A stretch of DNA of 64,000 nucleotides from Candidatus Marinacidobacterales bacterium (GCA_965219415.1 CBDCNP010000001.1:64001-128000), one strand, 5' to 3'. Positions 1 to 64,000 are shown, numbered from the stretch's first letter. The notes: generated from the sequence alone by a model not told the origin. Numbers and translations are program-made.

Positions 1-92
1 GTGTCCAAAAACACGAACGAACTCACGACCTCGGGCCTTTGGGAAAGTGCAAACTGCTGACCCGCTGGGCGTTCGAGTATTTGGACCAGACG
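1..92. mobile_element. Hybrid mini-element: type A end plus inverted type D end of rve/DDE transposon clade
   Basis: GTGTCCAAAAACACGAACGAACTC at 1 matches the motif at 1900/16371/18238/23381. 43-92 is the reverse complement of the D end at 16043/33123. Confidence 0.7.
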
Positions 93-120
93 AGATCGAG
101 AGCAGCGACGGAGTCTACCG

Positions 121-1142
121 CTAGTCTTCCAGAGCCCGTTTCGTGGCGGCGAGATTCTTCTCGTGCCCGATCACGACCAAGGTATCTCCTGCGCTCAGTG
201 CTTGCTCCGGCCCAGGGTTGAATACCATCTTTCCGTCGGTAGGTTTGACAGCGCGACGACCGTAACGCCGAAGCTCGTGCGCAAGTCCGCCTCGCCGAGG
301 CTTCGCCCCGCGATTTTGGCGTGTTCACCGATACGCGCCTCACCTAGGTTTATCTCAAGCGTGGCTCGGTCGGCGACGTGGTCCATGAACTGCAGAATCG
401 TCGGAGCCATCGCCGCCTGAACGATTCGATGGCTCGCGAGCCGGTACGGGGAGAACACCTCGGTCGCACCGGCGCGACGGAGCTTCAGCTCACCACGCTC
501 GTCGAGCGTCCGCGCAATGATGCGCACGGACGGGTTTAGCGCCTTGGCCGTCACCGTGACGTAGAGGTTGTCGGCATCCGAGGGGAGTAGGGCAAGGACG
601 GCGGCGGCCTTCTGGACGCCGGCGTTGAGGAGAGCCTCGTCCGACGTCGCGTCCTCCAGAAGATACAGGTAACGAAGCTCCCGGAGCGTCGGCTCTCTCG
701 AAGCGTCCGACTCGATGATGCAGAACGGGTGGTTCTTATGATCGAGATCCTCGGCGACGGACCTCGAGAAACGGCCGAACCCACACAATACGTAGTGATC
801 GACGAGTTCGTTCAGCTCTTTCCGCATTCGTCTCCTTCCTAGGTTCCCAAACAGCTCTCCCTCGAGGACGACCTGCCCCAGTTGGGTGAGCGTATAGATG
901 GACAACGAGAGCCCCCCTACGATTAGAAAGCTCGCGAAGAGCTTCCCGGGTGCCGAAAGGGGTTGCACTTCGCCGTATCCCACCGTGGAAATTGTGATTA
1001 CCGACATGTAGAGGGCGTCTGTCCAACGCCAGCCTTCGATCCAGGCGAAGCCCAGTGAGCCTACGAACGTCCAGATCAGCATCGCCATCACGCCGATGAC
1101 AAGACTGCGCTGGGTCCATTCGATGCTTCCAGCAGACTTCAA
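121..1142 (-). pseudogene. Potassium channel (2TM pore + TrkA-N/TrkA-C RCK domains), frameshift near 250
   Basis: TVGYG selectivity filter and CGFGRF NAD-binding motif. The C-terminus (KPTDGKMVFNPGPEQALSAGDTLVVIG...) continues in another frame to a stop at 121. Confidence 0.85.
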
Positions 1143-1271
1143 TGGCGGTTACTCTGGTTCGTGCGAATACCGCCACAGGTACTGTCAAATTGAGGTCTTG
1201 AACTCGAAGCGGGCCGCTCGATAATGGGGCTCGAGCGCACCGCGTTGCCAACATCTTGGGGTCGGATCGGC

Positions 1272-1449
1272 TGTGCCTTCTATTTATTCATCCGCGCGCC
1301 CCGAACTTGATCGGTCTCCGGTCTCCCGGGACCATGCCTGCATGATCTCGTCGTTTGTTCGCGCTCGGCCCTTGGCACGGCCGCAAACACAGACACTAAG
1401 TTGCTGATTCATGGGCTATTTCAAAAGGGCCGAGTTTTGGCACAGGACG
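1272..1449. mobile_element. 178-bp hybrid MITE (type C left end + inverted type B end)
   Basis: Starts TGTGCCTTCTATTTATTCATCCG and ends GAGTTTTGGCACAGGACG. An inverted copy lies at 10984-12422, split by IS3. Confidence 0.8.
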
Positions 1450-1570
1450 GGGAGCAACGGGACTCGGGGGCAACCACCAAGCCTCGCCACGACGTCTGGG
1501 CCGTGGCGGGGTTGTGCCACGAGCCCGTGGCGAGCACAGCGATCCATACGGGAATGGGGAAGTGTCGCAT
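1450..1570 (-). pseudogene. 5' stump of a secreted protein, possibly HNH/DUF1524-type nuclease
   Basis: RBS GAGAGG then MRHFPIPVWIAVLATGSWHNPATAQTSWRGLVVAPESRCSP, cut at the B end. The family guess rests on recall of the WRGLxVAPExRCSP motif. Confidence 0.4.
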
Positions 1571-1686
1571 CTTATCTTACCTCTCACAGGCTATGCCGTC
1601 GTTCTCTCGGTCGATTGCGCGCGATGGAGACGCGCATATCGCGGTCCTCCACCTAGTAGCGTACAGCGGCGAAGAATGGAACTCGG

Positions 1687-1787
1687 GTGCTTCCGCAGTC
1701 AAATGTTGGCGCCTGCCGTGTAACCCGTTCGCGTGCTAGAGTTTGAGCCTGATTTCGAGAGGCGCAGTTCTTTCGTCGATGCCGGCT
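1687..1787 (+). mobile_element. Left-end fragment of a diverged IS1-family element
   Basis: GGTGCTTCCGCAGTCAAATGTTGG and the following sequence resemble 3612-3715. Confidence 0.7.
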
Positions 1788-1810
1788 GGGCCGAGTTTTG
1801 GCACAGGACG

Positions 1811-1899
1811 GGAAGACGCTCGAAATTCATCCGCCTCGAAAGGTCGCGAAACAGAGCGTGAGTGTTCCGGTAGCTTCGCCTTCCCGTCACCGTCGATGG
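1811..1899 (-). mobile_element. Internal IS1 transposase fragment between a B end and an A end
   Basis: Near-exact reverse complement of about 4163-4253. Confidence 0.85.
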
Positions 1900-1934
1900 C
1901 GTCGTGTCCAAAAACACAAACGAACTCAAGACCC

Positions 1935-2523
1935 GCCTGGGCTGCAACAAGCAGGTGCAGATGGCTAAACAGCCTGGAGGGCATAAGTGGCCAGCCCGAT
2001 GGCCGCCACATGGTCGTTGCCCCCAACGACCTCGAGCCGGCAGGTGGCGAGCGAGCGTCCCTTGCGGACCGACCTCTCCGATGGCGACCAGGTCTCCCTG
2101 GACTCCCGCCAGCAAGCTCATCTTGAACTCCACCGTCTTGACCGTGGAGCCCAGCGAGACCGAACCCACCGCGAAGTTACCCGCCGTGTCCGCCAGCAGA
2201 CTGATGAGACCCCCGTGGATGACGCCATGCCTTTCTTCGAACTCGGCCCGAAACGGCAAACGCGCGCGCGCCACGCCGTTTTCGCAATAGCTGAGTGTCA
2301 TGCCCAGGTAGCGGCTGATCGGAGCCGCCTCGAAGAGTTGTTTGAGTTTTTCGAGATGCGCGGAACGTTCCGTCGTTTCACCCGCCCGCTGGTGGCGGAC
2401 ACTTTCGGGCAGAGGAACCGGCACCGGCTTGGATTCATTGCGGGGAGCCGAACGAGGCCGTGCAGCGGCTTTCTTGCTAGCAGGCCTCGAAAGGATGTCT
2501 CTCTTCCTTGGTCCTTCTTTCAT
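1935..2523 (-). pseudogene. PaaI-family (hotdog) thioesterase, frameshifted near the 3' end
   Basis: GVIHGGLISLLADTA motif and TVEFKMSLL strand. GRKGRSLATCRLEV continues in another frame. Confidence 0.75.
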
Positions 2524-2740
2524 ATCGAGACACGCTCCACGATGTTGCGAGTGACGTGCTGTCTACGCAGGTCATAGAACTGTGTGGCCCGAGGGGTTGG
2601 AGTGTCCGGCCAGATACTGCACGTCCTCCAGGGGCACGTTCTGGCTGAGTATATCCGTGATCTCCATCACGCGGATGAATAAATAGAAGGCACACCCGCC
2701 CGGAGTTGCGTCTGATTCCCAAGCTCAGGCGATACACCCA

Positions 2741-3184
2741 TCAGGGCAACCTTGTGCCATTCCTCGGAGGAGGCGTGGGTAGCATCGCCCAGCTAATGCA
2801 CCGCTCGGCATCATCAAGCCAACTTGCCGCACCGGGATCCTTAAGCAGGGGTAGTCCAAGCTTGACCAGACAACAAGGCAAGTCCAACTCCTCCGGTAGC
2901 TCCGTCCCCAACCAGCGCACGCCCTTTGCTGCGCCCTCAATCGTCCAGGCTGTCACGCACTGAACCATGACCCGGTGCTCGGGTCCCTGGATGAGCCACC
3001 CCACTGCGCCGACCCAGGTGTTCCTGATGCTTAGAAAGTATTCAGGGAATCCGGGTAACGGCACCGCTTGCCCGCCGGTGGCCACCTTGATGATGGACTG
3101 CAACGCAGCCAATGTCTCGGAGCTAACATCCGAGCGTGGCATCTGGAACACGTGGTGCGTCGATAGGTTGTAGTGGTGCATCAT
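2741..3184 (-). CDS. Hypothetical protein
   Basis: Protein-like 3' part of ORF 2741..3436; no recognised motif. Confidence 0.4.
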   Translation of the reverse strand: MMHHYNLSTHHVFQMPRSDVSSETLAALQSIIKVATGGQAVPLPGFPEYFLSIRNTWVGAVGWLIQGPEHRVMVQCVTAWTIEGAAKGVRWLGTELPEELDLPCCLVKLGLPLLKDPGAASWLDDAERCISWAMLPTPPPRNGTRLP

Positions 3185-3402
3185 CGACTCGCTGGCGAAG
3201 GAATGTCCAAGGGTAGCAACCCGTTCGCCAACATCTCCCTCGCCCGTTGGCTCCTCCGGCCGAATTGGTGGGGGCTCTGGAACCTGCAATGCTTTGGTTT
3301 CCGTCGGATTCTCAGTGTCCGCCTTCGCCCGCTTTTTACGCCGGGCACGTCGCCAGCGTGCATCCGTCGTTCGGTAGGACATTCCGAGGCGTCGCTTGTG
3401 AG

Positions 3403-3611
3403 CTACTTCTTCGGTGAGACGACGGCGTCCAGGCAAGCTTTCGCTACTCGAAACTTGACCACCGTCTTTTTCGGGATTCGAATCTGTTCGCCGGTCCGGG
3501 GGTTGTGTCCCTTGCGCGCCTTTCGTTGCGCCTTCACGAGTTTTCCAATTCCGGGAATGATGAACTGGCCCGTCCGCTTCGTCTCCTTCGCCGCGAGATC
3601 CGCAATCGACT
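3403..3611 (-). pseudogene. hup: HU-family DNA-binding protein, 5' truncated by IS1
   Basis: PGIGKLVKAQRKARKGHNPRTGEQIRIP; paralog of 18574..18891; cut at the IS1 IR at 3612. Confidence 0.85.
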
Positions 3612-4811
3612 GGTGCTTCCGCAATTAAGTGTTGGCGGCCAGCCCCTAACCGGTCTGCGTGCTAGAGTTTGAACCAGAATTCCGAAGACACAGTTCTCTC
3701 ATCGTCAGGGCCGAGCCAAAGTGAAGAATCGCAGATGTCTCAATCTCGCATGTCCGTTGCGGGGCAAAGTCAGTTCCGGAAACATCGTTCGCCACGGATT
3801 CTACCGAACCAGGTCCGGGAAACGCCGTCGATACCGGTGCGGCGAGTGCGGAAAGACGTTCTCCTCGACGAAAGGCACGCCCTACTACCGTCTCCAACAT
3901 CGAAGAGCTACTTTCGATGGGGTCATCGCTCTCAGAGTCGAGGTTGTCAGCATTGCTGCGATTTCCCGGATCAAAGGGATTGCCTGGAACACCATCGCCC
4001 GCTGGCTCGAGAAGGCAGCCCAAGTGTGTCGTCGATTCAATCACAGAAGGATCGCCGGCTTCGCTGCCGAAGAGCTTCAAGCCGACGAGATTCGCACGTT
4101 CGCGGGCAACAAGAAGACGCCGAGTTGGGTCTTCGTTACGATCGAGGTCTGGTCTCGGCTCTGGCCATCGACGGTGACGGGAAGGCGAAGCTACCGGAAC
4201 ACTCACGCTCTGTTTCGCGACCTTTCGAGGCGGATGAATTTCGAGCGTCTTTCCTTGATCGTCACGGATGGATTCGAATTCTACCAGAAGGTCATCCGTC
4301 GCTTCTTCGGTCCAGCGTGTCTCTACGGCCAGGTCCTCAAGACGCGCAGGAACGATCGTATCATCAAGGTCGAACGGAGAGCGCTGCACGGAGCCGCGTG
4401 GCGATTCGAAGACGCGCTCAATAACTCCGAGGACTCCTCAACATTGAACACGTCGTTCATCGAGCGGTTGAATCTGACCATCCGGCAAAGCTCGGCATAC
4501 CTTTCAAGACGAACACTTTCCCACGCTCGCTCGACGGAGAGGCTCGATGAGCACCTGGAGTTGCTCCGTTGCTATTACAACTTCGTCCGACCGCACGGAG
4601 CTCTGAAGTTCGGACGTGAGATCCGAACTCCGGCTATGCAAGCCGGTCTGACCACGCGACGGCTCACCTTTCGAGACATCTTCTTGGCGACGACGATTCC
4701 TTTGTGGTCGCGGATCGAGGTTTTCCTGCTCACTGGGGCGCGCAACCCGGTCTCTTCCGCACCTGTACCACTGTCCGCAGCCGCGTAGCAACACTTGATG
4801 GCGGAAGCACC
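3612..4811 (+). mobile_element. IS1-family insertion sequence (1200 bp)
   Basis: IRs GGTGCTTCCGCAATTAAGTGTTG / CAACACTTGATGGCGGAAGCACC; no target duplication visible. Confidence 0.9.
3721..4788 (+). CDS. IS1-family transposase (single ORF)
   Basis: Zn ribbon (CLNLAC...CGECGK), HTH and DDE motifs ADE / TDG / IERLN. Confidence 0.88.
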   Translation: MKNRRCLNLACPLRGKVSSGNIVRHGFYRTRSGKRRRYRCGECGKTFSSTKGTPYYRLQHRRATFDGVIALRVEVVSIAAISRIKGIAWNTIARWLEKAAQVCRRFNHRRIAGFAAEELQADEIRTFAGNKKTPSWVFVTIEVWSRLWPSTVTGRRSYRNTHALFRDLSRRMNFERLSLIVTDGFEFYQKVIRRFFGPACLYGQVLKTRRNDRIIKVERRALHGAAWRFEDALNNSEDSSTLNTSFIERLNLTIRQSSAYLSRRTLSHARSTERLDEHLELLRCYYNFVRPHGALKFGREIRTPAMQAGLTTRRLTFRDIFLATTIPLWSRIEVFLLTGARNPVSSAPVPLSAAA

Positions 4812-5013
4812 CGAAGCCTAGCCGCAGTCGGTTCCGGATGGACTCGCCGGTGGCCTTCCAGGCGTGCTCGAAGTCCTGTTCCGGCGCCTCTCCGTCGGGA
4901 ATCGGGGCATGCCACCACTCCATGTGCCGGTCTCGAACCGCCCTCGGGAGATCGTGCACCTTCAGATAGGCGAGCTCCTCGTGGGTGATCAGGCTGACCA
5001 CCGCAGTCGCTCC

Positions 5014-5239
5014 TCAGTGCTGAATCGCGTCGAGGTCGGCGTCGAGATCCCGCTTCCAGGGCCCTTCGAACAGGCGGCCCCGAACTTGGGCCTCCTGGAC
5101 CGCCAGCGCGCCCCGGCAAAAGGGGGCGTGGTTCCAGTACCCGCGCTTGAGCGTGCCGTAGACGAAGAGTCTCAACACGCCGGAAGAGTTCTCTTTCGGG
5201 GATTCTCTGGGTTTCACTCAGGAGTTGTCCTCCTGTTCA
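5014..5239 (-). pseudogene. Gamma-glutamylcyclotransferase (AIG2-like) N-terminal fragment
   Basis: LFVYGTLKRGYWNH motif; the frame ends early. Confidence 0.6.
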
Positions 5240-5368
5240 TGAAAGGTGACCTAACCCCACGGTTAGTACCACGTTGTATCTCAGTCATTCGGTGCTGACA
5301 ATGGCTGGTTGAAGCCGGCGGAGCGGAGAAGGATCTGGACCCAGGCCTGAGGAATGATGGACATAAAG

Positions 5369-6808
5369 GGAGTCAAGCCCATTTTTAGTTGAAATTTTCC
5401 ACGGCTCCCGGTTCGTTTAAGCAACGTTCTTCCTCGACGTATTCTTTTTCGCGGTCTCGATCTTCAGTTCACGCTTGAGCGCTTCACGCAGCTTTGGAAG
5501 GTGTCGGTAGCCCATCACCTTCCGGAGGCGCGGCTCGATGTCGGTGAGCGCGGTCGCGAGCCAGCGTTGGCGTTGGTTCGAAGTCTTCCAGTGATCGACC
5601 TTCGCGCAACGTTCCTCGATAAGCGCATTGACGGACTCGATGCAGTTCGTCGTCTTTAGTGAGTGACCGAGCACCCCGTACACGCCAAGACGATGCAAGG
5701 TCAGGGTCTCCTCCAGCCTCTCTTCGAGGCTAGAGGCCGCAGACTGATTCCTCTCTTCCAGCTCGCGGTGGAGTTGCTCGAGGGCCTCAAGCGCCTCCTT
5801 GTGCGTCGGCCGGCCGTACGCGCGCTGCAGCCGCTTGCGCCACAACGACTGCTCGCTCTTGGACAAATAGCTCACGACATTCTCTCGTTTGTGCCACTGG
5901 CAACGGCCCACGACGACCCGCCTGCGAAAGGCCTTGGTCACGGCTCCTCGCAGCCCCTTGCTGCCGTCGATGACCACCAGCAGCCCTTCAGAGATATCGA
6001 GACCCCGCTCGACCAATGAACGCAGGAACGGCCTAAGAACACGCTCGTTCTCAGTGTCTGTCTCCACGAAGCCGAGGAAGCGTTTGTCCCCGGATAACGT
6101 GATGCCGAGAGCCACCACCATCGTCGCGTCGGCGAACGTCTTGCCGTCCAGGACCATCGCCACCACGTCCTCACCCGAGAGATCACGCTCCTGCATCTCA
6201 CGCAGCTTCGCTGCGCTTGCTTCGACGAAGCCGCGCGACACCGACGAACTCGACAGACCGATCGCGCCCGGGACCAATTCCGACGCCGACTCATGGTTCC
6301 GGCACGAGATCCCGTACAGCACTCTTCGTAGAACCAACTCGTCCACCTCTCCGCGGTGACTCAGACTCTCGTACGAGCTCAACGGGATCTCTCCGTCGCG
6401 GCCGCGAACACGGGGAACGCGGATCGGAACTCGCTGACCCGCGAGTTTCACCGTGCCCGGATTCGTCCCGTGACGTCGTCCCTGCACCGTCTCCGATTTC
6501 CGAACGTATCGCTCTCCCGCAAGCTCACTGACCTCGGCGTCCAGCAACTCGTGAACATGCATCAGGCCGAGAGGCACCAGTGCGCGGATCATCTCGACCT
6601 TCGAGTCCACCTCGAGCTCCCCGTATCCCTCTTGCTCCATGACCTCTACTTCACCTAGACGACGCGTCTTCTTGCCTTCCTTGACCCTTCGTAGCAGACT
6701 TCCCATATCGGCTCCTTTCTTGAGCGGCTTGATTTCGCTTTTGACAACGTCATCAAACCACCCGAGAGGGAGCCGTTTCAAATTTCAACTAAGAGTGGCA
6801 CACATTCC
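5369..6808 (-). mobile_element. IS256-family insertion sequence
   Basis: IRs GGAGTCAAGCCCATTTTTAGTTGAAATTT and GGAATGTGTGCCACTCTTAGTTGAAATTT; abuts a truncated IS1. Confidence 0.88.
5417..6706 (-). CDS. IS256-family (Mutator-like) transposase
   Basis: LDG, VIDGSKGL, RCQWHKREN and TTNCIES motifs; AAGGAG RBS before ATG at 6706. Confidence 0.9.
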   Translation of the reverse strand: MGSLLRRVKEGKKTRRLGEVEVMEQEGYGELEVDSKVEMIRALVPLGLMHVHELLDAEVSELAGERYVRKSETVQGRRHGTNPGTVKLAGQRVPIRVPRVRGRDGEIPLSSYESLSHRGEVDELVLRRVLYGISCRNHESASELVPGAIGLSSSSVSRGFVEASAAKLREMQERDLSGEDVVAMVLDGKTFADATMVVALGITLSGDKRFLGFVETDTENERVLRPFLRSLVERGLDISEGLLVVIDGSKGLRGAVTKAFRRRVVVGRCQWHKRENVVSYLSKSEQSLWRKRLQRAYGRPTHKEALEALEQLHRELEERNQSAASSLEERLEETLTLHRLGVYGVLGHSLKTTNCIESVNALIEERCAKVDHWKTSNQRQRWLATALTDIEPRLRKVMGYRHLPKLREALKRELKIETAKKNTSRKNVA

Positions 6809-7117
6809 CCATCGAAAGTAGCTCTTCGATGTTGGAGACGGTAGTAGGGCGTGCCTTTCGTCGAAGAGAACGTCTTTCCGCACTCGCCGCACCGGTATCG
6901 ACGGAGTTTCCCGGACCTCGTTCTGTAGAATCCGTTGTGAATAATACTTCTGGAACCGACTTTTCCATACGACGGACATGCGGGATTGAGACATCTGCGA
7001 TTCTTCACTTCGGCTCGGCCCTGACGATGAGAGAACTGTGTCTTCAGAATTCTGGTTCAAACTCTAGCACGCAGACGGGTTAGGGGCTGGCCGCCAACAC
7101 TTAATTGCGGAAGCACC
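6809..7117 (-). mobile_element. Truncated second copy of the IS1 element (left end + 5' transposase)
   Basis: Reverse complement closely matches 3612-3921. Confidence 0.88.
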
Positions 7118-7241
7118 GGTTGATGGCGAAAACTTTCAGTGCGGGCACGTTATTGGCCTCTCCGAAATCTTCAACCATGGTCGCCAGATCGCGGAGCTCG
7201 GACAGCCGGACGGGTAGTGTGACACGTAATTCATCAGACAT
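7118..7241 (-). pseudogene. Anti-sigma factor / RsbW-like HATPase, 5' stump
   Basis: AAGGAG then MSDELRVTLPVRLSELRDLATMVEDFGEANNVPALKVFAIN, directly after a PP2C phosphatase and cut by IS1. Confidence 0.6.
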
Positions 7242-7338
7242 AGTGTTGGTTGCTCCTTGACGATTTAAGCCGTTCTAACCTCCACAGCATTCCGCGTGCG
7301 ATCACGCAGGGAAACGAACCTTCACGATTCCGTGAAGC

Positions 7339-9840
7339 TCAGCGGCGCCGCAGGACGAGGCAGGTCATGTCGTCGTCGGCCGCGGTGCCGGCCGAGAAGT
7401 TTCCGATCCGGTCCCAGACATTGTTCACGATGTGCTCCGGCGATTGCCGCGAAGAACCGTCCAGCGTTCCCTCCAGCCGCTCCTTGCCGAACAGCTCGCC
7501 GTTGCCGTTCGTGGCGTCGGTGAGGCCGTCGGTATACATGAACAGTGTTTCTCCCGGCTGAAGGACCTCATGTCCGCTCGAGTAGTCAAAGTCCTCCAAC
7601 AAACCCATCGCGAGTCCGCCGGTCAGGGCGAGCGCCCGCCTGGAGTCGTCGGCACCTATCACAAACGGGGGCTCGTGCCCGGCGCAGACGTAGTCGACCG
7701 CGCCGTTTTCGAGGTTGACCATGGCGAGCATGCAGGTGACGAACATACCCATCGGGTTCTGGCTGCACAGACGGCGGTTCGTGTCCTCGGCGATCGCGGC
7801 GACCTCGGCGGCAATCGTGGCGATATCGGCGCGCCCGAGGAAAGCGGACTTGACCGCCGACTGGGACGCCGCCATGAACAGGGCCGCGGCCACCCCCTTG
7901 CCCGAGACGTCGCCGATGGTGAAGAACAGCATCCCGTCCGACGGCCCCACGACATCGACGAAATCGCCACCCACTTGCTTCGCCGGAGTCATCCGCGCGT
8001 AGGCGGAGAAGGGGCCCAACTCGGCGCCCCCTTCCCGCACCAAAGCGTGCTGCACGAGCTTCGCCATCGCCAGATCCTCTTCCATGGCTTCATGTGCCAT
8101 GCGCAATTGATGGTTGCTATGTTGCAGCTCCCGGGTCCTTTCCGAAACCAGCGTCTCGAGCTGTTCCTCACGGTTGAAGACCTGGACCGTCATGTCGCTG
8201 AAGACGCGCGCCAGGCTGCCGATCTCGTCGGATCTGCGCATCACCGGTTCCATGACGCCGGAATCGGGTTGTTCTCCGGTTTCCACCTGCCGAGCGGCGT
8301 CGGCGATGATTTCGATCGGATGCGTCAGCAATCGCGAGCCGAAGAGCGCAGCCACGGCGGTGAGACCGAGCAGCGCGAACGCAATCAGGGCTGTGTTTCG
8401 CGCTTCGCCGCGCACCGCGAGCGCGATGTCGTCTAGACTGACGGCAACGGCCAGGCCGCCGATCAGGATCCCACCGGTGTTGACGATCGGGGATGCGACC
8501 ACGATGCCGCGGTCATCGGGTGAGAACAGACTCAGACTCGCCCTGCTGACCACGCTTTCCTGGGCCAGCGCATTTTCCATGATCCCTTCGCCGCGGCGCT
8601 CGAAGATCCCCGCCGTGTCGACGATCTCGTCACCGGTTTGCATCTCGGCGCGCGGCGCAACCGCGGCCAGCTCACCCTCGAGATTGACGATCCAGAGCGC
8701 CTGGAGGTTTCGGGAACGGACCAGGATGTCGGCCTGCTGCTGGTAGACCGAGTAGAGCAGGTTGCCCGCACTGCTTTCGATGGGCACGCCGACCTGGATC
8801 AGGCGCGACGAGTCCCGGCTGGCCCTTGTGACGTACTTGTAGACGGTGCCGTCGGAGGCGCGCGGCGATGTCGGGTGCTCGGCCACCGGCTCCAACCCGT
8901 CCAGCAGGGCGCCGAGGTCCTCGAAATGCGGCGTGTCGGCCAGAGACCGGTCCGCCCCGCCGGGAGGGAAATTGGAATAGATTGTGCCGCGCCTGGAGTC
9001 GACGATGCGAATCTCTCCGATGGTGGTGGTGTCGACGATGCGCCGCAGCCGGAGGTCGATCTCTTCGGTCGTCCACTCGGCCGCCTCCGCGGTGGAAATA
9101 AAGTAATCCAGAATCGTGGTCTGCACGGTCATGTGCTGGCCCAGGATACCTTCGATCACGGCCGAGACGTCAGGTCGCTGCGAGGCATAGACATTCCTCA
9201 GGAGCTCCTGATCGCCGAACACCAGAGCATCCCCGACTTGCACGATCCTCGGCTGGTCGACGCCGCCGACGCCGACGTACTTGAAAACCTGTTGGTTGAT
9301 CTCCCGCACCTGCGCCGGCTGCGTGATGAAGTCATCGCCGTCGAGGGGCGCCATCAGCAAAGTGTAGAACTTGGATGCCTGCGGCTGCACCGCGGGATCG
9401 GGATCGAACTGGAAGGGCACCAGCGCGCCGGTTTCATCCCGGACATTAGTGAGATAGGAGAAACCCTGATCGTCGGTGATCCAGAACTCGTCGAGCACCG
9501 TGTCCCGGACGATCGCTTCAAGGATCTCGATGATCCGGGGCGGGTCGTATCCGGCGGCTTCGGCGGCGTCGACCATGTGAGCGACAATGCGCGCCTGGGC
9601 CGTCATCGGCTCGTCGAGCGTGGAATCCAATGTCCGCGCGACATTGGCCAGCGAGATCTCGCCCATTTCGGCAAAGGTTCCCGAAATCAACTCGGCCAGA
9701 TGCACGGCCGCGATTTCAGCTTCGTCGCGCAAGGCCGTCCCGGAATTGTAAAGCAGGGTAGCCGAGGTCGTCAGGATCGCGACCGACAGCAGTCCCGCCA
9801 GGGCGATAAACACGCGGACCGCCAGGCGCAGATCCTTCAT
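7339..9840 (-). CDS. Membrane PP2C/SpoIIE-type (RsbU-like) phosphatase with HAMP and duplicated extracytoplasmic sensor
   Basis: Two TM segments, HAMP (RSDEIGSLARVF), VGGDF, GDVSGKGV, AGHEPP, YTDGLTD and DDMT motifs. Confidence 0.92.
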   Translation of the reverse strand: MKDLRLAVRVFIALAGLLSVAILTTSATLLYNSGTALRDEAEIAAVHLAELISGTFAEMGEISLANVARTLDSTLDEPMTAQARIVAHMVDAAEAAGYDPPRIIEILEAIVRDTVLDEFWITDDQGFSYLTNVRDETGALVPFQFDPDPAVQPQASKFYTLLMAPLDGDDFITQPAQVREINQQVFKYVGVGGVDQPRIVQVGDALVFGDQELLRNVYASQRPDVSAVIEGILGQHMTVQTTILDYFISTAEAAEWTTEEIDLRLRRIVDTTTIGEIRIVDSRRGTIYSNFPPGGADRSLADTPHFEDLGALLDGLEPVAEHPTSPRASDGTVYKYVTRASRDSSRLIQVGVPIESSAGNLLYSVYQQQADILVRSRNLQALWIVNLEGELAAVAPRAEMQTGDEIVDTAGIFERRGEGIMENALAQESVVSRASLSLFSPDDRGIVVASPIVNTGGILIGGLAVAVSLDDIALAVRGEARNTALIAFALLGLTAVAALFGSRLLTHPIEIIADAARQVETGEQPDSGVMEPVMRRSDEIGSLARVFSDMTVQVFNREEQLETLVSERTRELQHSNHQLRMAHEAMEEDLAMAKLVQHALVREGGAELGPFSAYARMTPAKQVGGDFVDVVGPSDGMLFFTIGDVSGKGVAAALFMAASQSAVKSAFLGRADIATIAAEVAAIAEDTNRRLCSQNPMGMFVTCMLAMVNLENGAVDYVCAGHEPPFVIGADDSRRALALTGGLAMGLLEDFDYSSGHEVLQPGETLFMYTDGLTDATNGNGELFGKERLEGTLDGSSRQSPEHIVNNVWDRIGNFSAGTAADDDMTCLVLRRR

Positions 9841-10219
9841 GGGTGCCGCCGGCCGCGGGGTTCTCGATCACTCGCGCCCATGTCCTGTATCATCTTCATT
9901 CACCCCAGGACTAATATGCTGCAACGGGCACGTGCATCCCGCAGCAGCCCCTAGCGAACAAGTAGCCGGATTATACTTTATCTTGCAGCTTCTTTTTCCG
10001 ATTTGGATCGGTTTGACCTTCGCTGACACGGCTACCCGCCGGACAAACAGGAGAAGGCGACCCGGACCGTGCTCGAACAGGCGGAGGTGTTGTCCACTGG
10101 CTGGGCCGCTTGAATCGGTGCAAGAACACCTTCGTCGGGGTACTGTCAAGTTTTCCACGGCCTGACGGCCACACCGAATGAATGAAACGCGATAGTCTCT
10201 GGAGGTGGCACCGGCTCCC

Positions 10220-10377
10220 TCGAGTGGGTCCATTGGTACAACACGCAACGACTCTTGGAGCCGATCGGAAATGTCTCCCCCGTCGAGTACGAGATGAACT
10301 ACTATCAGTCGCAGGAAGGCTCGCTGGAGATGGCGAGACTCAACTAAAACAGTCTCCGGAAAACCCGGGGCGGTTCA
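10220..10377 (+). mobile_element. 3' end fragment of an IS3-family (IS51-like) element
   Basis: LEWVHWYNTQRLLEPIGNVSPVEYE and right IR ...CCGGGGCGGTTCA; inverted remnant at 27738-27806. Confidence 0.8.
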
Positions 10378-10553
10378 GTCCAATGGTGTTCGAACGGATT
10401 CATGATTTCAAAACTGCTCATGCGAGATAATCAACCTGTCTACTTTTCCTGGGCAAGGTTAAACTATCAGAGAAGCCATTAAGGGTATCGTCTCAAGGGG
10501 AGGACCGTCTATTTCAAAAGGGCCGAGTTTTGACACAGGACGGGAGACTAACA

Positions 10554-10649
10554 ATGAACACTATCAGCACATTAGAGCTTTGTGCCGGAGCCGGCAGCCA
10601 AGCGCTCGGCCTGTTCCAGGCCGGCTCCCTTCGATCTCTTCATCAATAA
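10554..10649 (+). pseudogene. C5 DNA cytosine methyltransferase N-terminal stump
   Basis: MNTISTLELCAGAGSQALGLFQAG matches SAM-binding motif I of C5 methyltransferases; stops after 31 codons. Confidence 0.6.
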
Positions 10650-10661
10650 GGGGGAGAAAGC

Positions 10662-10983
10662 ATGGCCATATGGCTCATTCGTGCCGGTAAGCACGGTGAA
10701 GACGAACAGAAGTTCCAGGACGAAGAAAAAGTGTATGTGATGTGGCACAACCTAGATGTTGACCTCGCCAAGCTGAAGGACCGAAGCGAACTCACCAACG
10801 CGCTGAGAGAACGTTATCCGGATTCCAAGCCGAAAACGATCACGAGTTGGGTGAGCCAAATCTGGCCATTCGCTTCTGAGATAACGAAAGATGATCTCGT
10901 TGTGTTGCCGCTGAAAACTCAGCGCGCTATCCGAATTGGCAAAGTGGTGGGGGATTACCACTTCGAACCCAACGGACCGAACC
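10662..10983 (+). pseudogene. Mrr-family restriction endonuclease, N-terminal part only
   Basis: WLIRAGKHGE...QIWPF...DLVVLP...IGKVVGDY is typical of the Mrr-like N-terminal domain; cut at the B end at 10984. Confidence 0.7.
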
Positions 10984-11129
10984 CGTCCTGTGCCAAAACT
11001 CAGCCCTTTTGAAATAGCCCATAAATCAGCAACTTAGAGTCTGGTTTGCGGCCGTGCCCAGGGCCGAGCACGAACAAACGACGAAATCTGAAGTGACCCC
11101 GCTTTCGTGGACAGGTTAAGAGTTAGGGA

Positions 11130-11981
11130 TCAAGCGTCGCGATAGTACCTCCTTTCGAATTGGATAGGCGAGCAATAGTCGATGGCGGAGTGTCGTCGTC
11201 GCGGGTTGTACCAGCCTTCGATGAAATCGAAGGTCGCCATGCGCGCCTCAGCGTGGTAGCGAAACGACCGGCGCTCGATCAGCTCGCACTCGAGCGTCGC
11301 GAAGAAGCTCTCGCACATCGCATTGTCGTAACAGTCCCCGACCGAACCCATCGACGGTCGCACCCCGGCCTCCCGGCATCGCTGGCCGAACGCTAGTGAC
11401 GTGTACTGCGTGCCCTGGTCCGAGTGATGGATGACGTCGCCGGGCTTGCGTTGGAACAGCGCCATGTCGAGGGCGCTCAAGACGAGCGACGTCCGCAGGT
11501 GGGTAGCCATTGCCCATCCGACGATGCGTCGGCTGAAGGCGTCCAGCACGACGGCGAGGAACAAGAAGCCCGACCACGTGGGCACGTAGGTGATATCGGC
11601 GACCCACAGGCGGTCGGGCCGGTCCACCTCGAAATTCCTGTCGACGAGATCGGGGGCGGGACGGGCGTCGTCACAGCGAATCGTAGTGTGCGCCCTCTTG
11701 CGCCGGTGAACACCTTGAATGCCAGCCTCGCGCATCAGCCGCGCTACACGCTTGCGTGAGACGTGGAGCTCGTGTGTCTCTCGTAGCTCGTGGAGGATCC
11801 TCGGCGCGCCGTACGTGCTCCGCGACGCGGTGTGAATCGCCCGGATCTTCTCAAGCAACTCCGCATCCGACACCGCGCGGGCCGACGGGGCACGCTCAAG
11901 CCACGCATAGTAGCCGCTGGCGGAGACGTCCAGCAGTCGGCACATCGTGGCAACCGGTAGTGAATCCTGGTTCGCCCTCAC
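11130..11981 (-). CDS. IS3 transposase OrfB
   Basis: WVADITY, HHSDQG and DNAMCESFF DDE motifs. Confidence 0.93.
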   Translation of the reverse strand: MRANQDSLPVATMCRLLDVSASGYYAWLERAPSARAVSDAELLEKIRAIHTASRSTYGAPRILHELRETHELHVSRKRVARLMREAGIQGVHRRKRAHTTIRCDDARPAPDLVDRNFEVDRPDRLWVADITYVPTWSGFLFLAVVLDAFSRRIVGWAMATHLRTSLVLSALDMALFQRKPGDVIHHSDQGTQYTSLAFGQRCREAGVRPSMGSVGDCYDNAMCESFFATLECELIERRSFRYHAEARMATFDFIEGWYNPRRRHSAIDYCSPIQFERRYYRDA

Positions 11982-12292
11982 GAATCGGAAGGCTTCGGTG
12001 GTACCGACTCGGTCTCCCGAGCGAACCAGGCCGCGGCTTTTGAGAGGATCTCCCGCTCCAACCGTAGTTGACGGTTCTCCCGTCGCAGGCGGCGGAGCTC
12101 CGCACGCTCCTCACTCGTCAGACCGTCCTGCCTGCGACCCTCGTCGAGATCCGCCTGGTTCACCCAGTTCCGGATCGTCTGGCCCGAGGGCTCAAACTCT
12201 CGCGCCAGCTCTTCGGAGCCGCGGCCAGCTCGCACCAGCTCTACCATTTGGCGCCGGAACTCGGCCGCGTATCTGTTTCCCTGCTTTGACAT
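11978..12292 (-). CDS. IS3 transposase OrfA
   Basis: HTH + leucine zipper (LRRLRRENRQLRLEREIL); AAAAG frameshift window; GTGA overlap with OrfB. Confidence 0.92.
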   Translation of the reverse strand: MSKQGNRYAAEFRRQMVELVRAGRGSEELAREFEPSGQTIRNWVNQADLDEGRRQDGLTSEERAELRRLRRENRQLRLEREILSKAAAWFARETESVPPKPSDS

Positions 12293-12459
12293 CGTGGACT
12301 CCTGTCTCCCAAAGGATTAGGTGTCCACGAAAGCGGGTCAAGTCAAAATCATGCAGGCATAGTCCCGGCAGATCGGAGACCGATCAGGTTCGGGGCGCGC
12401 GGATGAATAAATAGAAGGCACAGCCGAGTTTTGGCACAGGACGACGTCGTCTACTATCA

Positions 12460-12614
12460 CCACGAGAGGAATCATCAAGGCAAAGAGAATCTGCTGCTGT
12501 TCCCAGCCAGCGACCAGTTACCTCAGTCCGAGCGCAAGGTGCGCTCCCGTGAACGGCTTGGCGGGCTGCTACGTTTCTACCATCGGGAAGCCGCATGAGT
12601 ATTTTGACCTCACG
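12460..12614 (+). mobile_element. 3' end of type D rve element
   Basis: RERLGGLLRFYHREAA-stop followed by GTATTTTGACCTCACG; near-identical inverted copy at 18090-18232. Confidence 0.8.
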
Positions 12615-12719
12615 GGTTCGGATTGACCGATCGGTCCGCCGCCTGCTAGCCTCCCACGCGATCTACGTCGATCCGGACACAGGGACCCGCATGCGGGGCG
12701 GAGCAGCGGCGGTACGCCA

Positions 12720-13508
12720 TTGAGCAGGACACCCACTTTCGTCGAGCTACGCTCGGCCATTCGCAAGGGAGCGTTCTGCGAAACGACGTCCGGGCTCTGT
12801 CCCGACCGGGTGCAGGCGAATCTGGTGGTGCTGGCCGCGGGCGAAGCGGCCGATTTCCGGCTGTTCTGCGAGAAGAACCCGAGGCCCTGCCCGTTGATCG
12901 AGCAAACCACGCCCGGCGAGCCGGTGCCGCATGCCAGTGCGCCGAGAGCCGATCTCCGCACGGACGTGCCGCTGTATCGCGTCTATCGTCGCGGAGAGCT
13001 CGCCGAGGAGACAACGGATATCTCGTCGCTGTGGCGCGACGATTTCGTCGCTTTTCTGCTCGGCTGCAGTTTCACGTTCGAGACCGCTCTCGCGCGAGCG
13101 GGCATCCCCCTGCGGCACCAGGAAGAAAACAAAGTCGTCCCGATGTACATCACGAACCGCGACTGCGTCGCGGCAGGTGTCTTCCGAGGCCCCCTGGTCG
13201 TTTCGATGCGGCCCATCCAGCAGAGCCAGGTTCCTCGGGTCGTGGAGATTACGTCGAAGTATCCGGACGCCCACGGCGCCCCGGTGCAGTTGGGCAGACC
13301 AGAAGCCCTGGGCATCCGCGACGTCGATAACGTCGACTATGGAGATGCCGTCACCATCCACGACGGCGAGATTCCGGTCTTCTGGGCCTGTGGTGTGACG
13401 CCCCAGGCGGTGGCGGTGCAGGCCAGGCCGGAGTTGCTGATTACCCACGCTCCCGGACACATGTTCATCACCGATCTGGAGAATGTGTGCGCGACCGATA
13501 ATGTATAA
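12720..13508 (+). CDS. DUF1445/UPF0317 putative hydro-lyase (D-glutamate cyclase family)
   Basis: VQANLVVL, NPRPCPL, LGCSFTFE, FWACGVTPQ and ITHAPGHM motifs. Confidence 0.92.
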   Translation: MSRTPTFVELRSAIRKGAFCETTSGLCPDRVQANLVVLAAGEAADFRLFCEKNPRPCPLIEQTTPGEPVPHASAPRADLRTDVPLYRVYRRGELAEETTDISSLWRDDFVAFLLGCSFTFETALARAGIPLRHQEENKVVPMYITNRDCVAAGVFRGPLVVSMRPIQQSQVPRVVEITSKYPDAHGAPVQLGRPEALGIRDVDNVDYGDAVTIHDGEIPVFWACGVTPQAVAVQARPELLITHAPGHMFITDLENVCATDNV

Positions 13509-13606
13509 TTACCAAAACCAATTGCATCTGTACGAGAATGACGCGCATCGGCCTCACCCGTTCTTTCATCCTGTCTCGCCGTCGCCCGCGGCGGGCACGC
13601 AATCCC

Positions 13607-13686
13607 TGTGCTCCGCAAAAAGTCTATCCAGCGGTGATTGCGCGTTTTAGACCTGCCATGGCCGATCTTCTTTTTTGCGGATCACA
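13607..13686. mobile_element. 80-bp type E MITE
   Basis: TGTGCTCCGCAAAAA...TTTTTGCGGATCACA terminal IRs; 95-bp relative at 20227-20321. Confidence 0.75.
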
Positions 13687-13689
13687 CGC

Positions 13690-14170
13690 GCCCGAGCCTC
13701 GCCGGGTAGAGTCACCGGCGATGGGCAAAGTCAGTGCCATTCCAAAGGTCGGTGGTCTCCATCATTATTGCACTCGACGCGCTGCTTGAGCCGATCCGCT
13801 CGGAACGGCTGCCGGACTTCGCACCCCGTCCTGTGCAAAAACTCGGCCCTTTTGAAATAGGCCATAAATCAGCAGCTTAGTGTTTGTGTTTGCGACCGGG
13901 CCAAGGGCCTCAGGCTTTAATGTGGTTATATTCAACCCCACTATCATGCTCACAGTCGTAAGTGATTGGGCGGGCTTGCTCCGTTACTACCACCGCGACG
14001 CCGCATAGGAGTTCGGGCGCACCAGTTGGACGGAACGGATGGTCTGGAGGAGAGCTCTGCTCGGGCGCGCCTATCGCAGAGCCAGTGCCGCGTCGGCTGG
14101 TCTCCGCGAATTTCGAGAACGCCTCTAGGGTTCGAGATTTCGGCTCCGTTCGCGTTTTCGGACACGGACG
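13690..14170. mobile_element. Nested remnants: type C transposase 3' end, B end, type A 3' end
   Basis: PKVGGLHHYCTRRAA (matches 24794-24890), B motif at 13827, LGGLLRYYHRDAA and terminal GTTTTCGGACACGGACG. Confidence 0.78.
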
Positions 14171-14183
14171 GGCGTCGCGCTTA

Positions 14184-15437
14184 TTATGAGCAGGTGCCGA
14201 TCGCCCGCTCCACGTCGCGCCCCGACGGACTCTGGAACACTCGCAGGTCGAACTCCGGTACCACCGCTAGCAGGTGGTCGAAGATGTCCGCCTGGATCGC
14301 CTCGTAGCGGCTCCAGACCTGATCGCGGCTGAAGACGTAGACCTCGATCGGGAGCCCGTGCTCGGTTGGCGCCAGCTGCCGGATTAGGAACGTCATGTCC
14401 TGGTGCACCATCGGGTGGTGGCGGAGGTACGCGACGACATAGGCGCGAAACGTCCCGACGTTCGTCAAGTGGCGGCCGTTGGCCAAGCTCGCCGGTTCGA
14501 CCCCGCGCTCCGCGTTCCAGCTTGCAATCTCCTCTCGTTTGGCTTTCAGATAGTCGGCGATGTACTGAATTTTCGAGAAGCGCGCCAGCATCTCCTCGTC
14601 ACAGAAGCGAATGGAGCCGACGTCGATGTAGAGGGCTCGCTTGATGCGCCGGCCACCCGATTCCGCCATGCCGCGCCAGTTCTTGAACGATTCCGCAATC
14701 AGCGCGTAGGTGGGAATCGTGGTGATCGTCTTGTCCCAGTTCTGCACCTTCACTGTCGTCAATCCCACATCGAGCACGTCGCCGTCGGCGCCGTGCTTCG
14801 GCATCTCGATCCAATCGCCCCGCGAGACCATTCGGTTCGCCGACAGCTGGATGCCGGCGACGAAGCCAAGAATGGCGTCCTTGAAGATAAGCATAGTCAC
14901 CGCGCTCATCGCGCCGAGGCCGCTCAACAGCAGCAGCGGCGAGCGGCCGAGGACGAGCGACAGGACGCTGATGGCCGTTACGGCGTACACCACCAGCTTG
15001 AGCACCTGGGCGATGCTCCGCACCGGTAGCTCCCGCGGGAGCCGCGAACCCCGGACGATTTCGATCCCCACGTTCACAACGCTGTCGGCCGCCAGCGCCG
15101 CGATGACGATCATGGAGATGAGCGCCCCCTGCCGCACGACGGCTGTCAGCTGGTCGTATCCGGTGAGCACCGGAGTCGCGAAGTGGTAGATCACCAGCGC
15201 CGGCGCGAGATGTGACACCCGTTGTAACACGCGGTGCTGCATCACGACGTCGTCCCAACTCGAGGTCGTCCGTCGCGCGAGCCGCGCGATACCGCGAACC
15301 ACGACACTCTTGGTGATACGGTTGGCGATCAGGGCGACGAACAGGACGAGCAGGACGCCTCCAAGCTGTGTCAGCAGCGTGGCGCCCGCCTCGCTCATCC
15401 CCCACTTAAGCAGCCAGTCGTGCAGCGGGCTAAGCAC
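14184..15437 (-). CDS. Mechanosensitive channel, MscS family (YbdG/MscM-like)
   Basis: FKDAILGFVAGIQLS, GDWIEMPK, VKVQNWDKTITTIPTY and NWRGM..SGGRRIKR motifs. Confidence 0.93.
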   Translation of the reverse strand: MLSPLHDWLLKWGMSEAGATLLTQLGGVLLVLFVALIANRITKSVVVRGIARLARRTTSSWDDVVMQHRVLQRVSHLAPALVIYHFATPVLTGYDQLTAVVRQGALISMIVIAALAADSVVNVGIEIVRGSRLPRELPVRSIAQVLKLVVYAVTAISVLSLVLGRSPLLLLSGLGAMSAVTMLIFKDAILGFVAGIQLSANRMVSRGDWIEMPKHGADGDVLDVGLTTVKVQNWDKTITTIPTYALIAESFKNWRGMAESGGRRIKRALYIDVGSIRFCDEEMLARFSKIQYIADYLKAKREEIASWNAERGVEPASLANGRHLTNVGTFRAYVVAYLRHHPMVHQDMTFLIRQLAPTEHGLPIEVYVFSRDQVWSRYEAIQADIFDHLLAVVPEFDLRVFQSPSGRDVERAIGTCS

Positions 15438-15499
15438 GCAACGTCTCCATCATGTGATTTTACGCTACTACTATATCTCTTGGTTGGACCGCTCACTAG

Positions 15500-16042
15500 A
15501 TGTCGTGGTCTTGTCGTACTCGGCTAGGAAGGTGTCTAGCGCATCCGCAACTTCCTTGCCCCGCGTGTACGCGATTAGCTTCTCGGCCCATCATCTCGTG
15601 GGTCCAGGGCCTGATGCAGCACATGGACGATTGCATCAACATTCTGAGGGGCTTCACAGTCGACCGTCGAGACTTCGACAAGAGCCGCCATGTGAAGGTC
15701 TATCGTCGGGCTGTTGACCCATACCGATCCCACACTGGCAAAGTGGCCGATCGAATCAAGCATCGGCAGGGTCGTCTCACCCTGCTGACTGCCCGACTTG
15801 GCGCAAGCTCTTCCGCAGGGTATTTCGTCGCCGTCGGTCTCGCGGACGGGGGAGTTGGGCCTGATCCTGACATTCATAAGCACGGATTAATGGCGTTCTC
15901 GTTTAACCGCGACCTCCGCTTCCATCTGTGCCACGTCCTCCTGACATCTGCCCGCCTTGCTCAAGCGGTTGAGGGACTAACTGGCGCCAGCCCGGTTGAA
16001 GTCGAACCCGTCCATGACCCACTGACCGACTCAGTATCCGGC
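15500..16042 (+). pseudogene. Fragment of unknown protein, cut at type D end
   Basis: Protein-like stretch MQHMDDCINIL...FSFNRDLRFHL reading into the transposon end. Confidence 0.3.
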
Positions 16043-16683
16043 CGTCTGGTTAAAATATTCGGACGCCCAGCGGGTCAGCAGTTTGCACCGTTCCAAAAGG
16101 CTGCTTGAATCCGCCATTGCGGTCGGATACGTATTCCAGTTCAGCGGAAGGAGTTGCGATGGAATGGAAGACCATGCTGAGCTACATCTCAGGGTCCGTG
16201 GATGAGGAGTTGCTCCTGCGCAACGAGTATCTTGTGGCCGAGAATCGAGTTCTTCGCAATCAGCCCCAGGGTTGCTTGCGCCTGACCGATGGCGAACGGC
16301 GGTCTCTGGCCGAGCTCGGAAAGCGTCTGGGTAAGCAAGCCCTTGATGAGATCGCAAGTATCGTGAACCCCGTCGTGTCCAAAAACACAAACGAACTCAA
16401 GACCCGCTCGTCGGGACGTTTCGGAATAAACGTGTCTACGCTTGATTCGCCAATGAAAGCTAGAGTCTTCGGTCATGAGCACGCCGGTCCAGCCCTTGAC
16501 GTTGTTGGTCGTCGCCATCGCTGGTTGGCTCCAGCGTGACCAACGGACCGCTATCGTCTACTTGCTTGAGGAGACAAGAGTCTTCACAGCTCTGCTTGGC
16601 GGGAGGAAGCTTCGCCTCACGGACGATCTCCCTCTCATGCCTGTCTGCCCGTCGATACGCGATCTTCTTTTTTGCGGATCACA
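16043..16683 (+). mobile_element. Nested left ends of type D and type A rve elements closed by an E end
   Basis: MEWKTMLSYISGSVDEELLLRNEYL and MSTPVQPLTLLVVAIAGWLQRDQ are N-termini of integrase-core transposases; termini at 16043, 16371 and 16683. Confidence 0.8.
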
Positions 16684-16925
16684 ACCCGCATGGAGAGAGA
16701 AATGGATTCAAACCCAAAAAAACTCAATAAAGATCACAAGACAGATCCTCTCCGAAGTGACCTTAAGGACGGAACCTTCAAGGCGTCCGGGGTTGAGCGT
16801 GTTCCCAAGTCCAAATTTAGGGAGGTTCTCGACCGTCTAAAATATTGGGTATTATACCGAGTATAACCGGATGGTGCTGCTGATTTGTGGTCTATTTCTA
16901 AAGGGCCGAGTTTTGGCACAGGACG

Positions 16926-17811
16926 GGATGCCGAGCTGAACCACCAGAAATGCGAGGTTCGCGACCACGAGCAAGGGAAGGATCGAGAAGCCCTTCTTTG
17001 CGCAGAGCTCACCCAAACGTCCGAACGCCAGGTAGCCGAGGGCCATACCCATCGCCATCGTCATCAAAACGCTAGCAACTTGAACTCGATCGAGGCCGGC
17101 CACATCGCGGAGCCACGGGCCGGCCCACAGGCTTTGAATCGAGAGATAGGCCGCCTCCTGGGCGACCGAGAAGGGTGCGATGCTCCAGAAGACGCGGCTC
17201 GTGAGGATCGATTTCACTCCCTGGAGTGATTCGCCGAGGTCGGGGACGTGCGATGGCACCTTCTTCTCGGGCACCGTAACGAACAATAACCCGGCCGCTC
17301 CCAGTGTCACGACACCCAGAGTAAGGAAGAGGCCACGCCAGTCCATGAAGCGAAGGGCCCACTCGACTGGCAGAGTGGCAGCCAGAGCGCCCGCCGAACC
17401 GACCGCCATGACGGCGCCGTTCAGGAAAGGGACGCGGTGCGAGGGTGCCCAGACGACAAATGCCTTGAACGACGCTACGAGACAGGCGGCCATCCCGAAA
17501 CCGATGAGCGCCCGTCCGAGTATCAGACCCGTCGGGCTCGCGGCTCTAGAGAACACGAATGCGCCGCCGGCGGCCACAACAAGAAGGGCCGCTTCGGTTC
17601 GGCGAGTGCCCCATCGGTCGAGCGCGACACCAATGGGAAGTTGCGAGACGGCGAAAGCGAAAAAGAAGGCGCTGGTGAGAAAACCGATCATCCAGGCGTT
17701 CAGCCCCATCGTTTCGATGAGATTCGGTGCCGCGATCGCGTTCACCGAGCGAAAGACGTGCGACAAGAAATAGCCGGCAGCGAACGGGAGAAAGACGCGG
17801 AAAACGGACAT
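16926..17811 (-). pseudogene. MFS transporter, C-terminally truncated
   Basis: GVALDRWGTRR motif A and multiple TMs; runs into the B end at 16925. Confidence 0.85.
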
Positions 17812-17819
17812 TCGATTCT

Positions 17820-18389
17820 CGAACATCATTATCATGGAGAGCGCAACCATCAAGGGCTGAGGAACGCGTTGCTCGAAGCGGAACAAAGCATCGGCAGTCC
17901 CCACGGGAAGGTGCGATGTCGTAAGCGATTGGGCGGCTTGCTCCGCTATTACCACCGCGCTGCGCGGCAGAGGAGTTCCGGCGCACGAGCTGGACGGAAC
18001 GGATGGTCCAGGAGGAGAGCTTCTGCTCGGGCTCGCCTACCGCAGAGCCCGTGCCTCTTCGGCAGGCCTCCTCGAATTTCACCAACGCCCGTGAGGTCAA
18101 AATACTCATGCGGCTTCCCGATGGTAGAAACGTAGCAGCCCGCCAAGCCGTTCACGGGAGCGCACCTTGTGCTCGGACTTGAGGTAACTGTTCGCTGGCT
18201 GGGAACAGCAGTAGATTCTCCTTGCCTTGATGATTCCCGTCGTGTCCAAAAACACAAACGAACTCAAGACCCACGCGCCGGGCCGTTTCGTATTAGACGT
18301 GTCTACGCTTGGTTCGCCAATGGAAGCTAGAATCCTCGGTGATGAGCACGCCGAGCCAGCCCTTGACATTGTTGGTCGTCGCCATCGCT
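17820..18389. mobile_element. Remnants of type A 3' end, type D right end and type A left end
   Basis: HYHGERNHQGL...RKRLGGLLRYYHRAA; termini at 18090 and 18238. Confidence 0.78.
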
Positions 18390-18573
18390 ACATCCATAGG
18401 AATCTGGACCGTGTCTCAGTTCCAGTGTGGCCGTCTGCTCTTTTAGGGCAGCGATACCGTTCTGGTTTGTCAACTTCGTGTAGGGCCATTAGAATAGCAC
18501 CGTTTGAGTATCGCTCGAAGCTCAACCACCTAATACGTCGAGTTAGCTGCAAACGAAAAAGGAGACTTGAGGA

Positions 18574-18891
18574 ATGGCGAAAAAACCCATGACCAAAACC
18601 CAAATCGTGGCTCAGATGTCGGAAACGATGCAGGTTCCGAAGAAGCAGGCCGCTGCATGGTTCAAGTCGATTGCCGATCTCGCGGTAAAGGAAACGAAGC
18701 GAACGGGCCAGTTCGTCATTCCCGGAATCGGAAAACTCGTGAAAGCGAAACGAAAGGCTCGCAAGGGACGCAACCCCCGGACCGGCGAACAGATTCGAAT
18801 CCCGAAAAAGACGGTGGTCAAGTTTCGAGTAGCGAAAGCTTGCCAAGACGCCGTCGTCCCACCGAAGAAGAAGCTCACAAGCGACGCCTGA
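18574..18891 (+). CDS. hup: HU-family DNA-binding protein
   Basis: MTKTQIV...PGIGKLVKAKRKARKGRNPRTGEQIRIPKKTVVKFRVAK; GAGGA RBS. Confidence 0.93.
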   Translation: MAKKPMTKTQIVAQMSETMQVPKKQAAAWFKSIADLAVKETKRTGQFVIPGIGKLVKAKRKARKGRNPRTGEQIRIPKKTVVKFRVAKACQDAVVPPKKKLTSDA

Positions 18892-19060
18892 GAATGTTCT
18901 TACTGATCGACGGATGCACGCCGATGATCTATGCGTAAAAAGCGCACGAGGAATCGGGCAAAGGCGGACACTGAGAAGCCGATGGAAACCAAACCATTGC
19001 AGGTTCCAGAGACCCCACCAATCCGGCCGGAGGTGCCAACGGGGGAGGGAAATGTTGGGT

Positions 19061-19411
19061 TGTGCCTTCTATTTATTCATCCGCGCGCACCGAACTTAAT
19101 TAGTCTTCGGTCTGCCGGCACCATGCCTGTATAATTTCGTCGTTTGTTCGCGCTCTCATCTCTGCTCGTCGTGTCCAAAAAAAGAGAAACCAACTCCAGA
19201 CAGGTGCACCGGGCCGTTTCGGATTAGAGGTGTCTAGGCTTGGTCGGTACGGAGTCGTGTGCTTGTCCCGGGGACGCCCACCCGCATTTGGCGGCCCATG
19301 GCGAGCTCGCGATAGAGGCGTGTCAAGCAGAGATGCGGGTTTCCGTGAATCGTCGAGCGCCGATGGATGATGTTCGACCTCCGTCCACCGGTGGGAGTCT
19401 CGGCCAACACG
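19061..19411 (+). repeat. 351-bp inverted repeat, left arm (C end + A-like end + unique DNA)
   Basis: Near-identical reverse complement of 22294-22644. Confidence 0.92.
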
Positions 19412-19544
19412 GGCGAACCGGGCGTCCTGCGCGCGCCGGTGACGGTTAGTGCTAGAACGGCAGTCGTGGGAGGCGACAATTCGAACACCCAGACAAGCAA
19501 GCGTCCGCGAGACGGGCTCAACTTCACATAACGAGGAAAGGGAC

Positions 19545-19858
19545 ATGACGGGTGCGCCAATCAAGTGTGCAGCGACGCTCGGATTGGTCGTTTGCATGAT
19601 GGGTGGGGCATCCGCCGCCGCGCAATCCGGTCAGATCGCGGGTGTGGTCGTCGATGCGACCGGCGCGGTGTTACCCGGCGCGACGGTCACTCTGAGTGAC
19701 GCGCTGGGTACACCGCGCGAGGTGCAGGCGGACGCGCGCGGACGGTTCGAGTTTACAGGCCTCGCTCCTGGCACGTACACGGTGATCGTCTCCCTGAGCG
19801 GCTTCGGCGCGGTGACGGTCGCTGGCGTCGCTGTCGAGACCGATCCGGTAGAGTTGCC
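19545..19858 (+). pseudogene. Signal peptide + carboxypeptidase-regulatory-like domain (probable TonB-dependent receptor 5' stump)
   Basis: AAAQSGQIAGVVVDATGAVLPGATVTL...GLAPGTYTV; cut by an IS1-type end at 19859. Confidence 0.75.
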
Positions 19859-20025
19859 GGTGCTTCCGCCATTAAGTGTTGGTGAGATGATGCTAAGACT
19901 TTACGGTGCATTAAGTTACAGCCAAAATAGCGCTCGTGACCTTCGCTGCGCGCTAAATAGAAGCGTAAGCGCCTCTTTTGCAAAGGGATACGTACACATC
20001 ACCAACAGTAGACAGCGCAAGCACC
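19859..20025. mobile_element. IS1-derived MITE (167 bp), copy 1
   Basis: GGTGCTTCCGCCATTAAGTGTTGGTGA...TCACCAACAGTAGACAGCGCAAGCACC. Confidence 0.75.
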
Positions 20026-20197
20026 CTACCACGCTGAGGCGCGCATGGCGACCTTCGATTTCATCGAAGGCTGGTACAACCCGCGACGACGACACTCCGC
20101 CATCGACTATTGCTCGCCTATCCAATTCGAAAGGAGGTACTATCGCGACGCTTGATCCCTAACTCTTAACCTGTCCACGAAAGCGGGGTCACTTCAC
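20026..20197 (+). mobile_element. 3' end fragment of the IS3 element
   Basis: Reverse complement of 11089-11259. Confidence 0.9.
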
Positions 20198-20226
20198 TAG
20201 AGGCATTTGAATGCTAATGTCAGTGG

Positions 20227-20321
20227 TGTGCTCCGCAAAAAGTCGATCCAGCGTTGATTGCGCGTTTTAGACTCGCCATGGTCGGCTGCTTCTAGCCGAT
20301 CTTCCTTTTTTGCGGATCACA
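20227..20321. mobile_element. 95-bp type E MITE
   Basis: Same terminal IRs and core as 13607-13686. Confidence 0.75.
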
Positions 20322-20503
20322 ACCCTTGCGAGAGCTAGCCGTCGCCCTGCAGGAACCCGCGGCGCTCGAGCCCTAACCGCGGTAGGTAATCCTCCAGATC
20401 TTCCCGCCACCGTCGTCGCTCACGAGAAGCGATCCGTCGGGCAGTTGCAGCAAGCCGACGGGACGGCCCCAAACCTCACGCTTCGCCGGAGCGAGCATAA
20501 AGC

Positions 20504-20669
20504 GGTGCTTCCGCTATTAAGTGTTGGTGAGATGACGCTAAGACTTTACACTGCATTAAATTACAGCCAAAATAGCGCTCACGACCTTCGCCGTGCGCTA
20601 AATGGAGCGTAAGCGCTTTTTTTGCAAAGAGATACGTACACATCACCAACAGCAAACAGCGCAAGCACC
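20504..20669. mobile_element. IS1-derived MITE (166 bp), copy 2
   Basis: Colinear with 19859-20025, same IRs. Confidence 0.75.
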
Positions 20670-20761
20670 TGATTTTGTCGTTTGTTCGCGCTCTCGTCTC
20701 TGCCTTCAAGGTTCGTCGCGAGCTAGCTCTCGAGAGTGTCGCTCTTCGGCAGCAACTCGCC

Positions 20762-20922
20762 TGTGCTCCGCAAGAACTCGATCCGTCGTTGATTCCGCAG
20801 TTTAGAGCTGCCAGGATTGGCCGTTTCGCGGCGAACGGATGAGGTGACCCGACGTCATTGTAAACGTCGAAAGGTTCGCTCTTGCGGTCTATTTCAAAAG
20901 GGCCGAGTTTTGGCACAGGACG
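20762..20922. mobile_element. Hybrid mini-element (E end + inverted B end)
   Basis: TGTGCTCCGCAAGAACTC ... GAGTTTTGGCACAGGACG. Confidence 0.7.
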
Positions 20923-20934
20923 GGGTGCCACGGG

Positions 20935-21206
20935 TCAGGCGAAGACGTCCAGAGCCGCTTGCCGCGCCTCCTTGATCATGATGATCCGGTCGAAGCCGCT
21001 GATTCGGAAGACTTCCTCGATGTGTTTCCTCATGGCGCAGAGGACAATTCGCCCCTTGACCGTATGCAGCGCCCGGGTGGCGAGCAGGGCGACCCGTAGA
21101 CCAGCGCTGCTGATGAAGTCGAGACGGTTGAAATCGATGATCAGATGCCGCTCGCCGCTGTTGATGTGCTCCATGACGATCGATTCGAACGCGCTGGCGT
21201 TCCCGC
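20935..21206 (-). pseudogene. STAS anti-sigma factor antagonist, 5' truncated by IS5
   Basis: IIDFNRLDFISSAGLRV...EVFRISGFD. Confidence 0.85.
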
Positions 21207-22293
21207 TGCCTTGGTGCACAACTCTCGATCTCGGTCCACAATTGTCCTGTACTCGCGGATACGAGGTTCCCCATGAGCATTTTCAAACGCACTCAGCGGA
21301 AGTATGTGAAGAAGGCCTATCGCGTGAGGAATTGGCGTGAATATGAGGCGGGTCTACGCAACCGCGGGAGCCTGACCGTCTGGATCTCGCTCACCGCCGG
21401 CAAGCTTGTGAACTGGGACGCGCCCCGGCCAAGGAGGAGGAAACCGGGCCGTCAACGCAAGTACTCGAACCACGCCATCGAGACGGCTGTCACCCTGGGC
21501 ATGGTGTTTCATCTGTCATCTAGGCAGAGCGAGGGATTGCTGCGGTCGTTGTTCGCTCTGATGAAGCTAGACAGTGATGTGCCCGATCACACCACGATCT
21601 CGAGGCGCAAGCCGAAGCTGGGTAAGGTCCCCTTCTACCCAGTCAAGCAGAAGACGCCGTTGCACATCTTGTTCGACAGCAGCGGTCTCGCTGTCCACGC
21701 CGGCCAGCTGCGCAGAGCACAAAAGAGCAGGGACTATCGCAAGCTCCATCTGTGTGTCGACGAGCAGAGTGGCGAAGTCGTCGCCGGCGAGCTGACGAGC
21801 AAAAGAGCCCGCGATTCATCGCGGGTTGCATCGCTTGTCGGACAGATCGACAGTCCCATCTCATCGGCCAGAGCTGACACCGCATACGACGCCGGCGGCG
21901 TCTATGAGGCAATCGAGAATCACAGCGCTCATCGCTCGCCGAGGGTGCTGATACCGCCGCGCAAGGGCGCCCTGCTCGCATCGGGGCCGGCGAGCAGCCG
22001 ACAGCGCAATCGCAACATTGCAGCACAAGCTCGGCTCGGCAAACGAAAGTGGCACACAGAATCGGGCTACAGCAAACGGAGCAAAGTCGAGACAACGTTC
22101 CATCGCTACAAGGCTATCGTGGGCTCAGCGATGCGAGCGAGAGGGTTGGCGGCACAGAGAGGTGAGGCAAGGATCGGGTGCAAGATTCTCAACACCATGA
22201 CGGCGCTCGGGATGCCTGATAGCGAGATGATCGGATGATGGGAGTCGGGGCCAAGCGAGCTCTCGGCCTCTATCGGAGTTGTGCACCAAGGCA
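21207..22293 (+). mobile_element. IS5-family (IS903-like) element, copy 1
   Basis: IRs TGCCTTGGTGCACAACTC / GAGTTGTGCACCAAGGCA. Confidence 0.92.
21273..22238 (+). CDS. IS5-family transposase
   Basis: NWREYEAGLRNRGSLT, DSSGL, ADTAYD and YSKRSKVET motifs. Confidence 0.92.
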   Translation: MSIFKRTQRKYVKKAYRVRNWREYEAGLRNRGSLTVWISLTAGKLVNWDAPRPRRRKPGRQRKYSNHAIETAVTLGMVFHLSSRQSEGLLRSLFALMKLDSDVPDHTTISRRKPKLGKVPFYPVKQKTPLHILFDSSGLAVHAGQLRRAQKSRDYRKLHLCVDEQSGEVVAGELTSKRARDSSRVASLVGQIDSPISSARADTAYDAGGVYEAIENHSAHRSPRVLIPPRKGALLASGPASSRQRNRNIAAQARLGKRKWHTESGYSKRSKVETTFHRYKAIVGSAMRARGLAAQRGEARIGCKILNTMTALGMPDSEMIG

Positions 22294-22644
22294 CGTGTTG
22301 GCCGAGACTCCCACCGGTGGACGGAGGTCGAACATCATCCATCGGCGCTCGACGATTCACGGAAACCCGCATCTCTGCTTGACACGCCTCTATCGCGAGC
22401 TCGCCATGGGCCGCCAAATGCGGGTGGGCGTCCCCGGGACAAGCACACGACTCCGTACCGACCAAGCCTAGACACCTCTAATCCGAAACGTCCCGGTGCA
22501 CCTGTCTGGAGTTGCTTTCTCTTTTTTTGGACACGACGGGCAGAGATGAGAGCGCGAACAAACGACGAAATCATGCAGGCATGGTGCCGGCAGACCGGAG
22601 ACCGATCAAGTTCGGTGCGCGCGGATGAATAAATGGAAGGCACA
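22294..22644 (-). repeat. 351-bp inverted repeat, right arm
   Basis: Reverse complement of 19061-19411; inner edge cut by IS5. Confidence 0.92.
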
Positions 22645-22649
22645 GGATG

Positions 22650-22864
22650 CACGCCGAACTCGCCCTCGAGAACGCCGCAATCAAGGATGTTCTAAGCCGA
22701 AAACGGTAACGCCGACCGCACGTCGTCAGGCCATTGACGTCCTGACGACAGAGCATCGGCTCTCGGGGTCGAGGCATCCCTGTTCACGGAGGCGCGCAAC
22801 CCGCTCTCTCCCGACATCGTGCCTCTGCCCGCAGCCGCTAGCAAAACTTGATAGCGGAAGAACC
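22650..22864 (+). mobile_element. IS3 (IS407-like) orfA/B junction fragment followed by IS1 right end
   Basis: ELALENAAIKDVLSRK / VTPTARRQA, then sequence similar to 4710-4811 ending GCGGAAGAACC. Confidence 0.65.
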
Positions 22865-22866
22865 CG

Positions 22867-23301
22867 TCAACCACCAATCCCGTCGGCGGTGATGTAGGCT
22901 TCGAGTGACCCCACCTCGTCCGAGAGCTTCTCGATAGTCTGTTTCATCAGAGGCTTCGTTGTGGCGAGGCCCACAACCTTCGATTCGGAGTCGATGACCG
23001 GGATGTGGTTGAAGGGTCGTGCCACCATCATCTTCAGAGCGTCACCCAGCTCGGTGTCCTGGGAGAGGACTTCGACCGGCGACGTCATGACCGACGAGAT
23101 CCGAGTCGACTCGAGAGACAGCTTCTCGAGCACCACGCGCTCGATGGCATCTCGGCGCGTGAACATGCCAGCGGCCTCCTCGTTCTCAAGCACCACGACC
23201 GCGCCGACTTTCTCTTTCGTCATCAATTCAAGCGCTTCTTTGACCGAAGCGAGGGCTGGGACGATGACGGCGGGTCTCCGACAGAGGCGATAAATCTTCA
23301 T
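22867..23301 (-). CDS. CBS-domain pair protein
   Basis: ALELMTKEKVGAVVV...GMFTRRD, VMTSPV and HIPVID motifs. Confidence 0.88.
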   Translation of the reverse strand: MKIYRLCRRPAVIVPALASVKEALELMTKEKVGAVVVLENEEAAGMFTRRDAIERVVLEKLSLESTRISSVMTSPVEVLSQDTELGDALKMMVARPFNHIPVIDSESKVVGLATTKPLMKQTIEKLSDEVGSLEAYITADGIGG

Positions 23302-23328
23302 CGCGAATCCCCAGGGAAAGGATGCGCT

Positions 23329-23357
23329 ATCGTAGCGAATCCGGAAACTACTGTCAA
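23329..23357 (-). promoter_or_regulatory. Sigma70-like promoter of CBS gene
   Basis: TTGACA-N17-TACGAT on the minus strand, about 30 bp upstream of ATG. Confidence 0.55.
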
Positions 23358-23510
23358 GTTGAGGCATTCAGGGCCGACCGCGTCGTGTCCAAAAACACAA
23401 ACGAACTCAAGCCCGGCGCGCCGGGCCGTTTCGGATTAGCTCTACGTCCCGAACTCTCGGTCGACGAACCGCGTCGTGTCCGAAAATGCGAACGGAGCCG
23501 AAATCTCGAA

Positions 23511-23681
23511 TGGGCCGGGCTCGCTGAACTCCTCGGCGATCACGAGAGTGTCAGGTGACACCTCAGTCACTTGATCCCGCAACAACCTCTGCAGGTCCGC
23601 CCGCTCTCCGAGACCAGCTGTGCCGAAGGACGTTTCCTCGACCTTTCTCAACTTGTCTGCGCTCACTTCGTAGATGGCCAT
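23511..23681 (-). pseudogene. NucS/DUF91-like endonuclease 5' stump
   Basis: MAIYEV...SFGTAGLGERADLQRLLRDQ...LVIAEEF; cut by a type A right-end remnant. Confidence 0.6.
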
Positions 23682-23745
23682 GGATTTCTAGAGGCATTTT
23701 AAAGCAGCCTGCTGCTAGAATGCTCGCGATGTCGAGAGGGTAAAG

Positions 23746-24114
23746 ATGAACAAGAAGCTCGTTGGGTACTGGGTGACGACCGCTTTGTTCTGCTTGGTCA
23801 TGACGGCCGACGGCGTCGCGAGCCTGCTGCGTATCGAGCAGCAGCAAGCCATCATGGAAGTCCTCGGCTACCCGCCATATCTGATGACGCTCCTCGGCAT
23901 CCTCAAGCTCCTGGGAGTCGTCGCTCTTCTCGCACCTGGTTTCGCGCGTCTCAAGGAGTGGGCCTACGCTGGATTCAGTTTCGACCTCATTGGAGCCGCG
24001 TTCTCGTTTGCCGCGGCGGGAGATCCGACCCCGGCGGGCATCGCGCCTCCCTTACTCATCCTGGCCGTGGTAGCTGTGTCCTACGTCCTGCGACCCGAGT
24101 CGCGGCGGCTCTGA
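23746..24114 (+). CDS. DoxX-like family membrane protein
   Basis: LGYPPYL...LGILKLLG...LKEWAYAGF. Confidence 0.9.
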   Translation: MNKKLVGYWVTTALFCLVMTADGVASLLRIEQQQAIMEVLGYPPYLMTLLGILKLLGVVALLAPGFARLKEWAYAGFSFDLIGAAFSFAAAGDPTPAGIAPPLLILAVVAVSYVLRPESRRL

Positions 24115-24203
24115 CCACTGTCTCGGCGCTCGCTTCGACGCCGTCCAGCCGCTAGAATTTTCCCTCCACCCGATTCCGCCGATCTTCTTTTTTGCGGATC
24201 ACA

Positions 24204-24630
24204 CCAGAAAAAGACAGTCCAGCCGTGCATGAAGTCGAGATCCTCTCGGCCCACCCAGTTGCTGAGAGGTCCGATCGCCGCGAGATACTGGCCGAGACTG
24301 GTCACGGTGCCGGTGACAATGTCGAGCGTCGTCGGTCCGACCGTCAGCATGAACGCCAGCAGTAGCAGGGCGAGCAGCAGGTTGGCCTCTCTCAGCCGCT
24401 TGACCCCCTTCTCCTCCCGCTAACAACCGACGCCAACGCCATGCTGGTAATGCCGACGATCAGCAGCACCTGGGTGGTGGTGGTGTTGGTCGCCGGCGCG
24501 CCCAACAGGTGGGCCAGCCCCGCCGCCGCCTGTTGGGCACCCAGGCCGAGCGACGTGGCCAGCCCAAAGAGCGTGGCGAAGACGGCGAGGGTGTCGATGC
24601 CGTGGCCGAACCGGCCCCACACCGCATCCC
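24204..24630 (-). pseudogene. BCCT (betaine/carnitine/choline) transporter internal fragment
   Basis: IDTLAVFATLFGLATSLGLGAQQ and WTVFFW; bounded exactly by E and C ends; frameshifted. Confidence 0.85.
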
Positions 24631-24793
24631 TGTCCCTTCCATAAACTCGAGCTGCATGAGATTGGCGAACTGCCTGCAACCAGGATGCTAGGGTCGTCTT
24701 CATGTAGGACGTTTTAAGAGCCGGCGTCGGCTCTACTCAGGGGTAGAGGTGTAAGCTGGTGCGAAGTCCGGCAGCCGTTCCGAGCGGATCGGC

Positions 24794-25813
24794 TCAAGCA
24801 GCGCGTCGAGTGTAATGATGATGGAGACCACCGACCTTTGGAATGGCTCTCACTTTGCCCATCGCCGGTGACTCTACCCGGCGAGGCTCGGGCGTGTCCT
24901 TCTCAAGCGACAAATGAGTCCGGCACGAATGATAGTAGTCGACGTATTTGCGTAGGATTCGCCTCAGGTGCCGCTCGTCGAGGACGATCACATAGTCGAG
25001 ACACTCACCTCGAATGGAGCCGAGCATCCTTTCGACCAATGGATTCTGCCACGGGGAGCGCGGTGCGGTAAGGACCTGCTCCATCCCAAGACCGTCGACG
25101 CGACTGTTGAAGTACGCTCCGTAGGTCTGGTCTCGACCCCGTACCAGGTACTGAGGCGCCGTGTCCCATGGAAAAGCATCGACCATTTGCTGCGCCGTCC
25201 ACTCGGCAGAAGGATGTTCGGTGACATGGAAATGAACGATACGGCGACGCTCGTGGCGAAGGACGATGAAGACGAACAGAACTCTGAAGGTTGCGGTCGG
25301 CAAAGTGAAAAAGTCGAGCGACACCAAGTCCTTTGCATGATTATCGAGAAAGCTCCGCCAAGTATGGGACGGTGGTGTGCGATGGCGAACCATATACTTG
25401 GAGACGGCAGCCTGGGAAATGGAGATGCCCAGCTTCGCCAGCTCGCCATGCACGCGGGGAGCTCCCCAGAGTGGGTTGGCCCTGCTCATGTTCCGTATCA
25501 GCTCACGTATTTCGGGAGCGACGCCTGGTCGTCCAGGCCTACGCCGTCGGCTCTTCCAAGTCCAATATCGTCTGAATCCACAACGGTGCCAGCGGACGAC
25601 CGTCTCAGGTTTCACGATGACGAGGACGCTCTCCCAGTCAGTCCAGATTCTGCGCAACAGCACCCAAAACCCGCGGTCGACCTTCGAGAGCCGCGGCCGT
25701 TTCACGGACCGGCGGAGGACGGCGAGCTGCTGCCGAAGAGCGACATTCTCGAGAGCCAGCTCGCGACGAGCCTTGAAAGCAGAGATGAGAGCGGGAACCA
25801 ATGACGAAATCAT
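24794..25813 (-). CDS. Integrase-core (rve) DDE transposase, probably inactive (RDRD to RGRD)
   Basis: NPLWGAPRVHGEL HTH, SLDFFT, YLVRGRD and NPLVER motifs; the second copy retains RDRD. Confidence 0.88.
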   Translation of the reverse strand: MISSLVPALISAFKARRELALENVALRQQLAVLRRSVKRPRLSKVDRGFWVLLRRIWTDWESVLVIVKPETVVRWHRCGFRRYWTWKSRRRRPGRPGVAPEIRELIRNMSRANPLWGAPRVHGELAKLGISISQAAVSKYMVRHRTPPSHTWRSFLDNHAKDLVSLDFFTLPTATFRVLFVFIVLRHERRRIVHFHVTEHPSAEWTAQQMVDAFPWDTAPQYLVRGRDQTYGAYFNSRVDGLGMEQVLTAPRSPWQNPLVERMLGSIRGECLDYVIVLDERHLRRILRKYVDYYHSCRTHLSLEKDTPEPRRVESPAMGKVRAIPKVGGLHHHYTRRAA

Positions 25814-25874
25814 GCCGGCATAGTGCTGGCAGACCGGAGACTAATCAAGTTCGGTGCGCGCGGATGAATAAATA

Positions 25875-27259
25875 GGGTCTACGCGGATTCGTGTGGGTTG
25901 AAAACTGCATTTCTGGGTAATAGCGGAAGGAAAGCCGCCACGATCTTCAGCTTGAGATATTCCTCGTCGCGATAGCCGTAGGCGCGTCGTTGCAGAACAC
26001 GGATTTTGTTGTTGACCCCTTCAACTAGGCCGAGACTGACTTTGTTCTCCGGATGACAGTAGGAGGCGATACCATCCCAATGGGACTCAATCATACCGGC
26101 GAACTTCTGGTACGGATGCAGGCGTTGCCATTTGAGGCTGTCTTTTCCAACGGGTGAAAAAGGCGCGAGCGCCGCGTTCGGTGCGGTAATCCCAGAGTTG
26201 CCCGAAGGCCTCCTTCAAAATATAGGCGGTGTTCAGGCGCCGGTTGGCCTGGAGCAACTTTTTGAGTGCGCGGCAACCGTCTAGGCTCAGGTTCTCCCGC
26301 CGGGAAAGCAAAGTGTAACGCTGCCCCTTGATGTACGACCGGTCCTTGCCGCTGAGGCGTTTGTACTCACCGCGCCGGACCTCATCGAGGGCCTTTGACA
26401 GATGACGCATGATATGAAACTTGTCGAAGATGATCCGCGCATTAGGCGCGTTGTGAATCACCGAGTTCCGGAAGGGCTTCCACATATCCATGGCGGCCAG
26501 CTTGATACGGGCGCTTTTCTTTCCGCCCAGCGCCTTGAAGAACAAATCGATGTCGGTTTCTTTGCGACCCTCACCGCCCACCCAGATGGGACGCGCCCGC
26601 TCCAGGTCGCTGACAATGACGCGATAGTTATGTCCCTTGCGGATGGAGATCTCATCGACACCGATGGCCCGAGGCGCCGGTAGCCCCGCCCGGTCGACCT
26701 GCTCTTGCATGTAGAGCGTATCCAGAGCCTTCACCGTACCGTGGTGCAGACGTTCCATCTCGGCCACCGCCTTGTTCGGCATATCCCGGCACAGCTTGCC
26801 CACATGCGTCGCAAAACGCTGGGTGTAGCGCGAGTTGTTCGCCAGCCAGTCTAGGTGTTCTACATGCACACCGCCGCACCCAGAACAGTTGACGCGCCAA
26901 CGCTCGTATTCCAGATAGATCCGCCAGCCTGCCAACGACAGGTCGCGGACCCGGCACACTTGCTTGTCACAGCGCCCCCGGCACCGTTGCCCACAGTAAG
27001 AGCACACAGCTGTTTTTTTCGCCTCTTGAGCTGGATGACACGGGCGTATCGGTCACCGAATAGACCCTTCAATCCGGCACCAACCACGAAACCTGGCAGC
27101 GCAAACAGCGAGCGGATCGACTGGGAATTTTTCACTCGGTTAGCCTATCCTAAAAATGGACCACTTTTCAGCACCTGATGAAGTACTCGATACCTTTTCC
27201 ACACAATGAGTTACACTGTTTTTCCGTCAGAACTTACCCACACGAATCCGCGTAAACCC
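25875..27259 (-). mobile_element. ISL3-family element, 1385 bp, 8-bp target duplication AATAAATA
   Basis: IRs GGGTCTACGCGGATTCGTGTGGG / CCCACACGAATCCGCGTAAACCC. Confidence 0.95.
25879..27135 (-). pseudogene. ISL3 transposase split over three frames
   Basis: Zn finger, IGVDE, MDMW, DKFHI and VEGVNNKI motifs; A7 slippery site near 27015 and a further shift near 26140. Confidence 0.88.
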
Positions 27260-27622
27260 AATAAATAGAAGGCACACCCGACGGATAGAGGCGTTAAGAT
27301 CTACACAGGGGTTTCCCCGCGCACTTGGAAGCGCACCAAGGTCAGCAGTCTGGTCGCAGCTCCGACGACAACCCAGGAACTCAGGGACGACGACTCCTCG
27401 ACCCTCAGCCACGCGGCCAGTGTCGCGGCAGCCAGCCCGAAGGCAATGCCGTGAGCCATGCCGGGCTGTACGCGGTATGATGCTCGGTGCCGACCTCTCC
27501 GCATCATCGACAGGTCCCATTCCAGAGTCCGCATCCGAACTCGTCGAGTCGGTCTATGGAGGAACGGTGAAATGGTACTGCGATGGGCTGCCCGCAGGAA
27601 ACGCTAGAGAGAGAACCTTACT

Positions 27623-27737
27623 GTGCTTAAGGCGGAGTTGCGAGCTAAGATGTTCCAGCTCGATCCTGACTGGGCCAAAGTGGAGGACATTCTGACAGGT
27701 GACTTGTTCGGAGCACTCGACTACCTACCGCGTAATC
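27623..27737 (+). pseudogene. Possible PD-(D/E)XK nuclease 5' stump
   Basis: VLKAELRAK...VEDILTGDLFGALDYLPR, cut by an IS3-type end at 27738. Confidence 0.45.
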
Positions 27738-27806
27738 TGAACCGCCCCGGGCTTTCCGGAGACTGTTTGAGTTGAGTCTCGCTATCTGGGGCGAGCCTTC
27801 CTGCGA

Positions 27807-28573
27807 ACCAATGGATTCTGCCACGGGGAGCGCGGTGCGGTAAGGACCTGCTCGATCCCGAGACCGTCGACGCGAGTGTCGAAGTACGCTCCGTAGGTCT
27901 GGTCTCGATCCCGTACCAAGTACCGAGGCACCGTGTCCCATGGAAAAGCATTGACCATTTGCTGCGCCGTCCACTCAGCAGAAGGATGTTCGGTGACATG
28001 GAAATGAACGATACGGCGACGGTCGTGGCGCATGATTATCGAGAAAGCTCCGCCAAGTATGGGACGGTGGTGTGCGATGACGAACCATATACTTGGAGAC
28101 GGCAGCCTGGGAAATGGAGATGCCCAGCTTCGCCAGCTCGCCATGCACGCGGGGAGCTCCCCAGAGAGGGTTGGCCCTGCTCATGTTCCGTATCAGCTCA
28201 CGTATTTCGGGAGCGACGCTTGGTCGTCCAGGCCTACGCCGTCGGCTCTTCCAAGTCCAATATCGTCTGAACCCACAACGGTGCCAGCGGACGACCGTCT
28301 CAGGTTTCACGATGACGAGGACGCTCTCCAGTCCAGATTCTGCGCAACAGCACCCAAAACCCGCGGTCGACCTTCGAGAGCCGCGGCCGTTTCACGGACC
28401 GGCGGAGGACGGCAAGCTGCTGCCGAAGAGCGACATTCTCGAGAGCCAGCTCGCGACGAGCCTTGAAGGCAGAGATGAGAGCGGGAACCAACGACGAAAT
28501 CATGCCGGCATGGTGCTGGCAGACCGGAGATTAATCAAGTTCGGTGCGCGCGGATGAATAAATAGAAGGCACA
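27807..28573 (-). mobile_element. Second, internally deleted and truncated copy of type C rve element
   Basis: Colinear with 25035-25874, with deletions and frameshifts; intact left terminus at 28573. Confidence 0.9.
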
Positions 28574-29635
28574 GGGTACCGATCCGTGTGCCACGGGTTC
28601 GGAGCATCGAGGGAGGAGAGATTCCGCTTCGCTGCTACGAGGCGGTGAGCCACGGCGGTGAGGTGAATGATCTTCTGCTGAAACGAGTTCTCTACGGAAT
28701 CTCTTGTCGCAACTACGAGGCGGCAGCGGAAGCGATTCCGGGCGCCATCGGGCTGTCGAGCTCAACGGTGTCCCGAGGGTTCGTGCAAGCGAGCGCTGCG
28801 AAGCTGCGGGAGATGCAGGAACGGGATCTGACCGGCGAGGATGTGGTGGCGCTGTTTCTGGATGGGAAGACATTCGCCGAGGCAACGATGGTCGTGGCTC
28901 TGGCCATCACGCTTTGCGGGGAAAAACGCTTCTTGGGCTTCGTGGAGACGGACACGGAGAACGCGCAGGTGTTGACGCCGTTCCTGCGTTCACTGCTCGA
29001 GCGGGGACTCGATATCTCCCAGGGTCTGCTGGTGATCATCGACGGCGGCAAGGGTCTCCAAGCGGCAGTCAAGAAGGCATTCCGTAAGCGGGCCCTGATA
29101 CAACGCTGCCAGTGGCACAAACGTGAAAACGTAGTGAGCTACCTGTCCAAGGGCGAGCAGGCGTCATGGCGCAAGCGGCTCCAGTGGGCCTACAACAGGC
29201 CGGAGTACGAAGAGGCCCTCACTGCGCTCGAGCAACTCCACGGTGAGTTAGAAGAGCGGAACCAATCCGCAGCTGGCAGCCTGGAGGAAGGCCTCGAGGA
29301 GACGCTGACGTTGCATCGACTCGGCGTGCACGCGGTGCTGGGCCGTTCGTTCAAGACGACGAACTGCCTTGAGTCCGTCAATGCTCTCGTCGAGGAACGC
29401 TGCGCGAAGGTCGACCACTGGAAGAACTCGAGCCAACGCCAGCGCTGGTTGGCAACGGCGCTCGTAGACATCGAACCGCGCTTGAGGAAGGTGGTGGGCT
29501 ACCGCCATCTTCCCAAGCTTCGCGAAGCTCTCAAGAGGGAACTGAAGATCGAGGCGAAGACATCAACCGTATCGAAGAAGAAGGTCGCTCAAACGTGAGC
29601 CGTGGAGAGTTTCAACTAAGAATGGGCTTGACTCC
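28574..29635 (+). mobile_element. IS256-family element, 5' truncated by the type C end
   Basis: Transposase 28588..29598 is paralogous to 5417..6706; right IR TTTCAACTAAGAATGGGCTTGACTCC. Confidence 0.88.
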
Positions 29636-29820
29636 GTCGACGGACTAAACGAAGAAGCGAGGAACGCCGCCTGACTCAGAAAAGTGATCCACAACTCTTG
29701 ACAATATCTCTCCATACACCCAGAAGGGGGGTTTGGCCGCGAGATACACTGAGACTCTGGCCCTTCCGACTAAAGAAATTGGGTCAGTCCTTAACTCTTA
29801 AATAGTGCTGAATAGAGCTG

Positions 29821-30699
29821 CTAGAAGGCTAGACTAAAGGCGACTCCGCCCCAGAGTGTATCGGCTGAGTTTTTGGGATCGCCTGCCGTACCCTTGTAAA
29901 CATCTCTGGGATCTAGATACTGGAGATCGCGGAACTCCCCGAGCAGGGCGCTGTAAGAAACAAAGGCGCTCGCCGACCACTCATCGTTCAGTGTGAACGG
30001 AACACTCACCGTCAGGTTAAAATCGTGAATGCCCGTTTCGGACGCGCCATAGTAGTACTCACCGAAACCGCTATTGGCCAGGGATAACGAAGCGGAGAGG
30101 TCGATGGCCGAGACCACATCGCTATTCGTGGCGAAGGAATGCCCGGCGGCGAGCAGGAAGTAGAAACCCGTGCGTCCCCCATCCTGTCCGGTTTCATTGA
30201 CGTCGATGTAAAACGTTCCCGAGGGCGCCAGCATAATGTTGTCGAACGTCACGCCCGCGTATACCTCAGTGGTCGAGGGCAGCGAGGCGGACCGCTCGGG
30301 AAAAGTATAGAAGATGACTCCTCCATCGATAGAAACGGACTCGAGCGAATGAGAGTAGGAGAACGTGTAGTCGATCTCTGAAAACTTACCCTTCAAGCCG
30401 CTTGCACCATCAGGCGCGAACGGATTCTCGGGTATGGGAAGCGCATCCCCTTCGTTCACCGCCGTGAGATCCAAGCTCCCCCACGCATTGAACGAGAAGT
30501 TGCCGATACCCACCGTCGCGGCCGGCTGGAGACTCCAGTCGTTCGTCAGCCTCTGACCCCGCCAGATGTACTTGCTCGCAAATGCCGCATCGCCACCGAA
30601 CGAGTATATCGAGTCTTGCGCCGGAGCCGCAGGGACGATACTCAGAGAACCCAGGATCAAAGAAAAACTCACTAGGTATAGCCTTAACTTCTCGAACAT
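29821..30699 (-). CDS. Outer-membrane beta-barrel protein (TorF/Gcw_chp-like putative porin)
   Basis: Signal peptide, ASKYIWRG, EIDYTFSY and C-terminal Phe; GAGGAG RBS. Confidence 0.78.
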   Translation of the reverse strand: MFEKLRLYLVSFSLILGSLSIVPAAPAQDSIYSFGGDAAFASKYIWRGQRLTNDWSLQPAATVGIGNFSFNAWGSLDLTAVNEGDALPIPENPFAPDGASGLKGKFSEIDYTFSYSHSLESVSIDGGVIFYTFPERSASLPSTTEVYAGVTFDNIMLAPSGTFYIDVNETGQDGGRTGFYFLLAAGHSFATNSDVVSAIDLSASLSLANSGFGEYYYGASETGIHDFNLTVSVPFTLNDEWSASAFVSYSALLGEFRDLQYLDPRDVYKGTAGDPKNSADTLWGGVAFSLAF

Positions 30700-31045
30700 G
30701 GACACATTTCTCCTCTCGATTCGCAGTCCAAACGAACCTATTGTGTTAAACGAACGTGCCAAGGCGTGCCCCGCCGATGACTTTTCGGCTACTGGCTACT
30801 TGCTCCGCCCTAGATGTCATAGTGAAGAGCGAAATCGGCCGGATGCGGACACAGACGGACATAGTCGACTTCCCGCTCGCTTGAAAGAGTTGCACCTTCC
30901 CTAGTTCCACCCGTCCATGCGATATAGGCGACGACAGGTCTACCGCTCGAGAGCGACAACCGGGCCGATTGCAGCATAGCCATTGCGGCTTACCCTCCCA
31001 ATGTGCAAGTCCACCCTTGTTTTATGCTGTCCCCCACCGGTCCCA

Positions 31046-32350
31046 CTACGAGGTGTAGCCGCGCTCTCCGTGGGACTCGAAATCGAGACCTTCGGCTTCC
31101 TCCTTCTCACTGACCCTGAGTCCGACCATCGCACGCGTCAGGAGAACGATCAACCAGGTTGCCAGCACCGACCATACGACCACCACAACAACTCCCGTCG
31201 CTTGAGAGATAAACTGAGAAACGATGCCGTTTTCGAGGCCCAATCCGCCAAACGTCTCGGCGCCCAGCACCGCCACCAGGAGCGTGCCGAGTATTCCGCC
31301 CACGCCGTGGACGGCAAATACATCCAGGGAATCGTCCACTAATAATCGGCCCAGGACAAACCGGGTCGCATAGTAGCAAAGGATACCGCCCAGTATCCCG
31401 CAAACAAGGCCCCCGGCAGGCCCTACGTAACCCGCTGCCGGCGTCACCGTGGCGAGTCCCGCTATGGTGCCGGTTGCCGTTGCGATTAGACTGGGCTTGC
31501 CGGAGTGGCACCACTCCAGAGCCATCCACACGAGAGAAGCGGCGGCGGCCGCAATAAGGGTCGCCACTAAGGCTAGGCCCGCGTTGCCGTTCGCTGCCAA
31601 CGCGCTTCCAGCGTTGAATCCAGACCAGCCGACCCAAAGCAGTGAAGCGCCGATCACGGTCAAGATGGGATTATGGGGCGGCGTCAGCTTATCCGGAAAA
31701 CGGAGCCGTTTACCCAGCATCAAGGCGATCACGATCGCCGAAACGCCGGCCGTGGTATGAACGACAAGCCCACCCGCGAAATCGAGCACGCCGCGCGTTG
31801 CCAGAAAACCTCCGCCCCATATCCAATGGGTCACCGGCGAGTAGACTAGAATCCCCCATAAGCCGCTAAACAGCATCACATGGGCGAACTTGATCCGTTC
31901 CGCGTAGGCACCTGCGATCAAGCCGAGCGTAATGATGATGAATGTCATCTGAAACGTGAAGAAGACCGACTCCGGGATCGTTCCGACTAAGGCATCGGCA
32001 CCGACACCGGCGAGAAACGCTTTTTCCAGCCCGCCGATCCAGGCGTTGGCCTGCCCTCCGTCTCCGAACGCTAGGCTGTAACCGACAGCGAACCATAGTA
32101 CCGACGCGAGGCATGCAATCGCGTAACAATGGATTGACGTGGAAATTACGTTGACCGAGCGGACGAGACCAGCATAAAACAAGAGCAGCCCCGGCAACGT
32201 CATCATCAGCACCAGTACGGAAGAGACGATGACCCACGCGGTGTCCCCGCTGTCCAGCCCTTCAGCTGCCAGTGATAACCGGGGGAACAGGCAAACGGCA
32301 AATGTGAGAATAAAAATCCGGCAACACCATCGGCTCAATATAGCACTCAT
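31046..32350 (-). CDS. amtB: Ammonium transporter
   Basis: DSGDTAW, FQMTF, AERIKF, DFAGGLVVH, GFNAGS and DDSLDVFAVHG motifs. Confidence 0.95.
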   Translation of the reverse strand: MSAILSRWCCRIFILTFAVCLFPRLSLAAEGLDSGDTAWVIVSSVLVLMMTLPGLLLFYAGLVRSVNVISTSIHCYAIACLASVLWFAVGYSLAFGDGGQANAWIGGLEKAFLAGVGADALVGTIPESVFFTFQMTFIIITLGLIAGAYAERIKFAHVMLFSGLWGILVYSPVTHWIWGGGFLATRGVLDFAGGLVVHTTAGVSAIVIALMLGKRLRFPDKLTPPHNPILTVIGASLLWVGWSGFNAGSALAANGNAGLALVATLIAAAAASLVWMALEWCHSGKPSLIATATGTIAGLATVTPAAGYVGPAGGLVCGILGGILCYYATRFVLGRLLVDDSLDVFAVHGVGGILGTLLVAVLGAETFGGLGLENGIVSQFISQATGVVVVVVWSVLATWLIVLLTRAMVGLRVSEKEEAEGLDFESHGERGYTS

Positions 32351-32865
32351 TTGACTTCCTTTTCGATGTCGTTTCCACGCTCAGCACTGGCTCCAAGAGT
32401 ATCACTGGTTCCAAGGGTATCAAAAGAGGGCCACTGAAAGCAACTTTGCCGGAACCGAACGGGAAAGAGCACCGCGCGCCCACAAGGGCGTAGAAAAACG
32501 GGTGCCGTTGTAAAGCGTGGGTGATATCGTGGAGTGGCTACGCGAGCGGGACGCCGTGAAGCTGGAACGGCAAAGACGCGCCGTGATGCTCCTAGTGTCG
32601 GTATCCAGCCGCGACATTCGTGAGTGCGACGTGCGTCACTTCCCCAGCAAGATCCGGCCCGACACGTTTCCTCTCGAATGTCATCATCGCGATTTCGGCC
32701 GCATGTCCGAGTTCGTTCCGCGATCGAATCGCAAGGTCAAGAGCCGCAGGTGATGTCTTGCCGGCTGAATCGCGCGCTGCAGAATAGACCCAGACATGCT
32801 GGCTCGAGTTTATGGAAGGGACAACCCACCGGCCGCTCATCGCGGGCTCGTTGAGGCTCGTTCGC

Positions 32866-33057
32866 CTACGGCGTCAAAGAGTCCGTGAGTGTGGCCCCAT
32901 ACTCGCCGAGTTGGGCCCACAGCGCTGCCAGGTCGATCCCAGACGTGGTCGCCAGAAGGAGAGCGATTCCGACCGCTGCCAACACCACCAGTCCGCGCCA
33001 CCTCAGCGCTACGCCGAGTACAACACCTGCCGCCACTCCCGCGAGAAACATCGCCAT
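32866..33057 (-). CDS. Small hydrophobic hypothetical protein
   Basis: Two hydrophobic segments in ORF 32866..33111. Confidence 0.3.
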   Translation of the reverse strand: MAMFLAGVAAGVVLGVALRWRGLVVLAAVGIALLLATTSGIDLAALWAQLGEYGATLTDSLTP

Positions 33058-33122
33058 GGACTTGCCCACTTGAGCCGATCGCTGGCAGTCTACACTCATG
33101 GTCAGAGCCACGCCAAACTACC

Positions 33123-33389
33123 CGTCTGGTCAAAATACTCGAACGCCCAGCGGGTCAGCAGTTTGCAGCTTTCCAAGGACCCGTCGTGTCCAAAAACACA
33201 AACGATAGCGGCCTGTTGGTCACGCTGGAGCCAACCAGCGATGGCGACGACCAACCATGTCCAGGGCTGGCTCTGCCTCCTCATGACCGAGGATTCTAGC
33301 TTCCATTGGTCCAACCAAGCCTCAGACGTCTCTGATCCGAAACGTCCCGGCGCGCTAGTCTTGAGTTCGTTTGTGTTTTGGACAGGACG
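33123..33389. mobile_element. Type D end followed by a 208-bp unit with two inverted type A left ends
   Basis: CGTCTGGTCAAAATACTC at 33123; CGTCGTGTCCAAAAACACAAACG at 33182; CGTTTGTGTTTTGGACAGGACG ending 33389. Confidence 0.8.
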
Positions 33390-33549
33390 GGATGGAGGTG
33401 TATTCCCGTGCGCCCGAGAACGGGTTCGTGAGCTTGCCATACTGATAGTGGAATTCGGCTTGTGCGGCTGCCGCCGAGGCGGACGCCAGAACCAGGAACG
33501 CGCCCAGGACGCATCGCAGCAGGCCCGGTAGATGGGAGTGCACGGTCAT
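33390..33549 (-). pseudogene. 5' stump of exported protein (possibly Tsx-like nucleoside channel)
   Basis: Signal peptide ...ASASAAAAQAEFHYQYGKLTNPF, cut at an A end. Confidence 0.4.
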
Positions 33550-33740
33550 GGGTTGTGCCTTCTTCACATTCGTCATTGTCCGAGCCTGATAATCGACGCT
33601 ATGGTGCCGGGGTGAACCCGCAACGGATCCAGTTGCAGGCAGTGCTTGGAAAGTTCATCGAACCGGTTTCGTTCACGCCTATGACTGTGTCTCCGCCTTC
33701 CTCTGATAAGCCGCCGCACTGTGCAAGGATCGGGGTGCGG

Positions 33741-34027
33741 TCAGAACAAATTCATGGAAGCCTTACGGGAGTTCTGGATCGGGATGAGCTGATCGAAGCC
33801 GCTGATCATGAAAACTTCATGGATGTGCCTCATGCATGTCGCACAGGACGAGCTTCCCCTGGGTTGCGCTGAGCTTCTTGGCCGCGATGAGAAGCACCCT
33901 CAGACCGGAACTACTGATGAAGTTCAGACGGCTGAAATCGACGATCAAGCGCTGTTCGCCTTTGCTGAGGTGATCTATGACGATGGATTCGAATGCGCGT
34001 GCGTTCGTGCTATCGAGCCGGCCGACC
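33741..34027 (-). pseudogene. STAS anti-sigma antagonist remnant
   Basis: GRLDSTNA...VDFSRLNFISSSGLRVLL; frameshift near 33825. Confidence 0.8.
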
Positions 34028-34529
34028 TGGTTCAGGCCGATGAGCTTGACTTCCAGCTCCGCCGCGGCGTCCACGATTTCCGATAGTAGATGGAGGTTTC
34101 CGGAAGTGAGGGTCGTGTTGATGGACAGTGGCAAGCCGAGCCCGCGTGCGGCGAAGACTTTTCGCAAGCCCCGAATATTGTTGGCCGTTTTGTCGAACGC
34201 CCCCTTCTGGCCACGGATCTCGTCGTGGAAGCTTTGTGGACCATCGATGGATACGCTGATGTGGCGCAGGAACCCCGACGCGACTAGCTCTGCGAGGGCT
34301 TCCGCTTTGTCGTCGCCGATCACTGTCCCGTTGGTAAGTGATGTACTTGCTGTGCAATCCCTTTTTCTGGAGCTGATGGAAGACCTCGATTAGGTTCTTG
34401 CGTACGAAAGGTTCTCCGCCTGTGATGTTGACGGATTTGACGCCTCCCTTCACGAAGATACGATCCAACTCGTCGAGGCTAAGCTCCTTGGAACGCCAAT
34501 CTTCTGGGTTCAGGATGTCGGCAACGTAG
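34028..34529 (-). pseudogene. Radical SAM enzyme internal fragment
   Basis: NITGGEPFVR and ISVSIDG...HDEIRG; the CxxxCxxC region is missing at the IS5 junction. Confidence 0.8.
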
Positions 34530-35616
34530 TGCCTTGGTGCACAACTCTCGATCTCGGTCCACAATTGTCCTGTACTCGCGGATACGAGGTTCCCCATGAG
34601 CATTTTCAAACGCACTCAGCGGAAGTATGTGAAGAAGGCCTATCGCGTGAGGAATTGGCGTGAATATGAGGCGGGTCTACGCAACCGCGGGAGCCTGACC
34701 GTCTGGATCTCGCTCACCGCCGGCAAGCTTGTGAACTGGGACGCGCCCCGGCCAAGGAGGAGGAAACCGGGCCGTCAACGCAAGTACTCGAACCACGCCA
34801 TCGAGACGGCTGTCACCCTGGGCATGGTGTTTCATCTGTCATCTAGGCAGAGCGAGGGATTGCTGCGGTCGTTGTTCGCTCTGATGAAGCTAGACAATGA
34901 TGTGCCCGATCACACCACGATCTCGAGGCGCAAGCCGAAGCTGGGTAAGGTCCCCTTCTACCCAGTCAAGCAGAAGACGCCGTTGCACATCTTGATCGAC
35001 AGCAGCGGTCTCGCTGTCCACGCCGGCCAGCTGCGCAGAGCACAAAAGAGCAGGGACTATCGCAAGCTCCATCTGTGTGTCGACGAGCAGAGTGGCGAAG
35101 TCGTCGCCGGCGAGCTGACGAGCAAAAGAGCCCGCGATTCATCGCGGGTTGCATCGCTTGTCGGACAGATCGACAGTCCCATCTCATCGGCCAGAGCTGA
35201 CACCGCATACGACGCCGGCGGCGTCTATGAGGCAATCGAGAATCACAGCGCTCATCGCTCGCCGAGGGTGCTGATACCGCCGCGCAAGGGCGCCCTGCTC
35301 GCATCGGGGCCGGCGAGCAGCCGACAGCGCAATCGCAACATTGCAGCACAAGCTCGGCTCGGCAAACGAAAGTGGCACACAGAATCGGGCTACAGCAAAC
35401 GGAGCAAAGTCGAGACAACGTTCCATCGCTACAAGGCTATCGTGGGCTCAGCGATGCGAGCGAGAGGGTTGGCGGCACAGAGAGGTGAGGCAAGGATCGG
35501 GTGCAAGATTCTCAACACCATGACGGCGCTCGGGATGCCTGATAGCGAGATGATCGGATGATGGGAGTCGGGGCCAAGCGAGCTCTCGGCCTCTATCGGA
35601 GTTGTGCACCAAGGCA
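34530..35616 (+). mobile_element. IS5-family element, copy 2 (transposase 34596..35561)
   Basis: Almost identical to 21207-22293 (two amino-acid differences). Confidence 0.93.
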
Positions 35617-35676
35617 CCGTATCTGCCCCGCCAGATCCAGCTCGGGATCATGTTGCGTTTCTAGGTAGGCGAATGG

Positions 35677-36201
35677 TTATCGCTGTCGTGAAGGCTCCGA
35701 CAGCACTAGGACACTTACCACCGCCGGAGCCGGCGCTGCGACTTTGTCCTTGATTAACGAGGCAGATATTGCTGCCGCTAGATTTCCAGTGAAGGCCTGC
35801 GCCGCGCGCTCGTCAACGGGGAGCTCCAAATCGAGCAAGGAAACCTCCTTGAGCTTGGCGGCCATCAAACCTTCCGCGGCGTGTGCCGCCGTTTCCGGAG
35901 CGACGGCGTGGATCACTTCGTGGACCACCACCGAGCTCATTGCCCGGACAACCCGTTCGCGCTCGAGCCACGCGAGCTTCTTCAACCGTTCGAGCTCAGG
36001 AGTGTTGAACGCGGGGCCGCGCCGGGGCAATCCCCCGACCTTCCTCGGTTGTTTCCGTGGGTCCACGGCTCAAACGATGGTAGGGAAGAAGATCCAAATG
36101 TTCGCCAGGTTGTCTCCGGTACCGAACACGATCCCCATGGCCTGCAGGGGGAATCCCAGTTCGCCGGGCTCGGACGGTCTGAGGTGCACGGTGAACTCTC
36201 T
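35677..36201 (-). pseudogene. 3' part of HExxH protein, paralog of 38783..39553
   Basis: VVVHEVIHAV...HAAEGLM; colinear with 38783-39310. Confidence 0.8.
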
Positions 36202-38776
36202 TTCCTACGAGATCACTTCGCTTCTCGGCGCGGGTGGGATGGGTGAGGTTTACCGGGCGAAGGATCTCGAGCTCGGACGCGAGGTAGCGATCAAAGTGCT
36301 CCGCAAGAAGCTCGCTTCGGAACCAGAGGGGTTGAAGCGCTTCGAACGAGAGGCCCGCACCGCATCCGCGCTCAACCACCCGAATATCACCACCATCTAC
36401 CACATCGGTGAACACGAGGGCACGCGCTACATCGTGATGGAGTACGTGGAGGGGAAGCCCCTTCGGGAGATGCTTCTCGAAGGACCGCTCCCCTCCAAAA
36501 CCCTGCTCGAGCTCGCCACCCAAATCGCCGAGGGCCTGGACAAGGCTCACTCCGCGAGGATCGTGCACCGGGACCTGAAGCCGGAAAACCTGATGGTGAC
36601 CGACGACGGGCTGGTGAAGATCCTGAACTTTGGGCTGGCGAAGCTGACAGGTCCACCGGTGAAGATGGATTCCGACATGGCCACAGCGACCAAGGCGGGC
36701 ACGCAGCAAGGAACGATTCTAGGAACAGTGCAATACATGTCGCCGGAACAGGCGAGCGGACGTTCCGTAGACTATCGGTCCGATCAGTTTTCGTTGGGAT
36801 TGATTTTGCATGAAATGGCGACGGACAAACCGGCGTTCAAGCGGGACACCGCGGCCGCGACGCTGGCTGCCATCATCGAAGGGAAGGCCGAACCGATGAC
36901 CGGGTTCGATCCAAAACTCCCCGAGAGTTTCCGGAGTGCGGTCGGGCGGTGCCTGATCAAGGATCCCGAAGGTCGTTACGTATCGACCACCGACTTAGTA
37001 AAGGAGCTAGAGCAGGCTCGGGCCGCATTCTCTTTCGGCGATCCGCTCTCGGCTGCGATTGCTCGCGGGGAAACACCGGCTCCGGAGCTCGTCGCCGCGG
37101 CGGGAACGTTCTCGGGTCTGTCGCCTGCGGTGGCTTGGACGTGTTTGTCCTCGGTTGTGCTCTCGCTTGCGGGAGCCCTATGGATCTCGAGTCAGTCGCG
37201 ACTGAGTCAGATTATTCCTCTTCCCAAATCCCCCGAGCTTCTCATTGCCGATGCTCGAACGATACTCGAAGACTTGGGATTCCCAACGCCGCAACGCGAC
37301 AGCACCTACGGTTTTTCCCGGCGAGTCGACTATATCGATGAACTGATGTCGACGGATCGTTCCAAGACGTGATGGGAGCTTCTAGCGCGGGGCGAGCCGA
37401 GCGTGGTTCGATTCTGGTACCGGGAAAGTCCCGAGTATCTCATACCGCACCGCATCACCGAGTTCTTTGCCGCCGAGCGCGATCCGCCTGACTCGCTCCC
37501 GGGCATGGTCAGCCTCCAGCTCGACACCTTTGGGCGGTTGCGCCAGTTGGAAGCTTTTCCTCCCGATCTCACCGACTCCGCCGGTGAGACGAAGGAGCCT
37601 GATTGGAGCGCGCTCTTCGCCGCTGCGGGGTTCGACCGGGAAGGATTCACGCCTGCCGAGCCGCTGTGGTCCCCCCCAAGGTTCGCGAGTCGCCGCGCCG
37701 CGTGGGAGGGAACGTATCCCGACGCTCCCGAGATTCCGATTCGCGTCGAGGCGGCCTCCTTCGCTGGGCGACCCATCGCCTTTCGCGTCGTCGAGCCGTG
37801 GAGTGAGCCCGCCGGCGATCGGGAAAACCCCTGGGTGCGCCCTTCGGACGTGGTGCCCAATCGGTGAGCTAGCGTCGTTCACGTGGGCTTACATTTACTC
37901 TTCATGTTTACCCTCGCGATTTTAGCGCGGCGCAATCTGAAACTGGGACGAGGGGATCGAAAGCTAGCCTTCCGGCTGGGCAGCGTCTTATTCGCCTCGG
38001 TGATGCTGCACTGGGTCTTTGGAGCGCACCATGTTCCGGAGCGCGCGCAGCTCCAGATCTTCTTCGGCGCGCTTTATCATTCCTTCTTTTCGTTCGGGTT
38101 AGCCTGGCTCTTTTATATCTCGCTCGAGCCCTACGCGAGAAAGCTCTGGCCACGGAGCATGATCTCCCGGGTTCGCCTCCTGGACGGGCGATTTGGGGAT
38201 CCATTGGTCGGACGGGATGTTCTAGTTGGCTGCGTTTGGGGGATCGGGATCGCCTTATTGAATCCCGTCCTGCGGCTAGCACCCGCCTGGCTGGGACACG
38301 GCCCACCGCCACGGCCGGACCTTCCGCGCCATCCCGCCGAGCTCATCGCCTTACGCGGTGTGAGCGAGTCCCTTTCCGAGATCTTCCTGATTTTCGTCAA
38401 TATCTCGACCCACATCCTGTTTCTCATTGTCGCGCTTCTGCTACTGCGGTTCGTCTTCCGCAAGACCTGGCTCGCGGTGAGCATTCACGGGGCGTTGTAC
38501 GTATTCATCTATTCGTCTGGCTTCGGGTTTCTGGGAATCACCCTTGTAATCTGTACATGGTATGTGGTTTTCTTCCGGTTCGGCTGGGTCCCGATCCTGG
38601 TGGGCACGTTCACAGCCGATCTCCTGCGCGGCTTTCCGCTAACAACCGACCCAACGGTGTGGCACGCGCACGCACCAATCCTCGCGATCCTCGTGTGTAT
38701 GGTGCTTGCCGTCTACGGCTTCAAGGTGTCGCTCGGGCGACGTCCTCTCTTCAAGGACTTGCTGCCGGAGGCGTGA
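36202..38776 (+). pseudogene. Ser/Thr protein kinase with multi-TM C-terminal region
   Basis: GAGGMGEV, AIK, HRDLKPEN, NFG instead of DFG; start lost, in-frame TGA at 37370, frameshift near 37865. Confidence 0.88.
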
Positions 38777-38782
38777 GTCAAT

Positions 38783-39553
38783 CTATCGTTGCCGGGAAAG
38801 CTGGCTGGCGGTCAGCACTAGGACACTCCTCACCGTCGGGGACGACCCTGCGCCTTTGTCCTTGATGGGGGAGGACAATAATGCTGCTAGATTTCCAGTG
38901 AAGGCTTGGGCCGCGCGCTCGTCAACGGGGAGCTCGGAATCGAGCAAGGACACTTCCTTGAGCTTGGCGCTCATCAAACCTTCCGCGGCGTGTTCCGCGG
39001 TTTCCGGGACGACAGCGTGGATCACTTCGTGGACCACCACCGAGCTCATCGCCCAGGCCACCCGTTCGCGCTCGAGCCAGGCGAGCTTCTTCAACCGTTC
39101 GAGCTCAGAAGTTTCGAACGTGGGGCCGCGTCGGGTCGATCCCGCGACTTTCTGTGGTTGTTTGCGGGGATCCACGGCTCGAACGATGGTGGGGAAGAAT
39201 ACCCAAATGTTCGTCGCGTACCCTCCAGCACCGAAAACGATCCCCTTCGTCTGTTCTGGGAATCCTAGCCCGCCGGGCTCGGACGGTCTGAGGTGAACGG
39301 TGAACTCTCTCTCCTCCGGGGTCGATGCCAGCGTCGGATCGTCCTTCCACTGAATGCGAGCGCCGAGTCTCTCAAAGGAAGCCCGTACTTGGGCCTGAAG
39401 GGTCTCCGAGCCGACATCAAAGAGCCCGTAGCTATCGACCCATCGGATGGTGAGGTCGTGCGCTCGGTCCTGAGCTTCTGAAGGCGCAGCGAGAGCCAGC
39501 GTCAAAAGGACTAACCCTATCCACCTGCCGCGAAGACAAACCTCTCCTGTCAT
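38783..39553 (-). CDS. Secreted putative zinc metallopeptidase (HExxH-x8-H + GLM turn)
   Basis: Signal peptide; HEVIHAVVPETAEHAAEGLM. Confidence 0.65.
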   Translation of the reverse strand: MTGEVCLRGRWIGLVLLTLALAAPSEAQDRAHDLTIRWVDSYGLFDVGSETLQAQVRASFERLGARIQWKDDPTLASTPEEREFTVHLRPSEPGGLGFPEQTKGIVFGAGGYATNIWVFFPTIVRAVDPRKQPQKVAGSTRRGPTFETSELERLKKLAWLERERVAWAMSSVVVHEVIHAVVPETAEHAAEGLMSAKLKEVSLLDSELPVDERAAQAFTGNLAALLSSPIKDKGAGSSPTVRSVLVLTASQLSRQR

Positions 39554-39771
39554 TTCGACCCCCTTCTTTTTTGCCAACTCGGTGTGTGAAGGCCCGGATG
39601 CTTGTTGGTTATGAAATTAGCAGGGGGGCTCTGAAGAGTCCTGACGCGCGGGTAGAGTTTTGTGACGGCTCCATGACGGGATATGACGGGGTTCCGTCAT
39701 ATTGCCTAAGTATTTGGAAAATAAGCTTGTTCGGGGAGCCAGCTTGAATCCAGGGATGCAACCTGTTACCT

Positions 39772-40731
39772 ATGTTCCCGGCCATGTTTCCAAGAGAGCT
39801 TCCGTGGGTGTGCGTATGTTTTCTGGGGGTAGCCTTCGGCTGCTCGCCCACAGTCCAAGCACCGGTTGAAGAAGCCGCGACCGAACAGGCCTCCGAGTCC
39901 CGCGACAAATCCTTCGACTCGGATGGGGTGCAGATTCGCTACACCGACCAGGGGGAGGGGGATCCGCTCATCCTCATCCACGGATTCGCCATGAGCCACA
40001 ACCGATGGGAAAAGGCGGGGATCCTCGATGCGTTCGCCGACCGGGGTTACCGGGTTCTCGCCATCGATGCGCGAGGCCATGGTCAAAGTGACAAGCCCCA
40101 CGACCCGGCGGCTTATGGTGAACAGATCTCGCTCGACATGGTGCGGCTCATCGAGCATCTGGATTTGGAGCAAGCCTATGTAGCCGGCCATTCGATGGGG
40201 GCCATCGTTACTAATAAGATACGGGCGCTGGCGCCGGAGAAGGTTCGGGCCGCGGTCTTGGGTGGTGCGGGGTGGCAGAAAAAAGGTGGGACTGCGCTTC
40301 CGGGTATTACCGCGCTCGAGCTGGCCGAGGCGCTCGAGGAAACGGGCGACTTCAAATGGATGCTCCGGGAGTTCACCAAGGATCAACGGCCGCCTACCAC
40401 GGAAGAGGAAATCGAGGGGCACAACAAGAGAATGATGGATGGCAACGACCCCTTGGCGCTGGCCGCCGTGCTGCGCGGGTGGGACGGCCTAGCCGTTACC
40501 GAGGAGAATCTTCGCGCGAACGAAGTGCCGACCCTCGCCTTGGTGGGCGGGGACGATCCGCTAAAGGAAAAAGTGGATGACCTGAACGGGGTCATGAGTA
40601 ACCTGCAGATTGTCGTGATCCCAAACGCCGATCATTTCCAATCGCTCACCGATCCGGCGTTCGTGGAGAATATAGATGCGTTCTTGGGCCAGCACCCCAT
40701 GGGGGGGAGTGAGCCAGAGACCGAGGAGTAA
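39772..40731 (+). CDS. Alpha/beta hydrolase lipoprotein
   Basis: Lipobox VAFGC, IHGF, GHSMG and catalytic His (NADH). Confidence 0.9.
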   Translation: MFPAMFPRELPWVCVCFLGVAFGCSPTVQAPVEEAATEQASESRDKSFDSDGVQIRYTDQGEGDPLILIHGFAMSHNRWEKAGILDAFADRGYRVLAIDARGHGQSDKPHDPAAYGEQISLDMVRLIEHLDLEQAYVAGHSMGAIVTNKIRALAPEKVRAAVLGGAGWQKKGGTALPGITALELAEALEETGDFKWMLREFTKDQRPPTTEEEIEGHNKRMMDGNDPLALAAVLRGWDGLAVTEENLRANEVPTLALVGGDDPLKEKVDDLNGVMSNLQIVVIPNADHFQSLTDPAFVENIDAFLGQHPMGGSEPETEE

Positions 40732-40735
40732 ATGA

Positions 40736-41704
40736 ATGTTCACAACAAAGTCGTTTTCTCTGTTCCGAATACTCGCCGCCAGCTGGCTAGGGTTAGTGCT
40801 CGTTGGCTGCTCGTCGCCGGTCGAGGCACCGGTTGAGCCGGTTGAGGATGTTGCAACCGAACAGGCCCCCGAATCCCGAGACAAGTTCTTCGACTCCGAT
40901 GGAGTCCAGATTCACTACACCGACACGGGAGAGGGCGATCCGCTCGTTCTGATTCACGGCTTTGCTATGAACTGGAAGCGGATGGAGAGCGCGGGCGCCG
41001 TCGGCGGTCTGGCGGAGCGTGGATACAGGGTCCTCGCCATCGATGCGCGAGGCCATGGCGAGAGCGACAGACCCCAGGACCCTGCCGCCTACGGTGAGGA
41101 GATTCCGCTCGATGTGGTTCGGCTCATCGATCACCTCGGTTTCGAGCAAGCGTATGTGGTCGGCTATTCGATGGGAGCCATCGTTGCGAACAAGGTTCGA
41201 GCGCTGGCGCCTGCGAAGCTTCGCGCCGTGGTCATGGGTGGCGCAGGCTGGCAGAAGGAAGGTGGTACCGCGCTTCCGGGCATCACCTCACTCAAACTAG
41301 CGGAGAAGCTAGAGGAGACCGGCGACTTCAAATGGATGCTCGAGGAGTTCACCAAGGATCGGCAGCCGCCTGCTACCGAGGAAGAAATCGAAGAGCGAAA
41401 TCGGCGCATGATGGACGGTAACGATCCGTTGGCGCTGGCCGCCGTGCTGCGTGGATGGGACGGCTTCGCGGTGTCCGAGGAGAACCTCCGAGCGAACGAA
41501 GTCCCCGCCCTTGTCGTCGTGGGTGCGAACGATCCGCTGAAGGTCAAGGTCGACGACCTTGAGAAGGTCATGAGCAACTTGGAAGTGGTCGTGATTCCAG
41601 ACGCGGATCACGGGGCGCTCTCACATCCAGATTTTGTGAAGCACGTGGATGCTTTCCTCAGTAAGCATCCTCTGGCTTCTGAAGAGCCAGAAACGGATGA
41701 ATAA
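40736..41704 (+). CDS. Alpha/beta hydrolase lipoprotein (tandem paralog)
   Basis: Lipobox VLVGC, IHGF, GYSMG and DADH. Confidence 0.9.
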   Translation: MFTTKSFSLFRILAASWLGLVLVGCSSPVEAPVEPVEDVATEQAPESRDKFFDSDGVQIHYTDTGEGDPLVLIHGFAMNWKRMESAGAVGGLAERGYRVLAIDARGHGESDRPQDPAAYGEEIPLDVVRLIDHLGFEQAYVVGYSMGAIVANKVRALAPAKLRAVVMGGAGWQKEGGTALPGITSLKLAEKLEETGDFKWMLEEFTKDRQPPATEEEIEERNRRMMDGNDPLALAAVLRGWDGFAVSEENLRANEVPALVVVGANDPLKVKVDDLEKVMSNLEVVVIPDADHGALSHPDFVKHVDAFLSKHPLASEEPETDE

Positions 41705-41730
41705 GGCGGCGGTTTCACCAGGAGAATGAG

Positions 41731-42702
41731 ATGAAGGCGATCATCTGCCACCAGTACGGCTCGCCGGATGTTCTCGAGCTCCAAGAAATCGACAAGCCGG
41801 TCGTCAAGGAAGATGACGTGCTGGTACGAGTTCACGCGGCGTGCGTGAATCCAGCCGACTGGCACTTTCTGAAAGGCACGCCGTACCTCGTACGGTTAAT
41901 GACGGGTGGGCTGCTCAAACCAAAACACAACATCCCGGGAATTGATATGGCCGGGCAGGTTGAGGCCGTCGGCGGAAACGTGAAGCAGTTTCAGCCAGGC
42001 GATGAAGTATTCGGCGGGGGTGGCGGGGCCTTTGCGGAGTATGCCTGCCTTTCCGAAGATGCCCTAGTCCTGAAACCGGCCAATCTGACGTTCGAGCAAG
42101 CTGCGGCCGTACCTATCGCGGCGTACACCGCCCTGCAGGGTCTTCGTGACAAAGGACAGATCAAGTCAGGGCAAAAGGTTCTGATCAACGGTGCATCGGG
42201 AGGCGTGGGCACGTTTGCGGTGCAGATTGCCAAATCGTACGGGGCCGAAGTGACGGGCGTGTGCAGCACGAGGAACGTCGACATGGTCCGATCGATAGGC
42301 GCAGACCACGTCATCGACTACACCCAAGAAGACTTCACCCAAAGTGGGCAGCGCCACGATCTGATTCTCGATGCAGTGGGGAATCGTTCGTTGTCAGACA
42401 GCAGGCGCGCATTGAAGCCCAAGGGGGTTTATGTAGCAGCCGCCGGGGGGCTGGAGGGTGATTGGCTCGGACCTCTGATTTGGATGTTCCAAATACTCCT
42501 GGCTTCGCTGACCGGGAGCCAAAAAATGGTTCTGGTGATGGCGGAACAAACCAAGAGCGACCTCCTTGTTCTGAAGGAGCTTCTCGAAGCCGGAAAAGTC
42601 ACTCCGGTCATCGATAGACGGTACAAGTTGAGCGAGGTCCCTGAGGCTCTCCGGTATCAGGGAGAAGGGCACGCCCAAGGAAAAACCGTCATCACCTTTT
42701 GA
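41731..42702 (+). CDS. NAD(P)-dependent MDR oxidoreductase (quinone oxidoreductase-like)
   Basis: YGSPDVL, VNPAD, INGASGGVG and PVIDRRY motifs. Confidence 0.92.
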   Translation: MKAIICHQYGSPDVLELQEIDKPVVKEDDVLVRVHAACVNPADWHFLKGTPYLVRLMTGGLLKPKHNIPGIDMAGQVEAVGGNVKQFQPGDEVFGGGGGAFAEYACLSEDALVLKPANLTFEQAAAVPIAAYTALQGLRDKGQIKSGQKVLINGASGGVGTFAVQIAKSYGAEVTGVCSTRNVDMVRSIGADHVIDYTQEDFTQSGQRHDLILDAVGNRSLSDSRRALKPKGVYVAAAGGLEGDWLGPLIWMFQILLASLTGSQKMVLVMAEQTKSDLLVLKELLEAGKVTPVIDRRYKLSEVPEALRYQGEGHAQGKTVITF

Positions 42703-42707
42703 GGCAA

Positions 42708-42789
42708 GGGGTCAGACCCCCCGTTACTTTTGGTTACAAAATGCCCACTTTTAGATCCGACCCCAGTAATAGTGCCGGGGTCAGACCCC
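42708..42789. repeat. Two GGGGTCAGACCCC REP-like palindromes between convergent genes
   Basis: At 42708-42720 and 42777-42789, plus a degenerate copy near 42753. Confidence 0.6.
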
Positions 42790-43788
42790 CGGTTCTGTGA
42801 TGTGGCGGGCGGTTTGGGCGGGGGTCAACTCGAGGCTGCCCTCGTGAGCTTTCAAGGCATGATGGGGCATCTCGCCTACGAGGCAAGTCTCTCTTTTCTG
42901 CACGATGACGGATGCGCCCTCGCGTGCCAGGAGCTTGACGCCTTCGACGCCGTCTCTTCCTTCTCCGGACAGGACGATGGCGCACGAGGTCTCGGGTCGC
43001 GCCGCTGCGGCGGAACGAAAGAGTGCGGCGATCGAGGGTCGGTGCCCACCCACCATCCGGCCTCGTTGGGGCGCGACGGAATCGGGGCCATCGACCACTA
43101 GGTGAGCGTCTTCCGGCGCGAGGTAGATGGTTCGTGGCGCCAGCTTCTGTCCCTGCTCACAAACCTCCACGCGGAATCCTGTTTCCCCCGACAACCAGCG
43201 CACGTATCCTTTGAGGAATCCGGGCGCCAGGTGCTGGACCACACAGATCGATCCGGCGAACGACTCGAGTAGGCGGCGAAGAATCTCGGTCGTGGCCTGA
43301 ATGCCTCCCACCGCGCCACCGAAGAGAATCAAGGATGGCGTGGCTCGAGCCGACTGGGTTGCGGCGAGTGGCGTCGGGCGGGCGGGCACTCCCATGGCGA
43401 GGCACGATCGAGCGGCGAGCTCGATGCGCTTCACCAAGCCCCGGGTCACGTCGCCCTCGCACTCGGGTGACGCCCGCTTCACTAGATCCACGGCTCCCTC
43501 GTCCAGGGCGACGAAAGCCAAATCCTCTTCGTCCGAGCTCGGCTGCGTGGTAATCAAAATCCGAGACGGAGCGTGCTCCATGATCTGACGGGTGGCTAGA
43601 GCCGCACGCAATACCGGAAGGCCCGCGTCCATCAAGATGACATCCGGCTTCAAACGATGGGCGAGCACGATCGCCTCTTCTCCGTTACGGGCCACTCCCA
43701 CCGACTCGGCGACGCCCGATTGCTTGAGGGCGAGAGATAGGAAGTTGGCTTGGAAAGGAGAACCCTCTGCTATCAGCACTCGTATCAT
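42781..43788 (-). CDS. cheB: CheB-like receiver + methylesterase domain protein with degenerate catalytic Ser
   Basis: REC (VILMD), VVQHL, HRPSI and GRDG motifs; GASTGG replaced by GGAVGG. Confidence 0.8.
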   Translation of the reverse strand: MIRVLIAEGSPFQANFLSLALKQSGVAESVGVARNGEEAIVLAHRLKPDVILMDAGLPVLRAALATRQIMEHAPSRILITTQPSSDEEDLAFVALDEGAVDLVKRASPECEGDVTRGLVKRIELAARSCLAMGVPARPTPLAATQSARATPSLILFGGAVGGIQATTEILRRLLESFAGSICVVQHLAPGFLKGYVRWLSGETGFRVEVCEQGQKLAPRTIYLAPEDAHLVVDGPDSVAPQRGRMVGGHRPSIAALFRSAAAARPETSCAIVLSGEGRDGVEGVKLLAREGASVIVQKRETCLVGEMPHHALKAHEGSLELTPAQTARHITEPGV

Positions 43789-43876
43789 ATCGGCACAACA
43801 CGAAATCCCCATGGGGGGGTGGGGTGCCGATAGTAGGCAAGGTCGGCCCCCCGAGTCAAGGACGTCTCAAGGGCCT

Positions 43877-44200
43877 TTATTCGGATTCTTCTTCTGGCTT
43901 GGATAGGCCAAGGTGTGTCCAAACGTCGGTGCCCACCCTAGACTCGAAAACCGCTGCTTGAGACTTGATTCCCCCGATGTTTTCGTCGAGGCCGATCCGT
44001 TCCACGCGGTGCATGGGGAAGAACACCGTCGATAGACCCATCGTTCCTTCGCCCTTCGCCACTTCACGGATCCAATCTTCGAAGGAATTCAGATCGATCC
44101 CCCTGACGTTCACGCCGGCGCCATCGATGGAGAGCATGATGCCCCAATATTTCTCGCGGGGGTTCTGGAGGTTGACGACGATCGGAGCGTGCTTCTTCAC
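43877..44200 (-). CDS. Conserved hypothetical protein
   Basis: AGGAGG RBS and GTGA overlap with the aminotransferase stop; PREKYWG and FFPMHRVER. Confidence 0.75.
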   Translation of the reverse strand: MKKHAPIVVNLQNPREKYWGIMLSIDGAGVNVRGIDLNSFEDWIREVAKGEGTMGLSTVFFPMHRVERIGLDENIGGIKSQAAVFESRVGTDVWTHLGLSKPEEESE

Positions 44201-45405
44201 GACCGGTTTCCCTCCTGGCGTTTCTTGAAAAACCGATGCATGCGCTGGATTCCCTCTTCGATCTGCTCGCGTGAAGTAGAAAACGAGACCCGGAAGTGCC
44301 CTTCGCAATCAAAAGCCAAGCCGGGCACGACGGCGACGTGTTCCTCTTTTAAGAGAAGCGCTGCGAGGTCGGTTGCGCTCTTGACCTCCCCACCCAAGAA
44401 GACCTTGAACGAAGGAAAGAGATAGAAACTACCCTTCGGCTCGACACAAGTGACTCCCGGGATCTCGAGGAGTCCGGAGCGCAGACGGTCTCGCCGCCAT
44501 CGGTATTCGTCCAACATCGTCTGCAGCGCGGATTGATCGCCTTGGAGAGCTTCGAGTGCCGCTCGTTGCGAGATCGACGAAGCGTTCGAGGTCATGTGGC
44601 TCTGGAGCTTGGCGCACCCGGAGATAACGTGTTGGGGACCCATCGCCCAGCCCAGCCGCCAACCGGTCATCGCATACGACTTCGAAGCCGTGCCGGCGAT
44701 GACAAAGCGGTCCCCTACTTTCTCGCGCAGCGTCTGCAGTGCCTCCGAAGGCATGGGCTCGTAGCTGAGCTTCCCGTAGGTATCGTCCCAAAGAATGTAG
44801 AAGCCACGTTCGGCGGCGAGCTCGCCCAAGGCCAGGAAGTCTTCCGCTTCCAGAACCGCCCCCGCGGGGTTCGAGGGAGAGTTCAAGAGAATAACCTTGG
44901 TTTGTGGAGTGACGGCCGCACCGACCAGCTCCGCAGAGATCCGAAAGTCTTCCGATTCTCTCGTCTCTACGAACACCGGCTTGCCCTCGACCAACCGAAC
45001 TTGCTCGGAGAACGTCTTCCAATGAGGATTGGGAATGACCACTTCGTCTCCCGGGTCGAGGAGCGTCATCATCAAGCCGAAGAGCGCGTGCTTCCCGCCG
45101 TGGGTGACGATGACTTCCGAAGGCTCGAACTCGAGGCCATAGTCGCTCCGGTAGCGTTCGCAAATCGCCTTCCGAAGCTCCGGGATGCCGGGGTTGACGG
45201 TGTAGCGGGTGAAATTCTCGCGTATGGCTTTTTGGCCGGCTTCTTTGATGGGCTCCGGAGTGGTGAAATCGGGCTCGCCGGCTCCGAAGTCAACGACCTT
45301 CACGCCTTCGGCACGAAGCCGGGTTGCCTCCGCCATGACCGCCATCGTCGGCGAGGGCGAGAGGTGAGAGAGGCGACGAGCCAGGCTCGGCCCGGTGAGT
45401 TTCAT
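44197..45405 (-). CDS. aspC: PLP-dependent class I/II (aspartate-type) aminotransferase
   Basis: GEPDF, NSPSNPAG and SKSYAMTGWRLG motifs. Confidence 0.92.
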   Translation of the reverse strand: MKLTGPSLARRLSHLSPSPTMAVMAEATRLRAEGVKVVDFGAGEPDFTTPEPIKEAGQKAIRENFTRYTVNPGIPELRKAICERYRSDYGLEFEPSEVIVTHGGKHALFGLMMTLLDPGDEVVIPNPHWKTFSEQVRLVEGKPVFVETRESEDFRISAELVGAAVTPQTKVILLNSPSNPAGAVLEAEDFLALGELAAERGFYILWDDTYGKLSYEPMPSEALQTLREKVGDRFVIAGTASKSYAMTGWRLGWAMGPQHVISGCAKLQSHMTSNASSISQRAALEALQGDQSALQTMLDEYRWRRDRLRSGLLEIPGVTCVEPKGSFYLFPSFKVFLGGEVKSATDLAALLLKEEHVAVVPGLAFDCEGHFRVSFSTSREQIEEGIQRMHRFFKKRQEGNRS

Positions 45406-45412
45406 GGCCGTC

Positions 45413-45901
45413 TTACCGCTGAGCCAGCCTGTCGATCAGGAGGCGTTCGACTCCAGCCGGCACCAGACCGGTGACCGATCCACCCAACCCTGCCACTTCC
45501 TTCACCAAGCGTGAGCTCACGTAGGAGTACTCCTCGGCAGGCATCATGAACACAGTCTCGATCGAAGGGGCGAGTCGACGATTCATCAGCGCCATCTGAA
45601 ACTCGTACTCGAAGTCGGAAATGGCCCGGATGCCTCGAACGATGGCGGTCGCGTTCTTGTTCTTCGCGTAGTCCACCAGCAAACCGCTGAACGCATCCGC
45701 TTCGACGTTGTCCCGATCGGCGAAGGTTTCTTCGATCATATCGATCCGCTCCGCGACCGAGAAAACCGGATCTTTTTCCGCGTTCTCCAAGACCGCCACC
45801 ACGATCTTATCGAAGAGCCCGCTCCCGCGGGCGATGATGTCCACGTGCCCCATCGTAAGTGGATCGAAAGAGCCCGGGTATATCGCGGTTCGAATCGCCA
45901 T
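45413..45901 (-). CDS. coaD: Pantetheine-phosphate adenylyltransferase
   Basis: YPGSFDPLTMGH, RGIRAISDFEYE and SSRLVKE motifs. Confidence 0.96.
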   Translation of the reverse strand: MAIRTAIYPGSFDPLTMGHVDIIARGSGLFDKIVVAVLENAEKDPVFSVAERIDMIEETFADRDNVEADAFSGLLVDYAKNKNATAIVRGIRAISDFEYEFQMALMNRRLAPSIETVFMMPAEEYSYVSSRLVKEVAGLGGSVTGLVPAGVERLLIDRLAQR

Positions 45902-45955
45902 GTGGGGAAACCCGGCGCAGTCTAACATGGCCCCGCGGCCCGGACAAACCAGCGT

Positions 45956-46519
45956 TCAAGGCGCGGGTTCAAAGAACGTCAGGCAGCTTTCGCCGGCCCT
46001 TACCTCACGGACCCTGGCGAGGCCCTCATAGGAATCGGCTAGCGGCGTCTTATGATGATGCTCCAGGATGACGAGCCCCCCTGGTTTCGCAAGAGACGCG
46101 GCGCCGATCTTCTGTAGGAGCTCGGCGTGGACGTCGGCCCGGTACGGAGGATCGAGAAGCACCAGGTCGAAAACCTCGTGACCGCCGGCGAGGAACTTGA
46201 TCGCCGACTCGGCGTCCCGTTGCAGGAGCTCCGCCTGTTCTGTGAGCTGGAGCCTCTCGAGATTCTTCCGAATGGCGTTTGCCGCGGCGCGATTTCGCTC
46301 GACGAACGTGACGTGAGACGCCCCTCGAGATAGAGCTTCCAGGCCAAGCGCTCCCGCTCCCGCGAAGAGATCCAAGACACGCGCATCGGGAAGCTTGGGC
46401 GCCAAGATATCGAAGAGCGATTTCTTGAGCCTCCCGCCGGTGGGTCTCGTCTTCCTGCCCGAGGGAGCCGCGATGTGCATTCCGCGAAACTTGCCGCCCC
46501 CGATCTTCATGACCTTCAT
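45956..46519 (-). CDS. rsmD: 16S rRNA m2G966 methyltransferase
   Basis: TRPT, LDLFAGAGALGLEALSRGA and DPPY motifs. Confidence 0.94.
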   Translation of the reverse strand: MKVMKIGGGKFRGMHIAAPSGRKTRPTGGRLKKSLFDILAPKLPDARVLDLFAGAGALGLEALSRGASHVTFVERNRAAANAIRKNLERLQLTEQAELLQRDAESAIKFLAGGHEVFDLVLLDPPYRADVHAELLQKIGAASLAKPGGLVILEHHHKTPLADSYEGLARVREVRAGESCLTFFEPAP

Positions 46520-46529
46520 GACCTCTATG

Positions 46530-48626
46530 TCAGCCGGCGGTAGCCAACCCAAACTTTTCGCCCCAGGCCGCTACCACATAGTTCACGATCCGATCGGTTT
46601 CCTCGGTGCGCGGAGAGGATAGAAGCTCTTCGGCTTCCTGACGCGCCACCTCGAGAAGCTCTCGATCCCGAACCACGTCGGCGACTCGAAACAAGGGAGC
46701 GCCCCATTGGCGAGTCCCGAAATAATCCCCTGGCCCGCGAATATCCAGGTCGCGCTCGGCGATCACAAAACCGTCGTTGGTCTCCGCCATCGCCTGGAGG
46801 CGGCGCTCGCCTTCCGGAGTCAGGGGCGGGTGGTAGACGAGTACGGCGGCGGATGGAGCCGTGCCTCGGCCAACGCGACCCCGGAGTTGATGGAGTTGGG
46901 AGAGACCAAAGCGTTCCGCCTGCTCCACGACAACGAGTGTCGCATTGGGCACGTCGACCCCGACCTCCACGACCGTCGTCGCCACGAGGATGTCGACTTC
47001 GCCCGCGGCGAAGGCGGACATGGCTTGCGCCCGCTCGGCGGAACCCAGTTTTCCATGAGCCAAAGCCACCCGGCGATGGGAAAAGGGGCCTTTCTGCAGG
47101 AAGCCGTGGGTCTCGACGGCCGCCTCGAGGTCCATCTTCTCGGACTCTTCCACCATCGGACAGATGAAGTAGACCTGATGGCCGGCGGCCACCTCTTCTT
47201 CCATGAGGCGGTGGACCTCCCCCAGCTGCCCCTTCTTCATCAATAGTGTGCGCACCGTAGGTCGACCGGGGGGCAGCTCGTTCAAGACCGAGTGGTCGAG
47301 GTCCCCATAAAGCGCCATGGCCAAGGAACGCGGTATGGGAGTCGCGGTCATGACCAGCAGGTCGGGCGCGTAGCCCTTGGCACGTAGCTCCGCCCGTTGC
47401 AGCACGCCGAAGCGATGCTGCTCGTCGACGATGGCCAGTCCCAGCTCCTTGAACCCGACACTTTGCTGAATCAACGCGTGCGTGCCCACGACCAGGTTCA
47501 CCGCGCCGCTAGCGATGTCGCCCAGGAGCTCTTCGCGATCCGCTCGACCGAGAGCGGAAGTCAGGAGCGCAACGCGGTATCCACTTCGCGCCAGAACCCG
47601 CTGGATATTAGAGAAGTGTTGCTCCGCCAAGACTTCGGTAGGAACCATCAGAGCTACTTGAGCGCCATTCTCGATCACGATGATCGAGGCGATGACAGCT
47701 ACTATCGTCTTCCCCGAGCCTACGTCGCCCTGGAGCAGACGCTGCATGGATCGTTCTGATGAAAGCTCGTCGGCAAGGGTCTTCGACACCTTCTTTTGCG
47801 CTTCAGTTAGGCGAAATGGCAGGCTTAGCCGCACCTTTTCCCGGATACGGTCGTCCACTGGAAAGGGGCGCGGCTTGGAGAGGCCGGATGCGGCTCGCCG
47901 GCGGAGCCCCAGACCCAAGGAAAACAAGAAGAGCTCTTCGAAGATGAGCCGCTTCTGTGCCGGAGCACGGAACTCATTGTAAAGCTCGAGCGGAACACCT
48001 TCCTCGGGAAAGTGCGCGAGCGTCACCGCTTCCCGCCGCGGCGGAAGTTTATGACGTTCACATATCGAGTCGGGCAAGAGTCCGGGCACCTCGGGAGGCA
48101 GGCTCTCGACCAGCGAATGGCAGATCCGACGAAGCATTCTCGGGCTGAGCGGCCCGACTCGTTCGTAGACCGGCACGATGCGGCCGGTGTGGGTCGGTTC
48201 GAAATCGCCTTCCTCGACGAGCTCGTATTGAGGACTCTTGAGCTCGAGGCCGCCGCCACGGCGAGAGAGCTCCACTTTGCCGTAAAGGAGAACCTGCCGG
48301 CCCGGTTCAAGAATGTCTTTGAGGTACTCCTGATTGAACCAGATCGCTCGAATTGGACCGGTGTCGTCCTCGACCATGGCCTCCAACACCTTGAAACGAG
48401 GACGGCGGGTCCGCTTTACGTGGACACCGACCACCGTCGCTAGCACCGTGGCGTCTTCTCCCGGTCGCAGTTCGCCGATCGGCCGGACACGGCTGCGGTC
48501 CTCGTAACGGAAGGGCAAATAGAGCAGGAGATCGGAGACCGTTGTGATCCCGATCGCCGCCAGTGCCTCGGCTTTGCGAGGGCCGACCCCTTTTACGAAC
48601 TGAACCTTGGAGGAAAGCTCAAGCAT
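46530..48626 (-). CDS. recG: ATP-dependent DNA helicase RecG
   Basis: LLQGDVGSGKT, DEQHRFG, TATPIPR and QLHQLRGRVGRG motifs. Confidence 0.97.
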   Translation of the reverse strand: MLELSSKVQFVKGVGPRKAEALAAIGITTVSDLLLYLPFRYEDRSRVRPIGELRPGEDATVLATVVGVHVKRTRRPRFKVLEAMVEDDTGPIRAIWFNQEYLKDILEPGRQVLLYGKVELSRRGGGLELKSPQYELVEEGDFEPTHTGRIVPVYERVGPLSPRMLRRICHSLVESLPPEVPGLLPDSICERHKLPPRREAVTLAHFPEEGVPLELYNEFRAPAQKRLIFEELFLFSLGLGLRRRAASGLSKPRPFPVDDRIREKVRLSLPFRLTEAQKKVSKTLADELSSERSMQRLLQGDVGSGKTIVAVIASIIVIENGAQVALMVPTEVLAEQHFSNIQRVLARSGYRVALLTSALGRADREELLGDIASGAVNLVVGTHALIQQSVGFKELGLAIVDEQHRFGVLQRAELRAKGYAPDLLVMTATPIPRSLAMALYGDLDHSVLNELPPGRPTVRTLLMKKGQLGEVHRLMEEEVAAGHQVYFICPMVEESEKMDLEAAVETHGFLQKGPFSHRRVALAHGKLGSAERAQAMSAFAAGEVDILVATTVVEVGVDVPNATLVVVEQAERFGLSQLHQLRGRVGRGTAPSAAVLVYHPPLTPEGERRLQAMAETNDGFVIAERDLDIRGPGDYFGTRQWGAPLFRVADVVRDRELLEVARQEAEELLSSPRTEETDRIVNYVVAAWGEKFGLATAG

Positions 48627-48683
48627 TCTTCGAGCTCCCCATTCGGGGAGCGATGTGGTCTTGGTGGGCGGGTCGGTTCGACT

Positions 48684-49376
48684 TCAATGAGCCGACGAAC
48701 CAAATTGTGTCGCCTCGTCTACCCGCATCGGCCCTTGTCTCAGGATGAGCTTCCCCTTTCGAACCCTGGCACTGACTATTCCGTACGGCAACGGAAAGGG
48801 GTCGTCGATGCGGACACCCTCGGGCAACGCTGGATTCTTGGAGTTGGCGGCGACGAGCCTCTTGACCAACGACCTGGGGACGGGAATGCCGGCTAGCGTC
48901 ATGCGCTCCAACTCCACCTGCCCGACGCCATTCTCGGCGAACACTTGCATCAGCACCCCGACCTGGATCGGCCCCTCGAGATAGCGCGCCAAGTAGGAGT
49001 CTTTCAAGTACGCACCCAGGAGGCTTCCGTCTAGCAGGGCTCCCCCGTGGATCTGATCGACGTCGAAACGAACCCAGGGATTGGTCACCTCCGGGGGTAG
49101 TAGCTCAGCTACTCGATAGACCAGGTAGGCGTTCGCTTCTTCTTCGCTGACGTTGAAACGCTTCGGGGTCTCCGCGCCATCGGCGTGCCGGGTGCGCATT
49201 TGCTCGAGCTTCCGGTTGAGCGATTCGACGGAGGAGGGATCCGGGTTTTTGGCGTCCTTGGTCGCGTCTTCCGTGGATTGCCGAGGCGTGGATTGCCGAG
49301 GCAGAATCGAGGCTCCCGCCAGACCCATGGCCGCGACCATCACGAGTGGGACGAGTGGTGCCCCCCGAATCCTCAT
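48684..49376 (-). CDS. Hypothetical exported/membrane-anchored protein
   Basis: N-terminal hydrophobic segment; co-oriented upstream of recG. Confidence 0.7.
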   Translation of the reverse strand: MRIRGAPLVPLVMVAAMGLAGASILPRQSTPRQSTEDATKDAKNPDPSSVESLNRKLEQMRTRHADGAETPKRFNVSEEEANAYLVYRVAELLPPEVTNPWVRFDVDQIHGGALLDGSLLGAYLKDSYLARYLEGPIQVGVLMQVFAENGVGQVELERMTLAGIPVPRSLVKRLVAANSKNPALPEGVRIDDPFPLPYGIVSARVRKGKLILRQGPMRVDEATQFGSSAH

Positions 49377-49472
49377 GGGCCATACTACTCAAGGCTTTCC
49401 AGGATGAGCAAACCGCTGGCGGGGTAATTGAGGTTGGCTTCCTTCCTTTAATCCCTCTCCTCTAGGTGAGGA

Positions 49473-51150
49473 CTAGGGATGGGTCGCCTTCAGCCTTTCG
49501 AGAAACTCCTGAGTGTCCTGGTCCTCTTGATCCAGCGACGCCGCTTTCTCCGCGTGGATGAGAGCCATATCGTGCTGGCCCTTGGCTTCGTAGACCTCGG
49601 CGAGCCGGAGATGGGTCGAAGCATCCTCGCGGTTCCACAGTACGACATGGAGCTCGGAAGCGGCCTTGTCGAACTCACCGCCCTCTCGGTACAACCTCGG
49701 CAAGCTCTAACCGGACCTCTGCCGAGTGAGGGGCGAGGTAGACGGCCCGCGCCAGCTCACGGGCGGCCCCGGGGAGGTCGCCCGACTCTCGAAGCGACCT
49801 TGCTTCCTCCAGTATTTTTTCGGGATCGTCATCCTGAGGTTCTTCTGGCTCGGCGGCGGCCACCGGGGCATTTTTGATGGGCCCACTAGCATCGATAGGC
49901 GCAGTGGGCGGCGACGCCGGAAAACGGTAGCTCGCAAGTGCGTGGGTAACCGCTCGACGACGCGCTCCACGCTTCCGACCGACTCCTCATCGATTTCGGC
50001 GAGCTCGGGAGACAAAGAAAGCGCCACACCGCGTTGCCTCGCGGCCTCCTCCGGGTCGTCCGCGTCCGCGGCTATTCCGGGTCGTCCGCGTCCGCGGCTA
50101 TTGATGATAGAAGGAGAAAAGCCTCTGCGTCCTCGGGCTCGATCTGCGTCGCCGTCGTCAGCCAATGACGCGCCTCGTGCTTGCGGTCGAACCGCCACGC
50201 GCGCCAGCCCATATTAAAAGGATAGGGATCCGTGTATGGCTCGAGCTCCGCCGCTTCACGAAAGGCGTCCACGGCCTCTTCGAGCTCTCCCCTTCGGAAA
50301 TAGGCGACTGCCAGGTTGTTCAGAAAACAAGCCACTTTCTCCTGCTCGGCCAAGCGGCTAAAGATGTCGACCGCCAGCCGCGTTCGATCCGCCTCCAAGT
50401 AAGCAACCCCCATCGTGAAGATAGGCCTCACGATAGGTGGGGTCTTCAGGGGGGTATCGTTGAGAGCACCTCGACGGCTCGCTCGACGTCATTTTGTTCG
50501 AGTAGGACCTGGCCCAAGAGAAGCGCCGCATCGGCGAAGTCGGGAGAGATGGCGAGTGCGCTCTCCAAGAGCTCCCGGCGCTTCGTCGGAGAGTCGACTG
50601 TTTTCGCGCGGATATAATCCTCGTACGCTTCGACCGAAAGCCCCTTCCTTCGTTCGACCGCCAACCCGTGCGCCTCGGGGACCCGTCCTCCGTCCAACCG
50701 CAGAAGATTCTTCGCGAGCTGATTCTCAACCTCGAGCAAATCCCTGAGTTCCCCGTAGTCTTCGATCACACCCAGCTTGTCGCCCGTCGCGACCTCGATG
50801 ACTTGCGCCGTGACATCGAGTCGTCCGTCTTTGTCCCGGAAAGTTCCCCGGACCACGCGGTCGGCGCCTACCTCTTCGCCCATCTCCATCAATACCGCCA
50901 ACGTCAGTGGCGCGCCGTTTTCTATTCCTTTTTGACGAAGGAATTCCTGCCAATCCTTGGGGCTGACGACGTCGTGACCAGCTAAACCCAGATGAGACGA
51001 CAAAGATTCGGCGATCGCGTCACCCACCCAGCCGTGGGTTCCTTCGGAAGAGAGGTTGTCGAAGGGCACTACCATCGTGCGGATGGGTGCAGCCAGGAGA
51101 AGCGTAAGCGTTAAGGGAAGAGCGAGCGAGATGGACCTCCTCGTAACGTC
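49473..51150 (-). pseudogene. TolB-N/FlgO-like + TPR repeat protein, multiply frameshifted
   Basis: VVPFDNLS and TPR repeats (NNLAVAYF, HLRLAEVY) spread over several frames; 26-bp tandem duplication at 50050-50101; start approximate. Confidence 0.8.
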
Positions 51151-51250
51151 AATCTAGTCTCTGTCTTCGAGTCCCTTCATTATACATGTTGGTCCCTGCG
51201 GGGCGAACGGAGTGGCGGGTAGCCAGAATACGGATGGGGATTTATAATTA

Positions 51251-51703
51251 ATGAACGCGCTCATGTCCGAAGATCAATCCCTTGAGAAGCCTATTGGTGT
51301 CTACTTAGCCACGTTTTATTTCGTGGTCTCTGGCTTTCTGGAGTCCATCCAGAAGTACAGAGAATGGGACACGCCGCTCATCTTGAATCCCCTCTCCGAG
51401 CACTCCGTCTGGCATCTCGCAACGCACGTCGCCATCTACCTAGTGGTGGCGTACCTGATCTGGCAGCTGACCTGGCTAGGGAGACTCGCGGGGTTGGTCT
51501 ACGGGTATCTGACCCTAGCCACCTATGCCGGTGCATTGATTCTGTACCTCAAGGGAACCCAGATGGTCTCAACCCCCCTCTTCCTAATCCTCGGCATCTA
51601 CCACGTAGTGGCCCTGGTTCCCCTGGTCGCCTTTTTGCAGCCGAAAAGCCAGAAAAAGCTTTTCCACGTAGGACTTCTGGAGATTCTCCTCCCCCCGGAT
51701 TGA
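51251..51703 (+). CDS. Hypothetical membrane protein (about 4 TM)
   Basis: Hydrophobic ORF; TATAAT just upstream. Confidence 0.7.
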   Translation: MNALMSEDQSLEKPIGVYLATFYFVVSGFLESIQKYREWDTPLILNPLSEHSVWHLATHVAIYLVVAYLIWQLTWLGRLAGLVYGYLTLATYAGALILYLKGTQMVSTPLFLILGIYHVVALVPLVAFLQPKSQKKLFHVGLLEILLPPD

Positions 51704-51868
51704 GCCAGGTCACCCCTCGAGAGGAGGGCGAATGCCCGGTTGGAGCCCAGGGGCGATTTCTGCTACCATTGCCCTTTCTACGCCGGCTCGCCATTATTGG
51801 CGTTGCTTCGTTAAGGGTCCCCAGCCCCCCCAAGGAACTTGCCGGCCTCTTGTACTTTGGAAGCGCGC

Positions 51869-52537
51869 ATGGAGAAGTTGCAGGATCGCGGGGATTTCTG
51901 GCAGAACCTCATCAGGCTCATCGAGCAAAGTAATTCATCAGATACCTGGAATTCTTGCTTTCAACGACTACTAGAGCACGACAAAGAGCCCTACTCTTCT
52001 ATCATCCGGCTGCTCACTCATCTCGAGTTCGAGGAGCAAGAGGCCCGTGGCCACTGGCACGGGATCGAGGCTCACCAGAAAGAGCTCGCCCGACAGCTAG
52101 CCCGGGACGTGGGCCTTCAGGTCACCGCACTCGACTACTTCTACAACCTTCACGACGAGCTCCATAATCCGAAGCTCATCGAGATCGGTTCGTACCTCGC
52201 TACCGAAAAGAATGCGGTCACCGACGGCCTCACTGGCCTCTACAACCGCCAGTTCTTCGACTCCAGCATGAGGCGCGAGATCAAGCGTGCCGACCGGTAC
52301 GGTCTGACCTTTTCGCTGGTCTTGCTGGACCTCGATAACTTCAAGCAGGTTAACGACCGTCACGGACACCGAGTCGGTGACGAAGCACTTTCCGCCTGCT
52401 CCGAGATCATTCAGGACAGCCTGCGTGAGATCGATGTCCCTTGCCGCTATGGCGGCGAAGAGTTCGCTCTCATCCTCCCCGAAACAGATCGGACCGGGGC
52501 TCAAAAGACCCCACTACCGGGAGCGCCGTTGGCTTGA
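51869..52537 (+). pseudogene. Diguanylate cyclase (GGDEF), C-terminally truncated
   Basis: DGLTGLYNR, DLDNFKQVND and RxxD + GGEEF; the terminal SIG/ADxALY elements are absent. Confidence 0.8.
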
Positions 52538-52562
52538 CACGGCCCAGGGAGATGGCTACACT
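52534..52562 (+). promoter_or_regulatory. Sigma70 promoter of tRNA-Met
   Basis: TTGACA-N17-TACACT. Confidence 0.8.
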
Positions 52563-52578
52563 ACATTCCTTCTGTTGA

Positions 52579-52655
<77 letters not shown>

Positions 52656-52906
52656 ACTTTCTTTCCGATCCCACCTATTCGAACTTCCCGAGAAAAAATC
52701 TTGCCCGGGCAAGTTTTTCGCGCGGGAGTCCTCGTCGAACGGCCACGCCAACTCCTCGTAACCGGAGTCCTCACGCGTCATTGGTTGCCGCAAGTGATCG
52801 TCAAACTCGGTCTGGACCGGCGTCTGATTTGTCCTGAGGTTGGCACCCACGCTCAATGACGCCAGAAGTACAGCATGGGAGAGCAGCGTTTCTGTGGACT
52901 CGTGTA

Positions 52907-55900
52907 CTAGTTGGTGGGGACGAGTCGCTTCAATTCCTCGAACCAGTTCAGGACGAGGATGAACTCCGTCGAGGAAGTCTCGTCGCTCCCGCTTTCCTTG
53001 ATCATCAGGAAGCGCTCGCCATCGGGGGAGACGTCGTAGGTGCGTCCGACTGCGCCTCCACCCGGCGCGTAGTACCCCCCGAAGACCTCCTCGGCGGCAC
53101 CGGGAGCGAAGCTAGGCTCGGTCTGAACACCGACCGCCATCAGTCTTCTGCCGGGAGTCAGATAGAACAACTCGCGGCCGTCCGGAGCCCACAGAGGCCG
53201 CGCACCACCGCCCCTTGAGATCAGCCACTGTCCATCCTCGACGTTCGGGAACGGCCGCACGTAGATCTCGTATTGGCCCGAGGCGTTCGACTCGTAGGCC
53301 AGCCACAGGCCGTCGGGAGAGATCTCCCCGTTCCGTTCTGAGAACTCAGTCGCCAGAAGGGGCTCCGGAGAGCCCTCGAGGGAAAGCACGACGAGGTCGT
53401 AGTCTTGCTCATCCATTTCGAGAAACACCAACTGCCTCCCGTCCGGGGTGAAGGCGTATGGAAATTGCTGGTTCTCGCTTTCGGTCAGTCGCTCGACCGC
53501 GCCCGTGCCGTCGGCCGCTTTCAAGTAAAGGTTCGGTGTTCCGTCACGGTCAGAGGCGAACGCCACCTGCCTCCCGTCCGGCGTCCAAACTGGGTTGAGG
53601 TCCTGGCCGGGAGCGAGCGTGAGCCGGGTCAGTGTCTCGTGGGCGAAGTCCCAAATCCAGATGTCGTGCTCCTGGTCGGGCAGAAAGACGGCGAGACGGC
53701 CCCCATCCGGAGAGATACGTGGGTACACATAGGCACGCGGCTCGGCTGCCAGTGCCTCTTCTCTTCCGTCCCGATCCACCCAGACAACTGTGCGGACCGC
53801 TAGAGCACTACCGGTCACATAGACCAAGGCACCGGTGTCCGAAACGCTGAACTGTGCGGCAGCCAGTACAGGAGCGGTCATGACGCCCTCGGCCATGGGT
53901 ACGGGACCGCCCGTCACCTCGAGCTTGTCCACATCAAACGGCACGGCCAAAAGCGTTCCATCCAAGACGTAGACCAGGTGCCCCGTGGGTACGTAGCGGG
54001 CGTCTTTGCCGCTTTCGATCAGAACCTTTCTCTCACCGGTCTCGAGAGAATGCACCACGATCTGGGCGTCGTCCCATCCCGAACCGTCCCCGAGGGTAAA
54101 GAGCACGGCTTTTTCGCCCGGCAAGACCTGCGGGCCATGGCCGACCTCTTCCGTTGTGTCCAGCGGGATGAGAACCTCGGGCGCGCCTCCATCGGCGGAC
54201 ACCTGCATGATGCCAGCCCCACGTTCCCCGAAAACAATGGTGTCGTCGGCTCCCCACCGAGCGCCCAGAACGCCCCCAAAACCTCCAGCGTCACATAGGC
54301 GCACGGATGCGCCACCGCTGATGGCGACCTTCTTGAGCTGGCGCTCTGCCGAGAATCCTACCCACTCACCGTCGGGAGAAAAGAAGGGACCTCGAGCATT
54401 CTCGGTGCCCCGGATGGGAGTCGCCTCCGTTTGGTCCATGGCACGGAGGTAGAGCTGCTGGTTGGCACTGTACACGAGGCGGGTGCCGTCCGAAGAGAAG
54501 AGCCACGGCGGGACGACCCGTACCCGTCAGCCCGACGCCCGAGGGCAACGGAAGCGAAGACCGTACGACGGGTCGTGGCGTTTCCGCAGGACGCGTCACT
54601 TGCCAAACCGCGACGCCAGTGACGACCACCGCGAGCAACAGCGACAGCCCCCAGGCGAGGTCACGGCTTCTCGGCCTTGCCCCCACCGGCGTGGACACGC
54701 CCGACTCTGAACCGACCTCGGCGATCCAGTTCAACTCACGCTCCACATCACCAGCACTCTGCCACCGCTCATCCGGGTCCTTGGCGAGACAAGTCCGGAC
54801 CACGTGATCCAGCAAAGGCGGCGTCATCGTTTGAAGCGTCGACATGGCCGGAGGCTCGTGCTCGAGAATCGCAGCGATGAGACTTGCCTGACTCTTTCCT
54901 TCGAACGCTCGGCGGCCCGTCACCATCTCGTAGAGCACGGAGCCAAAAGCAAAGATGTCCGTGCGGGCGTCGGCTTCCTTGCCCTCGAGTTGCTCGGGAG
55001 CCATGTACTGGAACGTGCCGAGGATAGAGCCTTCTTTCGTAAGCGGCTGCGCTTCAGTGGGCAACGCCGATAGACCAGCGGCATCCGTTTCCGCGACCGA
55101 CATCTTGGCAAGACCGAAGTCGAGAAGCTTTGCGCCGGACTTTGTCAACATGATGTTCCCGGGCTTCAAGTCCCGATGCACGACGCCTTGGCGGTGGGCT
55201 TTGTCGAGAGCGTCGGCGATTTCAATTCCGTACTGCAGAGCCTGGTCGAGAGGAAGAGCGCCTTTCTTCAATCGGTCGGCGAGGGTGTCTCCTTCAATGT
55301 GCTCCATGACCATGAAGTCGATGCCGTTCTCGCTGCCGATATCGTGAAGGGTGCATATGTTGGGATGGTTCAGGCTCGAGACAGCGCGGCTTCCCGCTCG
55401 AATCTCTGGCGGACTTCGGGATGGCTGGCTACGTGAGAGGGAAGGACTTTGATGGCGACGGTGCGGTCGAGCCGAGTGTCTTTGGCTTTGTAGACCTCAC
55501 CCATACCACCTGCACCGAGAGGTGTCAGAATGGGCTTGATCCAGTTTCGTGGACACTTTCTGAAAGGCGGATACGATGTCCACAATGGCAAAGACAACGC
55601 AGCCCCGGCGACCCCGCCGGGAGTTTGATGACGAGTTTAAGGCAGGCGCGGTCCGGCTGGTGCTTGATGAAGGCCAGAGCGTGGGTCGGGTGGCCCGGGA
55701 GCTTGACCTCACCGAATCGGCGTTTCGCAACTGGGTCCGTCAGGCCCGGGCCGATCGGACGAAGGGCCGGACGGGCTTGACGGGCGTGGAACGCGAGGAG
55801 CTTCGGCGGCTCCGCAAAGAGAATCGGCGGTTGCGGGTGGAGCGCGACGTTTTAAAAAAAGCCGCGGCCTTCTTCGCGAAGGAGAGCGAGTAAGATTCGC

Positions 55901-56830
55901 GTTCATCCAGGCGGAGAAGGCCACCGTACCGGTCGTTCACCTGTGTCAGATTCTCAACGTCTCTCGGAGTGGCTTTTATGCCTGGGTACGTCGGCCGCCG
56001 TCGGCCCACGCGCGCCGGGACCGCCAGTTGCGCGTGTTGATTCGTGCCTCCCATGAGGCGAGTCGCCGCACCTATGGGAGTCCGCGGATTTATCACGACC
56101 TGCACGAGCAGGGGTATCGAGTGAGTCGGAAGCGGGTGATTCGGTTGAAACAGGCAGAAGGCCTCATTGCTCGAGTACGCAAACGCTTCAAGCGCACGAC
56201 GGTAAGCGGTCATGGCCAGCCCGTCGCGGCCAATGTGCTCGGGCAAGACTTCGTCGCCGATGCGCCGAACCAACGGTGGGTCGGGGACACGACCGAGTTC
56301 GTGATCGGCAGCGGCGGGAAGCTTTATCTCGCGGCGCTCCTCGACCTCTACTCGCGATTCCTCGTTGGGTGGGCCGTAAGTGCTATTAACGACCGTCACC
56401 TGGTTATCAAGGCGTTGCGGATGGCACTGAAACGTCGCCAACCGGCCGCGGGGCTCTTGCATCACTCCGATCAGGGCAGTCCGTATGCCAGCAAAGACTA
56501 CCAACGTCTCCTTGAGACGCATGGCATGACCGGGAGCATGAGCCGACGGGGCAACTGCTACGACAACGCCGTCATCGAGAGCTGGTTCTCCACGGTCAAG
56601 CACGAGCTTGGGGAGCATTTCCTCAGTTGCGGCGAGGCCAAGATGGCCCTCTTCGACTTCATCGAGGTATTCTACAACCAGAGACGACGACACTCGACCC
56701 TCGGCCAGGTCAGTCCGGCCGAGTTTGAACGACGGATGAGGACTTCGCCAGCTTAACTAAACCGTCTACGAAACCGGATCAAGCCCAGAATCTCATAGGG
56801 ATCCAGCTTAGTGCCGGGATTGAGTGCCAT
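52907..56830 (-). pseudogene. Ser/Thr kinase + TM + TolB/PD40 beta-propeller, split by IS3 and frameshifted
   Basis: MALNPGTKLDPYEI|LTPLGAGGMG joins across the IS; HRDLKPGN, DFG and SPDG repeats; shifts near 55375 and 54490. Confidence 0.9.
55531..56787 (+). mobile_element. IS3-family element, 1257 bp, 3-bp target duplication GAA
   Basis: IRs TGGGCTTGATCCAGTTTCGT / ACGAAACCGGATCAAGCCCA; orfA 55576..55893, A7 slippery site, orfB to 56756 (WVGDTT, HHSDQG, DNAVIES). Confidence 0.95.
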
Positions 56831-56840
56831 CACATCAGAG

Positions 56841-56888
56841 CCCCTCACCCTACCCTCTCCCCAAAATGGGAGAGGGTATAAAGGAGGG
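56841..56888. repeat. REP-like hairpin CCCTCACCCTACCCTCTCCC...GGGAGAGGG
   Basis: Inverted repeat TACCCTCTCCC / GGGAGAGGGTA. Confidence 0.6.
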
Positions 56889-57115
56889 AAGCCGTCGTTA
56901 TTAAGCGTGAAAATAGCCCCGTACAGGGTGAAAAGTCAAAAGAGGACGACGGCCTTGGATTCAACGGCTCGGGAGGATCAACTTCCCTGCTGTGCGGGAA
57001 CTGTGCGGGAACTGGTGGCAACTCAGGGCTACTGAGAGCAAAAGAGAAAGAGGGAAAGCCGCGTTTTTGTTGCTGTACGTTGCTCTGGGTGGTCATACGT
57101 GGCTCCTCCATCCCC

Positions 57116-57239
57116 CTCATAACCCAAAGGTCGCCAGCCTTCGCGCACGGAGTGACCGAATCTTGCGCTACGGCCGGCAGGCAGGTTCCCGCCTTCGCTC
57201 ACGACTCTCATCGTGACGTGAGCTACGGTTGGCAAACCA
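57116..57239 (+). other. attR-like duplicated 3' half of tRNA-Met interrupted by two REP-like hairpins
   Basis: CTCATAACCCAAAGGTCGC is identical to 52611-52629; GCAGGTTC follows at 57181; inserts GCCTTCGC...GCTACGG. Confidence 0.75.
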
Positions 57240-57393
57240 TCCCTCCCGGGAAAAAACTCGCCCGGGCGAGGTTTCGCGAGATCTGGCGATATTCCGGCTC
57301 CTACATTCCTCCAACTTCTCGTGGAGGCCGCCTCTTTTCGTCGTCAAATTGGGCAATCTTCGTCATGAGCCCTCGCCGATGAGATTCACTCCC

Positions 57394-59977
57394 TCAATCT
57401 TCCATGGGGACGAGGCGCTGGAGTTCTTCGAAGAAGCCCTCGATGATGACGACGCGAAAGTCCTCACTGTTCTCGACCATCAGAAAACGCCCGTCGGGGG
57501 CGACATCGTAGCGCTGGTGCCCCTCGAGGTCGAGAGTGTAAGGGCCATCAAAAAGCTCCACCGGGGAACTGATGCGAAGTTCCTGGCCGGGCTCCACCGA
57601 CGCCATCATCACCTTGCTGCCCCTGCGAAAGAAGATCTCTCGGCCGTCCGACGACCAGATAGGCGAGAGACCGCCATCGAATCGACACGGGTATCTTGGG
57701 CCCCGGTCCCGGAAACGGCACTACGTAGACCTGGAACTCGCCGGTCTCGTCGCTCACGTACGCGAGCCAGTTGCCGTCTGGTGAGAACCGGGCTGTTCTC
57801 TCGTTGTCCGAGCCCTCGAGCAGACGCTGGGGCTCACCGTCCCGGGGAAGCACCCATACGTCAGAGGCGGCGTCGAAGTAGGCAAGGTACTCCCCGTCGG
57901 GCGTCCATGATGTCGGCACCGGGTCCACCACCGCGCCGCTTGCGAGCAGCGTCTCCTCCTCGGCAATGCCGTCGGCCATCAGTGCGACGATCGTGCCACT
58001 TTTGTGGTACGTCGCGCGCCTACCCTCAGAATCCCAGATTGGGAAGTGTGTGTCCCCCGACGCCACTAGGCTCCGACTCCCTCGAGCGAGGTCGCCGGAG
58101 TAGACGTCCTCGTCGATGTTGAGGAGCGCGTTCCTCCCGTCACTGGACAGATCGATGTGCGAGTAGTTGCGGCGTTCACCGGGGATGGGAGTGGACCGCC
58201 CGTTACGATCTACCCACACCAGCCGTGCGGTCCCGTCGCTCCGTTCAGCGACGTAGACCAGAGTCCCGTCGAGCGCGAGGCGCGGACCGTAGGCGATCCC
58301 GTTGAGGATGGAAACGGCCGCACCCCTCATCTCGAGACTGCGACGTCAAAAGGCACGGCCCAGAGTTCATCCTGCTGGCGGAAGAGAAGGTGGCCCGAGG
58401 GAGAGTAGAGCGGCATCCTACCCCGCAACGGAAGTTCTTTCCATGTCCCGGCGACGAGGTCGGCAACAGCCAGGCGCTCTTCTTCAGGGCCGAGGATCGT
58501 GAACAAAGCGTGGCGACCACTCGGAAGGTGCGTCGGAAGAACGTGGCCTACCGCGTCATCCTGCGTATGGGTTAAAGGCTGCGGGGCACCCCCATTCGCG
58601 GGGACCCTGCTCAGCCCGTGGACGGAGGAACCGATCAAGATGCTGCCGTCGGAGCCCCAGCTCAGCCCCGCCGCGAACCACGAAATCTCACAGACCGGGT
58701 CGGGCTGCCCGCCCTGTATGGAGACGGTTCGCAGCTCGCTCCCGGAAAAGTAGGCCAAGCGCTCGCCGTCGGGGGAAAAGGCGATATTCCATGGGCCGGC
58801 AGGCCCAGAGAGGGGCGAAGCCTCGAGGCTATCGAGAGGTCGCAGGTAGATGTCGACGCGGTTCTCGACTCGTCCCGCGTAAGCAAGATGCCTCCCTTGT
58901 GGGGAGATCGTGACCCGAAAATCCGTCCAGTTGGGCACCGTCTGCCAAGGCAGATCGAGCGCAAAGCGACGCAGTGTGCGATCACCCTTTGAAGGGTTCG
59001 GTCCCCACAACAAAAGCCCTAGCCGAAACGAGTCCCAACCCGGCCGCGAGGACCCAGGGCAGTGCTTGCCGGACTCGAGCGGGGGTCGACTTCTCGGTCA
59101 AGCCGCTCGCACCCTCGCCTTGCTCGGACGTCTCCTCGAGCTTGAGTCGTACGTCGCCGATATCGCGCAGGCGTCGGCGCCGGTCTTTCTCGAGGCATCG
59201 CCTCAAGACTCTTGTCGTGCTCTGAGGCGCATCGGCGGGCAATCGATGCCAGTCCGGCTCATTCTTCACGACCGCAGCGAGAATGTCGGTCACGGTGTCG
59301 CCGTCGAACGGCCTTCGACTCGTCAACGTCTCGTAGAGACAGCACCCGAATGCCCAGATATCGGTTCGCTTGTCGACCGCTCTGCCACGAGCCTGCTCCG
59401 GGCTCATGTAAGGCGCCGTGCCCATGATGGCGCCGAGCGCCGTCCCCTTCGTCAGCGTGGGAGACCGTGAAATGTCGTCTGCAGATTGGTCTTCGACCGC
59501 CAACGCTTTGGCGAGACCGAAATCGAGAATCTTGACGTCGCCGTCGGGAGTGATCTTGATGTTGGCTGGTTTCAAGTCGCGGTGTACGACGCCCTTCTCG
59601 TGCGCGGCCTCGAGTCCTGCGGCGATCTGGCGAAAGATGGATAACGCTTCTTCGATCGCTAACGGTCCCCTGGTGATGGCTTCGGCGAGCGTTTCACCTT
59701 CGACGAGCTCCATCACGAGAAAGCTCTGATCGCCCGACGACTCGAGGCCGTGGAGCGTGTCGACGTTCGGGTGATTCAGACTCGCGAGAAGCCGCGCTTT
59801 TCGCTCGAACCGGGAAAGCCGCTCGGCATCTTCGGCAAACTCAGGCGAGAGTACTTTGATGGCCATATCGCGGCCGAGCTTACCGTCTCTCGCCCTGTAA
59901 ACCTCTCCCATCCCGCCTTTGCCAATGGGATCGAGGATCTCGTAGAGACCTAGCTTCTGCCCGGCTTCGAGTGCCAT
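57394..59977 (-). pseudogene. Ser/Thr kinase + PD40 propeller, split into four frames
   Basis: GKGGMGEV, HRDLKPAN and DFG; SPDG repeats in ORFs 58327, 57548 and 57394. Confidence 0.88.
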
Positions 59978-59980
59978 CAG

Positions 59981-62644
59981 TCAGTTGGTGGGAACGAGCC
60001 GCTTCAATTCCTCGAACCAGTTCAGGACGACGTTGATCTGTGAGGCACCGCCCGTTGCCGACTCGACTGGCTGCAGCATTAGGAACCGCTGACCGTCCGG
60101 CCTGACATCGTAAAATGGGTAGCTGAAGCGGGTCGGCAAATACGGTCCTTCAAAAAGCATCTGAGGCTTTCCCGGCCTAAAGTCGGATTCTGCGTCCACT
60201 GCCACAGCCATCATGCTGCTCCCACTGCGGTAAAACATGCCTCCTTCGGGGTTCCAGACCACCTCGTGGCCTCCATTGGTCGAAATCTGCCACTTCGCAC
60301 CGGGGCCGGGATATGGCCGCACGTAAACCTCTCTCCGGCCCGACTCGTCCGAGGTATAGGCCATCCATTTCCCGTCCGGGGAAAACTTCGGTGCAGTTTC
60401 TTCGTAGCGTTCCTGCAGGAACGGGTGCGCCTCCCGATCCGCGAGATTCAGTACCCAGATGTCGCGCCCAGTCTCCGGGTTGGGTACGGTAAAGGCCAGC
60501 AGTTGCCCGTCCGGGGAAAACGACGCCGGGGGAGTTTGACGATCATTTGTCGTCAGCCGTTCCATGTCACCGCTGCCATCGGCCATTTGCCAGAACATGT
60601 TCAATGGGCCTTCACGGCTTGAAACGAACGCGATCCGCTGCGCGTCAGGCGACCAGACAGGAACAGTATTACGAACTCCCTCAAGAGTCAGTCGAGTAAG
60701 GGCGTCTCGGGAAACGTCATAAACCCAAACATGAAGCTCATTCTCTGCGATTCCGACGGCTACACGCTGACCGTCGGGAGAGATCTGAGGGTACTCGTAA
60801 AGCCGAGGGGGGGCGGGCAAGGACTCAGCCACACCCTGGCGATCCACCCAGACCAGTGTGCTCGCGAATTCCTCCACAGTGCCGGGAACATAGGCGAGTG
60901 TCCCCGTTCGGGAGAGGGCAAACTGCGCACCGCCACGGAGTGTACCGGGAGAACGAATACCTTCTATGACAGGCACCGGAAAACCAGAGATTTCCAGCCG
61001 ACCGGGATCAAATGGAACGGCCATCAAGGTTCCCGCCTGGTCATAGACCAGATGCCCCGTGGAAATGTAATGGGGGAACTTGCCCCGCTGCACGAGGAGC
61101 TTAGCCTCACGCGTATCGAGCCGCTGCACCATGATCGCCCCACCCAACACGAAGAGCACCGCTTGCCCTCCGGGCAGAATCTGCGGCCAGCTAGGAATGC
61201 CCTGGGCACTCGCATCCGAGGCCGTGAGGACCTCGGTCGTCCCGCCGTCTGCCGATACCCGAAGGAGGCCCAGAACACTGACCGCGCTGAAAATAATTCT
61301 GTCATCGGCTCCCCAACTTGCCCCCTGGGGACGTTCACTCGTCGAGGAGATGGTCACGACTGCTCCGCCGGTGATCGAAACCTTCTTCATTTCTCCTCCC
61401 GCAAAAAAGCCCACCCACCGCCCGTCGGAGGAAAAAAATGGGTTGTCACCGCCTTCAGTACCCAAAAGCCCCTCGTCTTCGAGGCTATTCATGGGACGTA
61501 GGTAGAGTCGCGGTGGATCGTTTCCCTTTTGCGCCGAGTAGACCATGTGGGAACCATCCGGTGAAAGAGCCAGGGGCGCGATGGTGGTCGGCGGAATTAC
61601 TTCGTCGGCTTGCAAGGCGACTACCGTGCGCGTAACCGGCAAGGACGGTACTGGCCAGAAATTCCATGCGGCAACGCTCGCAAAGATGGCTCCGACTCCA
61701 AGAGCGAGGGCCAACGGAATCGCACCTCGCCAGCTAGTACGGGACGAGACCCCTGCAGCGTCTCTTGCCACGCCTACTTCTGACCCACCGTCGGCAATCC
61801 ACCTCAATTCATCATGCAAATCCTTCGCGGATTGCCATCTTTCCTCTTGCGCTTTCGCCAGGCATTTCTTCACCACGCGGTCCAGAGCCGGGGGCGTCAT
61901 CGTCTGGACTTCAGTCATCGGTTCCGGCTCGGAGTTCATGATCGCGCCGATCAAACTGGCTTGACTCGTCCCTTCAAATGCCTTCCTCCCCGTCGCCATC
62001 TCATAGACCACGACACCAAAGGCGAAGAGGTCCGTCCTCGCATCGGCTTCCTTGCCTTCCAGCTGCTCAGGCGCCATGTACTGGAACGTGCCGAGAATTG
62101 AGCCTTCCTGAGTAAGAGGTTGTGCCTCAGTCGGCAACGCGGATAGCCCGTTGGCGCTCGTTGGGGTGGCCGACATCTTGGCGAGCCCAAAGTCTAGAAG
62201 TTTCGCCCCGGACTTCGTGAGCATGATGTTGCCGGGCTTCAAGTCTCGATGGACGACGCCTTGTCGGTGGGCTTTGTCCAGAGCGTCGGCGATTTGAATT
62301 CCGTACTGGAGAGCCTGTTCGAGGGGCAGGGCACCTTTCTTCAATCGATCGGCAAGGGTGTCTCCTTCGATGTGCTCCATGACCATGTAGTCAATGCCGT
62401 TCTCGCTGCCGATATCGTGGAGCGTACAGATGTGTGGATGGTTCAGGCTGGAGACGGCACGGGCTTCTCGCTCGAAACGCTCCCTTAGCTGCGCGTTATC
62501 CGAGAGGTGAGACGGAAGGACTTTGATGGCGACGGTGCGGTCGAGGCGAGTGTCTTTGGCCTTGTAGACTTCGCCCATGCCACCTGCACCGAGAGGTGCG
62601 AGGATTTCATAAGGACCCAGCTTGGCGCCGGTGGTTAATGACAT
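59981..62644 (-). CDS. Ser/Thr receptor kinase with TM and TolB/PD40 beta-propeller (intact)
   Basis: All Hanks motifs, one TM, repeated SPDG/WSPD and C-terminal VLNWFEELKRLVP. Confidence 0.94.
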   Translation of the reverse strand: MSLTTGAKLGPYEILAPLGAGGMGEVYKAKDTRLDRTVAIKVLPSHLSDNAQLRERFEREARAVSSLNHPHICTLHDIGSENGIDYMVMEHIEGDTLADRLKKGALPLEQALQYGIQIADALDKAHRQGVVHRDLKPGNIMLTKSGAKLLDFGLAKMSATPTSANGLSALPTEAQPLTQEGSILGTFQYMAPEQLEGKEADARTDLFAFGVVVYEMATGRKAFEGTSQASLIGAIMNSEPEPMTEVQTMTPPALDRVVKKCLAKAQEERWQSAKDLHDELRWIADGGSEVGVARDAAGVSSRTSWRGAIPLALALGVGAIFASVAAWNFWPVPSLPVTRTVVALQADEVIPPTTIAPLALSPDGSHMVYSAQKGNDPPRLYLRPMNSLEDEGLLGTEGGDNPFFSSDGRWVGFFAGGEMKKVSITGGAVVTISSTSERPQGASWGADDRIIFSAVSVLGLLRVSADGGTTEVLTASDASAQGIPSWPQILPGGQAVLFVLGGAIMVQRLDTREAKLLVQRGKFPHYISTGHLVYDQAGTLMAVPFDPGRLEISGFPVPVIEGIRSPGTLRGGAQFALSRTGTLAYVPGTVEEFASTLVWVDRQGVAESLPAPPRLYEYPQISPDGQRVAVGIAENELHVWVYDVSRDALTRLTLEGVRNTVPVWSPDAQRIAFVSSREGPLNMFWQMADGSGDMERLTTNDRQTPPASFSPDGQLLAFTVPNPETGRDIWVLNLADREAHPFLQERYEETAPKFSPDGKWMAYTSDESGRREVYVRPYPGPGAKWQISTNGGHEVVWNPEGGMFYRSGSSMMAVAVDAESDFRPGKPQMLFEGPYLPTRFSYPFYDVRPDGQRFLMLQPVESATGGASQINVVLNWFEELKRLVPTN

Positions 62645-62654
62645 GGCTAGCCCG

Positions 62655-63739
62655 TTAAACGTGAAAATATCCTTGCACAGGCTGAAAAGTCAATGAGTAG
62701 AGAGGCCTCGCCTCGCGCGCGACGCTGCTTGAACGACGACATCGTTCCATCACCTCTTTCCCGTAGTCGCAGTCGGCCATGTAAGCGTTATGGGTGGGGC
62801 ACATCATTTGGATCTTTTCTGGGCTGTGGTCTCCGCCACGGGCATAGGGCGGCCGTCATTGAAGGTGGTTGCGAAACGGCGGTGATGGAATTGCAGTGCC
62901 TGCCGCTCGTTGCAGCGTCTACCTTGTGCGTCTACGAAGGTGCACTGATTTCCGTCCCGCTCGCTGACCGCGCGCCTCACCGGGGCCGGGATGTAGCGTG
63001 AGGATGGAGAGGCATCGGTTTTCTCGAGATCCCGTCTCGGCGCCCGCGTCTTCCCATAGCGCCTCGACTCCAACCTCTCCAGCTTCTCTGTCACGGCTTC
63101 GTCGATGATGACCGCTAGATCGCTGTCGGGCATGAGCTGGCGCAGGCGTTCGATCTTGTCCTTGAGCTCGGCGCTAGCTGTGAATTGGACTTTGTAACGT
63201 TCAGGTGCCAAGGGCTCCATTGGTCTCGGTCCGGGGGACCTCGGCGATCCAACTGCGTCTGGACGCAGTTGGGCTGCGGGCGCACTTTGTACCTTTCGGC
63301 CGGGAAGCTTGCGTATCGCTGGTGCAACATCGGGCTTCAGCGCAATCTCCGCCACCAGCTCTTCGATCTTTGCCTTGGACTTGTGCGCAGCGCGCGCCAG
63401 AACCGCTTCCCGATTTGCCTCCGTGAGGTGCGGAGACAGCTTGGCCGCGCCGGTCAGATGGATACGCCCGTCCTCCAGCATCCGAAGGAGCCCCGGGTGT
63501 TTTAGCGATGCGCGCGCGACTCGGATTCGGAGATAGGCCTCGGCCTCCGACATATGCAAGACTTCGGTGCAATAGGTGAACATCGACGAGCAAGCTTCAC
63601 GTGCGTAAAGACGCCGCTGGTCCACTTCGGCGATGTGTGCGACGAGCTCTGACTCGACGCGTCGTGATTGCTGCACTAGCCCAGACAAGCGCCGGAGCAG
63701 TTCATCATCCGAGATCGATTTCAATACCTTGCTAAACAT
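62655..63739 (-). pseudogene. DUF222-like HNH endonuclease, frameshifted in HNH domain
   Basis: LVAHIAEVDQRRLY N-terminus, RYIPAPVRRAVSERDGNQC..RC..FHH; PYARGGDHSPEKIQMMCPTHN is in another frame. Confidence 0.8.
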
Positions 63740-64000
63740 CAGTCATCCTCCTAACCAGTAATATAACAACGCACTTTTTTTGGCCTTGAGTCGACGTGAG
63801 TCGGGAGGAACGTGCTCCGAGGGAGATTTTGTCTCGAAATGTGTGGGCGTTGGCTAGAGAGTCAACACGCGTGTCAGAGATACTGCGAAGATACTAGTAA
63901 GGTCTACAAAATTTGCTGTGGGATCTTGTCAAGAGAAAATTTCACCTTTTTACTTTGGGCTTCAGAGAGTCAAATCGGGCTTCCCGCCGTCTGCGGTAGG

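Follow-up and report, generated by a model that had tools for sequence, protein, structure and literature searches.

The window, the whole 64,000-nt stretch of Candidatus Marinacidobacterales bacterium analysed here, contains an array of terminal motifs (tips) in positions 1-33389, separated by genes and gene fragments. A sequence-only reading had listed about 40 of these tips, and all 40 prove genuine: they are the termini of five related insertion sequences (IS) of IS481-like (rve) type, which we name ISa, ISb, ISc, ISd and ISe, and each aligns with the first or last bases of one full-length element from contig C3. Stumps or miniature units hold 39 of these 40 tips, and the sole whole IS481-like element in the window is an ISc copy (24631-27276) interrupted by an ISL3 element. 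Five further IS families (IS3, IS5, ISL3, IS256 and IS1-like) contribute to the patchwork, whose features are as follows.

1-92: A+D mixed-end mini unit, made of an ISa-like left end (1-30, truncated at the window's edge) and an ISd left end (34-92, element 59-1, tip 92); a 96-bp A+D unit occurs at three loci with distinct flanks
1272-1449, plus: hybrid miniature, 178-bp form, ISc 1-95 joined to ISb 1345-1428
1788-1936: ISb terminal 23 nt (tip 1810), 91-bp IS1-like internal fragment (1810-1900), ISa 1-37 (tip 1900)
2677-2694, minus: solo ISc left tip, 18 nt, in a multi-copy segment (1940-3598) with a hotdog-thioesterase-like ORF
3612-4811, plus: complete IS1-like element, 1200 bp
5370-7117, minus: IS256-family element (5370-6806; transposase 5417-6781) next to an inverted IS1-like left end (6807-7117)
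10509-10542, minus: solo ISb end, 34 nt, tip 10542
10984-12422: ISb/ISc hybrid miniature (10984-11066 and 12346-12422), interrupted by an IS3-family element
11089-12345: complete IS3-family element, orfA/orfB on the minus strand, 4-5 bp duplication (AATC)
12426-12614: ISb 18-nt tip (12426-12443), then ISd right end (element 1029-1199, tip 12614) encoding the transposase C-terminus
13607-14169: ISe mini unit (13607-13686), ISc internal fragment (13686-13823), ISb end (13827-13919), ISa right end (13955-14166, tip about 14169)
14184-15437, minus: MscS-type channel gene, between two tips facing it
16043-16925: ISd 1-329, ISa 1-256, ISe right end (16632-16683), ISb end (16876-16925)
16921-17823, minus: MFS transporter stump, cut at the ISb tip
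17824-18389: ISa 1041-1302, inverted ISd right end (18090-18244, tip 18090), ISa 1-152 (tip 18238)
19061-19242, plus: ISc 1-103, then diverged ISa-like end (19167-19242); mirror image at 22463-22644
20227-20321, plus: 95-bp mini unit derived from ISe, with E+E2 ends (22 copies, 92-96 bp)
20762-20922, plus: E+B mixed-end unit, 161 bp (five copies of 150-165 bp)
21207-22293, plus: complete IS5-family element, 1087 bp; second copy at 34530-35616
22463-22644, minus: diverged ISa-like end (tip 22538) and ISc left end (tip 22644)
23381-23511, plus: ISa left end (23381-23439) and inverted ISa right end (23472-23511)
24180-24203, plus: ISe right-end stump, 24 nt, tip 24203
24204-24630, minus: internal BCCT-transporter fragment, a tip on either side
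24631-27276, minus: whole ISc, open 339-aa transposase frame (24794-25813)
25875-27259: ISL3-family element inserted in the left tip of that ISc, 8-bp duplication AATAAATA
27807-28573, minus: ISc copy lacking its right part, with an internal deletion (element 849-626 and 549-1, tip 28573)
28576-29634, minus: partial IS256-family relative, 77% to the copy at 5370-6806
32806-32823, minus: solo ISc right tip, 18 nt
33123-33389: ISd 1-49, ISa 16-nt tip (33182), ISa 189-1 (tip 33389); the final tip cluster

Motif searches of the window found 37 of the 40 tips again at their original coordinates; tips 1, about 14170 and 33389 were confirmed through homology to ISa ends. Matches far exceeded expectation for the A (9 against 0.05), B (8 against 0.03), C (9 against 0.01), D (5 against 0.01) and E motifs (8 against 0.17, seven of them inside the tip region), position 13827 being matched by the A and B patterns alike. 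The strict core proposed for all five families, YGT-N5/6-C-M-W-AAA-M, holds up in part: it occurs 21 times in 1-33400 against a mean of 1.06 over 100 shuffles, but only 21 of the 40 tips fit it, and the C1, D/D2 and E ends are missed. That no tips follow 33389 is true for these five families, the sole later match being an E-like site with two mismatches at 36295.

Intact copies of ISa to ISe lie on contig C3, measure 1199-1428 bp and carry one long open reading frame of 339-393 codons without a frameshift. The transposases contain rve_3 and HTH_32/HTH_21 domains and align with one another over their full length; identities of 48-49% among the A, B and D proteins, and of 28-30% between these and the C and E proteins, bear out the proposal that one clade of rve transposases stands behind the five end families. 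For all five the best NCBIfam match is the IS481 model (NF033577), at 83-105 bits, which does not reach its cut-off of 224. Membership of the IS3 family was rejected: these are single frames, not two overlapping by frameshift, and they score 70-85 bits with the IS3 model, below its 160-bit cut-off (the genuine IS3 member at 11089-12345 scores 340 bits).

The IS481 family is characterized by terminal inverted repeats that start with TGT, according to ISfinder descriptions, and by a target-site duplication of a few bp per copy. The elements studied here resemble it in their single-frame rve/DDE transposase with an N-terminal HTH, their size (1.2-1.4 kb), their terminal inverted repeats and a transposase C-terminus that runs into the right end. 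They differ in scores far below the family cut-off (and below 160, that of IS3), in the lack of any target-site duplication found, and in their first bases, which are TGT in ISc and ISe but CGT in the other three (ISa, ISb, ISd), with a weakly conserved AYCC further out. The CGT start, already remarked on in the sequence-only reading, is genuine and also found in relatives of the clade from other phyla. The DDE family is common in environmental bacteria, with more than 8000 relatives; PGAP-annotated plasmid relatives are at most 41% identical and carry only the name "integrase core domain-containing protein". In this genome, all seven ISd copies have an open frame of 393 codons and share 98.2% identity, and frames at least 364 codons long are present in 7 of 13 ISb copies.

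The tip landscape of the window is not local; much of the genome looks alike. Genome-wide there are 1473 tip-motif matches (8 on C1, 97 on C2 and 1368 on C3), and tips are 4-20 times commoner than element interiors: coverage is about 414-437 at the tip against 33-50 in the interior for ISb, 147 at the left tip against 7-13 for ISc, and 90 against 2-7 for ISe. Repeated 20-mers make up 21.5% of C3 and 26.9% of C2. About 40% of the 33-kb stretch, and a large share of the 8-Mb genome, is now explained as decayed insertion sequences. For annotation this carries a warning, as gene pieces between tips are pseudogene debris.

Units that combine ends of different families, as first read from the sequence, are borne out and recur at independent loci with different flanks. 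The hybrid of an ISc left and an ISb right end (C1+B) has 105 intact copies genome-wide, in 147-bp and 178-bp forms, with 100 distinct left and 95 distinct right flanks; miniatures with ends from two IS families have thus exceeded 100 copies, which is beyond the ordinary. The ISd+ISb unit has 11 copies, all with distinct flanks, and the ISa+ISb unit nine. Pairwise identity is 98% across 67 copies of the 147-bp form, and 6 of 20 relatives, from two families, carry this form at 95-99% identity with at least 20 matches each. Ends spread evenly with no hybrid unit at independent loci, the outcome named in advance as contrary to the sequence-only reading, were not found, since such hybrids appear repeatedly at independent loci and also in six further genomes. 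The units resemble bacterial MITEs (miniature inverted-repeat elements that arise from an IS through internal deletion) in being short (85-317 bp) and non-coding, in carrying both IS ends, in their many copies dispersed over scattered loci and in having their parent elements in the same genome. They depart from them in that the commonest unit joins ends of two IS families with a transposase identity of only about 30%, and in the absence of flanking duplications and empty sites.

No target-site duplication of 3-6 bp was found at any offset in full-length or miniature copies of the five families. Of the 105 C1+B hybrids, two have exactly matching 3-mers at the tips, and no offset raises this number above eight. 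Among 799 tip pairs, both flanks are repeated elsewhere in 337, and an empty-site paralog was flagged for only four, three of which are self or adjacent artefacts; nor did four miniature loci checked in relatives show contiguous flanks. These results thus do not demonstrate that the miniatures transpose as units. As controls, ISL3 shows an 8-bp duplication in 23 of 41 copies and an empty-site paralog for 5 of 41, and IS3 a 4-bp duplication in 18 of 36 copies and an empty-site paralog for 12 of 36; both families are thus normal in this DNA, which shows no general scrambling of flanks. That the whole rve clade, young copies included, lacks target duplications where other IS keep theirs is likewise beyond the ordinary. 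IS5-like copies (99.5% identical) and IS1-like copies are also without duplications and empty sites, and thus the anomaly is not specific to the rve clade; for those two, a boundary error may account for the absence of duplications. In relatives, flank homology ends at the tip, and the DNA that continues there is absent from this genome; tips of the five families sit at deletion breakpoints. The hybrid miniatures are young (98% identical) and none resembles a simple insertion, which plain old decay leaves unexplained.

The sequence-only reading held that transposases of the clade cross-recognise all five end families and move end-bounded segments, captured genes included, as a non-autonomous shuffling system that builds an integron-like patchwork. 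We consider this very improbable, though mixed-end units at independent loci and in other genomes are consistent with it, as is the sharing of DNA between tips. Many inter-tip segments are common to genomes of different families at 96-99% identity with boundaries at the same tips, and therefore pieces do travel; gene pieces are among them at 96-98%, including the DNA of the MscS-type gene (about 14130-15600) in genomes of another family, and positions 13935-15725, which include that gene, are 98.7% identical to C3:4304660-4306446. Genomes G000 and G018 share, at 99% identity, a 1654-bp block led by an A+A mini unit, and G014 has part of it; what adjoins the block on the left differs from genome to genome. 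Its right edge, however, has no outward-facing tip, and most window genes are flanked by tips that point at them, and so lie outside the elements and not within outward-facing pairs; the flanking elements are stumps with tips facing the genes, unlike those of a composite transposon. Genes are indeed cut at the tip in the MFS stump, the BCCT stump and the IS256 fragment, whereas such cuts in Mrr and signal-peptide genes were not confirmed (ORF 10662-11012 has no Pfam hit). The missing halves expected beside matching ends were not found: the stumps have intact or longer C3 paralogs, two of which run on beyond the cut in the MFS stump (16921-17823) and two of which pass both cut points of the BCCT fragment (24204-24630), an internal piece of a longer gene. 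Integron-like capture would call for a site-specific recombinase and for whole gene cassettes bounded by attI/attC-type sites. A scan of 30 ORFs in 1-33.5 kb showed no recombinase, recombination site or capture-platform promoter arrangement; what lies between tips is fragments of genes, not cassettes, and there is no sign of an integron-like or dedicated gene-capture system. The missing duplications and empty sites also argue against shuffling.

Alternatively, recombination between the hundreds of repeats, whether homologous or illegitimate, together with mosaic exchange of DNA between co-resident lineages, might have produced most of the pattern, with transposase action at the tips minor and mixed-end units spread as recombination products within larger transferred blocks. 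Interior-to-interior junctions in mixed units (ISc 95 to ISb 1345 or 1375; ISa 256 beside ISe 1340), modules shared between families at 94-99% identity in differing order, and the rearranged pieces of the 13.9-15.5 kb segment in G014 would fit. We nevertheless judge this account improbable: the distinct flanks of the 105 hybrids indicate that the 147/178-bp unit itself spread, not larger blocks; IS3 (1.26 kb, 99.8% identical, 36 copies) is a better substrate for recombination yet keeps its duplications; and breakpoints fall at exact tips, not at arbitrary points within repeats. Misjoining of contigs through repeats in a metagenome-assembled genome is scarcely credible, despite a reported contamination of 8.45%, an extreme repeat content and the fact that none of the read-derived pieces compared covers the whole 20 kb examined. 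Short-read contigs of other public runs, one of which may be the source sample, cross several junctions with 0-4 differences (10515-11006, 12590-13715 and 15603-16097 are bridged in X9, 12591-13633 and 23548-24233 in X8), and relatives assembled independently contain the same units and blocks. Runs labelled as sponge metagenome contain small shares of the stretch, from which we claim no habitat.

In our view the 33-kb region is probably part of a large IS graveyard in a massively IS-expanding genome, the product of ordinary IS decay and miniature-element amplification, possibly with non-canonical integration. The analysis shows that five single-ORF DDE (rve) elements nearest the IS481 family inserted repeatedly into and beside one another, with loss of neighbouring DNA, and that mostly short terminal stumps remain; the genes and stumps between tips are ordinary plasmid or chromosomal DNA caught between insertions, not cargo. 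Short two-ended units, some with ends from two families, would have multiplied, and were probably mobilised in trans by intact transposases surviving on C3, which is plausible because the family ends resemble one another enough. The missing target-site duplications and the position of tips at deletion breakpoints suggest that integration by the rve clade would usually destroy one flank, for instance through an attack by the ends that is intramolecular or lacks coordination. If confirmed at the bench, this would be a deletion-prone integration mode for a DDE family common in environmental bacteria, with a bearing on the erosion of symbiont genomes. Several observations weigh against the graveyard account: the absence of duplications and empty sites, the youth of hybrids that do not look like simple insertions, the travel of inter-tip segments between families, and the like anomaly in IS5-like and IS1-like copies.

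A bolder reading, offered tentatively and in our view rather unlikely, is that this IS481-like clade, which is widespread and unclassified, has a non-canonical mode of integration: ends act singly or uncoordinated, so that no target duplication forms and one flank is deleted. Ends of sister families would be interchangeable, mixed-end miniatures would arise and multiply, and the end-tagged mosaic would circulate among distant lineages of the order. If confirmed at the bench, this would be a deletion-prone integration mode for a DDE family common in environmental bacteria, with a bearing on the erosion of symbiont genomes.

In IS26-type resistance regions (IS6 family), the arrays are built of whole IS copies; their ends separate gene segments, genes are truncated there by adjacent deletion, and single copies lack matched duplications. 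The window is alike in its many IS ends between short gene segments, in genes cut exactly at the tip and in copies without matched duplications, but the transposase family is another, stumps or miniatures account for 39 of 40 tips, and no translocatable-unit structure was seen. Recently host-restricted bacteria also undergo IS expansion and have pseudogene-rich genomes, and the genome studied here shares with them hundreds of IS copies of several families, IS-dense clusters, gene stumps and breakpoints at IS ends. It differs in that stumps and miniatures exceed whole copies by an order of magnitude, and in inter-tip DNA that is 96-99% identical across families.

Five related IS481-like (rve) insertion sequences, here ISa to ISe, supply the short terminal motifs (A, B, C1/C2, D/D2 and E/E2) that a sequence-only reading had placed at 40 tips, the outermost bases of the element ends, within positions 1-33389 of the window. 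That observation was confirmed: motif searches recovered 37 of the 40 tips (those at 1, about 14170 and 33389 being confirmed via homology instead), and every motif occurs far above chance at the places assigned to it, with 9 matches against 0.05 expected for A, 8 against 0.03 for B, 9 against 0.01 for C, 5 against 0.01 for D, and 8 against 0.17 for E, seven of these eight lying within the region. The reported absence of tips beyond 33389 held except for one E-like site with 2 mismatches at 36295, and the shared core, taken strictly, matches 21 of the 40 tips (about 1 expected), with the C1, D, D2 and E ends falling outside it. An Rfam search of the window found no known RNA element at the IS ends; its sole match was a tRNA gene at 52579-52652.

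The full lengths of the elements are the recurrent spacings obtained by pairing tips across the genome that bears the window (G000), and one intact copy of each was taken from its contig C3.

The five IS481-like elements, each from an intact copy on contig C3
ISa: 1348 bp, A ends
ISb: 1428 bp, B ends, with 80-bp inverted repeats
ISc: 1255 bp, C1 left and C2 right
ISd: 1199 bp, D left and D2 right
ISe: 1391 bp, E2/E ends

Each element has a single long ORF with rve_3 and HTH_32/HTH_21 domains; among NCBIfam models it scores highest with IS481 (83-105 bits; cut-off 224), and reaches 70-85 bits with IS3 (cut-off 160). Transposases A, B and D share 48-49% identity with one another, and those of C and E share 28-30% with them; the division between CGT and TGT tips follows the same grouping. 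The CGT start, to which the earlier reading had drawn attention, is real and a trait of the clade, since relatives from other phyla (57-66% identity) have the same type of ends, CGT-NN-TG(T/G)GCCAAAACTC. Immediately beyond CGT, on both sides and in other phyla too, AYCC is weakly conserved, and either forms a soft outer portion of the inverted repeat or reflects a preference for a palindromic target. Members of the protein family abound (at least 8000 matches, every one of the 8000 candidates scored, mostly named only 'transposase InsO family'), and the records of the closest relatives bear the name of a marine Acidobacteriota order. Intact transposase sources are present, as frames are open in all seven ISd copies and reach at least 364 codons in 7 of 13 ISb copies. 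The available portions of the literature retrieved held no description of the clade, of the relatives' lineage name or of duplication-free IS481-like elements. PMC3733652, in its available portion, concerns CGTC-tagged REPs; the CGTC tag that these have in common with the present ends is treated as coincidence. The clade is unclassified, and both its ends and its mixed-end miniatures merit work at the bench.

When the window was aligned to ISa-ISe and to a further five IS types, 14,019 of its first 33,400 bases proved to be IS-derived. The sole whole member of the clade there is an ISc at 24631-27276, with an open 339-aa frame; an ISL3 element, with an 8-bp duplication, splits its left tip. 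Everything else from the clade there is a terminal stump (18-330 bp), one of a few internal fragments or a short two-ended unit. Much of the remaining space is occupied by complete elements of the IS1-like, IS256, IS3 and IS5 types, and by a partial IS256 relative. The IS5 and IS1-like elements lie at more than one place in the window.

Recurrent non-IS481 elements in the window
21207-22293 and 34530-35616: IS5-family element, 1087 bp, ends TGCCTTGGTGCA
3612-4811, 1686-1778 and 6807-7117: IS1-like element, 1200 bp, ends GGTGCTTCCGCA

What looks like a B...C1 element at 10984-12422 proved to be a hybrid miniature (an ISc left end joined to an ISb right end) with an IS3 element inserted within it. 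Its reading as a deletion derivative of that IS3 was rejected: the IS3 has its own TG...CA inverted repeats, and the 4-5 bp duplication around it lies inside the miniature. A 167-bp repeat at 19859-20025 and 20504-20669 has about 183 copies genome-wide; relatives also hold many, which are 90-93% identical to it.

The genome comprises 8.05 Mb in three contigs, of which C2, carrying the window, measures 284 kb. Tip motifs number 1473 (8 on contig C1, 97 on C2 and 1368 on C3) and are clumped into IS-dense tracts; several matches on contig C1 are due to chance, most solo A tips there being 2-mismatch chance matches, so the genome-wide A count is slightly inflated, by a few. Copy depth is greater at tips than in interiors for ISa (167 vs 6-59), ISb (about 414-437 vs 33-50), ISd (88 vs 17-34) and ISe (90 vs 2-7), and for ISc at its left tip (147 vs 7-13). 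Repeated exact 20-mers make up 21.5% of contig C3, 26.9% of C2 and 8.3% of C1; the share is 36-58% from 4.2 to 5.7 Mb on C3 and 41-68% over the initial 100 kb of C2. From these motif counts, the tip excess and the repeated 20-mers, the left half of the window is a sample of a landscape spanning on the order of 1.5-2 Mb. Contig C1 (2.07 Mb, outside the window) is almost without these elements, its 8 matches being mostly chance. The reported contamination of the genome is 8.45%.

Pairs of ends from different families, proposed from the window, are real and recur genome-wide. In the commonest, bases 1-95 of ISc are joined to the final 54 or 84 bases of ISb, giving forms of 147 and 178 bp; 105 copies are intact, with 100 distinct left and 95 distinct right flanks.

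Other miniature units in the genome
D+B, mixed: about 309 bp, 11 copies, flanks distinct in all
A+B, mixed: about 123 bp, 9 copies
E+B, mixed: 5 copies
A+D, mixed: 3 copies
E+E2, same family: 22 copies
B+B, same family: 317 bp, 14 copies
A+A, same family: 129 bp, 9 copies
D+D2, same family: 85 bp, 9 copies

The 147-bp form is young, judging from a median pairwise identity of 98.0% (67 copies), and it is found in 6 of 20 relatives, from two families, at 95-99% identity with at least 20 matches apiece. From its sixth base the ISb end resembles the right end of ISc (TGTGCC..AAAACTCG vs TGTCCC....ATAAACTCG), which makes it plausible that the ISc enzyme could act on B ends.

The ends of this clade are duplication-free and associated with breakpoints. 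With offsets of 0-9 per side and lengths of 3-6, no target-site duplication rose above noise for full-length copies or miniatures in any of the five families; the hybrid miniature has 3-bp flank matches in 2 of 105 copies, and in 8 of 105 at the best of all offsets. Strict and relaxed searches found essentially no empty-site paralogs: among 799 tip pairs, 337 with both flanks repeated elsewhere, four were flagged, three of them artefactual. Flanks in this genome are not generally scrambled, since 23 of 41 ISL3 copies carry 8-bp duplications and 5 of 41 have empty sites, while 18 of 36 IS3 copies carry 4-bp duplications and 12 of 36 have empty sites. For the IS5-like element (29 near-full copies, 99.5% identical) a search for target duplications of at least 3 bp found none, and 0 of 29 copies have an empty site. 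The IS1-like element resembles the clade in that its ends are in excess over its interior (copies of the left 90 bp number about 125-140, those of the interior about 53) and it too lacks a target duplication, with empty sites for 0 of 31. A palindromic 2-bp CG duplication hidden in the CGT tips is possible for ISa, ISb and ISd; for the hybrids it was rejected, there being no CG after the ISc side.

At four miniatures in otherwise single-copy DNA, the flank homology of relatives ends at the tip, and in none of the relatives examined do the two flanks lie side by side. One of these loci is uninterrupted in a same-genus genome, about 1.3 kb of which is missing from G000, where a 9.7-kb mosaic lies between two outward-facing ISb tips; at another, a relative retains the natural continuation of one flank, which has no match in G000. 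Such comparisons mark these loci as breakpoints of deletion or replacement and not as simple insertions.

Segments between tips have C3 paralogs at 97-99.6% identity (among them the gene-bearing 7118-9354, 13935-15725 and 16921-18089) and copies at 96-98% in genomes of another family, whose ordinary orthologs are merely about 66-80% identical. Copies of 12600-13664, 13935-15725 and 16921-18089 in other genomes, those of the latter two belonging to another family, are 92-98% identical, which suggests recent exchange between lineages. A 1654-bp block (positions 2197-3850 of L108, a locus at C3:1835178-1839706) opens with an A+A unit and is 99% identical in one relative (G018) and likewise, up to an ISb tip, in another (G014); its left neighbour differs in each genome, and its right side is without an outward-facing tip. 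Near-identity of such pieces across families, set against the divergence of orthologs, points to mosaic DNA passing between lineages.

These results bear on how the array arose. An assembly artefact, with junctions formed through repeats, is unlikely, because units recur in independently assembled relatives and short-read contigs from other public runs, one of which may be the source sample, bridge the tips at 10542/10984, 12614/13607/13686, 16043 and 24203 with 0-4 differences; these contigs cover individual junctions and are too short for a test of the whole assembly, stretches without coverage are not counted as evidence, and runs with small word shares, among them some labelled sponge metagenome, do not enter the comparison. 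The sequence-only reading, integron-like gene shuffling by transposases acting in trans on cross-recognised ends, is partly supported: the mixed-end units and the CGT start stood, and the evidence goes against a capture system. Judged from tip strands, most genes (those for a potassium channel, D-glutamate cyclase, MscS, MFS and a CBS protein, and a BCCT fragment) are flanked by tips pointing at them, and so lie outside the elements. The MFS piece ends at an ISb tip past which two C3 paralogs run, and the 427-bp BCCT piece is an internal gene fragment whose two C3 copies extend beyond both cuts. Missing halves were sought beside matching ends: the BCCT piece yielded none, the absent parts did not turn up as a third copy adjoining a matching tip, and three flank continuations taken from relatives gave no complementary halves by matching ends here. 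Gene placement and stump paralogs thus argue against a capture system, and IS decay together with miniature-element amplification in an IS-swollen genome is the best reading of the structure. None of the conclusions draws on G007, an unpublished genome.

One breakpoint, 16 nt past a stop codon, is common to three genomes (locus L092 position 700, at G000:C3:1856597, and loci L099 and L100), its neighbours being the hybrid miniature, an internal fragment of ISa and unrelated DNA; the point is a possible hot spot for insertion. In the right half of the window, otherwise unique, there are two diverged local duplications, of 35701-36209 with 38813-39318 (84% identity) and of 39862-40634 with 40838-41610 (78% identity).
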